Source: an uncultured virus (IMG/VR IMGVR_UViG_2648501187_000001) (lineage: Duplodnaviria; Heunggongvirae; Uroviricota; Caudoviricetes). Taken from it: a stretch of 64,000 bases of DNA. Positions within the stretch are counted from its first letter, which is position 1. Every line of letters begins with the position of its first letter. The notes under the pieces are model-generated. The model was not told the origin of the DNA. It did no database searches and saw only the letters and a list, made by a program, of their open reading frames with translations. Positions 1-64,000 of this stretch are shown piece by piece. The translations under genes and the position numbers were made by a program. Where the stretch lies: IMG/VR virus record IMGVR_UViG_2648501187_000001; one strand, 5' to 3'.

Positions 1-1
1 C

Positions 2-3000
2 CTCAGGCACGCGAGCCTGAACGCCAGCCACCTGGACAGCATGCAGGTGCTCATCGGCGCTCCCGGCCACGAGACCCCGGTAACCATGACCCGCGTGACC
101 GCCAACGGGTACGGCGACAAGGTTGGCGAATCCTCCGACACGATCGCCACCAGGGTGTCCAACCCGAAACCCGCGGACAGGGAGGACTCCGACCATACAG
201 GCCAATGGGAGACGTACACGGGAACCGTGACCGTGCCCGCTGGGCGGCCGGTCACCCGGTTCACGTTCCGCAACGTGTCGTCGAAGAGCGCATGGAACGG
301 CAACCTCATCGACGACATCGCGTTCACGAAAGCCCGCAGGCTCGACTATGACGCGAACGGGGGAACCAAAGCGCAGGCCAGCCAGATCGGCTACAGGACC
401 GACGCGACCCAAGGCGCGGTGGAGACCGTCGCATCCAAGACCCTTCCCACCGAACTGGTGAACGGTTCGTTCGATTATCTGCTGGATGGCGGTTGGGATA
501 CTATCAGCCCGGTAGGTCGTGGCGGATACGCTGATGACCGTGGTTGGGGCAGGTTCACAAGTGTGGACCCCGCTAGCGGCGAATACATCCAGAACGCCGG
601 ACAGAATCCGGCAACATTCGATTCCACCGGCAAGTGGGTGAAGTGGCCCGGTTTCGATGCTGCGAAGTTCGGCTGGGCTTCGGACCAAAAGGGCGGACAG
701 CCGCAAGGCGGAGTCGGGTTGACCGACCGGCCCAATGCGGTCGAATTGCAGCAGGATTCCGTGACAGGCAACACGTATGCGGAGATCGTCGGCTCGGAGA
801 GGGGCAAGGCGATCCTACAGAAGATCGACACGCAGCATGATTCGGACACCGTATACACGGTGCGTTTCGACCATGCGAGCCTGTCCAAGGAGCACGCGGA
901 CTCGATGCAGGTTTTGGTCAACGGCAAGCCCGTGACCATGACCCGCGTCACCAGCAACAAGGCGGGTGACGAACAGGGTTGGACCGGTACGAGCATCACC
1001 ACGCACGCGACCAACACCAACCGTTTCCAGCATGACGGCCAGTGGGCGACCTACGAGGGCAAGGTCACGATCCCGGCGAACACGCCTGTCAGCACGTTCA
1101 CTTTCAAAGCCCTGAACGCCGTGGACCCGACCAAGGGCAACCTGATCGACAATCTGACGTTCAAGATCGCATACAGGCTCAGCTACGACTCGAACGGCGG
1201 AACCAAGAAACAGGCCAGCCGGATCAGCTCGAAGACCTTCGGCAAGGCGAAGACCGCGAGGACGGAGGCCATCGCCTCCCGCGCTTCGGGTGACGAGCTG
1301 GCCGTGAACGGCGGGTTCGACACCCCGAAGTGGACGATCGCCAAGGAGGGGCAGGGCCTGCCCTGGGTGTATGTGACGCCCAATGCGGGCACGATCCGCT
1401 CCTACGCGCAGGCCATGGCCGGACAGACGGGCGTGAAGGCCGGCGGCCTGACCGCCGCCACGTTCGCCTGGCAGGATCTCGATGCCATCGGCAGCATCCA
1501 GAACTTCGAACTGCATCGCGAGAAGGACGGGAACACGGCCGCCGACGTGCACGCGGGCCGTACCGTCGCCCAGACCGTGAACACGACGCCCGGCGCCAGC
1601 TACACGTTCAGCATCCGCCACTCCGGCCGCTCCAAAGGCAACGCGGGCGGCGTGACCCTGCTCACCGGCCCCGACAAGGATCACCTCACACCGGTCAGGC
1701 TGACCCGCACCACGGTCTCCAAGACCGGCCAGAAGTACGGGGACAAGACCGGCGATGTGGGAACCGTCGCCTACACGCACTCCGATTCCATGGACGCCAC
1801 GGAAGGCAGCCACGACCCGTGGGACCATTCCGACGACTGGGAATCCTACGAGGGCACGGTCATTATCCCAGCCGGACAATCCCGCACGATGATCGCCTAC
1901 AGGGGCGTCGCCAAGGACGGTACTCTTACTGCCGCCGCCAATGACAGCATCATCGACGACCTGAGCTTCCGCCTCGCCTACAAGCTCAGCTACGACGCGA
2001 ACGGCGGGGCCAAGAAGAGCACGTCGCAGATCAAGGCATCCTCCGACGGTACCGTGAAATCCATCGCCGACAAGACCTCCAAGGTTCCGGTCCATGATCT
2101 GGAGGACACGGACGTGCCCGGCCAGTACCGTGATTTCATCCTCGACACCACCAAGGTCAAGTTCTCCGATGTGAAGTTTGAGAATGGTGCATGGTTGAAC
2201 GCGCCTATGCCGGACTCCGGCGACGGCGCAACCGCCATGTTCCCGTTGAAGATTGGTGCCAGCGCCACCCTGCCGAATGTCGGCGAGTGGACCGATGGCG
2301 GCGGGCACACCCATTCGATCAACGCGGTCATCTCGCTGCATTCGTGGAACGGCGGAAGCATCAGCCAACTGTGGACCCGCGTGGAGGGTGAACTCTCCAC
2401 GCGCAAGGATTTGTTCTGGATCAACACCGTCGGCAGGAACTTCGACCTGCCGGCGCAGGTGATCAAGGCACTCGGCGGCATCGACACGTCGAAGCGCGTC
2501 GGATGCCAGTGGACCGTGAACTTCACGTACGAGGACGGCACCCCTGTGCCCGACACGTTCCGTGGAGTCACCGGTTTCAACGATCTGGACGGCTGGGACG
2601 CTCAACCCGATCTGAAGTTCGAGGGTGTTCAACTGGTCTCCGGCTTCGACGGTGCTTACAAGACCCGCGATGCCGAGCTCGCCACCTATGGGGTCAACGG
2701 TTTCGCAGGCGCCAAGCATGACTCGGGCCCTGAGTCGAACCTCGATGGCAAGCAGCAGGTCAAGCATCGTCTGGCCGCCACGTGGACCGGCTCTAGCTTC
2801 ACCTTCGGCTACGATCTGCAGAACCCCGAGGGACGCGATCGCGGCAGCCGAATGACCTTTGGTGTTCCGGTGACCCGCACCCAGGTCCTCACCTACAAGG
2901 CGAACGGCGGAACCGGCCAAGTGCCCTCGCATACCGAGGCAGGCAAGGTGGAGTCCGCTTCCGTCAAAACCGCCGGCAGCGTGCATGCCATCTCCGATGC

Positions 3001-5518
3001 CACCGATACCACCGGTTCCGCTGAGGGCAAGGCCGTGTCGGGTGTACTGACGGACACGACGGTTGATGCCGGTGACGGGACCAGCCAGCGGACGATCACC
3101 CGATCCGACGGTTCCGTGCGCGTGGAGACGATCGCCGACACGGGCGCCGTATCCGGCTGCCAGGTGTACTATCCGGCCGGCGTCAGGATCACCCTGGCGA
3201 CCGCGAAAGCCGACTCCGACTGCTGGGATTCCAGCCAGATCAGCAAGACCAACCGCACGTTCTACGGGTGGAGCGCGAACACGGACGCCAACGACAAGGA
3301 CGTGCCCGTCGCCGACACCATGGACCGCGCCACCCTGGATGCGAACGCGGAAACCCAGATCACCATGCCGGCCAGGGCGAAGACCGTATACGCGTTGTGG
3401 GCCATCAACCCGACCCTCACCTATGACGTGAACGCCCCGGCTGGCACAAACGCCCCCGTCGCCCCGGCATCCAAGACCGTGCCCTACAACACGGCCGCCA
3501 CGGATACGAGCGGCTGGGTCGCGGGCGATGCGGGCAAGATCACCGGATACACGTTCCAGGGCTGGTATACAGGCAAGGACGGCGCCGCCAAATATGATTT
3601 TACCGCCAAGCTCACTTCCGATGCGACCGTATACGCGAAATGGACGGCGAACGCCTGCACCGTGAAATACGATGCGGGCGGAGGCCAAGGCAGCATGCCC
3701 GACCAGAAGTTCACGTTCGGCGTGCCTCAGAACCTGACCCGCAACACGTTCACCCGCAGCGGGTGGGCGTTCACCGGCTGGAAGCGCGCCGACACCGGCG
3801 ACGCATATCAGGATGGCCAGCAGGTCGCCAACCTGATATGCACGCCCAACGGCGGGGCCCCCTTTGTTGCCCAATGGACGCCCAACGCGGCCGCCATCAA
3901 CTACAACGCGAACCCGCCGGCTGGCAGGACCGCAGGCGGCCAAGGCACGGCCAACTGGACCGGCCACACCGGCGACACTCAGGCCATCGGAGCGAACGGC
4001 TGGACGCTGGACGGCTACACGTTCATCGGCTGGAACACCAGCGCCGACGGCAAAGGCACGGCGTACGCGCCCGGCACCACGTGGACCGCGAACGGCACGC
4101 TGACCCTGTACGCGCAATGGACGCCCGGCCAGGCCGGCCTCACCTACGACGGCAACGGCGCGACCGGCGGTAAGACCGACCCTCAGCCGGGCAAGACCGA
4201 CGAGAAGATCAACGTCCGCGACAACGGGTTCACCCGCGACGGATACACGTTCGTCACGTGGAACACCCAAGCCGGATGCAAGGGCAAGGCCGTCGACCCG
4301 GGCGACGAGTGGACGCTGCAAGGTTCCGGCACCCTGTACGCCTGCTGGGCCGGTACCGTGCAAAACCTTGCCTATCACGGCAACGGCGCGACCGGCGGCA
4401 ACACGGCTGTACAATCCGGCAAGACCGGTGACGAGCTGACCACAAACGCCAATGGTTTCACCCGCGACGGATACACGTTCGTTCGTTGGGACACCGCCAA
4501 GGACGGTTCCGGCACCGCATACGGCGAAGGCAAGAACGGCGTCAGCCAGTACACGATGAAGCCTGCAGGCAACGACCTGTACGCCATCTGGAAGGCGAAC
4601 CCGGCCAGCATCGTCTACCGCAACGGCTACCCGAACACCACAGGCAGCACGCCCGACACCACCGGCAGCACGGGAGACACGGTCACCGTCAGCCAGAACG
4701 GTTTCGACCGTCCCGGCTACACGTTCACCGGATGGAGCACCAGCAAGCGCGGCGATCCGAGCCTTAACCCCGGCGACAAGCACACGCTGGAACCCGGCAC
4801 CACCACCGTGTGGGCCCAGTGGAAGGCCAACCCCGCACACTTGGTGTACAACAGCAACATCGGCGGCATTGGCTCGGAAACCAGGACGGTGGACGGTGTC
4901 GTTGACCAGACCGTGAAGACGATCGGCAATCCGTTCGACCGTCCCGGCTACACGTTCTCCGGATGGAACACGCAGGCCGACGGCAAGGGCAAGGCATACG
5001 ATCCGGGCGCGGACTGCACGCTGACCGCGAACGACAAATCCACGCCGAAGAACACCTCGGTGCTCTACGCGCAATGGACGATCAACAAGGTCACGTTGAA
5101 GTTCGACCCGAACGGCGGCGTGGGTGGATACCCATCCATCAACACGGACGCATTCGGTTCGGTCACCATCCCCAAGGATGCCAAGGAGCCGAAGGTCACA
5201 CGCCCCGGCTTCCGCTTCACCGGCTGGAGCCTGAAGAAAACCCCGGACAAGGATGAGACCCTGCTGACCCCCGGCAAGGATACGGTCAGCATGCCGGCCG
5301 AAGGCGAGGTCACCGTATACGCGCAATGGGAGCCGGCCATGACCACGCTCCCGTTCACCGGCGGCAACGCTCAGATTCCGACCATCTGGCTGTGGGCCGG
5401 CCTCGCGTTCCTGATCATCGCGGCAGGAGCCTTCTCCCCGATGATCCGACTGCGCATGGGAGCCGGCAGCAAAGGCCGTCACGCCGGAACGCCGACCATT
5501 GGAAGGCATTCCCGGTGA
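2..5518 (+). CDS. Large cell-wall-anchored adhesin with InlB B-repeats (Listeria-Bacteroides repeats); 5' end lies upstream of the window
   Basis: The frame is open from base 2 (LRHASLNASHLDSM matches the internal repeat FDHASLSKEHADSM). It has three N-terminal beta-rich repeats ending GNLIDD/NDSIIDD and many YxxNGG...GYTFxGW...LYAQW repeats. The C-terminus is LPFTG + TM + basic tail. Confidence 0.85.
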   Translation, partial: LRHASLNASHLDSMQVLIGAPGHETPVTMTRVTANGYGDKVGESSDTIATRVSNPKPADREDSDHTGQWETYTGTVTVPAGRPVTRFTFRNVSSKSAWNGNLIDDIAFTKARRLDYDANGGTKAQASQIGYRTDATQGAVETVASKTLPTELVNGSFDYLLDGGWDTISPVGRGGYADDRGWGRFTSVDPASGEYIQNAGQNPATFDSTGKWVKWPGFDAAKFGWASDQKGGQPQGGVGLTDRPNAVELQQDSVTGNTYAEIVGSERGKAILQKIDTQHDSDTVYTVRFDHASLSKEHADSMQVLVNGKPVTMTRVTSNKAGDEQGWTGTSITTHATNTNRFQHDGQWATYEGKVTIPANTPVSTFTFKALNAVDPTKGNLIDNLTFKIAYRLSYDSNGGTKKQASRISSKTFGKAKTARTEAIASRASGDELAVNGGFDTPKWTIAKEGQGLPWVYVTPNAGTIRSYAQAMAGQTGVKAGGLTAATFAWQDLDAIGSIQNFELHREKDGNTAADVHAGRTVAQTVNTTPGASYTFSIRHSGRSKGNAGGVTLLTGPDKDHLTPVRLTRTTVSKTGQKYGDKTGDVGTVAYTHSDSMDATEGSHDPWDHSDDWESYEGTVIIPAGQSRTMIAYRGVAKDGTLTAAANDSIIDDLSFRLAYKLSYDANGGAKKSTSQIKASSDGTVKSIADKTSKVPVHDLEDTDVPGQYRDFILDTTKVKFSDVKFENGAWLNAPMPDSGDGATAMFPLKIGASATLPNVGEWTDGGGHTHSINAVISLHSWNGGSISQLWTRVEGELSTRKDLFWINTVGRNFDLPAQVIKALGGIDTSKRVGCQWTVNFTYEDGTPVPDTFRGVTGFNDLDGWDAQPDLKFEGVQLVSGFDGAYKTRDAELATYGVNGFAGAKHDSGPESNLDGKQQVKHRLAATWTGSSFTFGYDLQNPEGRDRGSRMTFGVPVTRTQVLTYKANGGTGQVPSHTEAGKVESASVKTAGSVHAISDATDTTGSAEGKAVSGVLTDTTVDAGDGTSQRTITRSDGSVRVETIADTGAVSGCQVYYPAGVRITLATAKADSDCWDSSQISKTNRTFYGWSANTDANDKDVPVADTMDRATLDANAETQITMPARAKTVYALWAINPTLTYDVNAPAGTNAPVAPASKTVPYNTAATDTSGWVAGDAGKITGYTFQGWYTGKDGAAKYDFTAKLTSDATVYAKWTANACTVKYDAGGGQGSMPDQKFTFGVPQNLTRNTFTRSGWAFTGWKRADTGDAYQDGQQVANLICTPNGGAPFVAQWTPNAAAINYNANPPAGRTAGGQGTANWTGHTGDTQAIGANGWTLDGYTFIGWNTSADGKGTAYAPGTTWTANGTLTLYAQWTPGQAGLTYDGNGATGGKTDPQPGKTDEKINVRDNGFTRDGYTFVTWNTQAGCKGKAVDPGDEWTLQGSGTLYACWAGTVQNLAYHGNGATGGNTAVQSGKTGDELTTNANGFTRDGYTFVRWDTAKDGSGTAYGEGKNGVSQYTMKPAGNDLYAIWKANPASIVYRNGYPNTTGSTPDTTGSTGDTVTVSQNGFDRPGYTFTGWSTSKRGDPSLNPGDKHTLEPGTTTVWAQWKANPAHLVYNSNIGGIGSETRTVDGVVDQTVKTIGNPFDRPGYTFSGWNTQADGKGKAYDPGADCTLTANDKSTPKNTSVLYAQWTINKVTLKFDPNGGVGGYPSINTDAFGSVTIPKDAKEPKVTRPGFRFTGWSLKKTPDKDETLLTPGKDTVSMPAEGEVTVYAQWEPAMTTLPFTGGNAQIPTIWLWAGLAFLIIAAGAFSPMIRLRMGAGSKGRHAGTPTIGRHSR

Positions 5519-5520
5519 GC

Positions 5521-6486
5521 ATGGCCGTAGCGACATCGCGGGACGTGTGGGAGTCCATGCGTCTCGCCGTCGATGACAGGCGGGCCCGTGACAACCGGGC
5601 CCGCCTGCTCATCCGCCGTTCACGCGTATACGCCACCGCCGCTCTCATCTGCGTGGCATTGGGGCTGATACTCATTGGCATGCCCCGAATCCAGCAGCTC
5701 ATCGGAGATAGGGAGACCGACGCTCAGGCCCGTTCCGTCAGTCAGTCCGCATCACTGTTTCCTGAGGGTAGCCGTCAGAGCGCGATCAAATCAGCAATCG
5801 AATACAACCAGCGACTTTACGAGTCGGGACAACCTCAGATCGGCGAACCTGTTTTTGATGGAAAGGTCAGGGGAAACTTCGAGGGCGACGACGAATACCG
5901 GCGCCAACTGTCCGTCAACGGGTTGGACGCGATGGGTGAACTGCTGATTCCGAAAATCAGTGTGGATCTGCCTATCATGCACGGCGCGAGCCAGGATGTG
6001 CTCGAACATGCTGCGGGTCATCTGGCTGGCACGAGTCTGCCTGTCGGAGGCAAGAACACTCGTGCCGTGATTACCGGGCATTCGAACCTGAAGGGGGCGA
6101 CCCTGTTCACCCGGCTCGGGGAACTCGATGAGGGGGACCCGTTCTATATCAAGGTCATGGGCAACACGCTCGCCTACCGGGTCAACGACATCCGCATTGT
6201 CAGCCCCACGGACACGAAGGTGTTGAAGATCCGGAAAGGACGGGACGAGGTCACGCTGCTGACCTGCACCGGGCAGGGCAACACGCTCCGTCTCCTCGTC
6301 ACCGGGGAACGCAACAGCATGCCCGACCAGGCCCCATTGCCCGGCGATGCGCCGAGCGACACGAAACAGGCGATCGTCATCTCGCTGATCGTCATGGCCG
6401 GCGTGCTGATCAGCGGGTTCGCGGCCTGCCGCAGCCGGGATGTGTTCGGCCGGCATGTTGGAGGTCATGGGAACGGACGTCGATAG
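5521..6486 (+). CDS. srtC: Class C sortase
   Basis: Motifs GHLAGTSLPVGG, AVITGH, VTLLTC and RLLVTGER; N- and C-terminal TM segments; start placed just after the adhesin stop. Confidence 0.92.
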   Translation: MAVATSRDVWESMRLAVDDRRARDNRARLLIRRSRVYATAALICVALGLILIGMPRIQQLIGDRETDAQARSVSQSASLFPEGSRQSAIKSAIEYNQRLYESGQPQIGEPVFDGKVRGNFEGDDEYRRQLSVNGLDAMGELLIPKISVDLPIMHGASQDVLEHAAGHLAGTSLPVGGKNTRAVITGHSNLKGATLFTRLGELDEGDPFYIKVMGNTLAYRVNDIRIVSPTDTKVLKIRKGRDEVTLLTCTGQGNTLRLLVTGERNSMPDQAPLPGDAPSDTKQAIVISLIVMAGVLISGFAACRSRDVFGRHVGGHGNGRR

Positions 6487-6500
6487 CCATCCCATACGGA

Positions 6501-6553
6501 TCAAGGACCCGTCTCATCCGTGATGTTGCTTCGCGGATGAGACGGGTCCTTGA
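6501..6553. terminator. Inverted repeat between convergent genes
   Basis: TCAAGGACCCGTCTCATCCG ... CGGATGAGACGGGTCCTTGA. Confidence 0.75.
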
Positions 6554-6576
6554 TGTTCCCGGCGGATTGGAATCCG

Positions 6577-9501
6577 TCAGTCGTTCACATGCCATCCGTC
6601 CGCATGCTTGGCGGCACGCACCCTCACGAGCACGCAGCCGGCGCCCGCGATGGTCATGATCGCCGCCAATGTGGCGATTGCGGTGGTGTCCGAGCCGGTG
6701 GAGGCCAGACCATTGTTCGTCACGCCTGCGGCCTGCTTCCTGGCCTGTTCGGCCTTCTGCTTCTTGGCTTCGGCATCCTTCTTGGCTTGGTCGGCCTTCT
6801 TCTGGGCTTCCTGCTGCTTCTTGGCTTCCTCCTCGGCCTTCTTCTGGGCTTCGGCTTCGGCCTGCTTGGCGGCGGCGAGCTCCTTGTCGGACGCCTGCTT
6901 GTCGGCGAGCTTGGCGTCATAGTCGGCCTTGGCGTTGGCGTATGCCTTGTCGGCCTCATCCTTGGCCTTGTTCGCCGCGTCCAGCTTGGACTGAGCTTCC
7001 GTCAGCTTCGCGTTCGCCTTCTTGAGGTTCTCCTCGGCGTTCTGCAGACGCTTGATGGTGTTCTGGGCGTCGTGGAGCTTGCCGGTGGCCGTGTTGAGGT
7101 CGTCCTTCGCCTTCGCGTATGCGGCCTTGGCGTCGGCGATGGCCTCGTCGGCGGCCTTGACCTGCTTGTCGGCGGCTTCAACCTTCGCGTCGGAAACGGT
7201 CTTGGCGTCGAGCGCGGCCTGCTTGGCCTTCTCGGCCTCGGCCTTCGCGGCCTTGGCGGCGGCCAGGTCGGCTGCGGCCTTCGTCTTGTCCGTGTTGGCC
7301 TGCTTGATCGCGGCTTCCGCATCCGTCTTGTTCCTGGCGGCGGTTTGGGCCAGCTTGTCGGCGGTATCGATCTTCGCCTGTGCGGCGGCGACTGCCGTGT
7401 TCGCCTTGTCCACTGCCGTCTGGGCTGCGGTCTGGGCGTCGGTGGCGGTGGCGGCTGCGGTCTGGGCTTCCTTGGTGGCCTGCTGGGCGGCGGAGTACGC
7501 TTCGTTCTTCGCCGTCTGATCCTTCCTGGCTTCCTCCAACGCCTTGGCCTTGTCCTCGTTCGCCTTCACGGCCTCGTCATACGCTTTCTGCGCCTCGTCG
7601 GCGGCAGCCTGCAAATCCTTGGCCTTCTGAGCGGCCTGCTGGGCTTCCTCGGCGGCCTTTTGCGCGGACTGCTGGGCGGCGGCCAGCGCCTTGGCCGCGG
7701 CGGAGGCGTCCTGTGCGGCCTGCTTGCTCTTGGACAATGCGGCCTGCCAGTTCGCGTCCGCGTTGGTCAGCGAATCACGCCATGCGGTCAGATCCGCCAG
7801 ATACGCGTCCACGTCCATGACACGCCCCGACTGGTCGGGGGCCGCGTACTGGAACGTCTGCCCGTGCGTGGTCCCGTAGCCGAGCGTCCCGTTCTGGCTG
7901 ATCGCGAAACCGGTGACCGTGTAGCCCTTGTTGACGACATTCAGATAATGGCCGGTCTCGCCCACCGCGTTCCCGTCCTTGTCCTTGCCGTCCAGCACGC
8001 CGTCGGTCATGTCCTTCTCGTAATTGGCCTTCTCGGTCGTGTACCAGCCGTCGAACGGGTCCTTGTAACCCCAGGCCATGTTCTCGCCGACGTCGAACTG
8101 GCCGGAATGGCCGATGTTGTCGTCGGACCAGTCGACGTTCGCCATGCTCATCGCCATGAGCGTGTCCGACACCTTCAACGGGGCCAATCCCTCCTTGGCG
8201 CGAAGCTGGTTGATCTCCTTGATGAACGCGAGGGACGCGATCATGTTGTCGATGCTGGTCGCGTCGCCCTTCTGGCCGTTCTTGATGCTGGACAGGTAAA
8301 GCGTCGTGTCCTCGTCGGTGAGGACCTTGACCGCGTCGGACGCGTTCCTGTCGCCGAAGTAGGCGACGGCGCCCTGCGAGAGCTTCGACTGCGCCTGGTC
8401 GGCGATCTGCTTCAGCCGGTCAGCCTCGGCCTTCGCCTGTTCGGCGGCCTGCCGTTTCGCCGTGGCGTTCGCCGAAGCGTCGGATGCCGCCTTGTCGGCC
8501 GCCTGCTGCGCCTGGTCGGCCTTCTGCTGGGCGGCGGCGGCATCGGCTGCGGCCTTCTTCGCGGCCTTGAGCTTCGCGGCCAGGTCGGAAAGACCTCCAT
8601 CATCCTTGGACAATTGCTCGACCTTGGCATCGGCCTTCTGCTTGGCTTCAAGCGCCTTGGCCTCGGCCTGCTCGGCCGCGGCCAGCTTGGCTTGCGCGGC
8701 GTTCGCCGCCTCGTCGGCCTTCGTCTTGTCGCCGGTCGCCGTGGCCTGCTGCTTCTTGGCTTCGGCCAGCTCCTTCTCGGCGGCGGCCTTGTCGCTCGCG
8801 GCCTGCTTTGCGTCCGCGTCGGCCCGGTCGGCCTTCTTCTGCGCATCACTGATGGCGGTATCCGCCTGATCGGCCTTCTTCTGCGCGTCCGTGGCCTGCT
8901 TGTCGGCCGCATCGATATCGGTCTGGGCCTTGTCGGCGTCCTTCTGATGGGAGGCGGATTCGGCGGAGGCCTCATCCTTCGCGGTCTGTGCGGCCTGCTT
9001 GTCGGCTTCTGCCTTCGACTGGCCGTCGGAGGCCTGCTGCATGGCCTTGTTGGCGTCGTTGATGGCGTTGGAAGCGTTGTTCGCGGCCTGTTGGGCGGCG
9101 GCGATCTTGTCGGCCGTGTCGGTCGCATCCTGTGCGGCCTGCTGCTGGGCCTTGCTGGCGTCGTCGTAGTTCGCCTGCGCCTGCTGCTGGTTGTTTGCGG
9201 CTGTCTGCTGCTGGGCGGCGGCGTTGTCGAGGTTCTGCTTGGCGGTGTCCAACGCGGCTGCGGCGGCGTCGGCCTTGGCCTGCGCCTCGGTCACGCCCGT
9301 CGGGGATGCCTGCGCGATCGCCTGATTGGCTTCCGCCGTGCTCTGCTGGGCCTGTGCGACGCTGTCCTGCGCCTGCGCGATCGCCTGACCGGCCTGATCG
9401 CCCGTGGTCGTGGTCTCGTCGGCCATGGCGACCGCGGGGGCGGCGAGCGTGGCGAGCGTGGCCGTCGCGGCCACCGCGACTGATGTGAGTTTGCGTGACA
9501 T
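6577..9501 (-). CDS. Surface protein with a CAP (SCP-like) domain between long Ala/Lys/Gln coiled coils, LASTG anchored
   Basis: Signal peptide; INQLRAKEGLAPL, GENMAWG, WYTTEK and GHYLNVV motifs; C-terminal LASTG + TM. Confidence 0.85.
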   Translation of the reverse strand: MSRKLTSVAVAATATLATLAAPAVAMADETTTTGDQAGQAIAQAQDSVAQAQQSTAEANQAIAQASPTGVTEAQAKADAAAAALDTAKQNLDNAAAQQQTAANNQQQAQANYDDASKAQQQAAQDATDTADKIAAAQQAANNASNAINDANKAMQQASDGQSKAEADKQAAQTAKDEASAESASHQKDADKAQTDIDAADKQATDAQKKADQADTAISDAQKKADRADADAKQAASDKAAAEKELAEAKKQQATATGDKTKADEAANAAQAKLAAAEQAEAKALEAKQKADAKVEQLSKDDGGLSDLAAKLKAAKKAAADAAAAQQKADQAQQAADKAASDASANATAKRQAAEQAKAEADRLKQIADQAQSKLSQGAVAYFGDRNASDAVKVLTDEDTTLYLSSIKNGQKGDATSIDNMIASLAFIKEINQLRAKEGLAPLKVSDTLMAMSMANVDWSDDNIGHSGQFDVGENMAWGYKDPFDGWYTTEKANYEKDMTDGVLDGKDKDGNAVGETGHYLNVVNKGYTVTGFAISQNGTLGYGTTHGQTFQYAAPDQSGRVMDVDAYLADLTAWRDSLTNADANWQAALSKSKQAAQDASAAAKALAAAQQSAQKAAEEAQQAAQKAKDLQAAADEAQKAYDEAVKANEDKAKALEEARKDQTAKNEAYSAAQQATKEAQTAAATATDAQTAAQTAVDKANTAVAAAQAKIDTADKLAQTAARNKTDAEAAIKQANTDKTKAAADLAAAKAAKAEAEKAKQAALDAKTVSDAKVEAADKQVKAADEAIADAKAAYAKAKDDLNTATGKLHDAQNTIKRLQNAEENLKKANAKLTEAQSKLDAANKAKDEADKAYANAKADYDAKLADKQASDKELAAAKQAEAEAQKKAEEEAKKQQEAQKKADQAKKDAEAKKQKAEQARKQAAGVTNNGLASTGSDTTAIATLAAIMTIAGAGCVLVRVRAAKHADGWHVND

Positions 9502-9840
9502 GTTCGAATCCTTTCTTCCGGAGTCACCCCCATTCTAGGAGGGGGGATGCGTGTCCGGCGGCCCCGGTCCGGAATCCGGCCCATAGACCCGCCGGCATGC
9601 CGTATGCGTCCCGGACGCATCTATCTTGACGGGCATGTCCACGCCCGGCCAACTGCCCGCCCCAGGCATGCCCGTGCTCGCCTCCCCGGCGGCATTGCCC
9701 GGCTGCGCGCCCACGATGCGCGTCGCGTCGGCGCGCATCGTCGAACGGCATCGGCATGATCCCGGCGTCCGAGTCTCATACGATCCGGACGGGCGCATGG
9801 ACGAATCCTACAGGCCTGCCCTGCCGCCCGTACGCCTTTC

Positions 9841-12800
9841 CTAGTCGAGCACCCACCCGTCGTCCGGATCCGCGGCGACGCTCACCGTCGCATCCCCGTC
9901 CGGGGCGGGCGTCTGGTCGACGACGCCCACCGGTTTCGGCCTGGCCGGCATGAGATCCGACCAGTCGACCGGCGTCGCGTCCGGCACGCCCGCCATGCGG
10001 GCCCGCACGTCCGCGTTCGGACCGCACCACCAGCATTGCACCATCTGCAGGCCGCGCCCCATGCGCTCGTACACGCCCCTGCCTTTCGGCATGCCGCCCG
10101 AATCCATGGCCTGGCGGATCAGCCGGTTCCCCTCCCTCTCGTTCTGCGCGCTCACGTTCCCCCTCACGTCGCCCGCGCCGACGAACAGGCGGCCCATCTG
10201 GTTCTTCGCCAGGCCCGCGTCCGGCAAAGCGTCCATGCTCTCCGCCTTCATCATCTGCGAGCCCAGGATCATCGTGATCCCCTGGGAGCGATGCTGGGTG
10301 AGGATATGGCTCACCGACGCGCCGATCCGGCGTTTCAGCCGGTCGCGCCACGCGTCCATCATGATCATGTTGTCCACATCCGGGTCGCCCGTCGGATTCC
10401 GTTTCACGCCCTTCGACAGTTCCAGGAGGCTCACGAACTCGTCCAGAAACACGATGATGCGCGGCGGGCGGATGCCGGCCGGCAGCATGTCGATGTTCTC
10501 CGCCCCATGCTCCTTCTGCAATGCGAGCCGGCGCCGCCCCTCACGGTCGATCCAGTCGAGCATGGCCGCGCACTCGTCCAACCCGGTCGCGAACCCGGAC
10601 AGTTTGCCTTTCACGGGCGCGAAATCGTTGCCCGACTTCACCGGATCGCCGACGAACGCCTGCCAGCCGTGCAACAGGGCGGCGTTCACCAGGGTGACGG
10701 CCGCGCTCGTCTTGCCGCTCATCGTCTGCCCGGTGATCAGCAGATGCGCCGTGTCATGAGGGTCGAACAGGACCGTGCGCCCGTCGTCGCCGACCGCGAA
10801 CGGCAGGCCCGTCGAATCCGGGTCCGCGCCCATGAGCCGCCAGTCCGCCATGACCCGTTCCGGCAGCGGATCCATGCGTGACAGGAGGAGCGTGAGCGGC
10901 GCATCTCCCCTGACGCGGCGCGCGTACATGAACCCGCCGGTCGCGCGGAACGCGTCCAGACGGCCCATCGCGCCCTCCACGCCCAGGCCGGCCGGCAGGG
11001 CGAACGACGCCTTGACGAGCCGGCCGCCCCCGTCCTCGACGCGCAGCGTGGTCACGGGACGCCCGTCCGCGCCCGTCGCCTTGGACGCGGCCCACGCCTC
11101 GTCCAGGCGCAGCCTGATCATCCGGTCCATGTCCCGGCGGGAACGCCAGTCGCGCGCGTCCATGCTCGGCACGCCGCCCGCCCACAGGATCGCATGCCCC
11201 TGGTCGCGCCACTCCCACAGCGTCTCGTCCGCACCCATCGCGCTTTTCAGACGTTCCTGCACGCGACGCAGATCCGACGCGGTCAGCCCGCCCTCCAGGC
11301 GGATCGGGATACGCCATGCGCTGTTCGCGCCCACGCCCAACTGGCTTGCGGCCCCGACCGTGGGCGGCGTTTTCAGGGCGAGCGCGCACGCGTGCGACAC
11401 GATGACGCGCGCCAGGAGGCTGCGCGCCCTCGAATCGCCGGTCAGGGCGCGCAGCGTGTCCGGCATCCCCCGGTTGTCGTCCGTGTTGGGCGCGTGCACG
11501 AACTGGAGGAGCCGGGAGCGGGGCCGGTCTCCTTCCAGCCAGGGCAGGAAGTCCGCGATCGGGCTTTCCGAGAACGCGCCGCGCAGGTTCGAACGCATGT
11601 AGTCGGCGGCCGTGTACGCGCGGCCTATCGCCATCGCGTACGATGTGATCCGCCAGCCGGCCGGATCGGCGATGGTTTCCGTGTTGTCGTGGAAGATCGT
11701 TTCGGGGGCGGGCAGTTTCACGGGTTCCAGGCCGCCCGACATGATCGATTTCAACCGTTTGTCCTCGCCGATCAGCCGCATGTAGCGGACCGGATCGTCA
11801 TGGCGGCGGGTCAGCGTGTCGGACATGAGCGGCCGCATCGTCTTCGGATCCCAGTCATAGGAGTCCCAGTTCGCGTCCACGCTCACCCAGCCGTGCCCGC
11901 CGCCCGGATCCGCGGTCACCAGTATGTTCTCCGTGTTCATCCAGTCGCCGAACGCGCCGGGCGCGGCCCCTTTCAGCCAGTCGCGGGAGATCATGTCCCA
12001 GTCGGCGTTCGACCCGTCGATGCGGAACGAGCGGACCGCGGGCCTGCCGTCCCGGGACGCGACGATCCTCACGTCCGTGACACGTCCGGGGAACGCGCCG
12101 TACATGGCGCCCATGCGCGTCTCGTCGACCATGAGGCGCGCTTCGAGCATCGTCCGGTCGGCGAGCAGGTCCGCCGGGTCGGGCGCGTCCGCGGGGCAGA
12201 CGGCGACCGTGACCCGCGTCCTGTCGCGCCCCATGAACGCGAAGCCCGCAAGCATGCCGTCCGCCTGGGTGACGGGCGTGAACGTCTTCATGGTCGAATC
12301 GTTCGCCCATTGGACGGCGTTCGACACGTCCAGTTGGAAGACGCGCGACCCGTCCGCGCCGACACGCGTGTCGTGCGCGCCGCCGGGCAGCGCGTCGAAC
12401 GGCGGCTTGTTCAGGCCCGCGATCCACCGGCCGACCATGAGGCGGCTCTCATAATCCGTATGGAAGCGTTTCCGGTTCGCCCGCCATGCGGGCCACATGG
12501 GGGCGGCGGCGCCCAGGCACATGAGCATGGGCATGGGCCACCAGACGCCCGTCCACGCGGATTGGAGGACGCCGAGAACGAGTCCCGCGCCCAGTCCCGT
12601 GAGTATCCACGGCAGCCGTTTCCTCGCCCATCTGACGCGCATGCGCCGCATGTTCGAATCCAGGCCGCGCACGGTGCAGGTCATGTCGCGGCGCTGCTGG
12701 CCGACGCCCATGACGGCCAGCCAGCAGGCCAGCATGTCCGCGCCCGCCATGATCGGACGCCACGTGCCGGACGCGGACGATATCCACCCGTAGTCGAGGC

Positions 12801-13134
12801 ATGCGATCGCCATGGCGGGCATCGCGTCCGCATACAGGGGAGACAGCCCGCCGTCGAGCCAACGGGAGGCGCGACGCCATGACGCCTCCATGCGCCGCTC
12901 CCTCTCGTCCCCGGGCGCCGGCCGGCCGTCCAGACCCTTGCCGGACAGGACGGGACGCCGGGCCGTCAGACGGGCCGCCAGCCAGCCCAGGCACCAGACG
13001 GTCATGCCCGGCAGACGGAACGCGGTCAGCATGAGCGCGACGACGAGCGTGAGGACACGGACGAACGCGTGCGGGCTGGACGGTTCGTCCCGTTTCGTTT
13101 TCGGCCGCGACCGGCCGTTCCGACGGTATGCCAT
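9841..13134 (-). CDS. FtsK/SpoIIIE (TcpA-like) DNA translocase/coupling ATPase
   Basis: N-terminal TM helices; HLLITGQTMSGKT Walker A; IIVFLDEF Walker B; RSQGI motif. Confidence 0.85.
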   Translation of the reverse strand: MAYRRNGRSRPKTKRDEPSSPHAFVRVLTLVVALMLTAFRLPGMTVWCLGWLAARLTARRPVLSGKGLDGRPAPGDERERRMEASWRRASRWLDGGLSPLYADAMPAMAIACLDYGWISSASGTWRPIMAGADMLACWLAVMGVGQQRRDMTCTVRGLDSNMRRMRVRWARKRLPWILTGLGAGLVLGVLQSAWTGVWWPMPMLMCLGAAAPMWPAWRANRKRFHTDYESRLMVGRWIAGLNKPPFDALPGGAHDTRVGADGSRVFQLDVSNAVQWANDSTMKTFTPVTQADGMLAGFAFMGRDRTRVTVAVCPADAPDPADLLADRTMLEARLMVDETRMGAMYGAFPGRVTDVRIVASRDGRPAVRSFRIDGSNADWDMISRDWLKGAAPGAFGDWMNTENILVTADPGGGHGWVSVDANWDSYDWDPKTMRPLMSDTLTRRHDDPVRYMRLIGEDKRLKSIMSGGLEPVKLPAPETIFHDNTETIADPAGWRITSYAMAIGRAYTAADYMRSNLRGAFSESPIADFLPWLEGDRPRSRLLQFVHAPNTDDNRGMPDTLRALTGDSRARSLLARVIVSHACALALKTPPTVGAASQLGVGANSAWRIPIRLEGGLTASDLRRVQERLKSAMGADETLWEWRDQGHAILWAGGVPSMDARDWRSRRDMDRMIRLRLDEAWAASKATGADGRPVTTLRVEDGGGRLVKASFALPAGLGVEGAMGRLDAFRATGGFMYARRVRGDAPLTLLLSRMDPLPERVMADWRLMGADPDSTGLPFAVGDDGRTVLFDPHDTAHLLITGQTMSGKTSAAVTLVNAALLHGWQAFVGDPVKSGNDFAPVKGKLSGFATGLDECAAMLDWIDREGRRRLALQKEHGAENIDMLPAGIRPPRIIVFLDEFVSLLELSKGVKRNPTGDPDVDNMIMMDAWRDRLKRRIGASVSHILTQHRSQGITMILGSQMMKAESMDALPDAGLAKNQMGRLFVGAGDVRGNVSAQNEREGNRLIRQAMDSGGMPKGRGVYERMGRGLQMVQCWWCGPNADVRARMAGVPDATPVDWSDLMPARPKPVGVVDQTPAPDGDATVSVAADPDDGWVLD

Positions 13135-13198
13135 GCGCGCCGCCTATGCCGGCCCGCGCATAGGCGCCCCCCGCAGACGACCACGGAAAGGAGCCATC

Positions 13199-14473
13199 AT
13201 GGGCGTGGACAGGAACGGGAGGAGCCACAGGCCGAGCGGACTGCCGCAGGGGTATGCGGGCACGTTCGACAGGACGGGCGGGGATGCGGGCGGCGACGTG
13301 GCCCCGCCCGACCCGCTGATCGCCATGGCGAGCGAAAGCATGCGCATGCGCGCGCTGACCGACCATACACAGGTGAAAAGCGCGTCGGAGACGCGGGGCC
13401 TGCTCGACATGGCCGACCATGTCGAATACGGGCCGGACGGCGCGATCCTGTACGACGGGGACGGGAACATCCTGTTCCGTGAGGATCCGTCCGTGCCCGG
13501 ACTCGACTCGACGGTGATGCGGCACGATCCGAAAACGCAGGCCGCGGTTCGAGCCGCGTTCCAGGCGGACCTGGGCGAATACCCGGCCGCCGGCCGGCGC
13601 GCCCTGATCCGTGCCGCGAACCGGCATGCGAGCGCGTATTCACGGCGCCGCGCCATCGATTCGAGCCCGAACCGCAGGTATCTGCCCGCATCCACGATCG
13701 CGTCGAGCCTCGCCCGGCGTGCCGACCGGGACACGGCGGACCGGATCCTGCGCGAACTGCACTACGAGGACGCGAACGCGAGCGCGAACGTGATCCGCGC
13801 CGGCTACCCGGACGACAAGGCGAGCGCGTTCAAATTCATCAACTACACGAAGATCCGACGCGACAAGGACGGCAGGCCGGTGCACGGCGAATGGACCGAC
13901 CGGGACGGGAAGCGCAAGAGCGGGATCATGCCCGAACCGCGGGGGGCCGCGTCCCGCGCCTACCTCAGGATGCTGTACCAGCCGACCGACGGCGTCCCCT
14001 CGAAGCAGGAGTGCGACCGCATGGCCCACGTGTTCGCCCGCATGGACGATCCGGACATCCAGGCCAGGGCGTTCTGGAACCTGTGCCACGGCAACGCGAA
14101 CCCGGACGACCGGTGGGACGACGTGAACTTCGAAATCGGGCTGATCGGCCAGAAAAGGACGGACAGGGGCGGCGCCGCGCTGCTCGACGCGTACAGCCGG
14201 CGCAAAGGCGGTCAGGGCAACGCGGCGCGCATGCTCGCCTACAGGAAATGCATGAGCCGTGACGCGGCCGTCCGTTTCCTCGCCATGGACGACATGGACG
14301 CGCGGCGCGCGCACACCCAGTACACGCGCCGCCGTCGCAGCAGGACGACGGGGCTCATGGAGGACGTGAAGCCGAAACGGCTCACCGAGATGCGCGCGTT
14401 CATCCACGCGGTCTACCAGATCCCCAACCGTGAGGTCGACGAGTACCGGGCCGTACGGGACGCGGACGCGTGA
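13199..14473 (+). CDS. Hypothetical protein with N-terminal DRNxRxHR-GLPQG-AGTF tag
   Basis: SD GGAAAGGAG precedes ATG 13199; the N-terminus is shared with ORFs at 50344, 57821 and 47979. Confidence 0.75.
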   Translation: MGVDRNGRSHRPSGLPQGYAGTFDRTGGDAGGDVAPPDPLIAMASESMRMRALTDHTQVKSASETRGLLDMADHVEYGPDGAILYDGDGNILFREDPSVPGLDSTVMRHDPKTQAAVRAAFQADLGEYPAAGRRALIRAANRHASAYSRRRAIDSSPNRRYLPASTIASSLARRADRDTADRILRELHYEDANASANVIRAGYPDDKASAFKFINYTKIRRDKDGRPVHGEWTDRDGKRKSGIMPEPRGAASRAYLRMLYQPTDGVPSKQECDRMAHVFARMDDPDIQARAFWNLCHGNANPDDRWDDVNFEIGLIGQKRTDRGGAALLDAYSRRKGGQGNAARMLAYRKCMSRDAAVRFLAMDDMDARRAHTQYTRRRRSRTTGLMEDVKPKRLTEMRAFIHAVYQIPNREVDEYRAVRDADA

Positions 14474-14487
14474 CGATCATGGAAGAA

Positions 14488-14551
14488 AAGAGAGGGGCCG
14501 TCCGGTTCCCGCCTGCCCCGATGGGGTTGCGGGACCGGACGGCCCCTCTTC
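14488..14551. terminator. Inverted repeat between convergent genes
   Basis: AGAGGGGCCGTCCGGT ... ACCGGACGGCCCCTCT. Confidence 0.7.
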
Positions 14552-14569
14552 CTGTGCCGGAACGGCCCG

Positions 14570-14863
14570 TCATGCGACGGGTCGGGGTTCGGCGGGCTCC
14601 CAGTCCTCGCCGATCTCCTCCTCGTTGACCCAGTCGCGCTCCCACAGGGAGTAGCCGCCGGCCAGCGTGTATTCCACGCCGGTCAGGCCGTTCAGGTCGG
14701 CCACGTGCAACGCGTCCTCCTTGGACGCGCACCATGTGGCGTTCTGCGCGTCCGGCTCCCATGCGCCGTCCGTGCCGTCAAGGTCGGCGTCGTACAGCCA
14801 TGCGCCGTCCATATCGCGGCGCACCGCGTATTCGACGCCGCCCTTACCGTTCAATCGGACCAT
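14570..14863 (-). CDS. Small acidic hypothetical protein
   Basis: SD GAAAGGAAG; GCATAG box upstream at ~14909; protein-like composition. Confidence 0.65.
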   Translation of the reverse strand: MVRLNGKGGVEYAVRRDMDGAWLYDADLDGTDGAWEPDAQNATWCASKEDALHVADLNGLTGVEYTLAGGYSLWERDWVNEEEIGEDWEPAEPRPVA

Positions 14864-14908
14864 GTCGTCTTCCTTTCGTCCATGATTGATGCCGTTTTCC
14901 GAAGCCCG

Positions 14909-16615
14909 CTATGCGTCCCCGCGCAGCATGCGCGTGGATTCGGCGAGCATGAGGGCCGCGAGGCGTCCCGCGGCGCGGATGCGTTCCAGCCGGGCGTCCA
15001 GCGTCCCCTCCCCGTCCCCGTCATGGTCGAGGATGAGGCGCAGCACGCGTTCCACGTCGCGGGCGAGCGTGGAGTCCAGCCACGCGAACAGGGCGGCCCG
15101 TTCCGGCCGGCCTTCGGCCAGTCCGGGCACGTCGGGCACGATCGGCCCGTACGCCTTGCGCGCCGCCGCCCATTGGACGCGCAGCAGTTCCAGCGCGATC
15201 GGGCGGATGCGTTCCGTATGCCCGTCGGCGAGCAGGCCGGCGCGGGCGAACGTGAGCGTCAGCTGCGTGAACCCGTATCCGGCGACGTTGAACCCGTGTT
15301 CCGACCAGGACGGGTCGTACGGCCTGCGCTCCGCGAGCGTCACCTCCGGCACGGGCTCCGGCTCGGATGCGGCGGATTCCGGCGCCTGTTCCGGCACGGG
15401 TTCCGGCTTCGCCTCCGGATCCGTCGCGGGTTCCGTCCCGGATGCGACGGGTTCCGGCTTCGGCGTCGGATTCCACGGATCCTCGCCCGGACCCGAACCC
15501 ATCCACCGGTCCATCGTCTCACGCCCCTGCGGCGTCTCCCACGGATCCGGCGCCGGGGCGGGCAGGCCCGCGCGAGGACGCGCCACGGCCTCCCCCTCCG
15601 GCCCCGAGGGCTTCGCCTCCGCGACGGGGGCGTCCAATCCGAACAGATCAAGCATGACGGGCTCCTTTCCCACATGATTCCAACCGCCGGTATGCGTCCC
15701 CGCGAACCCGACGCGCGGATCGTCCGGACCGACGCTCGACAAGGCGTCCCGCCGGCCCGACGGTATGATCCGGGCCAGCGGGCAGGCGCGCGCCACCGGA
15801 CACCAGGCGCACAGGCCCGACGGCCTCAACGGCAGGACGCCGTCCCCGTCCGCGCCCGTCGCGCGCACAATCCCGTCCCATGCATGATGGAAACGGGACA
15901 CGGTGTCCGTGCACGCCGCATCCGACAGGTCCGCGGCCGCCCACGCATGATGCTCCACATACACGTCACGCGCCGCACGCACCTCGCACACGCCGTTCGC
16001 CTCCAGCATCAGCCGGTACAGGCGCAGCTGGTCCGCATGCCGCCGGCGGGCGTCACGGTACTTCGGCGTGCCGCCCGTCTTCCAATCCACCACCGTGCCG
16101 TCCACGTCACGATAGTCCACGGCGCCACGCAACGGGATGCCGTCGACATCCGCCTCCAGATCCTGCTCCAACGCGGCCGGCTCCAACACGCGGCCCAACG
16201 CGTCCGTCAAAACGAACCCCGACAGCTTCGCCGCCGCGGCCCCCACCCAATCATCCTGCGTGGCGGGCGAACCGTCCGGCATCGCCACGCCGGGCGGGAT
16301 CGGCTCATCGCCCCAACCCCGCGCCCTCCACCGCTCGTACTCCACGCCGACGCCCCTGGCGCACAGGGCCCGCCAATCCGGGGCGACACGATCCGGCGTA
16401 CGGCAGGCAAGCTCCAACGCGGCGTGCGCGATGCCGCCCAGGACGAGCGGACTGCCCCACAGACGGGGCTTCGGCATCAGCTTCTCCGCCGCCCAACGCG
16501 CCGGGCACGACATCCACTTGTCCAACGCGCTGAACGACGCGTGCGAGGGACGCGCCAGACGCGCACGGGCGACACCCGCCCCCATATCGAACGTCATCAA
16601 CAGTTCATCACTCAT
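14909..16615 (-). CDS. PD-(D/E)XK (RecB/Cas4-like) nuclease fused in frame to a second acidic/Pro-rich domain
   Basis: SFSALDKWMSCPARW, LRGAVD, VVDWKTG, QLRLY and CAWCPVARAC (Fe-S-type Cys). Start is MSDELL at 16615; a separate SD+ATG lies at 15655. Confidence 0.8.
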   Translation of the reverse strand: MSDELLMTFDMGAGVARARLARPSHASFSALDKWMSCPARWAAEKLMPKPRLWGSPLVLGGIAHAALELACRTPDRVAPDWRALCARGVGVEYERWRARGWGDEPIPPGVAMPDGSPATQDDWVGAAAAKLSGFVLTDALGRVLEPAALEQDLEADVDGIPLRGAVDYRDVDGTVVDWKTGGTPKYRDARRRHADQLRLYRLMLEANGVCEVRAARDVYVEHHAWAAADLSDAACTDTVSRFHHAWDGIVRATGADGDGVLPLRPSGLCAWCPVARACPLARIIPSGRRDALSSVGPDDPRVGFAGTHTGGWNHVGKEPVMLDLFGLDAPVAEAKPSGPEGEAVARPRAGLPAPAPDPWETPQGRETMDRWMGSGPGEDPWNPTPKPEPVASGTEPATDPEAKPEPVPEQAPESAASEPEPVPEVTLAERRPYDPSWSEHGFNVAGYGFTQLTLTFARAGLLADGHTERIRPIALELLRVQWAAARKAYGPIVPDVPGLAEGRPERAALFAWLDSTLARDVERVLRLILDHDGDGEGTLDARLERIRAAGRLAALMLAESTRMLRGDA

Positions 16616-16637
16616 ACGCGCGCTTATGCGTCCCCCG

Positions 16638-16702
16638 AAAAAAAACAGGCCGGGGCCCGCCGGCCCCCTCCCGGAAAAGGAAGGGGACGACGGGCCCCGG
16701 CC
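16638..16702 (-). terminator. Rho-independent terminator
   Basis: GGCCGGGGCCCG ... CGGGCCCCGGCC hairpin followed by a T run on the minus strand. Confidence 0.6.
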
Positions 16703-16717
16703 CATGTCGCCGCCGGT

Positions 16718-17035
16718 TCAGGCGGCGAGCCTCCACGCATGGTCCAGGCACTCCCACAAGGGGCAGTACCGGCGCGACGCCCACTCGAACCCCCTGAACG
16801 GGGGGACGGTCAGTCGCGGGTCGATCCGCGCGAGCTCCCTGTCGCACAACGGGACGCCCAGACGGCGCAGCCACGGCAGACGCGCCATCGCCGCCCTCAC
16901 CATGCGCGCGTCATACGAGCCGTCCGCCGACGGCCGGGGCAGCGCATGATGTTCGGACAGGAGCGGGAGGAACGATTCCGGCACGTCCAAAAGACGCGCC
17001 GTCTGGCCCGCGGCCAGCATGCCCGGCATCACCAT
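16718..17035 (-). CDS. Small putative helix-turn-helix protein
   Basis: MLAAGQTARLLDV resembles an excisionase/MerR-type HTH start; translationally coupled to the upstream ORF. Confidence 0.5.
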   Translation of the reverse strand: MVMPGMLAAGQTARLLDVPESFLPLLSEHHALPRPSADGSYDARMVRAAMARLPWLRRLGVPLCDRELARIDPRLTVPPFRGFEWASRRYCPLWECLDHAWRLAA

Positions 17036-17604
17036 CAGGCCAGCCCCCTGACCGCATCCACATCCAGGCCGGGCGCGGCGGACGCCAGCGCGTACTGCAG
17101 GTCGGTGGGCGACGAGCCCGTCGGCTTGACCGAACCCGCCAGATCCGGGTCGAGCGCGAGCGCGACCCTGGCGGCGCGCCTGACGCCCGCCATGTCCTTC
17201 TCCAACGCCTGGCCGACCAGGATCGCGCGTCGCAGCGGATCCGTCTCGTCATGCCATGCGACAAGCAGGCCGACCGGCGCCGACAGGCCGCCCTTCAACA
17301 CGGCCAGGGCGAGACGGTCCGCATCGTCCGCGTCCACGTCCGCGGCGGACGCGACCACGCGGCGCGTCCGCCCGTCGTCCAGCAGGGCCAGCGCCTCGCG
17401 CGCCTGACGCACCCGATCCGCGGTCCACGCGAACGCGGGGCGCGCGCGTTTCGGACGCGGCCTCGCCTCCACGGCCTTCGGCTCCGCCGGCCCCGCGTCG
17501 GACTGCGGTTCCGGCGCGGCCGGAACATCCGGCGCGGGTTCCGGCACGGGTTCGGGCTGCGGGTCGAAACCGTTCCAACCCCGATCACCATCGAACATCG
17601 ACAT
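17035..17604 (-). CDS. Hypothetical protein
   Basis: SD GAAGGAG; GCATAG box at ~17649. Confidence 0.7.
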   Translation of the reverse strand: MSMFDGDRGWNGFDPQPEPVPEPAPDVPAAPEPQSDAGPAEPKAVEARPRPKRARPAFAWTADRVRQAREALALLDDGRTRRVVASAADVDADDADRLALAVLKGGLSAPVGLLVAWHDETDPLRRAILVGQALEKDMAGVRRAARVALALDPDLAGSVKPTGSSPTDLQYALASAAPGLDVDAVRGLA

Positions 17605-17969
17605 GCTATTGCTCCTTCAATCCAGGGACGGATATCGTCACGCCGCCCCTATGCGCGTGCGACGCATCATGCCACGCCCCGTCGAACAGACGGCGGCGCG
17701 GCCCCCGGGCATCCGGCGCAAGCCGCGGACGAAAACGAAAAAAAGGAGACAAAGAAAAGGAAAAAGAGAAAAAGAGCAAAAGAGGAAAACACGATACGAC
17801 ACCATCCCATCAGCCATCAGAAAAAAAAGACAGGACACCGACACCCAGGAACACACGCGACGGACACCACACCATAACGGAAACCACACCACAAAACAGC
17901 ACCACATCAAGGGGAGGGATCGTTTTCCCTTGCAAAAAACCGGGTTTCGGGGGCGCATAGCCGCCCGCC

Positions 17970-18761
17970 ATGACTCAGGCGGCTATCACGTTCGTGACCG
18001 GCGGATCCGGCGGCATCGGCAAAAGCACCGCCGCCCGCATGCTCGCCCACGCGCTCGGCTCCGCCCGGCTGCGCACCGCGCTCGTCGACGGCAACCCCGG
18101 ACAGCAGTCCCAACGCGCCTGGCTGAACGTCCCCGATTCGAAGGCGTTGGAATACGCGTTCGTCGACGGATTGCAGTCCGCGCTCGTCCGGCCCCGGGAC
18201 ACGGGCGGCATGTTCGCGCTGCTCGCCGGACCCGCCGACCCGCATTCCAGGGACATGACCCACGACTACCTGGAAGCGGTCATCGGACTGCGGGCCATGT
18301 GCGACATGATCGTCGTGGACGCGGACCGTGTCGACGGGCGCCTGTGGGACGATCCCGCTTCGTTCGCGGGCGGCGTCATGCGGCCCATGGTCGAGACGGG
18401 CGGGGCGCGCATCCTGTTCAGGATCGGCCAGTCCGGCTCGCAGACGGACGACGGGCTCGCCGCATTGGACGCGATCCGCCGGCCGGACCGGATCCGCGCG
18501 GTGGCGGTCGCGCCTCCCGGCGTGAAGCCGTGGCCGGCCCGCCGCTGGCGGGCATTGCTCGACGGGCTCGCCGAATACGGGGGCGTGGACGAATGGGATG
18601 AGGCGAGCCGCCGGCTCATCGACTCGCATGCGTGCGGATGGGCGCATGGCATGGAACCGGATTGGCTGCGCGGCGCATGCATATGGATGGGCGTCGACCC
18701 TCATGCATGGAACCCGGCGGAGGGGGGACGATCATGGCTGCCATGGTCCCGGACGCGATGA
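17970..18761 (+). CDS. parA: ParA/MinD-family ATPase
   Basis: TGGSGGIGKST deviant Walker A; ALVDGNP; DMIVVD. Confidence 0.75.
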   Translation: MTQAAITFVTGGSGGIGKSTAARMLAHALGSARLRTALVDGNPGQQSQRAWLNVPDSKALEYAFVDGLQSALVRPRDTGGMFALLAGPADPHSRDMTHDYLEAVIGLRAMCDMIVVDADRVDGRLWDDPASFAGGVMRPMVETGGARILFRIGQSGSQTDDGLAALDAIRRPDRIRAVAVAPPGVKPWPARRWRALLDGLAEYGGVDEWDEASRRLIDSHACGWAHGMEPDWLRGACIWMGVDPHAWNPAEGGRSWLPWSRTR

Positions 18762-19168
18762 GCGGCGTCCAGGCGGCGCGGGACGCGAACCTGATACGCG
18801 CGGAGGCCTTGGTCGCGGTGCGCGCGAAGGCGGAGCGCGGGGATTTCACGCATGCCCTGTCCGACCTGCTGCGTGACGCGTTGGGATCGAGGCCGCTGCT
18901 GCGCCTGCACATCTGGCGTGTCGAACAGGCCGCGTTCGACAATCGGACGGCGACATGCAAACGGCATGCGCGCATCGCGGCCGGATGGTGCGGGGTGGAC
19001 GGGGCGCGCGCCGGATCCCTGACGCTCGCCTGGCTGTTGGACGAGCGGACGGGCGGCGCGAGGCTCGCCGCATGGCTGCTCGCCATCAGCCTGGACATGC
19101 GTGACGCGCATGGCGGGCACGCGTTCCGCCTGTCCGGCCCGGACCCGTTCGCGCATGTACGCTCCTAG
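18758..19168 (+). CDS. Hypothetical protein coupled to parA
   Basis: ATGA overlap with the parA stop. Confidence 0.6.
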   Translation: MSGVQAARDANLIRAEALVAVRAKAERGDFTHALSDLLRDALGSRPLLRLHIWRVEQAAFDNRTATCKRHARIAAGWCGVDGARAGSLTLAWLLDERTGGARLAAWLLAISLDMRDAHGGHAFRLSGPDPFAHVRS

Positions 19169-20115
19169 TCGCTGATCAGGCGGGCGGCCATGGTGCCGAG
19201 CTCCCTGATCACGTCGAATTCGGTGACGTCGTTGGCGGCGGCGACCCGTTGGACGGCGCGTTTCAGGTCGGGCTGCCAGACGCGCCGCCGGCTGGTCTGC
19301 GTCGGCCAGTAGAGGCGGACGGCGTCATGCATGCCGGTCCACGGATGCGGGTCGTGTTCGAGGAGTGGCGCCATGTCCTGCGGGATGGGGGCGAGCATGA
19401 GCATGCACGCGGTGTTCGCGTCGAGCCTGTCGAGCGTATGGTCCCACAGGCCCGCGTCGCGTGCGATCCGGATCGCGTCCTCGCATGTGCCGTCGGTCAC
19501 GGCGCGCATCATCTGCTCCCTGATCCGGCCGACGGGGCGCGGCACCCTGAGCGTCGGATCGCGTTCGAACGGGGCGGACGCCATGCTGCCGCCGGCCACG
19601 CTCGTGCTCGACGCGTCGTCGTACACGGGATTATGCCCGTCCTCGGTCTCGAACGCGCTCGCGCTGGGCGTCCTGGTTTTGAGCACGCGTTTCGCGTTCC
19701 ACTGGGCGAGCGGCAGGCTGATGCGCCGAACCCATCCGCAGAAGCTGGTGGGTTCGGTCGGATCCCACAGACCGTTCCAGTTCCATTGCGTGCTTTTCGA
19801 TTCGACGGGCACGCCCGTGATCTTCTCGAACACGCGGACCGTGACCCAGCGGGTCATGGTGTCCCGCTGCTCCTCGACCGGGTAGAGGCGTCGCATCTCG
19901 CCTTCCACGAGGTCGGTCTGCTGCATCCACGCGGCGGCCAGCATCCGTTCCCGGGATCCGAATTCGACGGCCCTGTCGGTCCAGTCGATGCCGCGCACAT
20001 GCCGGTCGAGCTCCTCCCTGGCGGCCGGATCGTCGGCCAGCCTGTGTTTCGGCTTCCATTCGCCCATCATGCGTCCGATCGAGGTCGCGGTCCCGTGCCG
20101 CGCATCCGCCCCCAT
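19165..20115 (-). CDS. Hypothetical protein, candidate sigma-70 region-2-like factor
   Basis: SD GAAAGGAGG before ATG 20115. The segment VTVRVFEKI...WDPTEPTSFCGWVRRISLPLAQWNAKRVLKTR resembles sigma region 2.2-2.4 (fDp...sFstWlyrIarN...d.lR). The CDS is confident; the function is speculative. Confidence 0.55.
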   Translation of the reverse strand: MGADARHGTATSIGRMMGEWKPKHRLADDPAAREELDRHVRGIDWTDRAVEFGSRERMLAAAWMQQTDLVEGEMRRLYPVEEQRDTMTRWVTVRVFEKITGVPVESKSTQWNWNGLWDPTEPTSFCGWVRRISLPLAQWNAKRVLKTRTPSASAFETEDGHNPVYDDASSTSVAGGSMASAPFERDPTLRVPRPVGRIREQMMRAVTDGTCEDAIRIARDAGLWDHTLDRLDANTACMLMLAPIPQDMAPLLEHDPHPWTGMHDAVRLYWPTQTSRRRVWQPDLKRAVQRVAAANDVTEFDVIRELGTMAARLISD

Positions 20116-20163
20116 CGGCCTCCTTTCACGCGCGCGTATGCGTTCCGGGGCATAGGGGCGGGC

Positions 20164-22533
20164 ATGTGGTTCGAACTGGTTCCCGCGCCGCGCGCGGATG
20201 AGACGGATGACGATGTGAGGTTCCAGCGTGACGCGAAGGCCATGGCCGACGCGATCGGCTTGTCGTCGCGTCCCGGATGGCTGGACTGGTGGAGGCATGA
20301 CGACGGGTGCCGTCTGGTGGCGGCCGGGGAACGCCGTTGGGTGGAGGTGTCCGACCGGTATGGGCAGAAGGCGGGCGAACTGGCGGCGCGTGCGGCGAAC
20401 GCGTCGATCCGCGCGTGCGGGCGGCCGGACGTGCTGGACCGTCCCCGCGTGTGGGCGCACGCGTTCGTGCCGATCAGCGCGTCCCTGGCGCGTACGGCGC
20501 GCGACGGGGAGCCGAGCATGGAGCGTCCCCGCCTGGATGCGGGCGAGGACACGGTGATCGTGGTGAACGTGCGCCGGCTCGGCTGGGTCGAGTCGGGCCG
20601 CCTGTCGGATTGGCTGGGCGACGAGTACAACATGCAGGCGGACACGTCGAAGCTCAGGGGCGAGGGGTTGGGCGCGTGCCGTGTGATGGCGGGCGGCGCG
20701 GATCCGCGTACGGCGATGGATCAGGCGAAGCGGGCGGCGAACGCGTTGAACCTGGGCCTGGTGCCGGGCCTGTCCTCGCATGTGAGCCGTCCCGGCCTGG
20801 GGTTCCTCCTGTGCATGCTCCTCCTGACGGCCGTGTCCGTGCCTGCCGTCATGCTCCCGCCCATGGCGCCCGGCTGGCTCATGGCCGTGCCTCTGCCCAT
20901 GCTCGCCATGACGGCGGGGGCGGCGATCCGCTGGCGTCTGGTCCATGATCCCGTGAACGACCTGGCCCAGAGGCCCCGCCATTACTGGTGGCGTGCGCGC
21001 AGACGATGGGCGCGCGCCGCCGACCTGAAGACCCGGATGGCGGGCGACGATCAGAACGCGGACGGGCCGGACCGGAAGCGCCGCGTCCACGCGTACGCGT
21101 TCCAACGGTCCACGCTGCCGTTGCCGTGCGGCGCGCTGGCCGCCCTGGCGGCCCCGTCGGGCCGGCGCAACGCGTCGGTGAGCGCGCTGACGGTCATGCC
21201 CGACCAGTTGGACGGGTGCGACGGTCCCGTCCTGGGCGTGGACGCGGAACGGCGCACGGTGCGCATGAGCGTGGACGCGTTGTACGGCGGCGTGTTCCTC
21301 ATGGGCGAGCCCGGCGGCGGGAAAAGCAACATGATGCATGGGGTGGCCGGGTGGATGGGCGGCCGGCATCGGACGGGCGACGTGCTCGTCGACTTCGAAT
21401 CGAAGGGCGTGGACGCGCAGCCCGTGCTGAAGCGTCTCATCCCGGGCCTGCTCGTCGTGGACGTGAACGATCCGGGCACGCCGATGATCGACCTGCTGGG
21501 CGCCGGGTCGAACGTGGAGCGTGCGGGCCGGTTCGCGGATCTCATGCAGGCCGCGTTGGGCGTCCAGCAGATCGGCCCCCAGTCGCGCATCCAGTTGCGT
21601 GACGCGACGTTCGTCGCCCTGGAGGGTCTGGCGGCGGCGGATCTGGGGGCGCGGTGCAACGCGTGCTCCGTTCCCGTGCCGGATGGCTGGGTCGAATATG
21701 CGGCGCGCCTTTTGGGACGTAACGGGGTGATGGATGCGCGCATGCTGGGCCGTGCGAGCGTGTTCGCGTGCGACACGCGTGGGGTGCGGGACGCGGTGGA
21801 GCGGTTGCATGGCGGCGTGTCGGACAAGGGGACGCCGAAGATCCGCGACGGGGAGCTTGCCGGCCTGCTGCGCGCGCCCATGAACAAGATGGACGTGCTC
21901 GCGTCCGCGGGCCGCGTGTTCGCGCCGTCCCGGCGCGTCCTGTCCTGGGCGTCCGTGATCCGCCGGTCCGCGCATGCGGGCGACGTGCGCATCATGGTCA
22001 ACCTGGGCGCCGCGATCCGGACGGGCGCGGACGGCCGGCATGCGGATCTGCCCGACGGGGCGCGCCGCCTGATCGGCGCGCTCCTGTTCCGCGGCCTGAA
22101 GGACGAGATCGTCGCCTCCTGCGCGGGCTGGCAGGCGCGGGGGCGCGCGGCGCGCATCCTGGTCGACGAGCTGACGGACGTGCTGGGCGCGGACGGCGAC
22201 ACGGGTGGCGGCAACGCGGACATCCTCGCCTGGCTGCGTGAGAAGGGGCGCGCGTACGGCGTGCAGCTGGTGGCGGGCACGCAGAACGCGGTCCAGTTGG
22301 AGGGCGGGCTGCTCGCCTCGGTGACCGGCCTGATGACGGTCGGCACGTTCGTGTTGCGCGCGGATCTGACGGCGGGCCCGTCCGCCGTGGCGGTCGGGTC
22401 GGATCCGGCGACGGTGCGCGGCCTGCCGTTGCACACGGTGCTGGTGCGCACGGTCGGCCCTCCCCCGGACATGGCGGGCCTGCCTCCCATGATCCTGTCC
22501 GTCCCCCATTTCGACGCGGGCGCGCCCGTGTGA
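20164..22533 (+). CDS. VirD4/TraD-like type IV coupling ATPase
   Basis: Two central TM helices; GEPGGGKS Walker A; ILVDE Walker B; REKGRAYGVQLVAGTQ. Confidence 0.75.
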   Translation: MWFELVPAPRADETDDDVRFQRDAKAMADAIGLSSRPGWLDWWRHDDGCRLVAAGERRWVEVSDRYGQKAGELAARAANASIRACGRPDVLDRPRVWAHAFVPISASLARTARDGEPSMERPRLDAGEDTVIVVNVRRLGWVESGRLSDWLGDEYNMQADTSKLRGEGLGACRVMAGGADPRTAMDQAKRAANALNLGLVPGLSSHVSRPGLGFLLCMLLLTAVSVPAVMLPPMAPGWLMAVPLPMLAMTAGAAIRWRLVHDPVNDLAQRPRHYWWRARRRWARAADLKTRMAGDDQNADGPDRKRRVHAYAFQRSTLPLPCGALAALAAPSGRRNASVSALTVMPDQLDGCDGPVLGVDAERRTVRMSVDALYGGVFLMGEPGGGKSNMMHGVAGWMGGRHRTGDVLVDFESKGVDAQPVLKRLIPGLLVVDVNDPGTPMIDLLGAGSNVERAGRFADLMQAALGVQQIGPQSRIQLRDATFVALEGLAAADLGARCNACSVPVPDGWVEYAARLLGRNGVMDARMLGRASVFACDTRGVRDAVERLHGGVSDKGTPKIRDGELAGLLRAPMNKMDVLASAGRVFAPSRRVLSWASVIRRSAHAGDVRIMVNLGAAIRTGADGRHADLPDGARRLIGALLFRGLKDEIVASCAGWQARGRAARILVDELTDVLGADGDTGGGNADILAWLREKGRAYGVQLVAGTQNAVQLEGGLLASVTGLMTVGTFVLRADLTAGPSAVAVGSDPATVRGLPLHTVLVRTVGPPPDMAGLPPMILSVPHFDAGAPV

Positions 22534-22575
22534 CGCATACCCGGGTCGCAAACCGTTGTTTTGTGTGGAAAGGAC

Positions 22576-23652
22576 ATGATGGTGAGGGTATTGGTCGATG
22601 CGAGGGAGTTCGCGAACATGGTCGCGCATGCGGCGCGCGTGCTGGAGCGCGACAACCCGTATGTCGCGTTGGATGCCGCGGATGACGGCCTGGCGATCGG
22701 CGCGGCGGGCGACAGCCAGTGGTCGCATGGCCGTGTGGACGCGACCGTCCTGGAGGCGGGTTCCGCGGTCGTGTCGGGCCTGTGGCTGAACGCGTTGGCG
22801 AACGCGATGCCGTCGGGCGAGATCGGCGTGGAGGCGGATGGCGTGTATCTGACGTTGCGTGGCGGCGAGGCGTCGCTGCGCATGCGTGTGGGCGATGAGG
22901 GGGATCGTCCGGCCGAACCGGCCGCCCCGGAGCGGATGGTGCCCGTGGATGCCGACGCGTACGCCGCGTTGTGCGGCAGCGTCGCCCCGGAGGCGGGCAG
23001 CACGAGGGACCAGCCGGTCCTCGCGTCCGTCAGGTTCGTCGCGGCCGGCGGCCTGCTGACGGCGACGGCCACGAACCGGTACATGGCCGGCCGCAGGTCC
23101 ATCCCGGTCGGCGGCGTGCCGGACGGCGAATGGCTGGCGGACGCGGATTGGGTGAAACGCAACGCGAAGGGGGTGAACGCGATCGGGTTCACGGACCGGA
23201 TGATGGTCGTGGATACGGGCGGGTTCACGGACGCGATCGTGCTGACCGCCGGACAGTATCCGATGGTGGACCGCCTGTTCGACAGGCCGGGGGATCCGGC
23301 GGGCGTGGCGGTCGTGGACAGGCGTGCCCTGATGGATGCGGCGCGCATGCTGAAAAGCGTCTGCTTCGACTCGCGCATGGGCATCATCCCGCTGATCCTG
23401 GACGAGCGGGACGGGATGCTTCGCGTCCGGTATGCGGGCGACGGGCAGGATGCGGATTCGCAGGGCGTGCGTCTCCTGGAGGCGGACATCACCGGGGATG
23501 TGGACGTGAAACTGAACGCGGATTACCTGCTGACCGTGCTTGCGGGCATGGATGCGGACAGGGTGTCGGTGGTGAAGACCCGTGAGATGAGCCCCGTCCT
23601 GTTCGAACAGGACGATTCCGCGGTGGAGCAATTGGTGACGCCCGTCCGTTAG
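22576..23652 (+). CDS. dnaN: DNA polymerase III beta sliding clamp homolog
   Basis: ~360 aa; PVLASVRF, ATATNRY, GQYP.VDRLF, LNADYLL and a terminal LVTPVR, all typical of DnaN. Confidence 0.85.
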   Translation: MMVRVLVDAREFANMVAHAARVLERDNPYVALDAADDGLAIGAAGDSQWSHGRVDATVLEAGSAVVSGLWLNALANAMPSGEIGVEADGVYLTLRGGEASLRMRVGDEGDRPAEPAAPERMVPVDADAYAALCGSVAPEAGSTRDQPVLASVRFVAAGGLLTATATNRYMAGRRSIPVGGVPDGEWLADADWVKRNAKGVNAIGFTDRMMVVDTGGFTDAIVLTAGQYPMVDRLFDRPGDPAGVAVVDRRALMDAARMLKSVCFDSRMGIIPLILDERDGMLRVRYAGDGQDADSQGVRLLEADITGDVDVKLNADYLLTVLAGMDADRVSVVKTREMSPVLFEQDDSAVEQLVTPVR

Positions 23653-23673
23653 GATTGTCCCCGACATGCGGGG

Positions 23674-23714
23674 AAAAGGGTGTCGCGTCCGTCCGGACGC
23701 GACACCTTTTTTTT
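23674..23714. terminator. Bidirectional terminator
   Basis: AAAAGGGTGTCGCGTCC GTCC GGACGCGACACCTTTTTTTT. Confidence 0.85.
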
Positions 23715-23729
23715 GTTCGGTCCGGGCCG

Positions 23730-24401
23730 TCAGGGGCGCGTGTCGTGCGCGGCGAGCATCCTGTCGGCGAGGCTGTCCCCGGCGTCGCCGAGGGCCTGCG
23801 CCCAGCGTTGCCCCAACGGCTCCCCGTCGGCCGGCCCGGGCGTGTCCGGTCCCGGTTCCGTATCGAGATCCGTCTCGATGACGGGTGCGGGGTCGTCCGG
23901 TCCGGGCGTGATTCCGGGCGTGGGCTCCGGCGTCGGAGCCGCCGAAGGCCCGGCCGGCTCCGGCGACGCGGCCTCGGCCATGGCCTGCCGGTCGAACGTG
24001 CGGCCCGCGGCGAGCACGATCATGTGCGTGGTCGCGAGCAGGGCGACCGGCGGCACGGTCATGATGACCGGCGGCACCCAGTCGGGCAGCAGCATCCCGT
24101 TGACCCGCACCGGATGCGCGTGCAGCGCGTTGCCGGCCAGGCTGATCACGCTGAACAGGACGAGCATGAGCCACGGGTACAGGGTGCCCATGCGCCGCGT
24201 CTTGAACGCCCACGCCGCCCACGTGAACGCGAGCGTCGACCCGTCGATGATGATCGGGAACATCCACGCCAGCGACGCGTTGATCCCGCACGCGAGCCCG
24301 ACGGCGCGCAACGCGTCGAAGCTGATGATGAACGCGAGCAGGGCGAGCACGACCGCGACCGTCACGCCCGGCCACATGCGCGCCTCGCGCCCCCCGTTCA
24401 C
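23730..24401 (-). CDS. DUF2637/SpdA-like membrane protein of actinobacterial mobile elements
   Basis: AFIISFDALR, AWMFPIIIDG, SLAGNALHA and VPPVALL motifs. Confidence 0.8.
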   Translation of the reverse strand: MNGGREARMWPGVTVAVVLALLAFIISFDALRAVGLACGINASLAWMFPIIIDGSTLAFTWAAWAFKTRRMGTLYPWLMLVLFSVISLAGNALHAHPVRVNGMLLPDWVPPVIMTVPPVALLATTHMIVLAAGRTFDRQAMAEAASPEPAGPSAAPTPEPTPGITPGPDDPAPVIETDLDTEPGPDTPGPADGEPLGQRWAQALGDAGDSLADRMLAAHDTRP

Positions 24402-24673
24402 ATGGCCTCCGTGAGTTCCGCCGCCACCCGGTTCAGCAGTCTCGCATGTTTGAGGTCATGGGCCTTCACGCACGTGTCGTACAGGCCGAGCGCCAGGGTG
24501 GCCGCATGCGACGGGTCCGCCGCCCGGGCGACGCGGGCCGGCTCCACGCCCGCCTCTTTGAACAGGTTCAGGGCATGACGCGCCCTCGCCCGGCGTCGAT
24601 CGTACTCGTTGTCCTCAAGCCAGGCCTCAATGACGCCGGCCAGGCGGCGCATGTCCTCGATCGTCTCGTCCAT
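24398..24673 (-). CDS. Small hypothetical protein
   Basis: SD GAAAGGGG; GCATAC box at ~24712; its stop overlaps the next start. Confidence 0.65.
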   Translation of the reverse strand: MDETIEDMRRLAGVIEAWLEDNEYDRRRARARHALNLFKEAGVEPARVARAADPSHAATLALGLYDTCVKAHDLKHARLLNRVAAELTEAM

Positions 24674-24748
24674 GGGTGGTCCCCTTTCTCGATGGTCAAC
24701 CGTCCGGCCTTGTATGCGTCCCCCGGCCCCGCGCATAGCCCGGCATTC

Positions 24749-26044
24749 ATGAAACGTCTCCTGCCCTTCCTGCTCGCCGCCGGCCCGCCGGCGCTCGTCC
24801 TGCTGCTCGCGCTCGCCATGGTGGTCGTGGGCGCGCCCGCGGGCATGACCGCCACCACCGCGGCCACCATGGCGGACATGGCCGACTGTACGGACGACAC
24901 GGACACGACGGCCGCGGCGGCGACGGGGACGACGGTCACGCCCAACGACGTGGCCGTGTCCCTCGCCAGGGCGTTCGCCAAGGCCGGGTATTCGAGGGCG
25001 AGCACGGCGGGCGTGCTCGGCGTCATCCAGTTCGAATCGGGCATGAACCCCGCGCAGGAGCAGATCGGCGAACCCGATCCCATGCTGCGCGGCTACGGGC
25101 TGAACCAGTGGACGCCGCGAAGCAAGATCCGCGACTGGATGGACGCGAACCACGTGTCGGGCGAGGATTCCGACGCGGACGTGCAGATCCGCATGCTCGT
25201 CGCCACCGCGCAGACCGATTTCAACAACCATTTCCTCGCCGCCGTCAGGGCCGAGGGGCACGAGCCCACCGACAACGACCTGCGCACATGGTGGCTGAAG
25301 GCCGACAATCCCGAGGATGCGGCCGTCGCCTGGATGGCCGGCTACGGGCGCCCCTACTGGGCGGACCGGCATGAGAAGGAACGCGAGCAGTACGCGCGCT
25401 CCTACTACGATTCGAAGGAGCTCGCCGACATCGACTTCCCGTCCGAATCGAATCCGGACGGGAAGAAGGACGCCGCCTCCCCGTCGGACACGTCGGACAC
25501 GGACGCGTCATGCGACGCGGATGCGGACGATTCGTCCGACGGGGACGCGAAATACGGGGATGTGGGCGGCGCTCCCACGAACACGCATGACTTCGGCTGG
25601 ATGTGCGCCACGAAGCTGAAGATCTGCCATGCCGGGGACATGGGCGCCCCTCCCCTCGACTGGCAGGCCATGGGCGACTACCAGTGCTACTGGTATTGGC
25701 TGGCCCGCTCCTGGCTGGTGCATGACGGGGACGTCATCAACCCGCACACGGCGAACGGCGGGCAACTGTCCGACTGGGCGGCGGGCACGAAGGGGTGGAC
25801 GCGTTCCGACGAGCCCAGGCCGGGCGCGGGCGTCTGCTTCTGGGGCGGCGGCAACAACCACGTCGCGTTCGTGGAGAAGGTGGACAAGGATCCGTCCGGC
25901 TGGAAGATCATGATCAGCGAGGGCAACTTCAACGACGGGGGCGCGGGCCTGTGGACCAGCTACAACGCGCGCTGGCTGACGAAAGGCGAATACGCGGCCG
26001 CCTCCGGCAACGGGTTCTTCTGGAAGGACAGCTGGAAGCTCTAG
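24749..26044 (+). CDS. Conjugative peptidoglycan hydrolase (phage-tail lysozyme + CHAP), VirB1-like
   Basis: TAGVLGVIQFES, GYGLNQWT, YQCYWY, HVAFVE and ISEGN motifs; N-terminal TM. Confidence 0.88.
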   Translation: MKRLLPFLLAAGPPALVLLLALAMVVVGAPAGMTATTAATMADMADCTDDTDTTAAAATGTTVTPNDVAVSLARAFAKAGYSRASTAGVLGVIQFESGMNPAQEQIGEPDPMLRGYGLNQWTPRSKIRDWMDANHVSGEDSDADVQIRMLVATAQTDFNNHFLAAVRAEGHEPTDNDLRTWWLKADNPEDAAVAWMAGYGRPYWADRHEKEREQYARSYYDSKELADIDFPSESNPDGKKDAASPSDTSDTDASCDADADDSSDGDAKYGDVGGAPTNTHDFGWMCATKLKICHAGDMGAPPLDWQAMGDYQCYWYWLARSWLVHDGDVINPHTANGGQLSDWAAGTKGWTRSDEPRPGAGVCFWGGGNNHVAFVEKVDKDPSGWKIMISEGNFNDGGAGLWTSYNARWLTKGEYAAASGNGFFWKDSWKL

Positions 26045-26964
26045 CAGTAGCCCGGGTTCTGGCAGGACTGGCCGTCGCCGACCCGCACGGGGATGCTCCC
26101 CCACAGGCTCATGTCCACGTTTTCGTCGGCCATGAACCGGGTTTCGGGCGGGATGACGGTCAGCCCGTCGCCGGTCAGCGCCCCCCAGTCGGGTTCGCCC
26201 CTCACGGGGATGCCGACCCTTCCCCGGCCGTTCATCCGGTCGCCGATGCCCGTGTCCCATACGCCGAGCCACGGGTCGATCCACCAGGGGTCGGCCTGCC
26301 GGTGGCGGATCCCCGTGATCCGCCCGTCCCGGACCGTGAGCCTGTCGTCCACCGGATAGTCGATCCAGGTGGGCGTGATCCCCCACCAGTCGTCCACGTG
26401 CAACGTGTTCGGGTTCTGGTTGCCGGCCAGGTACATGAAGCGGACGGTGCCGGTCACGCGTACGCCCGTCCCGTCCGCGGCCGCGTGGGGCCCGTCCGTC
26501 CACCGGCTCCCGTACCCCCAGGCGATGCGGGCGAGCCATGCGGCCGCGTCGAGCCCGTCCGCGCACCAGGCGCGTTCGCCCGTGTCGCCGACCTGGTCGA
26601 GCCGCCGGTAGGCGCGGCATGCGGGGTTGGCGGCGTGCGGGCCCGCGTCCGCCTGGCGGGCGGGCAGGTTCTCGCCCGTGGCCGGATCGTCCGCGGGCGG
26701 CGTGCCGTGCAGTGAGGCGAGCACGCTTCCCGCGTCCTTTCGCGCGAGCGTGTCGGCGCGGATGGTGCTGTCGGCGCCCCATTCGCGCAGGCGTCTCTCG
26801 AACGCCGCGGCGTGTTCGACGGTCTTCGCGTCGGGCGCGGCCGTCACGGCCTGCGGTTTCGTCCCGGTCTTCCCCGTGTCGGTCTCCTGCCGCGCGCATC
26901 CGGCGGTCAGGATGACGCCGGCGAGCGTGGCGACGGCTATGAGGGTGCGCGATTGTGGTCTCAT
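26041..26964 (-). CDS. Putative lipoprotein
   Basis: Signal peptide with lipobox LTAGC. Confidence 0.7.
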   Translation of the reverse strand: MRPQSRTLIAVATLAGVILTAGCARQETDTGKTGTKPQAVTAAPDAKTVEHAAAFERRLREWGADSTIRADTLARKDAGSVLASLHGTPPADDPATGENLPARQADAGPHAANPACRAYRRLDQVGDTGERAWCADGLDAAAWLARIAWGYGSRWTDGPHAAADGTGVRVTGTVRFMYLAGNQNPNTLHVDDWWGITPTWIDYPVDDRLTVRDGRITGIRHRQADPWWIDPWLGVWDTGIGDRMNGRGRVGIPVRGEPDWGALTGDGLTVIPPETRFMADENVDMSLWGSIPVRVGDGQSCQNPGYC

Positions 26965-26999
26965 GCGCGACGCCTATGCGCGCATAGGCGTCGCGCATG
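26962..26999. promoter_or_regulatory. Perfect 38-bp palindrome spanning two divergent start codons, with two GCATAG boxes
   Basis: CATGCGCGACGCCTATGCG|CGCATAGGCGTCGCGCATG. Confidence 0.8.
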
Positions 27000-28376
27000 C
27001 CGTTCAATCCTTTCGCCGCCGGTCCCGCCGAACCCGTCGCGGAGCCGTCGCCGGCGGAGCCGGCCGATGGGGGCGCGACGCGGGAATCCGACGTCGACGA
27101 CGGCTGGTGGGATTTCGGGAGCGGACCGGATGCGGCGGACGCGACGCCGGACCCCGATCCGGCGGACGCCGCGGCGGACGACGGCCGGCGGGATGCGGAC
27201 GGGAGGGGCGGGCAATCCGAAGACGCGCCCGATCCCATGCCGGACGACGGGGCGGACGACGACTGGTGGGGCATGGCCTCCGATGCGGGAGGGGACGACG
27301 CGCCCCCGGCCCGGACGGCGCGGGACCCCGCCGGACCCGCCGCCCATGCGGGCGACGACACGGATGCGGACGACGACTGGTGGGGCATGGCCGGCGGGGA
27401 GGCCATGCCGGGTCCGCCGGCCGGGATCCCGGCGCGCACGGGGACGGACGAGACCCCCGGCATGGACGCGGACGACGACTGGTGGGGCATGGCCGGCGGG
27501 GACGGGCCGCGATCCGACGACGCCGATCCGACGCCGCGGCTCGTCAGCGTGCCCGGCACCAGCGTGCGCATCCCCGCGGACTTCGACTGGGGCACCGACA
27601 CCCCCGCGGCCGGGCCGGCCGCCGGCGTGCGGGAGCCCGCCCCGGCCCCCGCACGCCGGCCCGGCCCGTCGCGCCGCATCCTCATCGCCGCCACGGCCGC
27701 CATCCTCGCCCTCGCCCTCCTGGCGGGCGGCGTCGTCGCGGCGCGCACGCTCATCGCCTCCGACCGGCAGCGGAAGGCCCACGACGAGGCGTGCGCGACG
27801 CTCACCGCGCAGGCCGGAACATGGGACGGGCTCGCACGGCAGGCGAAGACGCTCGGCGTGAAACCCGGCGACGGGCCCGACACGTCCTGCAAGGCGGACA
27901 CGGACACGCTCAAGGCCCGGGCCCGCACGCTCAAGGCCCGGGCCCGCACCCTCGCCAGGGCGAACCGGAACGCGCTGGACGCCGCATGGGAAAACCTGTC
28001 CGGCCGGATCGCGGCAAGCCGCAAGAACCATCCGAAGGCCGGCGGGCAGACGCTCGCCGCGCTCGAAACGCTCGCCGAGACCGCGCCCGAGGACGCGGAC
28101 GGCCTGGCCGCGAAGGAACGCGAATTCGAACGGCTCGACAAGCAGGCCGGACGGGAGCAGCAGCAGGCCGAACAGGAGGAGAAGGCGGAGGCCGAGGCGA
28201 AACGGAAGGCCGAACGGGAGGCCGAGGCGCGACGGGAGGCCGAGGCGCAGGACACGCCCCAGGCCGCCGCCCCCACGCCGACGCCCATGCCGCAGACCAC
28301 CCCCACGCCGGCCCCGCAGCCCACGCCGACACCCACACCCACACCGGCGCCCGGCAACGCGGACGCCAGCATGTGA
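26997..28376 (+). CDS. Membrane-anchored protein: acidic DDDWWGM repeats, TM, coiled coil, PT-rich tail
   Basis: Three DDDWWGMA repeats plus a DDGWWDF variant; single TM; TLKARAR duplication. Confidence 0.75.
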   Translation: MPFNPFAAGPAEPVAEPSPAEPADGGATRESDVDDGWWDFGSGPDAADATPDPDPADAAADDGRRDADGRGGQSEDAPDPMPDDGADDDWWGMASDAGGDDAPPARTARDPAGPAAHAGDDTDADDDWWGMAGGEAMPGPPAGIPARTGTDETPGMDADDDWWGMAGGDGPRSDDADPTPRLVSVPGTSVRIPADFDWGTDTPAAGPAAGVREPAPAPARRPGPSRRILIAATAAILALALLAGGVVAARTLIASDRQRKAHDEACATLTAQAGTWDGLARQAKTLGVKPGDGPDTSCKADTDTLKARARTLKARARTLARANRNALDAAWENLSGRIAASRKNHPKAGGQTLAALETLAETAPEDADGLAAKEREFERLDKQAGREQQQAEQEEKAEAEAKRKAEREAEARREAEAQDTPQAAAPTPTPMPQTTPTPAPQPTPTPTPTPAPGNADASM

Positions 28377-28391
28377 CGCATACCCGACCCC

Positions 28392-28652
28392 ATGAACGAC
28401 GCATACGAACGACTCACCATCGGCCAGGCGCAGACCCTGGCCCGCATCATCGACGGCCTGCGCGACCACGGGTTCGACCCCGACGGGCAGGGCATCCACA
28501 CGCCCAACCTGCACGTCGAACCCGGGGACGGGACACGCGTCAACTGGTGGCTCGACGGCGACACGGCGTTCGCCAACGGCAGCATGGACGCGCAGGGGCA
28601 CGGCGTATGGTGGACGCGCCGCGCCTACGCGCCCACCCTGCGACGCTCCTAA
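28392..28652 (+). CDS. Small hypothetical protein
   Basis: GCATAC box 8 nt before the ATG. Confidence 0.7.
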   Translation: MNDAYERLTIGQAQTLARIIDGLRDHGFDPDGQGIHTPNLHVEPGDGTRVNWWLDGDTAFANGSMDAQGHGVWWTRRAYAPTLRRS

Positions 28653-31600
28653 TCCAGGGAACCGTCGACGCGCACCACCACCGGGATCGCGCTCGCCGCA
28701 TCCCCCACCTGCAGGTAGGCGACCGACCCGCGCAGCAGCCCGCCCGTCTCCGGATCCCTCAACGGGTACAGGCTCTCCCAGTCCGGGGCCCGGGAATCCG
28801 GATCCACATACCTGTCATGCATCATGCGCGCATGCATGCGCCCGTCCAACGGCTGGTTCGCGAGCCGGCAGGCGGCCTGCGCCTGGCTGTCGCGGCCCGA
28901 ACCCTCGTTGCGGGCCCCCACGGCCAGCACGTACACCTTGCCGACGAAATCCTCGATCCCCGCGTCCACGAACTCGTCGGCCTTCTGGGAGAGCATCATC
29001 ACCATGTAATGCTGGTCGCGGGCCAGACGGCCCATACGGTCGACGACGCTCCGGCCGAACCGGTCCTGCAGCAGGCTCCACGCCTCGTCGATGACGACGG
29101 CCCCGTTGCGGCCGATCACCAGGCAGGAGGCGCCCAGCGCGGCCATGCGGCACACCCAGCGCTGCACGTCGGTGGGCGCGCCCTGGATCTCCTTGTCGGT
29201 GATCACGTTCAACGAGCCCGCGCTGATCAGGGTCATGCCCTGGCTCAGGGACAGGCGGCGCCCGCCCGGCTCCGTCCCGTAGATGAGCGGCATCAACGGG
29301 TCGTTCTTGACGGCACGGTCCAACACGGGCCGGATCCTTTCGACGAGCGGGTCGATGTCCTTCGCCTCCCGTCCCCTATGGGAATACTCCTCCCAGGCGA
29401 GGCGCACGCATTCGCCCAGACAGTCGGCGCCATGGCGCAAACCGTAGCCGACGATGCTGGACACGCCCATCTCCCAGGCGCGGTCCGGGTTCGCGCCGCC
29501 CGTGATCTGGCTGAGCATCGCGACCGACGTCTGCACGATCGTGTCCGTCATATGCCTGGGGATGCAGCGCAGCGGGTCGAGGATGCCGCGCGCCTCCGGC
29601 CGGTCGAGCTTGACGACCACGCCGCCACGTTTCCTCACGAACGGTTCGAAGTCGGATGATTTCGGTTTCGGATCCCAGAAGACGACGGGGATCTGCACGC
29701 CGGGATGCTCGGGGTCGGGCAGACGCCCCCATTGGGCGGCGACATGCAGGCCGAGCCGGGTGTTATGCGTGGGCACGTAGCCGCCGATCAGGTACGTGCG
29801 ATCGGGGCTGGCAATGCTCAGACAACGGTGCGGGCAGTCGGCGATCGGCCGGATGCCTTTCACGTACAGCCATTTCGAGGTCTCACGCAATTCAGTGGGG
29901 AGAAGCGCGCGTTTGCGCGGCAGGGAGAACACGGGCAGGCTTGTGGTGAACGTGAGGCGCAGACGGTCGCGGGTCTCGTGGCGTTCCCCGTCCGCCGTGT
30001 ATCCGGCCTTCGTGCGGGTGGCCTCGTGCACGACGACGCCCAGGGAGCGCAGAAGACGGGTCAGCCCGTCGACGATCGGCTTGTGGTCGATGGACTGGGT
30101 GAACTCGACGCTCCCGTTCCGGTCGATGGCGCCGTCCTGGTCGAGCAGGCCTCGCACGAGTTCGAGCCTCTGTTCGACATCGGCATGGAAATAGGGTTCG
30201 GGGATGTGCTTGTCGCCGTAAAGCCCGTTCGCCCGGAGCTGTCGGACAAGGCGTTTCGCGTAGGTCTTCTGCGGGTCGCACGCACTCCGGGTGACCTCGT
30301 ATCCGGCGGTTCGCAGACGGTTCTCCAGATGGTCGAGGTCGCCGTTCGACGGGTCGGAAGCGAAGCCGCCGCCGGTCTTCGACCCGTCAGCCAGCCATGC
30401 GCCGAGCGTCCACGGGTCGATGGGCAGGTCCGTGCGGACGCCCTGGACGGGGGCCGTGGCGCGGATCGCCCAGTTCGCCTGCCCGCCGTCGGCGAGCAGC
30501 CCCTCGTCGAGCATCTCGCGGGTGGTGACGGTCTGTTCGCCGTGTCCGGACCCGGGTTCGTCCCGGTACCGCCAGCCGATGCGGTCGGCGAGGCGGGCGA
30601 GGGCGAGCGGCGCGGGCCATGCGACGCGCATGCGACGGGCCGTTCCCGCAGGCTCCGCCCGCGGCCCGTCGTAGGATCTCAGGGCGGACTCGAACGCGCC
30701 TTTCGATACGCCGAGGTCCCCGAACCGTTCCAGGAGCCAAGCCGTGTCGATCGGTTCGGCGGGAGGGTCGGCGATGAGCCCGTCGAGCCTGGCGAGCCGC
30801 AGCGCCCTGGCTTCGACCCCGAAACCGTTGCCGACGGTGTGCTCCCACCTGTCGCGGATGTGCCCGAGCAGCGGGGCGGGCACGTAGAAGCGTCCCCCGG
30901 GCCTGTTGCGCGCCCTGCCGGGCTGCATGCGGGAGGGCACGTCGGCGAAGCGGAGCGCGTTCCTCACCCACGTCTCCCCGCCCTTGCCCGCGAACGGCGC
31001 GACGAGGGGCCGGACCTCGCGCCAGATGCGTTCGCAGTCCCACCATTCGTCCATGCCGTGTCCGGCGGCCATGGCGCGCAGCCGTTCCTGCGCCTTCCGG
31101 ACCCGTTCGCGGCGTTCGAGGCTCTTCCGGTGTTTGCCGGTGCGGGCGAAGTTGCGGTCGCGCCATGTCCACGCGCACCATTGATGGTCGCCGCTGGCTT
31201 TGATCCTCTGCCCGTCGGACAGGACGATCTCGTACATGTCGTCGTCACCGATGGGGCTCATGCCGAGAATCGGGTAGGTTTTCCCGTCGCGCGCATAGAG
31301 CATGTCGCCGTCCTCGAGGTCGCGCAACGGCACGAGGCCGCCCTCGGGGAACCTTTTCTGCGGGGGGACGGGGAGAGGCGTGTCGAGGGAAACCGATTTT
31401 CCGGATCCTGTGCTGCCCACGATTATGGAAATCGCTTTCCCACTGCGTCTGGACGCGGCGAACGGCGAATCGTAGACCGGCTGCCCGTCCGCCTCCGTGA
31501 CGCCCACGAACGCGCCCGGCAGGTCGGAGTCCAGGCCGCGCCCCGAATCGTCGCCCGTCATGGAACAGCCCGCGAGCCCGCTGAACGCGAGGATCGGGGC

Positions 31601-32797
31601 CGGCCAGTACAGGGGGGACGGATCGTATTCGATCATGTCGTCGGAACCGATCTGCATGTCCTCGAACGCGGCCTCCTGACGGTCCGGGTTCAACCCGACG
31701 TGCCCCGGATAGGGGACGCGGTTCGACTGCTCCACGATCATGGGCAGTGCGGCGTGCGCATGCGCCTGGACGAGCGTGGGCCACGGCTTGCCGTCCGCCT
31801 GGTATTCGCCGTTCGCCGCCTCCAGCTCGCGCGCCACGCCCAGGTTCGCCTTGCGGCCGCCCGCCGCCTGCTCGTACGCCTTGTCGAGCACCTTGTCCGC
31901 GTCCTTGTCCAATTGCTCGCGGGTCATCTCCCCCGGTTCGACCAGGCCCTTCACGCTGATCGCGACCGCCCCGCACCGGCTCGCGTCCAGGAGGCCGGCC
32001 GCCCAGTCGGAGCCGGGGGCGGTGTTGTTCTCGCCCTTGAAGGGGAGCACGCCGAGCGTGACCACGGTCAAAGGGTAGGAGCCGGGAATCCTCGCCGACC
32101 ATTTGCGGCAGTCGTCGACCTTCTCGCGCATGCGGGCCGCGACGAACGCGGACCGGTAGTCGGGGAACGTGTGCATGTGGTCGTGCTCGACCATGACGGG
32201 CAATCCCTCGGGCTTGCGGTCGGTGGGCCAGAACGCCATGGCGCGGCGCATCGTCGCGTCGGACGGGATGCGGCAGCCCGCGTCCTCCATGAGGGCGCGC
32301 ACATCCTCCAGATCGTGTTCGAACGCGTCGTCGGGCGTCCACCCGTCCTCGTCGGCGACGCCTTTCAGGAACCCTTTCACGCCGCCCTGCCCGCCGCCCG
32401 TGTTCAGCCGGACGCCGAACAGGGTGAACCGGTCGCGCACGGCGAGCCCTTCCTGTTCGGCGGCGAGGCGCAGCCGGTTGTCCGGGTCGAGCGTGGGGCT
32501 GGGTTCGAAGGGGCGCGACCCGCTGACCGCGAGGATGTGGACCCGCCGGTACAGGCCCTTCATGGCCTTGCGTCCGGCGAATGGGACGCGCGGCGTCCGG
32601 TCGGCGAGCCCGCCGAGTATCGACAGCATGGGGCGGGCGGCCTTCAAACGCTCCTCCATGCCGGACGCGTCCGTGACGGACGGCTGGTCGGGCATCCTCA
32701 TGTACAGCCATGCGGCGCCGTTGACCGTGCGCACGAACCCGCCGCCCATATGCCGGGCGAACGTGCCCGTCTCCCTGACAATGCGTTTCCTCGTCAT
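28649..32797 (-). CDS. VirB4-like conjugation ATPase interrupted by an intein
   Basis: Walker A GSTGSGK|T split by the intein; WDPK, VIDEAW and RLARDQ..SQ motifs; exteins total 837 aa. Confidence 0.85.
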   Translation of the reverse strand: MTRKRIVRETGTFARHMGGGFVRTVNGAAWLYMRMPDQPSVTDASGMEERLKAARPMLSILGGLADRTPRVPFAGRKAMKGLYRRVHILAVSGSRPFEPSPTLDPDNRLRLAAEQEGLAVRDRFTLFGVRLNTGGGQGGVKGFLKGVADEDGWTPDDAFEHDLEDVRALMEDAGCRIPSDATMRRAMAFWPTDRKPEGLPVMVEHDHMHTFPDYRSAFVAARMREKVDDCRKWSARIPGSYPLTVVTLGVLPFKGENNTAPGSDWAAGLLDASRCGAVAISVKGLVEPGEMTREQLDKDADKVLDKAYEQAAGGRKANLGVARELEAANGEYQADGKPWPTLVQAHAHAALPMIVEQSNRVPYPGHVGLNPDRQEAAFEDMQIGSDDMIEYDPSPLYWPAPILAFSGLAGCSMTGDDSGRGLDSDLPGAFVGVTEADGQPVYDSPFAASRRSGKAISIIVGSTGSGKSVSLDTPLPVPPQKRFPEGGLVPLRDLEDGDMLYARDGKTYPILGMSPIGDDDMYEIVLSDGQRIKASGDHQWCAWTWRDRNFARTGKHRKSLERRERVRKAQERLRAMAAGHGMDEWWDCERIWREVRPLVAPFAGKGGETWVRNALRFADVPSRMQPGRARNRPGGRFYVPAPLLGHIRDRWEHTVGNGFGVEARALRLARLDGLIADPPAEPIDTAWLLERFGDLGVSKGAFESALRSYDGPRAEPAGTARRMRVAWPAPLALARLADRIGWRYRDEPGSGHGEQTVTTREMLDEGLLADGGQANWAIRATAPVQGVRTDLPIDPWTLGAWLADGSKTGGGFASDPSNGDLDHLENRLRTAGYEVTRSACDPQKTYAKRLVRQLRANGLYGDKHIPEPYFHADVEQRLELVRGLLDQDGAIDRNGSVEFTQSIDHKPIVDGLTRLLRSLGVVVHEATRTKAGYTADGERHETRDRLRLTFTTSLPVFSLPRKRALLPTELRETSKWLYVKGIRPIADCPHRCLSIASPDRTYLIGGYVPTHNTRLGLHVAAQWGRLPDPEHPGVQIPVVFWDPKPKSSDFEPFVRKRGGVVVKLDRPEARGILDPLRCIPRHMTDTIVQTSVAMLSQITGGANPDRAWEMGVSSIVGYGLRHGADCLGECVRLAWEEYSHRGREAKDIDPLVERIRPVLDRAVKNDPLMPLIYGTEPGGRRLSLSQGMTLISAGSLNVITDKEIQGAPTDVQRWVCRMAALGASCLVIGRNGAVVIDEAWSLLQDRFGRSVVDRMGRLARDQHYMVMMLSQKADEFVDAGIEDFVGKVYVLAVGARNEGSGRDSQAQAACRLANQPLDGRMHARMMHDRYVDPDSRAPDWESLYPLRDPETGGLLRGSVAYLQVGDAASAIPVVVRVDGSLD
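29762..31396 (-). mobile_element. 545-aa intein with LAGLIDADG homing endonuclease
   Basis: Starts SVSLDTP; block B ASGDHQW; LGAWLADG and VRGLLDQDG motifs; ends YVPTHN followed by T. Confidence 0.92.
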
Positions 32798-32828
32798 GCG
32801 GCGCGCCTATGCGCGCGTCGCATGACGG

Positions 32829-34040
32829 TCAGCCGAGCGTGGCGAGGATCACGCCCAGACCGTCCGGATCCGTCGGATCCGAGCACAGGCGCGCCAGCAG
32901 GCCGGCCGCCTCGCGCATCGCGCGCCGCGCATCCGGCGACCCCGCAGCCAGCAGCCGCAATTGGCGTGGCGTGTAGCCGCCGTGCCGTCGGCACCGGTAG
33001 AGCACGTCCATCGCATGCGCGTCCGCGTAGGCGAGCAGCATGTCCACCTGCGCGGACGACAGGCCGTCGCCGAGGCGGGCGAGCGTGGCCGCGCCCGAAC
33101 CACGTTCGAGGATCATGTCGACGCGGCGGGGCGTGAACATCTCCTTCTCGACGCTGAGGGAGAGGCGTTCCAGCAGGCCGGCCGACCCGTGCTCCGCCCA
33201 ATGGTCGTACAGGGTTTCGGTCAGGCGTTCGCGGCGCGGATCGTCGTCGGGCATCCAGCCGGACAGGTAGGAGCCGACCATGTCCGGGTCGCCGTGTTCG
33301 AGCAGGAGGCGGATGTCCTTCTCCGTGAGCGTGGGACGGTCCGAACCGTCGCGTGCCGCGGCGTCCGGCGCGTACAGGCTCCAGCACGCCCGGTCGGCCA
33401 GGCCGGATTCGACGATCCGGCGCAACAGGGCCGCGTCCGGCCGGCCGTACCGGAGCACGAGCCATGCGGCGTCCGGGCTTCCGGTTTCGAACAGGCGGAC
33501 GGCGCGGTCGGCGATCCAGCCGGTGGCACGGTATTCGAGTTTCGTCAGGACCCCCGGGTCCGTCTCCTTGCCGAACACGTGCAGACGGTCGTCGGGCGTA
33601 TGGTCCACCAGTTCGAGGCGCACCGTCGGATCCGGATCGTCCAGGAACGAATCCAGCCGGCCGTCCGTCAGCATGCCCATATGCTTCAACGCGTCCAGAC
33701 GGATTTTCGGATCCGGGTCCGCGAGCACGAGGCCGGGTTCATGCGCGGCGAGCGCGCGGCGTATGGCCTTCGGCAGCGGTTCGCCCGCCTCCGCCATGCG
33801 TATCGCGTCACGGGCCGTGTCGCGTCCCATGCCGGTGACGGTCAGGCGGCGCGCGCGCCAGCCTCCGGCCGCATCGTCCACGGCGAAGCAGCCGGTGCGG
33901 GCGGCCGCGCGCGCCGCGTTCGCGCTCGCCGCCTCGAACGAGTTCGGCACGGTCCCGCCCCATCGTTCGCGGGTCTCCGGCTCGCCGTAGTGGGCCATCA
34001 GCAGGTTCCATTGGCTTTCCGACAGTTTCCTAAGGCTCAT
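32829..34040 (-). CDS. Hypothetical alpha-helical (HEAT-like repeat) protein
   Basis: LADPDPKIRL / LDDPDPTVRL repeats; SD GGGAG. Confidence 0.65.
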   Translation of the reverse strand: MSLRKLSESQWNLLMAHYGEPETRERWGGTVPNSFEAASANAARAAARTGCFAVDDAAGGWRARRLTVTGMGRDTARDAIRMAEAGEPLPKAIRRALAAHEPGLVLADPDPKIRLDALKHMGMLTDGRLDSFLDDPDPTVRLELVDHTPDDRLHVFGKETDPGVLTKLEYRATGWIADRAVRLFETGSPDAAWLVLRYGRPDAALLRRIVESGLADRACWSLYAPDAAARDGSDRPTLTEKDIRLLLEHGDPDMVGSYLSGWMPDDDPRRERLTETLYDHWAEHGSAGLLERLSLSVEKEMFTPRRVDMILERGSGAATLARLGDGLSSAQVDMLLAYADAHAMDVLYRCRRHGGYTPRQLRLLAAGSPDARRAMREAAGLLARLCSDPTDPDGLGVILATLG

Positions 34041-34120
34041 CGTGTTCTCCCGTCATCGCGCCCCGGCATCGTCGCCGCGACGCATGCGTCCCCCCGGCGG
34101 ACGTTTTTTTTCAGCCCGAT

Positions 34121-35491
<1,371 letters not shown>

Positions 35492-35510
35492 TCAGTCGGC
35501 CTCCGGGCCG

Positions 35511-35800
35511 TGTATGCATTCCGGCCGGGCTGTATGCATCCGTATGCATCAGGGGATGCATACACGCCCGTTCTCCGTTTCGGCTTGTTTCCAGCGTTCC
35601 GGGGCGGCCTCCACGCGTGTATGCATTGTATGCATCATTCCCTTATAGAGGATTCGGGAAAAGGAAGGAAACCCCATATATTGATGCATACAATGCATAC
35701 AAGATAAAGGAATTATATTTTTTCCTTTATTTATAAGGGTTTTCGGGCTTTTTCCGGGCTTTTTCTGTATGCATCCCCGGATGCATACAGATGCATACAT
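35511..35800. repeat. ATGCAT-rich nested inverted-repeat element, copy 1
   Basis: Outer arms 35531-35564/35766-35799; inner arms 35618-35637/35682-35701; 11 ATGCAT sites; near-identical to 53243-53532. Confidence 0.9.
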
Positions 35801-35841
35801 CGGGGCGAGAATAATACTTTAAGGTATGATTTCGGATACGG

Positions 35842-35883
35842 GGCTTTACAATATTGTAAAGCCGGAGAGCCGACGCCTATACT
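35842..35883 (+). promoter_or_regulatory. 22-bp palindromic operator overlapping a sigmaA-type promoter
   Basis: GGCTTTACAATATTGTAAAGCC (35842-35863); TTGTAA-N18-TATACT upstream of the XRE gene. Confidence 0.7.
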
Positions 35884-35939
35884 CCAAGGTATAGTCCGAC
35901 GGAACGAAAGGAACCCCGCACACGGATGAAACCGTCCGC

Positions 35940-36467
35940 ATGCTCGCATCGAAAGGGATCGCCCAGGCCCCGACGGCCGACGGCCTCGTCTGCACGAACC
36001 CGCTGCTTCCGGACGGGCGGTGCGCGATCCTGTCCGACGACGACGGGCGCATCACCGTCCGGCTCTGCCGGCCCGGCGGAAGCGGACCGTCACGCATCGT
36101 GGCCGGCGCGGACGTGGCCGGCGCGGTGGCCGGATGGCTCACCGGCCTGGCCGCCGCCCGGCATTCGCGCGGGCTCACGCAGGCCGAACTCGCCGCGGCG
36201 GCGGGCATTGCCCCCGCGCGGGTCAGCCGATACGAAACCGGCCGCATCCGCGACGCCGCCAACATCGCCGCCGGCACGTTGGACCGGCTTGCCCGGGCGC
36301 TCCACATGGACATGGGCGACCTGTACCGGATCATGACCGGCAGGCTGGAGCCCCTGTCCGTACCCGTCAAGCCGTCCGACCCCCTCCCCGCGCCCGATTC
36401 CGCGAAGCCCATGCCCGAGCCTCCGGCGCGCGACCTCCCGTGGGATCCGGACCCGTGGAATGCGTGA
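35940..36467 (+). CDS. XRE-family HTH regulator (paralog of 55585-56136)
   Basis: RGLTQAELAAAAGIAPARVSRYETG...LARAL. Confidence 0.85.
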   Translation: MLASKGIAQAPTADGLVCTNPLLPDGRCAILSDDDGRITVRLCRPGGSGPSRIVAGADVAGAVAGWLTGLAAARHSRGLTQAELAAAAGIAPARVSRYETGRIRDAANIAAGTLDRLARALHMDMGDLYRIMTGRLEPLSVPVKPSDPLPAPDSAKPMPEPPARDLPWDPDPWNA

Positions 36468-36482
36468 CGCATACCCGGGGGC

Positions 36483-37040
36483 ATGAGCACACACGACAAT
36501 GACGACAAGCCGGTCCGCCTCCTGTGGGTGGACACGGAGACCACGGGCCTCGACCCACACAAGGATCCCATCCTCGAAATCGGCATGATCGCCACCGGCC
36601 CCGATCTGAAGCCGGTGGACGACGGGTTCCACACGACCGTCCACTGGGACGGGAAACCGTCCGAATTCATCCAGGGCATGCACGGGCCAAACGGGCTGCT
36701 CGCCGAATGCGCGCACCCGAGCGCCCCCCACATGTTCGCCGCCGCCCTGTCCGCACGCGACTACGTGGCCCGACACCTCGACCAGGGGGTGCGGCTCCTG
36801 CCCGCCGGCAGCACCGTCCGCTTCGACCGGAACATGATTGACAGCTGGATGCCCGGCGTGCTCGACGGCTGCTCCCACCGGTCCCTGGACATCAGCGCCG
36901 TCTGCGAGGCGGTCCGCATGTGGAACCCCGCGATCCTGCCCGACATGGAACCGTCCACCGACCACCGGGTCATGCACTGCCTGGCCGACACGCTCCGCTA
37001 CGCGCGCGCATACCGGGGGCTCATATGTTCGATCGGCTGA
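36483..37040 (+). CDS. orn: Oligoribonuclease-like DEDDh exonuclease
   Basis: LWVDTETTGLDP, ILEIG, MHGPNGL, GSTVRFDR, HRSLDIS and HRVMHCLAD motifs. Confidence 0.85.
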   Translation: MSTHDNDDKPVRLLWVDTETTGLDPHKDPILEIGMIATGPDLKPVDDGFHTTVHWDGKPSEFIQGMHGPNGLLAECAHPSAPHMFAAALSARDYVARHLDQGVRLLPAGSTVRFDRNMIDSWMPGVLDGCSHRSLDISAVCEAVRMWNPAILPDMEPSTDHRVMHCLADTLRYARAYRGLICSIG

Positions 37041-37324
37041 AACACGCGCCCGCCCGCCTGTGGGCGTGGCTGAAACGCCTCCCCCGCCGGATCGGCGCAT
37101 GGACCATGTCCGAGCGCGGCCGCATCGTATGGACGCGCCTGCTCGCCGCCCTCCTCCTGCTCCCCCTCGCCCCGTCCCTGACCGTCGTATGGAAGATCAT
37201 GTTCGAGGGCGGCACCATCGCCGACCAGACCGTCGTCATCTACATCACGATCCTCATCCTCCTGATCCGGGGCATGCGACGCGGCCTGAAACGCCATCCC
37301 CGCGACAAGGAGGACGAGCGGTGA
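37025..37324 (+). CDS. Small two-TM membrane protein
   Basis: Two hydrophobic segments; overlaps its neighbours in an operon. Confidence 0.6.
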   Translation: MFDRLKHAPARLWAWLKRLPRRIGAWTMSERGRIVWTRLLAALLLLPLAPSLTVVWKIMFEGGTIADQTVVIYITILILLIRGMRRGLKRHPRDKEDER

Positions 37325-37710
37325 GACGCCCGCCGCGCGGGTTCACCTCCTACGCCGCCTACGCCCTCTGGCATGCGGCCGTGTTCGCGTCCATGAACCT
37401 CCTGTACTGGCCGGCGGTCATCCCCGGACTCGCCGGAACGGTCCCGCCCGCGGCGGGCGTCCTGGTCGCGGGCATCGGGATCACGCTCGCCGCAGGCGTC
37501 GAATGCACGCAGGGATACGGTTTCGAGGAGGCACGCGAAGGCGGCTTCCATACCGGCCTCGCGGTCGCATGCCAGATGCCCGCCGTCTGCTTCCGCCTCA
37601 TCCTCCTGACCATGGGAACGCCGGACGGAACCCTGTTCTGGACGCGCACGCTCGCCGTCCTGGGCGTGCTCGCATGGCAGACATGCTGCATCGTCATGGA
37701 CCGGCTGTGA
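37321..37710 (+). CDS. Small multi-TM membrane protein
   Basis: GTGA overlap; four hydrophobic segments. Confidence 0.55.
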   Translation: MRRPPRGFTSYAAYALWHAAVFASMNLLYWPAVIPGLAGTVPPAAGVLVAGIGITLAAGVECTQGYGFEEAREGGFHTGLAVACQMPAVCFRLILLTMGTPDGTLFWTRTLAVLGVLAWQTCCIVMDRL

Positions 37711-37715
37711 CCACA

Positions 37716-38408
37716 ATGGGACGCATGACCAGACTCATCGACTACGGGGCGTGGGCGTCGTCCCGCTCCGACCCGTCGAAACGCCGCACATGGCCGTTGC
37801 GCCGCGCCGGATGGCGTTTCGACCGCGCGTCCGGCGCATGGGACGGGCCGGACGGCGAACGGCTGACCGTATCCTTCCTCGGGTTCGCCATCCTCGAACG
37901 GGAGGACGCGGACTGGGAGCATCCCGGCACGGGCTACGGGACGCAATGGCATGGCGGCAGGTACGGCATGCCATATGCCCGACGCGTCGACGGCGACTGG
38001 AGGCCCCGCGTGGCCGTCATGCTCGCCCGGAACGCCGTCAAGGTCCAGGATCTGATGCTCTCCCGTCCCCTGACCGCCGTGTCCGCGGCGGACGCGCGCC
38101 GGCTCCTCGTCCGGTGCCGGCGCGCCGCCGACCTGTATCCGCCCGACGATCCGGACCTGTTCCGGCGTCTCATGGACGGATTGGAGGAGAGGACGACGCG
38201 TATCGGATCGTACGCCATGGTGGAATACCGGCGGGGGTTCGCCGGCCCGGTCCTCGCCCTGGCGGGCGGCCTGCTCACCCCGGTCGGCTCGTTCCTCCTC
38301 GGATCCGATCCGGCGGGGTTGGCGGGCATCGCCGCGCTCGCCGCCGGACTCGCCTGCTCCGGACTGTCCTCGCTGATCGACGGGACGGAACGCGCGGGCG
38401 GCGCATAG
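37716..38408 (+). CDS. Hypothetical protein with C-terminal TM hairpin
   Basis: Operonic position and hydrophobic C-terminus. Confidence 0.55.
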   Translation: MGRMTRLIDYGAWASSRSDPSKRRTWPLRRAGWRFDRASGAWDGPDGERLTVSFLGFAILEREDADWEHPGTGYGTQWHGGRYGMPYARRVDGDWRPRVAVMLARNAVKVQDLMLSRPLTAVSAADARRLLVRCRRAADLYPPDDPDLFRRLMDGLEERTTRIGSYAMVEYRRGFAGPVLALAGGLLTPVGSFLLGSDPAGLAGIAALAAGLACSGLSSLIDGTERAGGA

Positions 38409-38452
38409 GCGTCGCGCCGACGGCATGATCCGTTCATGAAAAGCGATATGCC

Positions 38453-38789
38453 ATGACCAATCCGAACCCAACCAATCTCAATACGCGCAACCGCAACCAG
38501 CCTACGGGCAGCCGAACTATGCGCCGCCAGTTCAACCCCGTATACCCGCAGCCCACGGCATCCTATGGGAGAACCCCCTCCGACACAGGCTCCTTCGGTT
38601 TGGGCTGTTCTCGGCTTCTTCATTCCTCTGGTCGGGCTTATTCTGTGGATGATCTGGAAGAACGACCGTCCTGGTGATGCGGGCATGGCAGGCAAAGGCG
38701 CACTGGTTTCAGCGATCATCAACGTCGTGCTCTTCATCCTATGGATCGTGTTCGCAGGCATCCTATTCGCCGCATCCGGCTCCTACTAA
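38453..38789 (+). pseudogene. Frameshifted Pro/Gln-rich small membrane protein
   Basis: A coherent reading MTNPNP-NQSQYAQPQPAYGQPNYAP-QFNPVYPQ...DTGSFG-WAVLGFFIPLVGLILW needs about three frame changes. Confidence 0.6.
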
Positions 38790-38881
38790 AGAGACAAACC
38801 GAAACGACAGTCCCATAAAAGACGAGGGCGGCACATCCCATGAGAATAGGATGCGTCGCCCTCGCTCCTGAAAAGGATAGG

Positions 38882-39892
38882 TTAACTGCAGGGAACCTGG
38901 ATTGCGGGCGAACCGTCAGTGGGATATGCGAAACACATATTTTCATATCCGTCGTCCCCTCCCGTGGAACCGCCTCCGTTGCCACCGCCCTGGGAAGGCT
39001 GCTGTGGCTGCGGCTGTGGCGTCGGCGTATAACCGCCGCCGGTCGAACCACCGGTGGGCTGCTGTGGAGTGTACGTGTAGCCGCCGCCCTGGGATTGCGT
39101 GTAGCCGCCGCCCGTGTATCCGGTGTAGCCGCCGGTCGTATCACCCGCGGAACCACTATCATTACCCGACGTTTGGGCGGCATTGTCGGCCGCCTGCTTC
39201 TCCTTTTCGGCCCTGGCATTCGCGTCCGCATCCGACTTCGCCTTGATGGAGTCGTTGACCGCCTTCACCGCATCCGAGATCGCCTTCCCGTCCTTCGATT
39301 TGATGGCGTTCTCCAATGCGGCGCGAACCTTGTCGTCCTTCACCCTGCCCTTCGAATCATTCAGGATCCTGGTCGCGTCGGCGACGGTCTTGTCGAGCTT
39401 CGAGGCGTTGACCGCATCCGCCTTGCCCCTGACCTCGTTCACGGTCTTCGCATATGCGGCCGCAAGACCGTCGATCTTCTTCGTCATCGCCTCGATATCG
39501 GCCCGATCGCCGGAGGGGCATTCCGGAACGGTCGTCTTCGTCTTCTCGGAGGCCTTCACCGTCGAAGCCAACGTCCCGACCGTTTTCGCGTCCTTGACCT
39601 CCGAATCCTTGACCCTGATTGCGGTCTTCAAGGCGTCCGACTTCAGGTATTCCGTCAGCTTCTTCCGCGCCTTCACCGCCCTGTCGTATGAGGTGGCGCA
39701 TTCCTCTGAAGCCGCCGTCAACCGATCATGGTTCCAATACAGGCATCCGCCGATACCGCCCGCCGCGAGGACGACGGCGCATCCGCCCGCGATCACCGGC
39801 ACCAGCCACTTCGGGCGCTTCGGTTTCGAGGCGGCGCGGGCGGTCCCCGACGGTTCCGTCGGGGGCTGGGGCACGGGATTCGATCCGCTCAT
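38882..39892 (-). CDS. Membrane-anchored coiled-coil surface protein, tandem copy A
   Basis: N-terminal TM; helical repeats; GGYT repeats; C-terminal C...QVPCS; SD AAAGAGG. Confidence 0.8.
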   Translation of the reverse strand: MSGSNPVPQPPTEPSGTARAASKPKRPKWLVPVIAGGCAVVLAAGGIGGCLYWNHDRLTAASEECATSYDRAVKARKKLTEYLKSDALKTAIRVKDSEVKDAKTVGTLASTVKASEKTKTTVPECPSGDRADIEAMTKKIDGLAAAYAKTVNEVRGKADAVNASKLDKTVADATRILNDSKGRVKDDKVRAALENAIKSKDGKAISDAVKAVNDSIKAKSDADANARAEKEKQAADNAAQTSGNDSGSAGDTTGGYTGYTGGGYTQSQGGGYTYTPQQPTGGSTGGGYTPTPQPQPQQPSQGGGNGGGSTGGDDGYENMCFAYPTDGSPAIQVPCS

Positions 39893-39951
39893 GTTATGTT
39901 CCTCTTTCATGTTTCCGCTACGCGCACGATGGTAAATCATCAAAATAATAA

Positions 39952-39992
39952 AGAGGTGTGGTATATCCCATTATGGGATATACCACACCTCT
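39952..39992 (-). terminator. Perfect 19-bp-stem hairpin with T-rich tail between the tandem copies
   Basis: AGAGGTGTGGTATATCCCA TTA TGGGATATACCACACCTCT; TTATTATTTT follows on the minus strand. Confidence 0.8.
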
Positions 39993-40011
39993 CACGCGGA
40001 AAGAGGAAAGA

Positions 40012-41013
40012 TCAACTGCAGGGAACTTGGACGCCCGGCTTGCCACTGGTATCACCCACCCAGCAATCTTCATAATAACCGTCATCACCACCAGAGGAGC
40101 CTCCGTTGCCGCCGCCCTGGGAAGGCTGCTGTGGCTGCGGCTGTGGCGTCGGCGTATAGCCGCCTCCGTTACCGGTGGGCTGCTGTGGCATGTACGTGTA
40201 GCCGCCGCCCTGGGATTGCGTGTAGCCTCCGCCCGTGTATCCGGTGTAGCCACCGGTCGTATCGCCCGTGTAGGAGGAGCCGTTGTCCGGCGCCTGGGCG
40301 GCATTGTCGGCCGCCTGCTTCTCCTTTTCGGCCCTGGCATTCGCGTCCGCATCCGACTTCGCCTTGATGGAGTCGTTGACCGTCTTCATGGCGTCCGAGA
40401 TCGCCTTCCCGTCCTTCGATTTGATGGCGTTCTCCAATGCGGCGCGAACCTTGTCGTCCTTCACCCTGCCCTTCGAATCATTCAGGATCCTGGTCGCGTC
40501 GGCGACGGTCTTGTCGAGCTTCGAGGCGTTCACGGCCTCGGCCTTGCCCTTGACCTCGCCTACGGTCTTCGCATACGCGGTCGCGGTCTTGTCGAGCCAC
40601 GCGGTCACGGCCTTGATGTCCTTCAACCCATCCGCCGGGCATCCGGGGATATCGGTCTTCGTCTTCGAGGCCGTCTTCACGGTCGAAGCCAACGTCCCGA
40701 CCGTTTTCGCGTCCTTGACCTCCGAATCCTTGACCCTGATTGCGGTCTTCAAGGCGTCCGACTTCAGGTATTCCGTCAGCTTCTTCCGCGCCTTCACCGC
40801 CCTGTCGTATGAGGTGGCGCATTCCTCCGAAGCCGCCGTCAACCGATCATGGTTCCAATACAGGCATCCGCCGATACCGCCCGCCGCGAGGACGACGGCG
40901 CATCCGCCCGCGATCACCGGCACCAGCCACTTCGGGCGCTTCGGTTTCGAGGCGGCGCGGGCGGCCCCCGACGGTTCCGTCGGGGGCTGGGGCACGGGAT
41001 TCGATCCGCTCAT
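40012..41013 (-). CDS. Membrane-anchored coiled-coil surface protein, tandem copy B
   Basis: Near-identical to copy A apart from divergent blocks. Confidence 0.8.
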   Translation of the reverse strand: MSGSNPVPQPPTEPSGAARAASKPKRPKWLVPVIAGGCAVVLAAGGIGGCLYWNHDRLTAASEECATSYDRAVKARKKLTEYLKSDALKTAIRVKDSEVKDAKTVGTLASTVKTASKTKTDIPGCPADGLKDIKAVTAWLDKTATAYAKTVGEVKGKAEAVNASKLDKTVADATRILNDSKGRVKDDKVRAALENAIKSKDGKAISDAMKTVNDSIKAKSDADANARAEKEKQAADNAAQAPDNGSSYTGDTTGGYTGYTGGGYTQSQGGGYTYMPQQPTGNGGGYTPTPQPQPQQPSQGGGNGGSSGGDDGYYEDCWVGDTSGKPGVQVPCS

Positions 41014-41192
41014 GTTATGTTCCTCTTTCATGTTTCCGCTACGCGCACGATGGTAGCATCATGCGTGGCTTGTTCCGGTCGGTTTCCTCACATCCCGGGG
41101 ATTCATCCATTCCTGGCGCTTGCCTCGGCTTCAATCATCCCACGGTATGCGTCCCTCGGGAAGCCAACGGATTTAAACCATGAAAGTGAACC

Positions 41193-41247
41193 GGGTGCCG
41201 CATCCCCTGCGGCCCGTCATGGGCCGGGGGGGGGGATGCGGCACCCC
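41193..41247 (-). terminator. Hairpin downstream of the thioester-domain adhesin
   Basis: GGGTGCCGCATCCCC ... GGGGATGCGGCACCC. Confidence 0.6.
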
Positions 41248-41262
41248 TTGCCGTCCCGCGTG

Positions 41263-44214
41263 TCAGGCGCGCCTGCGGTTGCGCAGCGCGAACGCGGCGC
41301 CCAGGCCGGCGAGCAGCATGCCGGCCGCGACGGCGGGCAGGACGCCCGTGCCGGTGGAGGCGAGCTGCTTCTCCCTGACGGTCACGGTCTCGTTCGGCTT
41401 GCGCGCGTCGCCATAGGAGACGAGCCTGCCCGTCTGGTCGTACACCTTCTCACGCCAGTAGTAGGTGCCGGTCTCCTTGACGGTCACGGTCGGCGAGTGG
41501 ACGCCGTCCTTCGCGCCGACCTTGCCGGTGACGGTGATGAGCACGTCTCCCGACTGGTCTCCGTTGGCCTGCTTCCACAGTTCGAATTCGGCCTTGGCTG
41601 CCTGCTCGCAGTTCCTGAGCAGGAGCTCGTCGTGCAGGTCGGCCCTGCCGTTCTCCAACGTGACCTCACCCTGGCTCCTGGTGGACACCTCGCACCTGGG
41701 CGTTTCGGGCTTCCTGCCTTGGACGCGCACGATTTCGGATGCGAGGCCGAAAGCGTGCTGCACCCTGCCGTGGGTGAGCTGACGCCAGGCCAAGGCGGCG
41801 AGCGGATTATGGTTCTGGTCGCCGGTCAGACTCGGGGTCATGACCCAATGCCAAGCGTAGGTGCCCGATTCGGTCAACGTGAACGAGTCGGTCGTGTAGG
41901 TGCCGAACCTGGTGACGTCCTTGATGTCGGCCTCGTGAACCTTCACCGCGTTTTCGGGCACGGTGTCGGTCTGTTCGATCGCGGAGGACGGGTCGTCACT
42001 CACCTTGTAGAGGACGCCGTGGAAGTCGAGGCTGAGCGGGGTGCTCTTCGCGGTCTCGCCTTCGGTGACGTTAGTCTCCGGGTAGGTGGGCCACACGTCC
42101 TTTTCGTTGGTCTTGGCGACGACGAGCTTGTCGATGGTGGTCTCCCCCGCCTTGACTTCCTTGCTGGACACCGTGGAGTCGAGCTTCGGGGTGAGGCGGA
42201 TCATGACGGTCTCATCCGCGGTGAACGGAGCCTCATGAACATCCTTGGCGAACGGATAGTCCCTGGACGGTTCGATGCCGGTCTGGTTTTCCGTGTCCTG
42301 ATCCTTGTTCGCGATGTCGAACACGAACGTGGCGTATCCGGATGGCAGGTTCGTCAGATCCACACCATCCTCGGCCTTCCATTGGGCGACAGGCTTGTCC
42401 TCGTCACTGCTGGAAATCAGGTAGTCGCCGGCCTTGTTCGTGGTGAACGTGGCGGTGGCGAGCTTCACGGCCTGTTTGGGCAGTTCGACGGTCTTGCCTG
42501 CGGCGGTATCCTTCTGAGCCTGTTCGGCCTGTTCGCGGGTCATGCCACCGTAGATGGTGCCGTTCACGGTAAGCGTGATCTGGTTGTCTTCCGTTTCCTT
42601 GCCTTCGCCCTGACCGTCCTTGGTGTGCAGCCAGTCCTGGGTGTCGACCTTGCCGTCACCGTTCACGTCGGTCACGTTGAGTGTGACCTTATCGCGGATG
42701 ACGCTGCCTTTTTCAAGGTAGACGACATCGGTCTTGTCGGATGCCTGAGCGGAACCGATTTGCACGCTCGGACGTTCGGTGCCGTCGGCGCCGGTCACCG
42801 TGCTCTGATCATTCTTGTAGGCGTCGCTCACACTCGACTTGATGGTCGGCTGCATGTTGCGCACGTGCTGAGTGGATTCCGCTTCGAGCACGTTGTCGGA
42901 CCAGTCGTAGTCCGTGGACAGGTACTGCTTCATGTTGGCGTCCTGCATGTCGGGCGTGATCTGCCACACCCACGTGTACCAGCCGGTGTCCGGCAGGCTC
43001 GACGGGGTGGCTCCCGGGTGCGTCTTCACGAAGTCGGGGTCCATGGTGATGGAGGTGGCGTCCACGTGATTGGTGGCGCCGTCCCTGTCGCCGGTGACGG
43101 TCGCGGTCGCGGCCTTCACCCCATCCTTGACGGTCGTCCGGCCTTCGACCGGCTTCTTCGTGAAGTAGTAGAGGGTGCCGGTGCTCTTGATGGTCGCGCC
43201 TTCAATCCAGTCGCCGCCCGTCGGGTCCACATGCCAGGTCAGATCGTCTTCGGGCGCATGCCCGTATTCGATGCGATGATCCGACTGGTTGGATTCGATG
43301 GTCGGCTTGAAGTTGTTCAGCACCTCGAACGTGATGTTCTCCGACGTAGTCTCAGGATCAGAGGGACCCATCAGGTTCTGGTTCGGAGAGCTCAGCTTGA
43401 CGGCCTTCGGGATTTTTCTCCGTACGCTCCACGTCACTTTGCCGTTGCCCGTTGCCGTCCACGGAAGGTGGATCGCCTGACCTGTGGTGGTGCCGCTGAT
43501 CGTGTTCGTCTTGGTCTGGTCGAACACGGCCGGGCCGTTCAGGGTCGCCGTGTACTGGATGCCCGCGATTTCGACGCCGTTCCCGGTCGTGATGCTCGGG
43601 GTGACCATTCCCTTGCGTTTGCCGATGGTGTACTGGTATCTCATGTCGAGGTTCGAGGGCGTGTTGGCGACCGCCTCCGTCCACAGGCTGTTCATTTTGG
43701 CCGTGTACGTGTCCCAGCTGGTGCCGTCTTTCCAGCCGAGGCGTTCGATGCCCGACAGGTATTCGTTGCCCATCGGGTCGAGCTTCTGGTGGATGAGGCC
43801 CGCGATCGCGGCCTGCGTGAGGTCGTCCGTGTTCCCGTTGTACTTGTCGGTCAGCCATGCGAGCCGTTGCGCGTCCGGTTTCGTATTCGCGTCGGTCCAA
43901 TCGCCCCACGTGCCCGACGTGCCCGTGTAGAGCACGTCGGCCTGGATGCAGTACACGTTCTTCCCGTTGACCCTGTCGACCACGCCGAGCGACTGCTCCA
44001 TGTTCGGATAGGAGGCCCCGTTGCTGAACGTGAGCGTGCCCAGGTTCGCCCACAGGCCCGGGTTGCCGTTCTGAATGGAGCGTTCAAACGGATCACGCAT
44101 GGCGGCCGCGTCCGCCGTGCCCGCCACGAGCATGCCCGCCGCCAGGGTGGCGGCGGCCGCGACGCCCGCGGCGAGCGTGCGCGCCCAGTGTCTGTCGTTA
44201 TGAGTCGAACCCAT
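41263..44214 (-). CDS. LASTG-anchored adhesin with a putative N-terminal thioester domain
   Basis: SD GAAAGGAA; signal peptide; VYCIQ, LTQAAI and NQNLM motifs; Ig-like repeats (GYATFV, GTYAWHW, GTYYWRE); LASTG + TM + RRRA. Confidence 0.8.
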   Translation of the reverse strand: MGSTHNDRHWARTLAAGVAAAATLAAGMLVAGTADAAAMRDPFERSIQNGNPGLWANLGTLTFSNGASYPNMEQSLGVVDRVNGKNVYCIQADVLYTGTSGTWGDWTDANTKPDAQRLAWLTDKYNGNTDDLTQAAIAGLIHQKLDPMGNEYLSGIERLGWKDGTSWDTYTAKMNSLWTEAVANTPSNLDMRYQYTIGKRKGMVTPSITTGNGVEIAGIQYTATLNGPAVFDQTKTNTISGTTTGQAIHLPWTATGNGKVTWSVRRKIPKAVKLSSPNQNLMGPSDPETTSENITFEVLNNFKPTIESNQSDHRIEYGHAPEDDLTWHVDPTGGDWIEGATIKSTGTLYYFTKKPVEGRTTVKDGVKAATATVTGDRDGATNHVDATSITMDPDFVKTHPGATPSSLPDTGWYTWVWQITPDMQDANMKQYLSTDYDWSDNVLEAESTQHVRNMQPTIKSSVSDAYKNDQSTVTGADGTERPSVQIGSAQASDKTDVVYLEKGSVIRDKVTLNVTDVNGDGKVDTQDWLHTKDGQGEGKETEDNQITLTVNGTIYGGMTREQAEQAQKDTAAGKTVELPKQAVKLATATFTTNKAGDYLISSSDEDKPVAQWKAEDGVDLTNLPSGYATFVFDIANKDQDTENQTGIEPSRDYPFAKDVHEAPFTADETVMIRLTPKLDSTVSSKEVKAGETTIDKLVVAKTNEKDVWPTYPETNVTEGETAKSTPLSLDFHGVLYKVSDDPSSAIEQTDTVPENAVKVHEADIKDVTRFGTYTTDSFTLTESGTYAWHWVMTPSLTGDQNHNPLAALAWRQLTHGRVQHAFGLASEIVRVQGRKPETPRCEVSTRSQGEVTLENGRADLHDELLLRNCEQAAKAEFELWKQANGDQSGDVLITVTGKVGAKDGVHSPTVTVKETGTYYWREKVYDQTGRLVSYGDARKPNETVTVREKQLASTGTGVLPAVAAGMLLAGLGAAFALRNRRRA

Positions 44215-44342
44215 AAGGATGTTTCCTTTCTGTCGGATAGGGGACGGCGTACGTCCGCCCCCGCACGCGCGTCTATGCGGGCCGGAAAGGCATGATCGTC
44301 CCGGGACATGGAAGAACGGCATGGGATTGGATTTGACGGTTT

Positions 44343-45263
44343 CTAGCCGAGCGCGTCCCTGACCTTGACGACGATGTCGAGCAACGGGGACAGGAGACCC
44401 GTCGGCCCGTACGTCCTTCGCAGCCGATCGTATTCGACGCACGCGTCCCGGACGGTCACGTCCCAGCCCTCACGGGCGATTAGCGGATACCGGCCGGCCG
44501 TGTTCAGGCTGCGGCGCACCGGCCCGAACATCAACCGGTATCGGAGCCATGCGAGACGCGGCCGCGCGGAATCCTCCAACGTTCGCGCCCGGTCGAGGAT
44601 GAGCGTCGCACCGTAACGCAGCATGCAGGCGCGAACCGTCATGTCAAGGTCCTCCGCGTCGCCGGTCCGGTACGTCCACCCGGGGTATGGGACGCGACGG
44701 GAGCGCATGCCGTCCATCAGGCCGCGCCGTTCCCGCCCGGCCACGCATACGCTGGCGCTTAGGCCGGTGGCCCGGCCCATGACCATGAGCATCGCGGAAT
44801 CCCCCGCCGTCCGCCCCATGACCAGGCTCCGCTCGGAATAGCGGAACGGGGACCGATCCCGTCTCCACGAGGCGTCCCGATGGAAGTAGCGCGCCGGGTT
44901 CGCGTCGAACACGCCGTGCCCGATGAGGAACGGCCGTATCGTGATATGCCCCTGTCCCGTCATGGCGGCCCATGGTACGCGCGTCCGAACCGGCCGGTCC
45001 CGTCGTGTCCCGTGATGCGGACGGGGGATGGCATCCCAGCCGGCCGCGTAGCCGACGGCCAGGAGCATGAGGCGCGGAGCCCACACGCCGCCGGCGGCGA
45101 ACGGGGCGAGCACGGCGGCGAACAGGGCGAGACGCGCGGGCCATGGGCCGGGGCCCGCCGCCCGCGCCCACCGTTCCCGGCCCGCGTCCAGGAGCATGAG
45201 GGGGACGAGCCAGCGCAGCAGGATTCCCGCGGCCGGCCAGAACAGGATGACGATCGGGGTCAT
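44343..45263 (-). CDS. Hypothetical membrane protein
   Basis: N-terminal TM segments; GCATAC box 7 nt before the ATG. Confidence 0.65.
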   Translation of the reverse strand: MTPIVILFWPAAGILLRWLVPLMLLDAGRERWARAAGPGPWPARLALFAAVLAPFAAGGVWAPRLMLLAVGYAAGWDAIPRPHHGTRRDRPVRTRVPWAAMTGQGHITIRPFLIGHGVFDANPARYFHRDASWRRDRSPFRYSERSLVMGRTAGDSAMLMVMGRATGLSASVCVAGRERRGLMDGMRSRRVPYPGWTYRTGDAEDLDMTVRACMLRYGATLILDRARTLEDSARPRLAWLRYRLMFGPVRRSLNTAGRYPLIAREGWDVTVRDACVEYDRLRRTYGPTGLLSPLLDIVVKVRDALG

Positions 45264-45305
45264 GCCTCCCGTATGCGTCCGTCCGGAACGCATACGGGAG
45301 GCATG
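45261..45305. promoter_or_regulatory. Divergent GCATAC promoter pair with perfect 18-bp arms
   Basis: CATGCCTCCCGTATGCGT-N9-ACGCATACGGGAGGCATG. Confidence 0.7.
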
Positions 45306-45351
45306 CAGCAGGGGACGCCCGTCCCCGCACCCACAAGGAAAGGAAACCGTC

Positions 45352-46047
45352 ATGACCGATCAGGAGTCGGGAGCCCAGCTCACCCAATCATACGAATCCC
45401 AGTCATACGCGCCGCAGGAGAGCAAGCGCCCCGAAATCACGACCGTCGCGTTCGGCGGATACCGGACGGAGGATGTGGACCGTCTGGTCGACCAGTACGA
45501 GGAGAGGATGGCCGGATACCGGCGCAGCCTCGCCCGGCAGATCGCGATCGCCGACAACCTGAGGAACCTGAACACGCGGCTGACCGCCCAATTGGAGGCC
45601 GCCTGCCGGGAACGCGACGAACTGCGCCACCGGGCGGAAAGCCCGTTCGAGGCGGCCGGCAAGGCCGCGCAGGACCTCGTCGACAACGCGAGGAACACGG
45701 CGCGCGACACGATCGCGGAGGCGCGGGCGCAGGCAAAAGGCATCCTCGACGAGGCGAACGCGAAGGCGGGGGACGTCGTCGCGTCCGCGAAGCAGACCGC
45801 CGACGGGCTCGCCGAGGAACACAAGAGGGAGCATGACAAGGCGATGGCCGACCTCGCCGAGCAACGCGACGCGTTGAAGACGGAGCACGCGAAGGCCATG
45901 GCCGACATCGAAACGCGCCGCAAGGACGCGCAGACCGCGATCGCGGAACGCGAACGACGGGCGGGGGAACTCGAACAACGGGCCAGAGGGACGGTGGACG
46001 AGATCCGGGAGACCCTGAAGAACGCGATCCGCACGCTCGACGACTGA
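45352..46047 (+). CDS. DivIVA-domain coiled-coil protein
   Basis: ITTVAFGGYRTEDVDRLVD followed by a coiled coil with AAQDLVDNAR..A; SD GGAAAGGAA. Confidence 0.8.
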   Translation: MTDQESGAQLTQSYESQSYAPQESKRPEITTVAFGGYRTEDVDRLVDQYEERMAGYRRSLARQIAIADNLRNLNTRLTAQLEAACRERDELRHRAESPFEAAGKAAQDLVDNARNTARDTIAEARAQAKGILDEANAKAGDVVASAKQTADGLAEEHKREHDKAMADLAEQRDALKTEHAKAMADIETRRKDAQTAIAERERRAGELEQRARGTVDEIRETLKNAIRTLDD

Positions 46048-46362
46048 AAACGAACGGGATCAAGGGGATGCGGGCATGCGGCCGTCCGGACCGTTTCGCC
46101 CGCATCACGGTCCCCTCTCAAGCGCATACCGGGTGCGCATTCTCCCAACGAAACGCGAACCAAGCAGCCCCATGATGGCGTGAGACGTGGAGCGACCACC
46201 CGCAAGGATGGCCTGCAAGCCAGAACAAACCAGTTTGCAACGGACAAGACCATACCCGCGTCCATGCGCCGGATCGGTCCAGCCCGGTTCGCCGCATGGA
46301 CGCGGGTATGGTCGGGCGGACGGCGACGCCCAGGAGCATCCACGCCCAGACGTTGACGGGCG

Positions 46363-47670
46363 TCAGACGGCGAGCCTTTCGCGCACGCGGAGCGCCCAGT
46401 CGACCGCCATGGCGGCCTGCGGGGGCACGACCCCGTTGCCCAGGGCGCGCAGTTGGAGGTTCCTGTGATTGCCGTCCACATGCCGCCAGATCGCCGGATC
46501 GGTGACCCAGCCGTCCTCCAGGCCCATCATCCATTCCACGAACCTCGGGGATAGGTGGGCGGCCGACGGGAACCGGGGGCCTTCGAATCGGGTCTTCCAA
46601 TAACCGAGCACGCTTTTGTCGGGCAGACGGGTCGCGGGGATCGGGATGTCCGGGTCCATGTCCTTGCAGCCGGGCCAGAACATGGGGTCGATGAGGCTCA
46701 TCCCCCGGTCGGTTTCACGCCAGAGCGCGAGCATGCGGTCGCGCATCGGCTGGTCCAGCCGGGCTTTCGGATGCGCGTCGAACGGGGCGTGGCGGGCGAG
46801 CCAGTACGGTTCGAACAGCGTGGGGTCGTCGGCGTTCGCCCCGACCCAGCGGCGCAGGCCGCCGGTCGCCTGCGTGGGGCAGGGGGCGGGACGGCCGGAC
46901 ACCCGCTCCCAGCGGCGGATCGCGGCGGCGAACCGGCCGAAGCGCACGCCCCGCCCGTCGTCCAGACCCCAGAGTCCCCCATGGTAGGGGCCGGGCGCGG
47001 GGATCGCGCGCGTCCCCTGTTCGACGGCGCCGGTCATGCATGTCTGGTCGTTCCTCTGATTGCGGCCTTTCACGTCGCTGGCGCGCGGCGTGGGCATCAT
47101 ATCCACATCATCCGTCATCACGTCCTCCCTCAGGTTCCCGGTCGAATCGCGTCGGCTCCCGTCCCGGTCGCCGCGACGCAGGACGCGTTCCAACGCGGCC
47201 CCGTCGCGGGGCGCGATCGCATCCATGCAGTTCGGCGTGGCGAACAGGCGGGCTTCCGGCAGGATGTCGATGTCGTCGCTCTTCTCCGCCCAGTCGGCGA
47301 CGGTGACCGCATGCCCCATGGCCGCGCGGCGTTCCGGGACCATCGTGCCCCCGTTCCACTCGTTCGACGTGGGCGTCGGCAGGCAGTCGATGTCGTCGCG
47401 CAGGTTCCGGTAGCCGGCGCCTTTTCCGGCGCGCGGCCGTTCCGCATCCGCATGCGGGGGCAGCATGTCCATACAGTTCGGCGTGCCCGGCAGTTCGTTT
47501 TCGCTCATGCCCGTCGTATGCGTTCCCATGATCCGGATCTCCCCCGCGTCGAGGATCGCGTTCACCAGGGCGACGCCCCGCCAGTTCTCCCCCCGCCGCC
47601 AGCAGCCGCGCACCGTATGCCGGGTCGCGTCCATCACCGTCGGCGTCGGCAGCCACAAATCATCGCTCAT
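46363..47670 (-). CDS. C-terminal half of a split DNA (cytosine-5) methyltransferase (xPTP repeats + motifs IX/X)
   Basis: LPTP-type repeats; LSPRFVEWMMGL..GW; QLRALGNGVVPPQA. Confidence 0.8.
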   Translation of the reverse strand: MSDDLWLPTPTVMDATRHTVRGCWRRGENWRGVALVNAILDAGEIRIMGTHTTGMSENELPGTPNCMDMLPPHADAERPRAGKGAGYRNLRDDIDCLPTPTSNEWNGGTMVPERRAAMGHAVTVADWAEKSDDIDILPEARLFATPNCMDAIAPRDGAALERVLRRGDRDGSRRDSTGNLREDVMTDDVDMMPTPRASDVKGRNQRNDQTCMTGAVEQGTRAIPAPGPYHGGLWGLDDGRGVRFGRFAAAIRRWERVSGRPAPCPTQATGGLRRWVGANADDPTLFEPYWLARHAPFDAHPKARLDQPMRDRMLALWRETDRGMSLIDPMFWPGCKDMDPDIPIPATRLPDKSVLGYWKTRFEGPRFPSAAHLSPRFVEWMMGLEDGWVTDPAIWRHVDGNHRNLQLRALGNGVVPPQAAMAVDWALRVRERLAV

Positions 47671-47736
47671 GTCCACCCGTATGCGTCGCCGATCCGACGG
47701 CGTGCGCGCCGGCCCGCCGATGTCCGGAAACGGGCC

Positions 47737-47979
47737 CTACGCCAGTTTCGCCCGCCCCTCCGGCGTCCGCTCGATTTCGTCATATCGGACCAAGGCGAGA
47801 GACATATCTACGCAGTGGGCCTCGCCCGCTATGACGGCGATCGCGGCGGCGCGCGGTTTCGCATCATCGGCGTACCGGCCGGACAGCACGCCCAAGTCGC
47901 CGGACGGCCGGTACGCGCCGGGCGCGCCCTGAGGCAGGACCGGCGCCCTGTGGCTGCGGTTGTTCCCGTCCATCACCAT
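47737..47979 (-). CDS. Small protein with a degenerate DxNNRSHR-LPQG tag
   Basis: GCATAG box at ~48018; SD G9AGG; MVMDGNNRSHRAPVLPQG. It is in frame with an upstream TTG ORF from 48162 that carries one more xTP repeat. Confidence 0.45.
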   Translation of the reverse strand: MVMDGNNRSHRAPVLPQGAPGAYRPSGDLGVLSGRYADDAKPRAAAIAVIAGEAHCVDMSLALVRYDEIERTPEGRAKLA

Positions 47980-48158
47980 GATGATCCTCCCCCCCCCGTT
48001 TTCCCCGATACGGTCGGCTATGCGTGTCAAGCGCATCGAGCCGCGCAACAGTTCGTACGCGACCTGTTCGGGCAGGGACCCCGTCTTCTCCGCGTGCGCG
48101 CCACGCCCGGTCGGGTTCGGCTTCCAGTCGCCCGCGCGCGGCGTATGGAACAGGCTCG

Positions 48159-49688
48159 TCAAAGCAGGTTGACCTGATCCGCGAGACCCAATTGCGCGCC
48201 CCGCCTCCGGCGTCGGACCGCATCCTCCGCTGTGCCCGCCTTGACGCTGTCGTACAACGCGTTCGGCGTGGGCAGCATGACGGCCGCCGTCCGCAAATCC
48301 GGCGCCCCGTCCCCGTGCACGCCCGCCCCGTTCGCATCGTTCGCCCTCGGGGTCGGCAGCTTCGAATCATGCTCCCTGACCTTCTCCGGGTCCATACGGC
48401 CCGGCAGGTCCATGAGACGCACCTGCGTGGACAGGAACGTGCTCCTGTCCAACGGGCGGCCCGACGTGGCCGGGGCGGCGAACACCCCGTCCGACTGCTT
48501 CGGCGTGTACAGGAACCCGTCGGCCGGGATCCCCGCAGCCTGCGCGGGCAGGGGCGCATCCCCCGTCCCATACGCCTGGCCCGGGCCGCCCTTCGCCCCG
48601 TCGGACGCCTTCGGCGTCGCCAAAACGGAACCGGCCGCCGGCTCCGGGACCTTCAGCCACGATTCGGGCACCGTATACACGCGGCCGGCGGCCATCACGC
48701 CGGACTTCGGCCACGCGTCCATGAACACGTCCACGTCCCCGAACAGATCCGGCTCGCCCGTCGTCCACACATCCCTGTCCGCATCCCACACGCCCCATGC
48801 GCGCCCCCTCGGCCTCATGGGCGGCAGTTGGGCCAGACGCCTCAGCCGGGCGTTCGACGGTTCGCGCGCCGACTTCGGATCGCGCGGCCATGCGGTCACG
48901 AAGATGCGCAGCCTGTGGTGGGGGGCGCCGATGTCGGCCGCCTCAAGGCCTCGCCACACCGCGTCGTAGCCCAGATTCGCCAGATCGCCCAGCACACGGC
49001 CGAGCGCCCGGATCGTGGGCGCCGTATGCACGCCGGACAACCGTTCGTCATCCGCCAGCACCATGTCGCCCCTCACCTCGAACACGCGGCGGCCGCACCG
49101 CCTGCACGTGACGGGCGAGCACCGTTCCGGATCCGCATGCAGGAAACCGCGCAGGACGACGGCCAGGGGCTGCGAGGTTTCCTCCTTGGGATCCGGGGCT
49201 TCGAATCCGTCGGGCAGTTCGAGGTCCGGAATTTCGCAGGAGCATAATCCGGCCTTGTCCAACGCTTCGGAGCGGAGCGCGTCCATGCGCTCGTCCTCCT
49301 TGGAGACGCTGATGCCGCTCAGGAGTCCGGCCACGTTCTCCGCGACCACGAGACTGGGGCGGATGATGCCGATTCCCTTGGCGTAGTCGAGCCACAGGCC
49401 GCTTCGCGTTCCCGCCTTCAACCCGGCACGGAACCCCGCAAGAGAAAGGGACTGGCAGCAGAATCCGCCGGCCATCACCTCGATGTCCTTGTATTTCTCC
49501 CAGTCGATTTTCGTGATGTCGCCCAATCGGCGGGCTTTCGGCGCGTGATGGGAGCCAAGGGCGAGAGGCCCGGGTTCGATGTCGGACCATCCGACCAGTT
49601 CCCCCTCGCCGATCGCCTTGGATACGCCGATGTCGAGGCCGAGATAGCCGGAGAACAGGGAAATCGTCTTGTATGTCTTGTTCTGCAT
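48159..49688 (-). CDS. N-terminal half of a split DNA (cytosine-5) methyltransferase
   Basis: Motif I LFSGYLG; GDITKI; motif IV GGFCCQ; RSGLW; motif VI ENV; motif VIII HHRLRIF; xPTP repeats; motifs IX/X absent. Confidence 0.88.
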   Translation of the reverse strand: MQNKTYKTISLFSGYLGLDIGVSKAIGEGELVGWSDIEPGPLALGSHHAPKARRLGDITKIDWEKYKDIEVMAGGFCCQSLSLAGFRAGLKAGTRSGLWLDYAKGIGIIRPSLVVAENVAGLLSGISVSKEDERMDALRSEALDKAGLCSCEIPDLELPDGFEAPDPKEETSQPLAVVLRGFLHADPERCSPVTCRRCGRRVFEVRGDMVLADDERLSGVHTAPTIRALGRVLGDLANLGYDAVWRGLEAADIGAPHHRLRIFVTAWPRDPKSAREPSNARLRRLAQLPPMRPRGRAWGVWDADRDVWTTGEPDLFGDVDVFMDAWPKSGVMAAGRVYTVPESWLKVPEPAAGSVLATPKASDGAKGGPGQAYGTGDAPLPAQAAGIPADGFLYTPKQSDGVFAAPATSGRPLDRSTFLSTQVRLMDLPGRMDPEKVREHDSKLPTPRANDANGAGVHGDGAPDLRTAAVMLPTPNALYDSVKAGTAEDAVRRRRRGAQLGLADQVNLL

Positions 49689-49731
49689 ACATGGCTGTAT
49701 GCGTTCCGAGGCATTCGAAAAAACCCGTCAG

Positions 49732-49786
49732 CCGTTGCAGATGACTTCGCTCTGGCGACAAGCTAAAACAAAGTCATCTGCAACGG
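49732..49786. terminator. Inverted repeat (16-bp arms) after ORF 49788-50192
   Basis: CCGTTGCAGATGACTT ... AAGTCATCTGCAACGG. Confidence 0.6.
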
Positions 49787-49787
49787 A

Positions 49788-50192
49788 TCAATCCTCGACG
49801 ATCCCGTCGGGCGTCCATTCGCATGCATAATAGGGTCCGTTGTCGGTCATCCACCCGTCCTTCCCGTCCGCCGGACGCCCCTCGTAGCGGCTGATGTCGG
49901 CGATGGCCGGATCGTCGGTCTTGTGGAGGCGGATGAGGTCGCCCGGCTCCGGTTCGCGCCGTACGGCCTCGGGCAGCACGGCGTCCGGGTCGGGGAACGC
50001 GGAGCCGTCCCCGACCCAATGGTCGGTGCAGTCCGAGTCCACGATGTAGGATTCGCCCGCATCGGTCCTGCCGGCCAATGCGGGGCGGAAGCGTGACCAT
50101 TCGTCGCCGTCCCGTTGGATCATGATCCCGCCTTTGATGCGGTCGAGGAGGCTTGCGGGCAGGTTCTCCCAGCCGATGATGTTCCCGTTCAT
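49788..50192 (-). CDS. Acidic hypothetical protein
   Basis: The variant box GACGCATGC sits 8 nt before the ATG (MNGNIIGW). Confidence 0.6.
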   Translation of the reverse strand: MNGNIIGWENLPASLLDRIKGGIMIQRDGDEWSRFRPALAGRTDAGESYIVDSDCTDHWVGDGSAFPDPDAVLPEAVRREPEPGDLIRLHKTDDPAIADISRYEGRPADGKDGWMTDNGPYYACEWTPDGIVED

Positions 50193-50343
50193 GCCCGCGC
50201 GCATGCGTCCCCGACGCATGGCCTCCGGTTCCGCGGCCCGCCGTTCCGGAAGGGCGACGTGGCGCGCCTGCTGGCCGAGGGGCATGTCACGCACGTCCCC
50301 GTCGGACGGTTCCGGGTCGGGCGGGGGCGCATAGCCGGATCGC

Positions 50344-51423
50344 ATGGTCATGGACAGGAACAATCGAAGCCACCGGGCGAAGGGCCTCCCCCAAGGGTGT
50401 GCGGGCACCTTCGAGCCGGCGTCCGGCACGGCGGGCGGAGACGTCATGCCGCCCGCCGCCGAGGATCTCGACCCGAAACGCTACGGGCACAAGAGGGCCG
50501 TCAGGCTTGTGAACTGGCGGGTCGAACACGATCCGACCAGCCTGTGGCTGCAAGACCGGCTCAAGGCCACCATGCCCGGCGTGGACGCGGACGGCAACCC
50601 GTTCGACTACCGGGACGAGCCGGTGCTCGACCCGGCGGCCGAGGCGCGCATGATCGACGACGCGGTCTACCGGGAGGATGCGGACGGACGCCCGCACTAC
50701 GGGCGGATCATGCGCGCCCTCGCCTCCTGGTATCCGAACGAGGCGGAACGCTTCGACATGGCGCGCAGGATCGCGGAGGACCGGTGCGACGCGCTGCGAC
50801 GCAACGTGATCGGCGACCCGGCCCGATGCTACTCCGCCAGGCTCGTCGGCTACGCGCTCACCCGCCCCGTGCGCATGGAGGCGATCCTCGCCCGTCCGCC
50901 CTACAATCTGAGCGCGCACCGGATGCGCGTCGGCAAACGGTACATGGACCGGATCGGCGCGTACGCGCGCGAACACGGCGGACGACTGCCCGACAAAAGG
51001 CAGCGCGACCGGATCTGGGACGAGAACATGGGCGACTTCATCCACGAGAAGATCGCGAAGGGCGTCCAGTACGGGCGCGGCATGTACTATTCCGACGGGT
51101 CGAACGCGCGCCCCGAATACCATGGGCGCCCGCCCCGTCTGGACGCGGACGGGAACCCGTTCAACGCGCGCGAGGACTTCGAACGCATGCTGGCCGCCGG
51201 ACGTGCGGAGCTCGGTCGGACGCCCGCCGAATTCGACGACGTGGTCAACAGGATGGACGCGCATGCGGCGTTCGCCCCGGGGGGCGCGGACGCGCACGCC
51301 GCATGGGCGGAGGCGCGCCGGCGCGGCCTGGACGTGCGCCTGGTCGAGGCCGCGCTCGACGTGGACGCGTCGGACGCGGCCGCATGGGAGGCGGAGTATC
51401 AGGCGAGCTCGGGCACCCGGTAG
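50344..51423 (+). CDS. Hypothetical protein with N-terminal DRNNRSHR-GLPQG-AGTF tag
   Basis: GCATAG box 9 nt before the ATG; shared tag; internal DADGNPF x2. Confidence 0.75.
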   Translation: MVMDRNNRSHRAKGLPQGCAGTFEPASGTAGGDVMPPAAEDLDPKRYGHKRAVRLVNWRVEHDPTSLWLQDRLKATMPGVDADGNPFDYRDEPVLDPAAEARMIDDAVYREDADGRPHYGRIMRALASWYPNEAERFDMARRIAEDRCDALRRNVIGDPARCYSARLVGYALTRPVRMEAILARPPYNLSAHRMRVGKRYMDRIGAYAREHGGRLPDKRQRDRIWDENMGDFIHEKIAKGVQYGRGMYYSDGSNARPEYHGRPPRLDADGNPFNAREDFERMLAAGRAELGRTPAEFDDVVNRMDAHAAFAPGGADAHAAWAEARRRGLDVRLVEAALDVDASDAAAWEAEYQASSGTR

Positions 51424-51920
51424 GTGCGGGGCACGGCCGCGCCCGCGGGCCACATGTCATGGTCGCGGGCGAACCTGACCGTCACGTTGACGACGGTCCC
51501 GGGCATGGGGCGGGCGAGCATCGCGTCCAGGCCCTTTTTGTCGCCGGCCAGCCAGAACACGAGGAGCGCGAGGTCCATGGCGCCGGCCGCGCATCCGGGC
51601 CTCGTCCCGACGAGCGTCGAAAGCGTGTCGCGCGCGGCCGTCAGCCGGCCGGGCCTGGGCGTGACGGGGATGGGACGGCGGCGCAGCACGTCCATCGCCT
51701 CCCCCATGCCGGCGGGCAGGCGCGGGTGATCCGCGGCGCGTGCGGCGAGCGTGCGCGCGTCGCACGTCGGGTCGAGGAGGGCGAGCGCCATCATGTCGCG
51801 TCCCCTGGGATCGTTCAGGCCGGCGGCGAGCCGGTCGGCGGTCTGGTCGTTCATCCACGTGCCCGCGCCGCCTTCGAGGCGCGCGATCCACTCGTTGGCC
51901 AGGTTCATGTAGTCTTCCAT
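51399..51920 (-). CDS. Hypothetical protein (possibly DUF4192-like)
   Basis: SD GGAGG; LAAGLND...RD and ALLVFWLAGD resemble the C-terminus of DUF4192. Confidence 0.6.
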   Translation of the reverse strand: MEDYMNLANEWIARLEGGAGTWMNDQTADRLAAGLNDPRGRDMMALALLDPTCDARTLAARAADHPRLPAGMGEAMDVLRRRPIPVTPRPGRLTAARDTLSTLVGTRPGCAAGAMDLALLVFWLAGDKKGLDAMLARPMPGTVVNVTVRFARDHDMWPAGAAVPRTYRVPELA

Positions 51921-51975
51921 TGCCGTTCCTCCGTTTCGACGGTGTTGTGCGCCCCGGGTATGCGTTCCCCGTCCG

Positions 51976-53202
51976 TCAGAAGAGCGGGAGGCTTGCGGGG
52001 CGTTCGAGCCGGTCGGCCGTGAGCGGCAGGTACGTGGGGTCGAGCTCCGTGGCCGCGCACCGCAGGCCTTCCCGCCGGCATGCGTCCAGTGTGGTGCCGG
52101 AGCCGGCGAACGGGTCGAGGACGAGGCCGTGGGGCGGGCATGCGAGGCGGGCGAGCCATCGGGTCAGGTCCAGGGGTTTGACGGTCGGGTGGGCGAGCCG
52201 TCTTTCGCCCGCCGGCACGGTCAGGGCGAGCGCCGCCGTGTCGAGCAGGCACGCGGGGTACGCGTCCGCCCCGGATTCGAGTCCCAGGCGCGCGCAGCAC
52301 GCCTTCCACGCCTTGTCCCGTGTCCGGGGGCGGACGATGCGTTCCAGGACGCGCACGGGCCTGTCCTGCGCTTTCGGGCAGTAGTAGAAGCGCGGCGCGT
52401 CCGCGGGCAGGAGCCGGGCCATGGCCTTGTCCATGAGGACGTTCGACGGGTGGCGGCCCGGTATGCGCGGCCCCATGGGCCTGGGCGTGTCCGAATCGCG
52501 GAACGTGTCGCCGCCGCGCGGCGCGTCCGGACGCCCCCCGGCGGTCGCGTTGAGCCGGTAGCGGCGCCCCAGCTCCCCCATGTCCGCGTCCAGGGCGCAG
52601 GCGGCCACGTTCAGGGCGCCCGTCCCGTGGTCCATGAGGTTGCGGCCGAGCATGGACTCGCGGGGGCGCTGGGCGACGAGGATCGGCTCCCATGCGGGTT
52701 TGAGCGCCGGGTTGAACCCGCGCCAGGGCCGCGCCTCGCGGGTCTTCGCCTCGTAGCGTTCCGTGTAGGCGACGTTGCGTTCCAGGGACGCGGAGTCGCG
52801 TATGACGCCGGTCCGGTCGTCCTTCACGCCGAGCGCCCGGTCGACCGCATGGTCGCCCCATTCGCCCTTCGGCATGCCGGACGCGTACAGCCAGCAGAAC
52901 TGGTCGCGGATCAGCCAGCCCGCGTCCTCCATGGCGCAGGCGAGCCGGTGCCAGGTGCGGGGCGAGCCGAACACGAGGGCGAACGCGCCGGGGCGGACCA
53001 TGCCGAGCATGGCCGTCCAGAATTCCGGGTCGAAGGCGATGCCGGTGGAGTCCCAGCGTTTCACCTCGCCCGCGGTGCCCAGGCCGAGCTCGTAGGGCGG
53101 GTCGGTGACGATCGCGTCCGCGGGCGCGTCGAGGAGGCCGGGCAGGCGTCTCGCGTCCGCGTTGTACAGGGTCAGGCCGTCATGGTCGATGAATGGTCTC
53201 AT
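51976..53202 (-). CDS. Beta-class N6-adenine/N4-cytosine DNA methyltransferase (orphan)
   Basis: IVTDPPY, HPTVKP and [11 protein letters not shown] motifs; no adjacent restriction enzyme seen. Confidence 0.9.
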
Positions 53203-53242
53203 GGGCCCCGTGTATGCGTCCGCCGGGGCGGGCGTCGGGCCC

Positions 53243-53532
53243 GTATGCATTCCGGGCGGGCTGTATGCATCCGTATGCATCCGGGGATGCATACATCTTT
53301 TCTTTCCGATTCGGCTTGTTTCCGACGTTCCGGGGATGGTCCGGAGGCGTGTATGCATTGTATGCATCATTCCCTTATAGGGGATTCGGGAAAAAGGAAG
53401 GAAACCCCATATATTGATGCATACAATGCATACAAGAGAAAGGAATTATATTTTTTCCTTTATTTATAAGGGTTTTCGGGCCTTTTCCAAGCCTTTTCTG
53501 TATGCATCCCCGGATGCATACAGATGCATACA
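53243..53532. repeat. ATGCAT-rich nested inverted-repeat element, copy 2
   Basis: Outer arms 53262-53295/53499-53532; inner arms 53350-53369/53415-53434; 11 ATGCAT sites. Confidence 0.9.
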
Positions 53533-53558
53533 CGCATACAAAACGGGCCGGAAAACTA

Positions 53559-53656
53559 TACAATATTGTAAAGGTCGGAGGTGAGGCTTTACAATATTGT
53601 AAAGCCCCCGGCGTCGCGAAGCCCCGGGGAGCCCGGCTGTGCAATATCGTAAAGCC
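53559..53656. promoter_or_regulatory. Three copies of the TACAATATTGTA operator palindrome
   Basis: 53559-53570; a perfect 22-mer at 53585-53606 identical to 35842-35863; a degenerate copy at 53636-53656. Confidence 0.7.
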
Positions 53657-53765
53657 CGCGCATGCGGCTCCACGGCATCGCGAAACCCCGGAGAGCCCGG
53701 CGAAACGGATCGGAGGCTGATTTAGATATTTAATATCTGTTCATATCCATGCTATACTATTCAAT

Positions 53766-54374
53766 ATGACCTATTTCAGCCTGTCCGAGTTCCTTGAACG
53801 CACCGGCGTGAGCGCTTCGACCGCCTATCGGGCGGAACAGCGGGGCGTGATCAGCCCGGCGCGCACGGACGGCGGGCATCGACGCTACTCGCAGGAGGAC
53901 GTGGCGAAACTGCTGGGATTGCAGCATCAGAACCCGGAGAAGAAATGCGTCATCTACTGCCGGGTCAGCAGCGCCGGGCAGAAGAACGACCTCGCCGACC
54001 AGCGAAAGGCGATGATGGATTTCGCCACGGCGCGCGGCTACGTGTACGAGGTGTGGGAGGAGATCGGCGGAGGCATGAACCTCAACCGCCCCAAGTTCCT
54101 GAAACTCGTCAACGGGATCATCGACGGTGAGATAGGCGTCGTGATCGTGGCACACAAGGATCGGCTCGCCCGGTTCGGGTTCGACCTCGTGAAGAACCTG
54201 GCCGACGAGTACGGGGCTCAGATCATCGTCGCCAACCGCACGGACATGAGTCCGCAGCAGGAGATGGTGGAGGATCTGATGAGCATCATCCACACCTACT
54301 CGTGCCGCCTATACGGTCTGCGGAGGTATAAAACAAGCCGGGACCTCCTCGGCGACGGGAGCGGGGAAGACTGA
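53766..54374 (+). CDS. tnpA: IS607 transposase (MerR HTH + serine recombinase)
   Basis: RTDGGHRRY, IYCRVSS, DRLARFGF and RLYGLR motifs; leaderless behind TGcTATACT (-10 at 53753-53758). Confidence 0.95.
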   Translation: MTYFSLSEFLERTGVSASTAYRAEQRGVISPARTDGGHRRYSQEDVAKLLGLQHQNPEKKCVIYCRVSSAGQKNDLADQRKAMMDFATARGYVYEVWEEIGGGMNLNRPKFLKLVNGIIDGEIGVVIVAHKDRLARFGFDLVKNLADEYGAQIIVANRTDMSPQQEMVEDLMSIIHTYSCRLYGLRRYKTSRDLLGDGSGED

Positions 54375-55564
54375 TGCAACGCACGTTCAAGACCCGGTTG
54401 AAGGTCAACGACGTCGAGTCGAACATCCTCGCCCAATGGTGCGGGGTGAGCCGCCTCGCCTACAACGTGTGCCTCGACCAGTGGAACAGGGACTACGAGA
54501 ACGGGGCGAAACACAACTATTATTCGATCAAGAAATGGTTCAACTCCGTCAAACGGGAGATGTTCCCCTTCATCACCGGCGTCAGCAAATGGGTGCCCGA
54601 AGCGGCCATCAAGGATCTCGACACCGCGTTCAGGAACATGTACCGGCATACGGCCAAGCACCCGCGATTCCACAAGAAGGGCGTCCGCGACTCGTTCCGC
54701 ATCGACGGCTCGGTGATAGCCGTAAGCGGGAAAAACCTGAAACTGCCGAAAGGCCTATGCCTGAGGCTTATGGAAAGGTTCAGATATGAGAATCAGGTGA
54801 ACAAGATCAACAACGCGACCATCAGCCGCAAGGCGGGCTACTGGTTCGCGTCCATATCATGTGACGTCGGAGACCCCGCGCGCGAAAACCAAGGCGCGGG
54901 CATCCTCGGCGTCGACGTGGGCGTGAAAAGCCTCGCCGTCTGCTCGGACGGCACGGTCATCGACAATCCGAAGACCCTGTACCGGCGGGAGAAGCGGAAG
55001 AAGCACCTACAACGCATGGTGGCCCGCAAGCAGAAGGGATCCGACAACCAGCGCAAGGCCAAGGCGTTGCTCGCCAGATACGAGTATCGGACGGCCGTGA
55101 AACGCGAGGACTGGCTGCACAAGGCGTCCAGCCGCATCGCCCGGGCCAACCGGGTATGCTTCATGGAGGATCTCAACGTCAAGGGCATGCTCTCCAACCA
55201 TCATCTCGCGAAGGCCGTCTCCGACTGCTCGTTCAACGAACTGCACCGTCAGCTCGCATACAAGACCACGGTGCGCGAAATAGACCGATGGTGTCCGAGC
55301 AGCCAAACATGTTCCGACTGCGGCAGCCGGAAACCCATGCCTCTGTCCGAACGCGCCTACCGGTGCGAACAATGCGGCATGGTCATGGACCGTGATCTCA
55401 ACGCCGCATTGAACATACTCAACGTAGGGATGGCGAACTATCCCGAACTCATGCCTGCGGAGGATGACACCCCCGAAGCCACCGGCGCAGCCAGCCGGCA
55501 GGCGACGGCACCCGATGAAACAGGAATCGACCATCAAACACTGCACAAGAACAGGTTTGAATAA
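54374..55564 (+). CDS. tnpB: RNA-guided endonuclease TnpB
   Basis: RuvC GVDVG, MEDLNV and DRDLNAA all intact; Zn finger CSDC/CEQC. Confidence 0.95.
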   Translation: MQRTFKTRLKVNDVESNILAQWCGVSRLAYNVCLDQWNRDYENGAKHNYYSIKKWFNSVKREMFPFITGVSKWVPEAAIKDLDTAFRNMYRHTAKHPRFHKKGVRDSFRIDGSVIAVSGKNLKLPKGLCLRLMERFRYENQVNKINNATISRKAGYWFASISCDVGDPARENQGAGILGVDVGVKSLAVCSDGTVIDNPKTLYRREKRKKHLQRMVARKQKGSDNQRKAKALLARYEYRTAVKREDWLHKASSRIARANRVCFMEDLNVKGMLSNHHLAKAVSDCSFNELHRQLAYKTTVREIDRWCPSSQTCSDCGSRKPMPLSERAYRCEQCGMVMDRDLNAALNILNVGMANYPELMPAEDDTPEATGAASRQATAPDETGIDHQTLHKNRFE

Positions 55565-55584
55565 GAATCGAAAGGCAGGACCGC

Positions 55585-56136
55585 ATGGAAGACGGGAACG
55601 TGAAGGCGACGCTCGACATGCTCGCCGGACTGGGACTGGACGTGCGCGTGATGCGCGAGACGCCGTTCCTCGCCGTCGTGGAGAACCCCGCCATCCCCTC
55701 TCGCAGGGTCGCCGTCGCCGTCCCGGACGGGGACGGGCCCGCCCGGGCCGCCATGTTCGAAACCGACCCGCGCACCGGCCGCAACCGGCCGCACGGGGAT
55801 TCCGCGGCCGTCCCCCGCGACGACCCGTGGCCGACGGTCGCCGGCATGTGCCGGACATGGCTGGCCGGGCTCGGCGCGCTCGGGGACGCCGCCGGGCTCA
55901 CCCGGGCCGAACTCGCCCGCAGGACGGGCGTCGCGGCCACCAGGATCAGCGAATACGCCCGGCCGCGCCCCGGGCACGCGGATCCCGCCAACATGACGCT
56001 GCGCACCGCCCGCGCACTGGCTCGCGCGCTCGGCGTCACCATCGACGCCCTGTACGACACCATGGCGATGCGCATCCCGGAAAACGGGCCGACGGCCCGA
56101 CAGGCGGGAACATCCGATCCGGCCCGCCGGGCATGA
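55585..56136 (+). CDS. XRE-family HTH regulator (paralog of 35940-36467)
   Basis: AGLTRAELARRTGVAATRISEY...ANMTLRTARALARALGV. Confidence 0.85.
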   Translation: MEDGNVKATLDMLAGLGLDVRVMRETPFLAVVENPAIPSRRVAVAVPDGDGPARAAMFETDPRTGRNRPHGDSAAVPRDDPWPTVAGMCRTWLAGLGALGDAAGLTRAELARRTGVAATRISEYARPRPGHADPANMTLRTARALARALGVTIDALYDTMAMRIPENGPTARQAGTSDPARRA

Positions 56137-56185
56137 AAAAAGGCCCGCACGGCACGTCGCCATGCGGGCCCGGGATGCGCCCCGG

Positions 56186-56602
56186 CTAGGGGCGGACGAG
56201 CAGGAAACGGTACGGGAGCGGATCCGTCTCGCCGCGCATCCACACGCGCAGCAGCGGCCACCCCGCGGCCCGCGCCGCCGACGCCGCATCCGACAGGTCC
56301 GAGACGGCGTCGACGATCAGGTTCGCGATCCCGTCCGCGGACACGAACGCGTCAGGCAGGCCAGGGATGCGCGCCGGCAGGCCGTCGCGCTCCATACGGT
56401 ACAGCTCCCACACGTGCAGCACGCTCGCATCATACGGGTGCGCTTCCGGCCCCGCATGATCCGACCCGTCGCGCAGACGCCCGGCGGCCGCGAGGGCGGC
56501 CGCATGCGGCAGGATCGCGACGAGCCTGTCCGCACGCCTGTCGAACTCGCGGACCGTCATGCCGGACGGCATGTCACGGCTCGAATCCCACGCCACGTGC
56601 AC
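56186..56602 (-). CDS. Hypothetical protein (start uncertain)
   Basis: Downstream of ssb; the frame stays open further upstream without an ATG. Confidence 0.5.
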   Translation of the reverse strand: MHVAWDSSRDMPSGMTVREFDRRADRLVAILPHAAALAAAGRLRDGSDHAGPEAHPYDASVLHVWELYRMERDGLPARIPGLPDAFVSADGIANLIVDAVSDLSDAASAARAAGWPLLRVWMRGETDPLPYRFLLVRP

Positions 56603-56672
56603 GTTCAGGACCCCGTCGAACGTCTCGAACGGGGTCAGCTTCGAATCGGCTATGATACGCCCCCTCTTCCGG

Positions 56673-57347
56673 TCAGACGCCCATGCCCGCGAACGGGTCC
56701 GGGACGCCGGCCGCCGACGCGTCCGGCAGGCCGAACGCCGCCAGCGGGTCGGTTTCGCCGCCGATGCGCTCCCCGTCGCCCGTCTTGACGACCGCGTTCA
56801 GCATGGCGCCCACGCCCGAATTGTCCTGCCTGTACGGGTACAGCCAGATGTTGGCGCGCACGATCGCGCCCGAATACAGTTCGTTGGCGGTCAGACGTCG
56901 ACGGTTCTGGTCCACGACCCAGCCCGCGGCGACGAGGTCGTTCTTCGTGCCGGCCTTCAGGATCCAATGGCCCTCATACTCCTTGTACACGTCCTTCTTC
57001 AGCTTGCCCACGTTGTCGCCCCTGGTGAACACGGCCGTGTCCCCGTCCTCGACGGGCAGGCCCAGGCGCTTCACCCAATCCGCGTCGTCCATGCTGTGCC
57101 CGGCGAACGGCGCGTACGACTTGCCGTCCCTGCCGGGTTCGCCGTCGATGCCGCGGCGGATCGCCTCCGTGCATTTGGCCTGCAGGTCGCGCATCATCTT
57201 CTGGGCGTCCGGATCCTTCTTGTCGAACAGGATGGACAGCGTGTACTTGCCGTTCTTCGGATCCGTGTCGAACAGGTGCGGGAAGTTCGCGATCCCGGGC
57301 ACTGTCACGAGGTTCAGGCGTTCCGCCTGCTGGTTCTGGTCAGCCAT
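56673..57347 (-). CDS. ssb: Phage-type single-stranded DNA-binding protein (DUF2815-like)
   Basis: NFPHLF, KYTLSILFDK, PVEDGD, ELYSGAIVRA and LNAVVKTGDGERIGG motifs; acidic DPF tail. Confidence 0.85.
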   Translation of the reverse strand: MADQNQQAERLNLVTVPGIANFPHLFDTDPKNGKYTLSILFDKKDPDAQKMMRDLQAKCTEAIRRGIDGEPGRDGKSYAPFAGHSMDDADWVKRLGLPVEDGDTAVFTRGDNVGKLKKDVYKEYEGHWILKAGTKNDLVAAGWVVDQNRRRLTANELYSGAIVRANIWLYPYRQDNSGVGAMLNAVVKTGDGERIGGETDPLAAFGLPDASAAGVPDPFAGMGV

Positions 57348-57434
57348 CAATGGGCTCCTTTCCGATCATGGTGGGCCGCCCCACGATGGTTGCGGTCCGA
57401 CGGTTCCCGTCGGCGTCCGGTATGCGTCCCCGGC

Positions 57435-57821
57435 TCACGCGCGGATGCTTTCCGGCCGGAAGCCCACGTCCTGGATGTCCGGCCCGTCGATGCGCACCGT
57501 CGTCAGCTCCCGCCCGTCGAACAGGGCCGCGTACGCGCCGTCCGCGAACGGGATGGAGTCGCCCGCGCACAGGGCGCCCGCCTCGTGGGCGAGCCGGCGC
57601 GCCTGCTCCCCGTCGCCCAGGTCCGCCAGCGATTCGATCCGGTCCTTCAGGCCCCAGGCGCGCGCGTCGTCCTCCACGCCGCGCGCCCGCCCCCGCCGGC
57701 GGGCCGGCGGGGGCGGGACCACGTCCCCCGCGCCGCCGGCCCGCATGGGCGCGAACGTGCCCGCATACCCCTGCGGCAGGCCGCCCGGCCTGTGCGCCCT
57801 GTTGTTCCTGTCCACGCTCAT
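57435..57821 (-). CDS. Hypothetical protein with N-terminal DRNNRAHR-GLPQG-AGTF tag
   Basis: SD GAAGGAG; GCATAG box at ~57852; shared tag. Confidence 0.7.
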   Translation of the reverse strand: MSVDRNNRAHRPGGLPQGYAGTFAPMRAGGAGDVVPPPPARRRGRARGVEDDARAWGLKDRIESLADLGDGEQARRLAHEAGALCAGDSIPFADGAYAALFDGRELTTVRIDGPDIQDVGFRPESIRA

Positions 57822-58522
57822 TCCAGCTCCTTCCGGTCGTCGTCCCGCATGCTATGCGCCCGCCCGTCCGGCCACGCGTAGCCGCGCAGGCGGGCGGGAA
57901 AATATTTCAGGCGCGACCGGTACAGCAGCCACGTGCGCAGGAGGGTCGGTATCCCGTCCGACTTGCGCAGGTTGTGGCGGGCGCACAGGCCGACCAGATT
58001 GTGCCGGTCCGTGGCCCCGCCCCTCGACCACGGGTAATGGTGGTCCATATGCTCGATCGGCCCCCGGCATCGCAGCAGGCCGAACAGCCGCCGATGCTCG
58101 CACCGGCCGCCCGCCGCCATGCGGATCCACGTCCGGTCCGCGTCCGAGAACAGGCGGACCGGATCCCGGTCGAACGGGTTGTCGGGCTTCGGCATGCGCA
58201 GGTTCGCGAGGGCCAGGAGCGCGATCAGGACGACGGCCGCGGCCAGAATCGGGACGAGGCGCGCGCCCGACGCGTCCCGGATCTGACGGAGCATGCGCGC
58301 CAGCCCCGCCGCACGCTCCCCCGCATGCCACGGGTCCACGGCCGTGTCCGCCGCGTATTCGGGCGAATCCTCCGCCAGGCCGGTCCTGAGCCGGCGGGCC
58401 AGGAGCGTCCAGTACGCGCCCGCCAGGCCGCCCGCGCCGGCCAGCGCGCCCGCCGCGTACGAGGCGACGCGGAGCAGACGGTACGCCTCCCAGGCGCGGC
58501 GGATCGTGCGCCGCACGCTCAC
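57818..58522 (-). CDS. Membrane-anchored HNH endonuclease
   Basis: RDPVRLF, RCEH..C and DHHYPWSRGGAT..NLVGLCARHNLRKS motifs; two hydrophobic segments. Confidence 0.82.
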   Translation of the reverse strand: MSVRRTIRRAWEAYRLLRVASYAAGALAGAGGLAGAYWTLLARRLRTGLAEDSPEYAADTAVDPWHAGERAAGLARMLRQIRDASGARLVPILAAAVVLIALLALANLRMPKPDNPFDRDPVRLFSDADRTWIRMAAGGRCEHRRLFGLLRCRGPIEHMDHHYPWSRGGATDRHNLVGLCARHNLRKSDGIPTLLRTWLLYRSRLKYFPARLRGYAWPDGRAHSMRDDDRKELE

Positions 58523-58665
58523 AGCAGCCCGATCAGCCAGGACAGGAGCCGCCACACGGGGATGAGGAGGAACGAGCCCACGCCGATCAGGGCCGCCCAC
58601 GGCGACCACCGGTCCGTGTCCGACGCGAACCGGTCGCGTTCCCTGTCCTCCGATTCGCGGCTCAT
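58519..58665 (-). CDS. Small membrane peptide
   Basis: Coupled to both neighbours by ATGA/GTGA overlaps. Confidence 0.5.
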   Translation of the reverse strand: MSRESEDRERDRFASDTDRWSPWAALIGVGSFLLIPVWRLLSWLIGLL

Positions 58666-59423
58666 CGCAACGCCTCCATGTCCCCGTCGGACGCGAGCCC
58701 CATGCGATTGAGGAGCCGCAGCGCCCCGACCGCGTCCCCGTGCAGGTCCGACACCCATGCGGCGAGCGCGTCCCGGTCGGGCCGGTCGGGGAACAGGCCG
58801 GGCCAGACGCGCATGGCCGCGCGGATCACGCCCGTCGCCCCCTCCCGGTCGCCGTGCGCGTCCATGTCGAGGGCGCGCATGCCCGCCAACGCCAGATTGG
58901 CCGTCAACGCCAGGCCGGCCGTCCGCCGGGCGAACCCGATCTGCTCGCCGGCCGGATACCCGCCGGGCCAGGCTTTCAGCATGCGCGCGCGCATCCGTTC
59001 CGCGACCAGCATCGCCCCCGCGTCGTCCGCGTCCCCGTCGAGGGCGGCGAGCGTGCGGGCCGCCGCGTCCGCGTCCGACGGCGCGTCCTCCACGGACGCG
59101 TACCAGACGCCGTCCCCCGTGTCGGCGAGCAGGCCCATCGCGTCCAGGGCGACGGTGACGCGGGTCGCGTACCCCGGGTCCGTCTCATGCGGGTAGCGGG
59201 CCCAGATCTCGTCGGGCAGCCATGCGAACGGGAGGGCGAGCAGTTCCATGGTGCGCGGCGAATCCGGTCTGACGGCCATGGGTTCGGGTATGGGCAGCGG
59301 GCCCGTGCCGGGGGCGAGCAGCCATCCGGGCGGCGTGCCATGCCCCAGCTGGTAGGCGACGGCGGTCCGGTTGGCTTCGAGCAGTCGCGGGTCGGACAGG
59401 AGATACGGGTTGTGTTCGCTCAT
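58662..59423 (-). CDS. Hypothetical protein
   Basis: Operonic; GCATAG box and GGAGG before the ATG. Confidence 0.7.
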   Translation of the reverse strand: MSEHNPYLLSDPRLLEANRTAVAYQLGHGTPPGWLLAPGTGPLPIPEPMAVRPDSPRTMELLALPFAWLPDEIWARYPHETDPGYATRVTVALDAMGLLADTGDGVWYASVEDAPSDADAAARTLAALDGDADDAGAMLVAERMRARMLKAWPGGYPAGEQIGFARRTAGLALTANLALAGMRALDMDAHGDREGATGVIRAAMRVWPGLFPDRPDRDALAAWVSDLHGDAVGALRLLNRMGLASDGDMEALR

Positions 59424-62380
59424 GCGCCCCTCCTATGCCGCGCCGTGTTCGCCCGCTGTTCGGCGAGGAACCTCCGGTAGTTCGCGTCGTTGTTCTCGTC
59501 TGATATGTCGCCCCGCTGTTCGGCGCGGCTGAACCGGCGCTCCTCCGTGCCGCGCGCCCGTTCGCGTTCCAGGAGCACGCGCGTCGGCACGCGCGCCGGC
59601 TCGGGTATGCGGATCGGGCGGGCCGGCGTGGCGGCGCGCCCGGCCGCGGGCCGGTTCGTCCGGCCGCGCCGCCGCATGTCGTTCAGGAGGCGTTCGCCGA
59701 CGCGCATCAGCGTCCGCTCGTCCAACCCGTTGTTCACGGTCGGCTTGTTGCCTTTCCCGAAGCCGGCCAGGGGGGCGTTCTTCGACGGGGCGAGGGGCCG
59801 GGCGGGGGCGTCGGGGCGCGCCCCCGGACGGCCGGCCGGGGGCCGGGACGCGTCCGCCCGGCTCGCGGGGCCGTTCGCGGCGCGCATGCGCGACTGCGGG
59901 GAACCCTGGGCGAACGCGGGCCGGGACGGGGTTTTCGGCCCGTTCTTCGCCTGCTCGTGGATGTCCTCGGCGAGCTGTCTGATGTCCTCGGCCGCCGTGT
60001 CGGAGCGCATGATCTTCCTCACCTGGCTTTCGAGTTCGTCGCCCTGCAGGGATTTCGCCCATTCGGCGCGCACCTTGTTCTCGTATCGGACGGTCGCCAG
60101 CCGGTTCTCGTCCGGGGTGGGACGGTTCGCGAGATATTCGGTTCTCGCCCGCGCCTCCTTGTCTCTGGCGGCGATGGCCGCCTTGTCCGCCTGGCTGGGC
60201 CCGTGCCCGCCGGCCGACCGGCCGCCGCCCGTCATGCCGTGCATGGCCGGCCCCATGCCCGCCTTCACCCCGTTCATCGCGGTCCCGGCGAACCCGCCGC
60301 GCCCACCGTCCTTCATGGCCATGCCCGCGGAGCCGAGCGCCATGGCGGCCGAGCCGCCGGTCGCCACGCACACGCCCGCCGCGATCGCGGCGCCCGCGGC
60401 CATGGTCAGGCCCCGTTTCATGCCGTTGCCGAACCCGGCGAGCTGGGCGAGGCCGGGCAGGCTGAACGGGTTGCCGATCCTCCACACCTTCACGCACAGG
60501 AGCTTCACGGCCTTCACGTACAGGATCGGCAGGAAGATCGCCGCGACGAGCAGGCCCGCGACCCCGCCCTGCGTGTTCCCGTCCGCGTCGACCAGGCCCA
60601 GGAGGGCCATGCCGATGTTGGTGAACAGGATGCCGAGACTGCCGAACAGGGCGACGACCGTGGGGCCCGCCACCCATGCGAGCATCTGGACGAGCGCGTT
60701 GCCGACCGCCCGCCGGCCCGCGTCCGGGCTGACGGCGAGCAGGAGCAATGCGAGGAACAGGCCGAGCGCGGCCAGGCAGGCGACGAGCATGCTCAGCGTC
60801 TGCAGGCTGCCGCACAGCAATCCCCAGACGATCAGGTTCACCTCGCCGGCCACGCCGTTCAGGAACCCCTCCGACAGGGTGCCCAGGGAGCTTTTCCCGT
60901 GCTGCTGGTCGATGAGCCGGTAGGCGGCCGTGTTCTGCTGCATGTTCCCGCCGCCGTTCGTGAACACGAGCTGCTGCCAGCCGCTGGTCGCCGTGTTCAC
61001 GTCGAACAGGAGCGTCAGGTTCGCGATCTCGCTGCGCTTGTTCGTCTTGTCCGAATCGTCGGTGACGGGCTTCGCCTTGTCCGCGTCGCCGCGCGTCACA
61101 TAATACGTGTCGTTCCCGTCCGGGTCGATGCCGGTCAAAGCCGCCTCGCAGGAGGATGCGAGCGGCCCTCCCGCTTCCCGGCTGACGACGCCCGCCGCGG
61201 AGCCCGCCAGGGGTTTCCTCTCGATCGCGCCGACGAACTTGAAGCCCGCGCGCGCCTTGAACGAGCCGTCCGCATCCACCTTGCACACGTTCCACAGCAT
61301 GACCCACCGGTCGAGCATCTGGGTGGTGGAATCCGCGGGCAGTTTCAGCGTGTACTGGACGCGCAGGTCCTTCGCCGTGCTCATCATGGTCGGCCAGAAC
61401 GCGATCGCGTTCTGCTGGACGGCGTTCAAGCCGCCCATGCCCGCGGTCGTGATGTCGCTCATCGACTTCGCGTCCGCGCCCGCACGGTATTCCAGGATCC
61501 GGCAGAACACGTTGCTCGCGTTCGCGCCCGCCCCGTAGGAGCCGCGCATCCACACGCGCAATCCGGTCTCCTCCCACATGAGGTTCACGCCGTCCGACAT
61601 GGCGTTCCGGTTCTTGCGGGCCGCCTGGTTCAATACGGACGTGTACCGTCGGCAGGACGCCATGTTCGACTGGTCGGACGGGTCGGCGACCAGTCCGCCC
61701 GTCTTCTCCAACGCGCCGTTGAACGCCTTCGTGACGCCGCCGCCCGCCTCGTCGACCACGCTTTTCGCCGTGGACACCAGCCAGTACGGGGTGCCCGGGT
61801 ACGCGTCCGTCGGATGGGCGGCGCTCGTCGCGCCCATCATGTAGAACAGGCCGAGCGCGAGGAACAGGCAGACGAGCCGTCTGGCGAGCACGCCCGCCCC
61901 CTGCCGCATGTAGACGGCGACGACGCCCGCCACGATGGCGACGAGGACGGGGATGGCGAGGAAGAAGCCGATGGTCGCCGGATCGAACAGCGCCTTGTAG
62001 ATGCCGGCCGCCATCGTGTTCGCGGCCGGGCCGGCCAGGGCGATCGCCTTGTCCGACCCGGCCAGGACGCCGCCGTCGGCCAGGTTCGCGGCCGCCGCCC
62101 ACATGCCGTTGCCCAACGCGTTCATCAGGTGGCCGAACGAATTGCCGACGGCGTCCGTGAAGTTGAGCATGTTCACGATCTTCGACGCGAAATCCTCGCG
62201 GCTGGTGCCCGATATGGTGCCCGTCGCCCACCGGTCGACGGGCAGGCAGTCGAGCGCCCTGCAGACCACGTCCGTGTTGAGCGTGTCCGCGCTGGCGGGC
62301 GCGCCCGGCGTGACGCCCGCCCCCTGCCCGCCGCCCGCGTCCTGCGTGGCGAGCACGATCATGTCCGACATGAATCCCAT
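59420..62380 (-). CDS. Polytopic T4SS membrane protein (VirB6/TcpH-like)
   Basis: Multiple TM clusters, a Cys-containing extracellular loop and a charged C-terminal tail; SD GAAGGAGG. Confidence 0.65.
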   Translation of the reverse strand: MGFMSDMIVLATQDAGGGQGAGVTPGAPASADTLNTDVVCRALDCLPVDRWATGTISGTSREDFASKIVNMLNFTDAVGNSFGHLMNALGNGMWAAAANLADGGVLAGSDKAIALAGPAANTMAAGIYKALFDPATIGFFLAIPVLVAIVAGVVAVYMRQGAGVLARRLVCLFLALGLFYMMGATSAAHPTDAYPGTPYWLVSTAKSVVDEAGGGVTKAFNGALEKTGGLVADPSDQSNMASCRRYTSVLNQAARKNRNAMSDGVNLMWEETGLRVWMRGSYGAGANASNVFCRILEYRAGADAKSMSDITTAGMGGLNAVQQNAIAFWPTMMSTAKDLRVQYTLKLPADSTTQMLDRWVMLWNVCKVDADGSFKARAGFKFVGAIERKPLAGSAAGVVSREAGGPLASSCEAALTGIDPDGNDTYYVTRGDADKAKPVTDDSDKTNKRSEIANLTLLFDVNTATSGWQQLVFTNGGGNMQQNTAAYRLIDQQHGKSSLGTLSEGFLNGVAGEVNLIVWGLLCGSLQTLSMLVACLAALGLFLALLLLAVSPDAGRRAVGNALVQMLAWVAGPTVVALFGSLGILFTNIGMALLGLVDADGNTQGGVAGLLVAAIFLPILYVKAVKLLCVKVWRIGNPFSLPGLAQLAGFGNGMKRGLTMAAGAAIAAGVCVATGGSAAMALGSAGMAMKDGGRGGFAGTAMNGVKAGMGPAMHGMTGGGRSAGGHGPSQADKAAIAARDKEARARTEYLANRPTPDENRLATVRYENKVRAEWAKSLQGDELESQVRKIMRSDTAAEDIRQLAEDIHEQAKNGPKTPSRPAFAQGSPQSRMRAANGPASRADASRPPAGRPGARPDAPARPLAPSKNAPLAGFGKGNKPTVNNGLDERTLMRVGERLLNDMRRRGRTNRPAAGRAATPARPIRIPEPARVPTRVLLERERARGTEERRFSRAEQRGDISDENNDANYRRFLAEQRANTARHRRGA

Positions 62381-62399
62381 GCGGGATCCTCCTTCGTTG

Positions 62400-62795
62400 T
62401 CAGCGGTCGATCACGTGGTCGTGGAATTCGATGAGCTCGTAGCCGCCCGGATCGTATGGTTCGAGGCTTCCCGGACGGACGAACCGGCCGTCCATGCCGT
62501 GCCGGCGCGCCATGATCCGGTCGATGCGCCGCATGTTGCGCTCCCCCTCCACGCTGCGCCGGCGGACGAACAGGACGAGCGCGGCGACCATGCCCGCGGG
62601 GATCAGCAGGTACGGCCACCATTGGCCGGCGGCGGCCGGCAGCACGCGTACGAGCGTGGCGAGCGCCGCGCCCGCCACGGCGCCCGCCACGGCGATGAAC
62701 AGGTTCGTGCTGGACACCCATTGGCGTCCGCCCAGGTGCAGTTCGTCGACCTGGGAGACGCGCTGGCCGCTGACCGACGTCAGATCGAACAGCAT
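62400..62795 (-). CDS. Two-TM protein (PrgI/TcpE/VirB3-like)
   Basis: Size, topology and position between the pilin-like and VirB6-like genes. Confidence 0.5.
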   Translation of the reverse strand: MLFDLTSVSGQRVSQVDELHLGGRQWVSSTNLFIAVAGAVAGAALATLVRVLPAAAGQWWPYLLIPAGMVAALVLFVRRRSVEGERNMRRIDRIMARRHGMDGRFVRPGSLEPYDPGGYELIEFHDHVIDR

Positions 62796-62799
62796 GATC

Positions 62800-63153
62800 C
62801 TACAGTCCGAACACCTGGGAGATGACGTTCAACACGATCTGGAACAGCATGGCGACCAGTCCGGCGGCGAACGGGAGGATCTGGGAGGGCAGGATGCCGC
62901 ACAGGCCGAGCGTGATGCCCGCGCAGCACCATCCGACCGTGCCTCCCCCCTGCAGCGCCTGCCCGATCTGCGTGGACGGCCACCATTTGCGCAGGACGAG
63001 CAGCACGACGCAGGTGATGATCACGACCGCGCCGAGCAGGACGAGCAGGGTCGCGAGCGCCGCGTTGCCCGTCACAAAGCCGCACAGTTTCGCCACGCCG
63101 TCCATGATGGGCCGCACGATCTGGGGTGCGGCGGCGACTTCCACGCTTCGCAT
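62800..63153 (-). CDS. Small hydrophobic protein (VirB2/TcpD pilin-like)
   Basis: Three hydrophobic segments; SD GGAAAGGA; first gene of the T4SS membrane operon. Confidence 0.5.
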   Translation of the reverse strand: MRSVEVAAAPQIVRPIMDGVAKLCGFVTGNAALATLLVLLGAVVIITCVVLLVLRKWWPSTQIGQALQGGGTVGWCCAGITLGLCGILPSQILPFAAGLVAMLFQIVLNVISQVFGL

Positions 63154-63178
63154 GGCTTCCATCCTTTCCTTCCGACGT

Positions 63179-63220
63179 CATGATGCACGCCCCTATGCGG
63201 CATAGGGGGCGTGCATCATG
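63179..63220. promoter_or_regulatory. Near-perfect palindrome with divergent GCATAG boxes
   Basis: CATGATGCACGCCCCTATGC G GCATAGGGGGCGTGCATCATG. Confidence 0.75.
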
Positions 63221-64000
63221 CGAAGGAAAAGAATCGACGAGGACGCGGGCTGGCGCGCCCCCGACCCGAAACGCGACGGCGACCCGGACCGTCAGTTCTC
63301 GAGGCGCGCGTTCCGCCTCACCGGCCTGCGGCTGCTCAGATGGCAGCGGTGGATCGCGATCATGCTGCTCCTGATCGTCGCCTATCTCATGTCGAACCCG
63401 CCGGACGCGTCGAAGCCCGCCCCCGCCACGGACCTCGATCCCGCGGGACGCGTCGAATCATGGGCGTTGACGGAGCAATGGCTCGCCAAGGGCGCGTTGG
63501 GCGCGGACGCGCGGATCGTCAGCTGGAACGGACAATCCCACGCCACCGTGTCGGACGGGTCCAAGGACATGACATTGAGCGTGAACACGCTGATCGTGGA
63601 CTCCGCGGCCGGCTGGTGGCGGGTCAGGACCACGGTCACGCCCGACGGGCGCCTGTCCGGCTGGCCGAGCGTGGAACGACTCGGCCTGGCAGGCGCGGAC
63701 GACAGGGGCGATACGGGCATGTGGAAGGACACGCTCGGACAATTGACCGCGTCCGACATGCTGGACACGACCGTGCGCAAATGGGCGGACGCGTTCATGG
63801 GCTCCGATTCGGACATGCTGACCGTGCTCGTCAACGATCCGGATCCGAACGCCTGGTATCGGGCGCAGGGGCTCGGCAAGGTGACGGCGGCCACCATCGA
63901 CGGGGGCGCCTACCTGGACAAGGGGAACGTGGACCGTAACGAACGCAGGTCGGACCGGGCGGCGCTCAGGGCCACCGTCACCGTCGCGCACGCGGACGCG
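63218..64000 (+). CDS. Bitopic membrane protein, possibly TcpC/VirB8-like; runs off the window (absent from the ORF track)
   Basis: Hand translation MRRKRIDEDAGW...WIAIMLLLIVAYLM...VRKWADAFMGSDSDML; no stop seen before 64000. Confidence 0.65.
   Translation, partial: MRRKRIDEDAGWRAPDPKRDGDPDRQFSRRAFRLTGLRLLRWQRWIAIMLLLIVAYLMSNPPDASKPAPATDLDPAGRVESWALTEQWLAKGALGADARIVSWNGQSHATVSDGSKDMTLSVNTLIVDSAAGWWRVRTTVTPDGRLSGWPSVERLGLAGADDRGDTGMWKDTLGQLTASDMLDTTVRKWADAFMGSDSDMLTVLVNDPDPNAWYRAQGLGKVTAATIDGGAYLDKGNVDRNERRSDRAALRATVTVAHADA

Follow-up and report, generated by a model that had tools for sequence, protein, structure and literature searches.

The window is the whole 64,000-nt stretch from an uncultured virus record (IMG/VR IMGVR_UViG_2648501187_000001). 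An earlier note on this DNA had described a box, (G/A)CGCATA(C/G), at a near-fixed distance before the ATG of many of its genes. Examining the 50 nt upstream of each ATG, we recovered all of the 18 start-proximal sites named there with a spacer of 7–10 nt, as GCATA[C/G] except for the two that had been flagged as variants. These sites and the genes that follow them are listed here together with two additional boxes.

13144..13149, minus strand: GCATAG, 9 nt before ATG 13134; FtsK/SpoIIIE-like, 1097 aa
16624..16629, minus strand: variant GCATAA, 8 nt before ATG 16615; PD-(D/E)XK nuclease
17954..17960, plus strand: CGCATAG, 9 nt before ATG 17970; ParA-like
20150..20155, plus strand: GCATAG, 8 nt before ATG 20164; 789-aa protein
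24732..24738, plus strand: CGCATAG, 10 nt before ATG 24749; lysozyme/CHAP hydrolase
26974..26987, both strands: back-to-back pair, CTATGCG then CGCATAG, 9 nt each to ATGs 26964 (minus) and 26997 (plus)
28377..28383, plus strand: CGCATAC, 8 nt before ATG 28392
32807..32813, minus strand: CGCATAG, 9 nt before ATG 32797; VirB4-like, 1382 aa
35485..35491, minus strand: CGCATAC, 8 nt before ATG 35476; PIF1/RecD-like helicase
36468..36474, plus strand: CGCATAC, 8 nt before ATG 36483; oligoribonuclease-like
45271..45277, minus strand: CGCATAC, in the divergent pair 45271..45295, 7 nt before ATG 45263
45289..45295, plus strand: CGCATAC, in the same pair, 7 nt to ATG 45303 and 56 nt to ATG 45352
47516..47522, minus strand: second box of the 47670 gene, 7 nt before an in-frame ATG
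47679..47685, minus strand: CGCATAC, 8 nt before ATG 47670
49697..49703, minus strand: CGCATAC, 8 nt before ATG 49688; C5 DNA methylase
50201..50206, minus strand: variant GCATGC, 8 nt before ATG 50192
50328..50334, plus strand: CGCATAG, 9 nt before ATG 50344; 359-aa protein, discussed below as a candidate reader
53212..53218, minus strand: CGCATAC, 9 nt before ATG 53202; N6/N4 DNA methylase
59433..59438, minus strand: GCATAG, 9 nt before ATG 59423 (253 aa), with GGAGG also in the spacer

The box had also been placed at the head of longer leaders at 17 positions, and CGCATAS was found at, or at most 1 nt from, every one of them; the box at 45289 appears in the list above and the other 16 follow.

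9602, 15690, 38402 and 41145: leader-heading CGCATAS, by position only
13157..13163, plus strand: 35-nt leader with GAAAGGAG, ATG 13199; 424-aa paralogue of the candidate family
14909..14915, minus strand: 45 nt to ATG 14863
17649..17655, minus strand: 44 nt to ATG 17604
20136..20142, minus strand: 20 nt, AAAGGAGG, ATG 20115
22534..22540, plus strand: upstream of a DnaN-like clamp gene with an uncertain start
24712..24718, minus strand: leader box divergent from the box at 24732
44273..44279, minus strand: 58 nt to ATG 44214; surface protein, 983 aa
48018..48024, minus strand: 38-nt leader
51958..51964, minus strand: 37-nt leader, ACGGAGG
57420..57426, minus strand: upstream of an ssDNA-binding-protein gene
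57852..57858, minus strand: 30-nt leader, GGAAGGAG; 128-aa paralogue downstream
63193..63199, minus strand: heads the operon 63162 to 59423, with a companion GCATAG at 63200

Among the 40 ORFs between 9.5 and 64 kb, 16 had a start-proximal box, 12 had an upstream box and 12 had none; some of the latter were within operons and two were IS607. A 17th gene with a start-proximal box (44346–45263, minus strand) lay outside the 40-ORF set. The regulon covering nearly the whole backbone that the earlier note had proposed was somewhat overstated.

CGCATAS occurred 51 times in the window against 10.79 ± 3.09 (maximum 19) in 100 dinucleotide-preserving shuffles, and the composite CGCATAS-N7–10-ATG occurred 15 times against 0.59 ± 0.70 (maximum 3). 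From GCATAS to the next ATG, the distance peaked at 8–9 nt (15 of the 80 boxes in 9501–64000). The same region contained 46 strict boxes, about 15 of which were within genes or had no gene downstream, and the 5 boxes in 1–9500 had no association with gene starts. In an unbiased hexamer count over the 20 nt upstream of every ATG opening an ORF of 100 aa or more, GCATAG came second in the window, with 11 occurrences against 2.6 expected. When the count was repeated on 200 kb of control DNA from the host, all of the hexamers that stood out were of Shine-Dalgarno type and none contained GCATA.

The box is located at −9 to −16 relative to the predicted start, which is where a −10 element must be for a start at the ATG. 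Of 66 sites, 62 had a pyrimidine at position −1, and in 53 it was C. This agrees with the Y−1/R+1 rule, described as universal in a Cappable-seq study that also found 15% of starts in B. pseudolongum to be leaderless (PMC4782308). The control named in the earlier note, IS607 tnpA, has the same geometry with TATACT 7 nt before the ATG at 53766. A −35 element was looked for upstream of the boxes and none was found, again as the earlier note had reported. The CGC of the box was conserved but the T at the −7-equivalent position was not, being present in 5 of 66 sites, a background level. Reading by a housekeeping sigma is disfavoured because such factors require a −35 and the T at −7, and the box lacks both. 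Between the divergent ATGs 26964 and 26997, 32 bp apart, only the two back-to-back boxes were conserved.

Close-box genes were also distinguished by their ribosome sites. A match of at least 5/6 to AGGAGG was found at 8 of 13 leader-type starts versus 2 of 16 box-proximal starts, in line with the claim that the latter mostly dispense with a Shine-Dalgarno sequence; genes with a distant box had GAAAGGAG-type ribosome sites. As the box takes the Shine-Dalgarno position at genes that mostly have none, it could be read as RNA, with CGCAUAS 8–9 nt before the AUG of long transcripts substituting for the Shine-Dalgarno sequence as a landing site for an element translation factor, or being cut by an RNase to make leaderless ends. 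Mycobacteriophages of cluster K provide a precedent in their start-associated sequences, and RNA reads included the box upstream of some ATGs. We nevertheless regard this as quite unlikely: the same-orientation box 20–70 nt upstream of GAAAGGAG-bearing genes could not serve translation, divergent pairs 32–43 bp apart would need promoters within the opposite gene, and no RNA-binding protein or RNase candidate was found.

In the RNA datasets, plus-strand RNA in the stranded run X21 rose from 6.6 to 96.5 between the bins flanking the box at 36468, and an X1 RNA contig ended at 26965, 1 nt off the predicted start at 26964. The boxes at 35485–35491 and 36468–36474 were crossed by X1/X2 RNA contigs and X21 reads, and X2 contigs spanned 17939–17970 across the box at 17954. 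Many X21 molecules began or ended at 22996, 23000, 23242, 30981, 34249, 35547 and 35712, but no predicted start coincided with any of these positions. Run X22 resembled DNA. The proposal of a −10 element before a leaderless start stood as regards a real, oriented, fixed-distance, element-specific and conserved box, whereas its promoter role and the transcription start at the ATG are what we infer from these features, with RNA crossing several boxes.

In the nearest genome, G001, RCGCATAS by itself was not enriched genome-wide (342 versus 389 for a reversed control). With the spacer included, 27 of 57 copies of CGCATAS-N8–9-ATG fell in 1,097,872–1,244,918, a 147-kb stretch making up 6% of the 2.39-Mb genome (control pattern, 12), and the composite motif reached ∼14 times the density in the element that it had elsewhere in the genome. 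In G183, 8 of 30 composite copies were inside 28 kb. The G183 element has 45% GC, its proteins are 27–52% identical to those of the window and its intergenic DNA is unalignable. It carries CGCATAG or GCATAG 8–9 nt before the ATG of 11 long ORFs, including counterparts of 7 window genes with a start-proximal box (FtsK-like, ParA, 789-aa, 459-aa MPFNPF, VirB4, 359-aa and 253-aa proteins); six were paired as orthologues by protein comparison and the 459-aa gene solely by the common MPFNPF N-terminus. Orthologues of the 359-aa gene had a box 8–9 nt before the start in 5 of 5 elements, and the VirB4 box was kept before homologues in G183, G048/G039 and G040, with none upstream of the VirB4 homologue of G429. 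The composite signal was weak relative to control in G048 (6 versus 3), G027 (7 versus 5) and G040 (5 versus 3), and absent from the G037 region.

Chance, base composition or the copying of promoter fragments is an extremely improbable source of such a pattern. Shuffle counts never approached the observed ones, and the box recurs at orthologues in the 45%-GC relative. A few sites do share longer identical flanks, such as GACGCATACCCGGGGGCATG at several places in G001, but most sites differ in their flanking sequence. A promoter read by the host alone, through the housekeeping sigma with CATASN as a poor −10 or through the single host ECF sigma, and with no element factor, has only a small chance of being right. 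CATAC-N aligns with the TATACT of IS607 and with one host gene preceded by GCATACT and 7 nt, and no sigma gene was found in the element; against this, CGC is conserved where T at −7 is not, the motif is concentrated in the element, and no long ORF in the 200 kb of host DNA was preceded by a promoter-like CGCATAS site.

No gene was found for a dedicated sigma factor or polymerase of the kind that the earlier note had envisaged. Pfam gave no Sigma70 match in 42 window ORFs or in 73 G001 ORFs flanking the window's match, and no sigma or RNA-polymerase-subunit match in 77 ORFs of the 45%-GC relative's region, where the sole RNA-polymerase-related match, RbpA (PF13397), lay outside that element. 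A six-frame Sigma70_r2 search found two genes only in each of 5 host genomes, all outside the element. With no −35, no T at −7 and no use by host chromosomes, a dedicated factor would therefore be needed, most likely an element-encoded one, and the best candidate reader would be a family of paralogues that probably carry a helix-turn-helix at the C-terminus.

50344..51423, plus strand: candidate reader, 359 aa, probable C-terminal helix-turn-helix, a lead only
13199..14473, plus strand: 424-aa paralogue

This family and VirB4 were the only families found in all five box-bearing elements, and the C-terminal 55 residues match tandem HTH_23/HTH_Tnp_1/Sigma70_r4_2 proteins. No significant structural or profile match linked the candidate to sigma factors (best Foldseek E-value, 1.4; VIA Z-score no higher than 5.9; hhalign E-values, 0.25 and 0.41).

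Two repeat arrays adjoin box-bearing promoters.

35500..35800: array of 300 bp with 11 ATGCATAC boxes, whose GCATAC core is common to the promoter box
53240..53540: second copy with 11 ATGCATAC boxes and a terminal CGCATAC box at 53533–53539

The 22 ATGCATAC boxes are nearly identical to one another and resemble sites at which a protein binds duplex DNA, an arrangement that would fit a regulator at least as well as a sigma factor. The GTATGCAT arrays neighbour the CGCATAS boxes and are not the same thing as the box.

A regulator binding site is a live rival to a promoter, possible if rather unlikely. An element helix-turn-helix protein, possibly of the 359/424-aa family, would occupy duplex CGCATAS across the −10/start region of weak promoters that the host reads, silencing or co-ordinating the whole element, with the arrays as high-density binding platforms. 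An asymmetric site of 7–9 bp is of the size read by a single helix-turn-helix, the family's C-terminal matches and the RNA crossing some boxes suit such a protein, and other systems have operators spread over an entire element (KorA/KorB on IncP plasmids, the stoperators of phage L5). However, there is no host-type promoter besides the box to repress, some intergenic regions are just 32–43 bp long, and an operator would require neither the fixed 8–9 nt distance to the ATG, nor C at −1, nor missing ribosome sites.

Several known systems resemble the box in part. The Bacillus subtilis sigma-E and sigma-K promoters have a CATA-type −10 (CATACA-T, CATA---TA), retain both a −35 and the T downstream of the core, and depend on proteins that Pfam recognises as members of the Sigma70 family; the box shares the CATA core at the −10 position (C-A-T-A-C/G), but has T at −7 at background, no −35 and no Sigma70_r2 gene in the element. 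Phage T4 late promoters, TATAAATA, are likewise −10-only and private to a mobile genome, and are read by gp55, gp33 and the sliding clamp at genes that are not leaderless. The sequences differ, and homologues of gp55 and gp33 were not detected. Among the element's genes is one for a DnaN-like clamp, although linking it to box reading would be pure speculation. AcaCD (IncC), SetCD (SXT/R391) and KorA/KorB (IncP-1) are likewise systems in which one element repeats a short motif ahead of many of its operons for transfer, replication and maintenance. Their sites adjoin or overlap ordinary sigma-70 promoters, either at the −35 or in the form of palindromic operators, whereas here an asymmetric box is the only conserved promoter-region element. 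The 13-bp stoperators of mycobacteriophage L5 and the cluster K start-associated sequences are also numerous, asymmetric, transcription-oriented sites in short intergenic spaces near starts, but the former have no fixed ATG distance and the latter include a Shine-Dalgarno site, unlike the box, which keeps to an 8–9 nt spacing and lacks a Shine-Dalgarno site. For the Bifidobacterium megaplasmid pMP7017, one report (PMC10832533) describes a 34-bp motif overlapping the −10 of 19 promoters and absent from bifidobacterial chromosomes, AT-rich (AWAYATGYTATACTGAATATGTCCACATAAAAWA), with a canonical TATACT −10, mapped leaders and ribosome sites. Both motifs are element-specific, and pMP7017 belongs to a different element family.

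The likeliest reading of the box is a −10-only promoter yielding leaderless mRNAs. Recognition of the box would fall to a dedicated factor, most likely one that the element itself encodes, and RNA polymerase would initiate 8–9 nt 3′ of it. An ATG at that point, preceded by C, would give a leaderless mRNA, and an ATG 20–70 nt further downstream would give a leader with an ordinary Shine-Dalgarno site. On the sequence evidence, (G/A)CGCATA(C/G) is probably the core −10-region promoter element of a private transcription programme in a family of Bifidobacteriaceae conjugative elements.

All 18 sites at which the earlier note had placed the box (G/A)CGCATA(C/G) 7–10 nt before an ATG (start-proximal boxes) were recovered with the same spacers, and the box was also present at all 17 positions listed there as heading leaders, where it lies farther upstream. 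CGCATAS occurred 51 times in the window against 10.79 ± 3.09 in shuffled sequences, and the composite CGCATAS-N7-10-ATG 15 times against 0.59 ± 0.70, with a largest shuffled count of 3. Chance was excluded as an explanation. The commonest distance between GCATAS and the following ATG was 8–9 nt (15 of 80 boxes), and an ATG at 7–10 nt opened an ORF of 60 aa or more after 18 of the 80 boxes versus 2 of 65 for a reversed control word. The spacer differed by box type, being mostly 8 nt for GCATAC (13 of 25 sites) and 9 nt for GCATAG (27 of 41). A motif-blind count of hexamers before long-ORF ATGs ranked GCATAG second in the window (11 versus 2.6 expected), and the same count in host control DNA returned Shine-Dalgarno-type hexamers only, with no GCATA word. 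With the A of the ATG as +1, the box spans approximately -16 to -9. The tnpA gene of the IS607 insertion, proposed as an internal control, is indeed arranged as TATACT, 7 nt and ATG, a host-type leaderless promoter; CATAC-N of the box aligns with this TATACT, and the 7-nt gap to the ATG is common to both.

The boxes belong to a conjugative element occupying 9.5–64 kb of the window (GC 66–75%), which encodes a VirB4-like ATPase (AAA_10), an FtsK/SpoIIIE-like coupling protein, a lysozyme/CHAP hydrolase, DUF2637 and ParA proteins, a PIF1/RecD-like helicase, a DnaN-like clamp, C5 and N6/N4 DNA methylases and a single-stranded DNA-binding protein. IS607 is inserted within this element (53721–55564; a serine recombinase and a TnpB-like OrfB) between a repeat array and an XRE-like gene at 55561. 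The suggestion that nearly the whole backbone uses the box held for most but not all genes: among 40 ORFs in 9.5–64 kb, 16 had a start-proximal box and 12 an upstream box, but 12 had none, including IS607 and operon-internal genes. The 46 strict boxes of this region include approximately 15 that lie within genes or head no gene. One further gene with a start-proximal box was found beyond the 40-ORF set:

44346–45263, minus strand, gene with a start-proximal box

Window 1–9500 (GC 63–68%) carries two giant surface-protein genes with Listeria-Bacteroides repeats and a CAP domain, and its five boxes showed no association with gene starts. The genome nearest to the window, G001 (2.39 Mb; GC ∼60% in 200 kb of control DNA), contains the window DNA at C1:1,137,058–1,204,630 with 88–100% identity. 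Since identity was 88% over 2876–9621 and 99–100% over 1–1204 and 9809–20000, window 1–9500 is variable cargo. In known B. longum plasmids, the sole window match was a surface-protein gene.

GC content and motif density place the extent of the element in G001 at ∼1.10–1.245 Mb. The presumed element flank at C1 ∼1,100,000–1,137,000 (L010, L011) encodes WhiB-like, SecG-like and SecE-like proteins, a sortase, LemA and TPM-domain proteins and a primase-polymerase/DUF5906 protein; extra Sec subunits are unusual cargo for a mobile element. The WhiB-like gene lies as follows:

G001 L010:11878–12258, WhiB-like gene, in the part of the presumed G001 element outside the window

The composite, rather than the bare word, was specific to the element. 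RCGCATAS alone was not enriched in G001 (342 versus 389 for the reversed control), whereas CGCATAS-N8-9-ATG occurred 57 times versus 12 for the control, and 27 of the 57 copies fell within 1,097,872–1,244,918, a stretch that makes up 6% of the genome. The same search gave 67 versus 17 in G061, whose VirB4 gene is 98% identical, and 30 versus 12 in the relative G183, where 8 of the 30 lay inside 28 kb of one contig. Start-proximal GCATAS matches in 200 kb of host DNA appeared random except at one host gene, whose GCATACT, 7 nt and ATG form an ordinary TATACT-like -10.

A family-level protein search found VirB4-like relatives in 13 of 236 genomes, and we compared 34–60 kb around five VirB4 homologues. 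The G183 element (GC 42–46%) adjoins a tyrosine integrase and shares 18 genes with the window at 27–52% protein identity. In G183, 11 long ORFs have CGCATAG or GCATAG 8–9 nt upstream of their ATG; they include counterparts of seven window genes with a start-proximal box, six being orthologues and the 459-aa gene being paired solely through a common MPFNPF N-terminus. The proteins encoded by these seven are:

FtsK-like protein
ParA
789-aa protein
459-aa MPFNPF protein
VirB4
359-aa protein
253-aa protein

The GGGGA that flanks the window boxes is absent in AT-rich G183, where only the core CGCATAG remains. Orthologues of the 359-aa gene have the box at 8–9 nt in all five elements. For VirB4, the box lies 8–9 nt before the ATG in the window, G183 and G048/G039; G040 has GGCATAG and 9 nt before a GTG, the spacing in G027 is 18 nt, and the homologues of G037 and G429 have no box upstream. 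A crude composite count gave weak excesses over the control in G048 (6 versus 3), G027 (7 versus 5) and G040 (5 versus 3). In a class-level search of 401 genomes with the VirB4 N-terminal domain, only G001 itself and G429 (31% identity, without a box) were recovered, and the genomes searched therefore gave no box outside Bifidobacteriaceae. Searches of genome contigs with the VirB4-like protein and of viral contigs with alignment A1 returned no related loci. The 359-aa family matched five loci in genome contigs, in Bombiscardovia coagulans DSM 22924, Bifidobacterium cuniculi LMG 10738, B. canis GSD1FS, B. animalis subsp. animalis 2022B and B. castoris 2020B.

The VirB4-like protein of the window (28652–32797, minus strand) has 1382 aa compared with 867–970 aa in its relatives. 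These align to residues 1–470 and 1012–1380 only, so that ∼550 residues of the window protein form an insert, part of which (763–1013) has a copy with 40% identity in another, 1066-aa ORF of G001.

The best reading of the box, judged from its arrangement, is as a promoter. An interval of 32 bp separates the divergent ATGs 26964 and 26997, and its only conserved content is two back-to-back boxes; the pair at 45263/45303 and one in G040 have the same two-box build. The box itself is asymmetric, unlike KorA/KorB-type dyads, and a palindrome forms only at the junction of two divergent boxes. A pyrimidine occupies position -1 at 62 of 66 sites (C at 53) and G occupies -2 at 46 of 66, a pattern that fits the Y-1/R+1 start-site rule. 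That rule is reported for every species analysed in the Cappable-seq study PMC4782308, which also gives 15% of starts in B. pseudolongum as leaderless. Start-proximal genes mostly combine the lack of a Shine-Dalgarno site with an element at -10 relative to the ATG, at a spacing of 7–10 nt, as expected of leaderless genes. Matches of at least 5/6 to AGGAGG precede 8 of 13 leader-type starts versus 2 of 16 box-proximal starts, and the leader-type genes, with the box 20–70 nt upstream, bear GAAAGGAG-type ribosome sites; on these sequence features, the split is what leadered versus leaderless mRNAs would require. A role of the box at the RNA level, associated with translation starts, is highly improbable, as it fails on the leader-type boxes and on the 32-bp divergent pairs. 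An FtsK/KOPS-like translocase guide and a methylation site were also rejected; neither accounts for gene orientation on both strands together with a fixed ATG distance.

The CGCATAS consensus contains a CATA core at -10, as in sigma-E/sigma-K-type promoters. As the earlier note had seen by eye, there is no -35: sequence logos for three GC classes were uninformative at every column upstream of the box. The ATA core itself is retained, and T at the -7 equivalent was found at 5 of 66 sites (3 of 11 in AT-rich G183, a background level). A housekeeping group 1 sigma promoter (TANNNT/TATAAT with TTGACA) calls for T at -7 and A at -11 of its hexamer and for a -35 some 17 bp upstream; with the -7 T at background and the -35 missing, the box does not belong among ordinary housekeeping -10 elements. 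Reading of the box by the host alone is accordingly very unlikely: CGC is conserved, T is missing at -7 and host sites are lacking.

RNA depth was available as 667-nt bins and contigs. Run X22 was even on both strands and DNA-like, while X21 was stranded and was read with the first mate opposite to the gene, as on most genes, a library convention that we inferred. Plus-strand RNA in X21 rose from 6.6 (bin 35677–36343) to 96.5 (bin 36344–37000), bracketing the box at 36468, and one end of an RNA contig of run X1, at 26965, is a single nucleotide away from the predicted start 26964. None of the flagged places where X21 molecules begin or end coincided with a predicted start. RNA contigs crossing boxes include 36372–36483 and 17939–17970, and contigs and reads pass from a 300-bp array through the box at 35485–35491 into the helicase gene; RNA reads of other array copies and of one paralogous promoter also map to the window. 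The data are compatible with mRNAs that start at the ATGs and with ones that do not, and they show that some genes also receive transcription from upstream. X21 further contained a short abundant RNA at 22996–23242 (depth 79 versus ∼4 nearby) with sharp ends at 22996/23000 and 23242, which under the inferred library convention is antisense to the DnaN-like clamp gene.

The proposal of a dedicated sigma factor or polymerase did not find a recognisable gene: no Pfam sigma or RNA-polymerase-subunit gene was detected among 42 window, 73 G001-flank and 77 G183 ORFs. The one RNA-polymerase-related match, RbpA in the G183 region, lies outside the element. A six-frame Sigma70_r2 search gave the same outcome in all five host genomes examined: exactly two genes, an RpoD-like and an ECF-like one, located at a distance from the element, and none within it. 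A very divergent sigma may nevertheless be encoded there. A YonO-like or other polymerase was rejected, as no large soluble ORF has a DxDGD motif. A 986-aa ORF with ∼8 hydrophobic segments is probably part of a membrane channel.

Within the sensitivity of all-against-all BLAST, the only families present in all five elements were VirB4 and a paralogous family that is the candidate reader. Its three window members have 359, 424 and 128 aa and a common N-terminal K-G-x-P-x-G-x-x-G motif:

50344–51420, 359-aa paralogue with the common N-terminal motif
13199–14470, 424-aa paralogue with the common N-terminal motif
57438–57821, 128-aa paralogue with the common N-terminal motif

An N-terminal motif common to the three paralogues, D-R-N-N-R-x-H-R-x-x-G-L-P-Q-G-x-A-G-T-F, heads many otherwise unrelated short proteins in a library of 1.84 billion proteins (matches over profile positions 1–43 only) and may act as a signal for transfer or docking. 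The family is small, with 85 representatives at E ≤ 0.001 in that library, and is not recognised by Pfam. Its last 55 residues match tandem HTH_23/HTH_Tnp_1/Sigma70_r4_2 proteins and form a three-helix bundle in the predicted model (pLDDT 87), so the protein probably has a C-terminal helix-turn-helix.

Comparison of the candidate with sigma profiles by hhalign gave E = 0.25 and 0.41; this comparison has little power at such depth, because the control of host ECF versus host RpoD reached no better than E = 0.068 and its alignment was flawed. Foldseek returned nothing at E ≤ 0.001 for the 359-aa model with pLDDT 87 (E at least 1.4); sigma-B had ranked second (E = 0.75) with a first model of pLDDT 69, and this rank was lost with the better one. 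The highest VIA Z was 5.9, within the noise range of the tool, as were the scores of 4.5–4.8 for HrdB, sigma-B, sigma-28 and chains of the sigma-F/anti-sigma-factor and RsbN-BldN complexes. These noise-range neighbours are co-linear (RsbN-BldN chain at 94–177, sigma-28 at 184–311, sigma-F/anti-sigma-factor chain at 315–359), and HrdB and sigma-B, also within noise, cover residues 65–359. ESM Atlas gave Sigma70_r2 clusters at a score of 0.79, below the 0.9 line of the tool. The sigma likeness of the modelled 359-aa family is a lead, not a finding.

Two 300-bp dyad arrays (35500–35800 and 53240–53540) each contain 11 ATGCATAC boxes around an AT-rich core. They are also denoted GTATGCAT arrays and are distinct from the CGCATAS box, with which the array boxes share GCATAC; the second array runs directly into a CGCATAC box at 53533, and at least 8 array copies are present in G001. 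Just outside the arrays lies a perfect 16-bp palindrome, TTTACAATATTGTAAA, in three copies, one with a single mismatch (0 expected by chance):

35845–35860, TTTACAATATTGTAAA palindrome
53557–53572, TTTACAATATTGTAAA palindrome
53588–53603, TTTACAATATTGTAAA palindrome

Downstream of these copies are the XRE-type helix-turn-helix genes at 35940 and 55561, and IS607 now separates the second of them from its palindromes; the palindrome is likely an operator of the XRE-type repressors.

The main rival to the promoter reading is that a duplex-binding regulator uses the box. The 22 ATGCATAC boxes of the two arrays, one letter from ACGCATAC, and a candidate protein with a probable helix-turn-helix speak for such a regulator, yet no other promoter is present for it to regulate and the start-site signature also argues against it; we consider it unlikely. 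Taking the promoter reading together with the candidate family, the 359/424-aa family could be a private specificity factor, sigma-like in role and unrecognisable in sequence, that serves -10-only CGCATAS promoters, a joint proposal that we hold to be tentative and rather doubtful. In it, a protein composed of the N-terminal K-G-x-P-x-G-x-x-G motif, a helical core and the C-terminal helix-turn-helix would steer host RNA polymerase, and dozens of transfer, replication and methylase genes would be made as leaderless mRNAs. One paralogue would serve each box type, C-type and G-type, and the ATGCATAC arrays would be loading or titration platforms.

Mobile elements with their own promoter word are a known kind, as in T4 late promoters, plasmid- and phage-encoded sigma factors, and the AcaCD/SetCD and KorA/KorB regulons. 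A 34-bp motif of pMP7017 is another such word; it is given as AWAYATGYTATACTGAATATGTCCACATAAAAWA over a TATACT -10 (PMC10832533), with no match to the box consensus. The box case differs by its sequence, its -10-only leaderless architecture, its spread through a Bifidobacteriaceae element family of 45 to 70% GC and the lack of a recognisable reader. In the open-access literature on motif words, bifidobacterial ICEs and leaderless genes, with subscription journals outside this scope, nothing on the box was found.

Bifidobacterial conjugative elements carry genes among gut commensals, and a seven-base promoter word kept across hosts of 45–70% GC would define a complete regulon from sequence alone. 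If the promoter reading is true, the box would mark leaderless genes and correct many start-codon calls, and it would provide an orthogonal promoter for engineering bifidobacteria. The factor reading it, a hidden sigma-like protein or a global regulator, would then lie among the unnamed genes of the element.

Follow-up and report, generated by a model that had tools for sequence, protein, structure and literature searches.

An N-terminal tag shared by unrelated proteins of conjugation-type Bifidobacterium elements is probably an address label for proteins that accompany transferred DNA

The window analysed here, a 64,000-nt stretch from an uncultured virus record (IMG/VR IMGVR_UViG_2648501187_000001), carries at the start of several genes a peptide tag that is joined each time to a different body. 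Our observations support the reading of this tag as a modular address label, and from the sequences it probably marks proteins accompanying transferred DNA. A six-frame regex scan combined with the ORF lists showed that three ORFs (13199+, 50344+ and 57821-) share one start peptide of about 37 aa, and a decayed fourth copy lies at 47979-, so that all four proteins for which an earlier note on this DNA had claimed an N-terminal tag of about 35 aa were recovered (Table 1). Pairwise BLASTP of the tagged ORFs aligned residues 1-26 to 1-37 only (60-68% identity, E 2e-9 to 3e-12) and found no significant similarity between the bodies, which bears out the claim that these are unrelated. When all six-frame ORFs of the window were searched with a profile of 12 tags (A3), three of which come from the window, the fourth copy, which is outside the profile, scored 30.6 bits (E 1.4e-8) over profile positions 1-26 only. 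The next best match in the window reached just 7.7 bits, and the tag signal is therefore far above chance. The surroundings of the fourth copy (47688-48163, 475 bp) have no counterpart in the nearest record G002, which carries a TnpB insertion sequence there instead, and are replaced by different sequence in related strains (RNA-run contigs); this copy is probably a remnant. Since the DNA 5' of the tag ATGs could not be aligned among the copies, and conserved residues are encoded by differing codons, the repeat exists at the peptide level.

Table 1. Positions of the tag copies, tagged genes, candidate transfer genes and GCATA boxes in the window
Feature	Position	Strand	Remarks
Tag copy 1, 37 aa	13199..13309	+	Heads 424-aa ORF; 73.7 bits (12-tag profile)
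Tag copy 2, 37 aa	50344..50454	+	Heads 359-aa ORF; 78.0 bits (12-tag profile)
Tag copy 3, 37 aa	57711..57821	-	Heads 128-aa ORF; 70.6 bits (12-tag profile)
Degenerate tag copy 4	47902..47979	-	Inside ORF 47737-48162; 80 aa from ATG 47979
Tagged gene 1, 424 aa	13199..14473	+	No known family; backbone gene, divergent from the FtsK-like ATPase gene
Tagged gene 2, 359 aa	50344..51423	+	No known family
Tagged gene 3, 128 aa	57435..57821	-	Start overlaps stop of HNH gene; between HNH and ssDNA-binding-protein (SSB) genes
FtsK/SpoIIIE-like membrane ATPase, 1097 aa	9841..13134	-	Pfam FtsK_SpoIIIE and phrog_1358; candidate coupling protein
AAA_10 ATPase, 1382 aa	28649..32797	-	Pfam AAA_10; VirB4-like candidate, transfer apparatus
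Phage_lysozyme2 and CHAP cell-wall hydrolase	24446..26044	+	Pfam
GCATAGCC box	50329..50336	+	7 nt before ATG of tagged gene 2; one of 12 boxes in the window
Inverted pair of GCATAGGC boxes	13142..13165		Intergenic, between FtsK-like gene and tagged gene 1

The tag is restricted to this family of large Bifidobacterium elements. There are 4 copies in the window, 12 and 13 in the two nearest records (G001 and G002), 9 in a second Bifidobacterium genome (G185) and 8-9 in a distant sister element (G603), and in each record they are confined to one element. Taking the tag profile beyond the window, a check that the earlier note had named, returned 140 representatives at E<=1e-3 among 1.84 billion proteins, about 130 protein clusters being headed by the tag, and the catalogue of fused domains contained mostly bodies of no Pfam family. 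In most of them (125/140) the match begins within residues 1-3, and the tag itself is not represented in Pfam, NCBIfam, PHROGs or the PDB. All copies of the window, G001 and G603 start at the annotated ATG; moreover, the 8 full-length tags of G603 all have an AAGGAGG-type Shine-Dalgarno site and an ATG at tag position 1, indicating that the tag ATGs are real gene starts. The 101 representative bodies of at least 60 aa fell into 41 BLASTP clusters, so that at least 41 unrelated groups of bodies stand behind the tag, and none of the 13 bodies from the window and G001 matched another at E<1e-3.

Across 131 tags the consensus reads M-(small)-x-D-x-N-G-R-S-H-(R/K)-P-x-G-x-P-x-G-(xA)-G-x-(F/Y)-(D/E)...D-D-(V/L)-x-P-P. 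It is rich in Gly, Pro, Asp and Arg, with G14 and G21 present in 131/131 sequences, P16 in 130/131, H10 in 129/131 and D4 in 128/129, and an acidic/proline stretch follows the tag. By inspection it contains no hydrophobic run, as the earlier note had it, and no RR motif; we rejected Sec and Tat signals because the consensus has neither an h-region after a basic n-region nor S/T-R-R-x-F-L-K. Tag pairs within an element gave dS of about 1.0 and dN of about 0.25 (28 pairs), or 0.78 and 0.13 (15 pairs), and the tag is thus under purifying selection at the peptide level, with a dN/dS of about 0.2. In AF2 models its pLDDT was 35-43 over residues 1-37 of gene 1 and 42-56 over residues 1-45 of gene 3, and it is predicted to be disordered, without secondary structure, in front of well-folded bodies. 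The tags of G603 form a divergent subtype, and the tags of three orthologous pairs were only 33-39% identical across elements, compared with the 50-74% identity that they share with tags heading unrelated proteins in the element they belong to. Tags evolve in concert within each element, and orthologous bodies bear different subtypes. Such covariation is what one common reading partner would predict, and since two subtypes were also found together in one element, a single receptor would have to tolerate both. Together with the 41 body clusters, the absence of body matches and the conjugation-type setting described below, it supports the proposal that the tag is a portable module which labels the N-termini of unrelated bodies.

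Tagged gene 1 has no family in Pfam, PHROGs or NCBIfam. In G603 it has an orthologue with 48% identity over 376 aa, and the divergent arrangement with the FtsK-like gene is kept there, with an ATPase only 38% identical. The AF2 model of its body, mostly at pLDDT >85, is a mostly helical fold of about 360 aa for which a fold search found no informative match. The G603 orthologue of tagged gene 2 (38% identity over 239 aa) bears the other tag subtype. The order HNH, tagged gene, SSB is common to the window and G603, and the body of tagged gene 3 (residues 48-128, pLDDT >90) is modelled as 2 helices and 3 strands, without a match in Foldseek. At least two tagged genes are conserved backbone genes adjoining replication or transfer genes; as a point against delivery to the recipient, these may act in the donor. 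The families recognised by Pfam behind the tag are Fic/Doc, zeta toxin kinase (2 representatives, above the cut-off) and pentapeptide repeats; LPD28 reached 22.7-23 bits, below Pfam's 27-bit cut-off. Since Pfam assigns no family to 107 of the 113 representatives in the scan, the term effector fits a minority only.

From its gene content the host appears to be a conjugation-type element without recognisable virion genes. Homologues of the FtsK-like ATPase occur in Bifidobacterium species, one being named 'type IV secretory system conjugative DNA transfer family protein', and a lysozyme/CHAP cell-wall hydrolase is typical of Gram-positive transfer systems. Further genes of the element encode DUF2637, ParA, integrases and a product that weakly matches a surface-exclusion-type protein, and for replication it has a clamp, SSB, primase, helicases and an exonuclease of its own. 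Over 187 kb, neither Pfam nor PHROGs detected a capsid, portal or tail family. In the window, the rest of G002 and G603 they likewise gave no match to families of major capsid, portal, prohead protease, tail, sheath or baseplate, in a scan that covered all but five ORFs crossing locus borders and in which many large ORFs have no family. The PHROGs matches of the 28649..32797 ATPase are to P-loop 'terminase' families only, and such matches sit on the P-loop part of AAA_10-type proteins of 1063-1382 aa.

The tag core, P-x-G-x-P-x-G-G-(Q/R)-aromatic after a polar/basic stretch, has the features by which we recognised a further motif, QPR-x-P-x-G-x-P-x-GGQW, that has no name and is defined here from P0272 and IMG/VR. 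P0272, a polyvalent-type protein of 1965 aa with NUDIX and ADP-ribosyltransferase domains, has 5-6 internal copies between its modules, over which the A7 profile summed to 48 bits. This junction motif is present in at least 136 IMG/VR stretches, including tandem cassette arrays of IMG/VR contigs, and in a bona fide tailed phage ORF it lies directly after the portal domain and before a C-terminal appendage. Aligned by hhalign, the tags (A4) and the junction motif (A8) gave a probability of 88% (E 3.1e-6, 19 columns), with a junction set that is partly circular, the collecting pattern coming from P0272, itself found by the tag profile; with plain HMMER, the junction-motif profile (A8) matched no tag at E<=0.01. 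The presence of a related core in a tailed-phage portal ORF makes a signal specific to conjugative ATPases unlikely, unless the tag flanks give specificity.

These results raise the possibility, which we put forward tentatively and at somewhat less than an even chance, that the tag is a disordered, modular docking label for a common partner, and that the tagged proteins accompany the DNA into the recipient. Each element of the family would put it at the head of 8-13 soluble proteins that have no other relation to one another; a single shared partner, co-evolving with each element lineage and most likely part of the DNA-transfer apparatus, would read it; and the tagged proteins, some of effector type, would be recruited to this partner, travel with the DNA and act at entry into the recipient. 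We infer that such a partner exists, what it is, and that delivery goes through the transfer machine. Against this reading, the T4SS substrate signals that have been characterised lie at the C-terminus, and there is little documentation of protein transfer for Gram-positive conjugation systems. A wider idea, possible but rather doubtful, is that one ancient 'travels-with-the-DNA' motif singles out modules for joint delivery both by conjugative elements and by tailed phages, in which it would stand behind portal/MuF carriers or within polyvalent proteins; the tag would be its stand-alone actinobacterial form and the first recognisable N-terminal protein-transfer signal of Gram-positive conjugation, its subtypes being matched to element-specific receptors.

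The label bears on whether Gram-positive conjugation sends proteins into recipients, which ones, and how they are chosen. Read from the sequence, a short portable label would yield a list of candidate cargo, with 8-13 proteins in each element and some 40 families of bodies, of which nearly all are functionally unassigned, and would provide a handle for fusion-reporter and pull-down work in a harmless commensal; it could also become a means of loading proteins of choice so that they pass from one gut bacterium to another. Should the link to the junction motif be true, the delivery logic of phages and conjugative elements would be joined. If the tag is a processing or hub-binding motif instead, it is still a large unannotated motif family of the gut mobilome.

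The tag resembles parts of several known systems. Polyvalent proteins combine 2-15 disparate domains per polypeptide in phages or conjugative elements, and zeta kinase and LPD28 are among the domains proposed to be delivered with the DNA (Iyer, Burroughs, Anand, de Souza and Aravind 2017, PMC5512222). Likewise, the tagged bodies include unrelated effector-type domains on invasive DNA, a zeta-like kinase and, as a match below the cut-off, LPD28 being common to both, and polyvalent-type P0272 carries the tag-related core between its modules. The tagged modules differ in being separate genes, not parts of a giant polypeptide, with most bodies lacking an LPD or other family; at 128-440 aa and with at most one Pfam domain each, they are not polyvalent proteins. 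The passages of PMC5512222 on motifs, linkers and processing do not mention this peptide. The payloads of the Photorhabdus virulence cassette (PVC), an eCIS, bear N-terminal disordered signal peptides, and their loading is helped by the AAA ATPase Pvc15 (PMC13011059). As described there, these signals are like the tag N-terminal, disordered, non-hydrophobic and found on diverse payloads, and are needed for loading an ATPase-bearing delivery machine. However, host and machine are different, sheath, tube and baseplate genes were not found here, and the likeness drawn here is one of description.

XVIPCD is a folded C-terminal domain of about 120 residues. In Xanthomonas it is the conserved module on many T4SS antibacterial effectors and is read by VirD4 (PMC8740702). 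One conserved module common to many unrelated proteins is what it shares with the tag, VirD4 recognition being a feature of XVIPCD; in contrast, the tag is N-terminal, of about 37 residues, disordered and not from a Gram-negative system. With its N-terminal position, it belongs to none of the known T4SS substrate signal classes considered (Agrobacterium-type basic C-terminus, Dot/Icm E-block, XVIPCD). In polymorphic toxins, VENN (CdiA) and PxxxxDPxGL (Rhs) are examples of demarcation motifs. MuF and other polymorphic toxins join a conserved N-terminal carrier to variable C-terminal domains (PMC5576092), and the QPR..GGQW motif lies at just such a border between a conserved carrier (portal) and variable C-terminal domains; the words 'motif' and 'linker' do not occur in that paper. 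Unlike these toxins, the Bifidobacterium tagged proteins have no carrier domain and no regular downstream immunity gene. In the 10 tagged genes of G002 with a called ORF, the downstream neighbour is on the opposite strand in 5 and a small same-strand ORF lies within 20 nt in 1, which does not fit a toxin system with an immunity gene immediately downstream. Phage T4 internal proteins have a short N-terminal capsid-targeting sequence that is cleaved by the prohead protease, and DarB of phage P1 has an N-terminal packaging determinant. These too are short N-terminal peptides addressing unrelated proteins that enter the next host with the DNA, but they act in capsids, and neither capsid nor prohead protease was found here with Pfam and PHROGs.

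Other explanations have to be weighed against an address label. The tag could be a protease processing site, cutting modules apart in polyvalent and portal fusions, and stand-alone proteins would carry it as an N-terminal propeptide, to be removed on processing and until then holding them inactive or marking them. Related motifs between polyvalent modules and between the portal domain and its appendage would fit, as would the disorder of the tag, the acidic/proline stretch behind it and the proposal that polyvalent proteins are cut into units by their own peptidase domains (PMC5512222). This has a small chance in our view, since Pfam and PHROGs found no peptidase in the element besides the cell-wall CHAP/NlpC hydrolases, freeing a stand-alone domain needs no cleavage of an N-terminal 37-mer, and element-specific concerted evolution over all 35 residues points to a role beyond that of a cut site. 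Docking on clamps and unfoldases usually goes through short disordered terminal motifs, and the tag might be an intracellular hub or turnover label that docks, without export, to the replisome (beta-clamp, SSB, primase), a chaperone or, as a degron, an unfoldase/protease. The element's own replication proteins and the tagged gene between HNH and SSB genes in two element lineages argue for it. The lack of a clamp-binding consensus (QL[SD]LF-like) on inspection, Fic/Doc, zeta kinase and pentapeptide bodies with no obvious replisome role, and the related motif in phage head proteins make it unlikely.

Quite unlikely is a particle packaging signal, by which the element would be a provirus or make a capsid-like or injection particle and the tag would load internal proteins, in the manner of N-terminal capsid-targeting sequences or PVC signal peptides. 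IMG/VR classes G002 and G603 as proviruses (CheckV completeness 97% and 91%), a phage portal protein bears a related motif, and PVC payloads are loaded by N-terminal disordered signals (PMC13011059), but Pfam and PHROGs found no virion family and the 'terminase' matches fall on AAA_10-type proteins, as described above. The 5' coding stretch could also matter as an expression element that aids translation initiation or mRNA stability (purine-rich, with rare AGG codons in a high-GC element), the peptide having no role. In 8 tags, codons 1-12 include 21 Arg codons, of which 14 are AGR, versus 14% (136/972) in 18 window genes, and several genes start 7 nt past a promoter-like box. We consider this very unlikely, because synonymous sites are near saturation with the residues kept, Gly, Pro and His are invariant across subtypes of differing DNA, and the G603 tags have ordinary Shine-Dalgarno sites. 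That the tag is merely the best-conserved N-terminus of divergent full-length paralogues, an outcome that the earlier note had said would count against it, is suggested by the shared N-terminus alone. It is extremely improbable and already contradicted by bodies that are unlike in BLASTP, in cluster membership, in the Pfam families behind the tag and in predicted fold, 2 helices and 3 strands in one and mostly helices in the other.

A GCATA box had been claimed for each tagged gene. The window contains GCATAGSC 12 times, where 2.5 would be expected, and the box lies upstream of 13199, 47979 and 50344, so that the claim is exact for three genes; the fourth, at 57821, has a variant with one mismatch. 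GCATAGSC is also found 7 nt before the untagged gene starts 17970+, 26964- and 32797-. The box is therefore not tag-specific; it is a general promoter-like feature of the gene starts of the element.

Three ORFs of the window begin with a near-identical peptide of about 37 residues, present both in the ORF lists and in a six-frame scan, and a fourth, decayed copy is opened by an ATG at 47979 on the minus strand, as the earlier note had described. In pairwise BLASTP, the tagged ORFs align over residues 1 to 26-37 only (60-68% identity, E 2e-9 to 3e-12), and their bodies have no match to one another. Nor do the copies align in the DNA ahead of their start codons. All six-frame ORFs of the window, whose G+C content is 68%, were searched with a profile built from 12 tag sequences (A3), and the three good copies scored 78.0, 73.7 and 70.6 bits. 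The fourth, which was outside the profile, scored 30.6 bits (E 1.4e-8) over positions 1-26 only, and the best score after these four was 7.7 bits.

Positions in the window of the tag copies and of the other features discussed
Feature	Position	Strand	Description
Tagged ORF 1	13199-14473	+	424 aa; ORF list and six-frame scan
Tagged ORF 2	50344-51423	+	359 aa; ORF list and six-frame scan
Tagged ORF 3	57435-57821	-	128 aa; ORF list and six-frame scan
ORF containing the fourth copy	47737-48162	-	flanked by two cytosine methyltransferase pieces
C-5 cytosine methyltransferase	46363-49688	-	apparently split; consecutive ORFs 48159-49688, 47737-48162 and 46363-47676
Hairpin	49731-49788		perfect, 16-bp stem, upstream of the cytosine methyltransferase gene
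N-terminus of the FtsK-like protein	13099-13134	-	MAYRRNGRSRPK
GCATAGSC boxes	13142-13165, 17955-17962, 26972-26989, 32805-32812, 48016-48023, 50329-50336 and others
Repeated segment	38696-41172		matches record G002 at four or five offset places (122.0-126.7 kb, 87-93% identity)
IS607-type pair	53766-55564		serine resolvase with MerR HTH, and TnpB/OrfB; also in record G002

Extending the profile search beyond the window, as had been proposed, brought up many more copies in related Bifidobacterium records. The nearest genome (G001; 2.4 Mb, one contig) has 12 tags, all within ~94 kb. The nearest IMG/VR record (G002; 186,745 bp), in which the window corresponds to 76.8-153.0 kb at 93-99% identity, has 13, ten of them in 155-185 kb. 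A second genome of the same genus (G185) has nine within 80 kb, and a distant sister element (IMG/VR record G603; 104,906 bp) has 8-9 of a divergent subtype (...SHKAAGRPDGGQFD.KAGQG.DDDL). Two tag subtypes coexist in G001 and G002. Strong multi-copy matches were confined to G001 and G185 in a family sample of 201 genomes, where three single weak matches (21-25 bits) were treated as chance; the tag was found in 0 of 400 other genomes of the phylum sample (18 candidates per genome scored). Two contig scans of 185,579 species genomes gave no genuine match, the one match obtained, on a Bacteroides-labelled contig, being a chance one in a non-coding frame.

Against 1.84 billion cluster representatives, the profile matched 140 proteins at E<=1e-3, 54 of them at E<=1e-10. 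The match begins at residues 1-3 in 125 of the 140, and in 8 of the remaining 15 the called ORF is longer, with a Met where tag position 1 falls; one representative, P0132, carries the tag twice, once N-terminally and once internally. Six of the 140 are repeat proteins and were set aside. Three repeat proteins (P0091, P0101 and P0118) reiterate 'MP(T/S)GYAGTF(D/N)S...', match tag positions 15-29 only, and are probably unrelated to the tag. The named carriers are solely 'hypothetical protein' entries of Bifidobacterium longum, B. breve, B. felsineum and B. sp. SO1. Pfam, PHROGs and NCBIfam hold no model of the tag, and searches of the PDB (by profile) and the ESM Atlas returned chance-level matches only (immunoglobulin light chains, unnamed clusters). 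Searches of named plasmid and phage databases turned up nothing related to the region or to tagged protein 2; tblastn of INPHARED with the tag and with a related junction motif (see below), both short, low-complexity queries, found nothing. In listings and abstracts, the literature on Bifidobacterium ICEs and N-terminal conjugative signals does not describe the tag, and searching for the motif as text gave unrelated papers only.

The proteins behind the tag are diverse. The 13 bodies from the window and G001 showed no pairwise BLASTP match at E<1e-3, and 101 representatives, those whose bodies reach 60 aa, fell into 41 single-linkage clusters (BLASTP, E<1e-5). In the domain catalogue that the earlier note had suggested, few representatives have a Pfam family: in a scan that covered 113 of the 140 representatives, 27 short or repeat proteins being left out, 107 had no family, two had Zeta_toxin and one had pentapeptide repeats, with LPD28, LRV_2 and ATLF-like matches below the cut-off. 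Tagged bodies of G001 include one Fic/Doc, one LRV_2 and one LPD28 below the cut-off. Fold searches with two modelled bodies gave no informative match (Foldseek E >=0.14), the best VIA match having Z 6.1 over 61 residues of a helical region.

Within elements, tag pairs differ by dS ~1.0 and dN ~0.25 in the window and G001 (28 pairs) and by dS 0.78 and dN 0.13 in G603 (15 pairs). Since synonymous divergence is heavy and replacement low, the likeness of the tags is old and held at the peptide level, and recent duplication or gene conversion is ruled out as its source. Three tagged proteins have clear orthologues in G603: the 13199 protein (48% identical over 376 aa), the 50344 protein (38% over 239 aa) and the product of a small gene between the HNH and SSB genes, assigned by synteny. 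The tags of these pairs are 33-39% identical across elements, and the same tags are 50-74% identical to those on unrelated proteins within their own element. Such co-variation would be expected if one partner, differing between elements, reads every tag.

Gene content was established by scanning the window, G603 and the remainder of G002 with Pfam, PHROGs and NCBIfam. The element encodes an FtsK/SpoIIIE-like membrane ATPase with homologues in several Bifidobacterium species, one of them named as a T4SS conjugative DNA transfer protein, and tagged gene 1 is divergent from the FtsK-like gene both in the window and in G603. There are also two AAA_10-type ATPases, one of them of 1063 aa (168198-171386 of G002), lysozyme/CHAP/NlpC hydrolases, a DUF2637 protein, ParA, tyrosine integrases, and large surface proteins, one of which weakly matches SEC10/PgrA (surface exclusion). 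The replication set consists of a primase-polymerase, helicases, a beta-clamp, a Gp2.5/Enc34-type SSB and exonucleases, and it is accompanied by many DNA methyltransferases, an RNA ligase/kinase pair and insertion sequences. Roughly 25 backbone proteins are common to G002 and G603. The three scanned sequences, which contain many large ORFs without a family, yielded no family for a capsid, portal, prohead protease or tail, five ORFs crossing locus borders lying outside the scan; 'terminase' PHROG matches fell on the P-loop part of AAA_10-type proteins. From this content we read the element as a putative integrative conjugative element, entered in IMG/VR as a provirus. The shifted alignments of the repeated segment indicate a tandem array of ~1.1-1.2-kb units, which encode family-less ORFs and differ in number between the window record and G002. 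The IS607-type pair is precisely missing (joint 53637 to 55577) from related-strain contigs of two RNA-library runs.

Alignment of 131 tags revealed near-invariant positions at the start (M1; D4, 128/129; N6; G/N7; R8; S9; H10, 129), in the core (P/A12; G14, 131/131; P16, 130; G18; G21, 131/131) and at the end (F/Y23, 129; D/E24; D34, 121/123; L/V/I35). Residue 2 is small in 124 of the 131, so by the methionine-aminopeptidase rule the initiator Met is probably removed. All eight full tags of G603 start with ATG, 6-8 nt after an AAGGAGG-type ribosome-binding site. AlphaFold2 models of two tagged proteins, from alignments of 20 and 10 sequences, agree in giving the tag a pLDDT of 35-56 without secondary structure and the bodies values above 85-90; the tag is therefore predicted to be a disordered extension, no part of the body fold. 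On inspection, clamp-binding, PIP-like, L27-like and GGQ/release-factor-like readings were rejected because Gln17 and Gln22, which they require, are not conserved. The N-terminus of the FtsK-like protein resembles tag residues 4-13, a likeness that is not kept in its G603 orthologue and is probably due to chance. The 5' coding stretch of the tags is purine-rich within an element of 68% G+C: in codons 1-12 (13199, 50344 and 57821; loci L004-L008), 14 of 21 Arg codons are AGG/AGA, compared with 14% (136/972) in 18 window genes, which may reflect an added constraint at the mRNA level.

The GCATA box that the earlier note saw at each of the tagged genes lies upstream of 13199, 47979 and 50344, with a one-mismatch variant at 57821, and it proved to be a general box at gene starts of the element. 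GCATAGSC occurs 12 times in the window versus 2.5 expected; four copies end exactly 7 nt ahead of start codons (17970+, 26964-, 32797- and 50344+), and two pairs form inverted repeats in divergent intergenic regions. It resembles a -10-type promoter box or an operator for genes of the element that have short leaders or none. Tagged genes 2 and 3 are covered by RNA-library data, namely contigs from two runs together with raw reads from two runs of a 95-99% relative. Since depth over both genes is about equal in both mate orientations and the reads have no start peak at 50344, transcription is not demonstrated and a leaderless start is unsupported.

The 475-bp setting of the fourth copy is absent from G002, which has a TnpB insertion sequence in its place, and is replaced by 1292 other letters in related-strain contigs; we read this copy as a likely remnant. 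The methyltransferase pieces around it carry repeated 'PTP..D' motifs, with the degenerate tag in the middle piece. In two RNA libraries, raw reads accumulate on the hairpin, to a depth of ~124-137 in one orientation, and continue into unlike sequence at either side, so the hairpin is a repeated, highly represented element; it matched no Rfam family above chance level.

How might the tag work? The earlier idea of a modular address label holds up as far as sequence analysis reaches, and we file the tag among the terminal address peptides on modular effector sets of mobile elements. Our leading reading, to which we give slightly less than an even chance, is that the tag serves as a disordered docking label for a single element-specific partner; this partner would most likely lie in the transfer apparatus, and tagged proteins would then accompany the DNA. 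A T4SS would be a reasonable inference for the delivery route. However, known T4SS signals are C-terminal, phage heads employ a related motif, two of the tagged genes belong to the backbone, and most tagged bodies have no assigned function.

The alternatives appear weaker. That the disordered extension is a processing site or propeptide is unlikely, and about as unlikely, by a hair more, is that it labels proteins for a cytoplasmic hub or as a degron. A packaging signal for an unrecognised particle would suit the motif in phage heads, yet the Pfam and PHROGs scans of the window, G002 and G603 recovered no virion family, and we consider this improbable. With the likeness held at the peptide level, a start element acting on the mRNA seems very improbable despite the AGG/AGA-rich starts. 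The least credible reading is a plain family N-terminus: the bodies are unalike and differ in their Pfam families, so they are not full-length paralogues.

The phage-head motif emerged from a profile of the most distant tags (A7), which also matched P0272. This 1965-aa protein has NUDIX and ADP-ribosyltransferase domains, and the profile meets it at 5-6 copies of QPR-(D/E/A)-P-x-G-x-P-x-GGQW that lie internally, between its modules; no genomic context of P0272 was found in IMG/VR. In a genuine tailed phage, with terminase, S78 protease and HK97 capsid genes, the motif lies ~50 residues past the portal domain that Pfam assigns to a 690-aa portal ORF and is followed by a ~195-aa appendage; it recurs in the next ORF. 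A looser pattern gave at least 136 stretches in IMG/VR, 80 of which hold 81 distinct copies, placed anywhere from 1 to >1000 residues from the ORF start; some stand right at the N-terminus, and others form tandem cassette arrays. By hhalign, tags (A4) and 47 motifs (A8) match with 88% probability (E 3e-6, 19 columns), a partly circular comparison since A8 derives from a tag-profile match, and a plain HMMER profile of the motif found no tags at E<=0.01. We think it more likely than not that tag and motif are truly related. If so, the Bifidobacterium tag would be a carrier-free version of a junction motif that labels the modules added on to phage head and polyvalent proteins. Polyvalent proteins have been proposed by Iyer et al. 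(PMC5512222) to enter a new host with the DNA and to be processed into units; the searched passages of that paper and of the MuF-toxin paper (PMC5576092) do not mention the tag peptide.

Two proteins, P0132 and a G603 protein (L030:12699-13487), have a second partial or full internal tag motif, ~240 and ~45 residues behind the first, respectively, and are possible intermediates between stand-alone tagged and multi-module polyvalent proteins. At L123-L125 (IMGVR_UViG_3300043210_000004), four junction-motif copies lie within ~5 kb, two of them with a common upstream helix (LAKAELRAALKKYS...) and differing downstream domains, an arrangement resembling the cassette arrays of polymorphic toxin loci.
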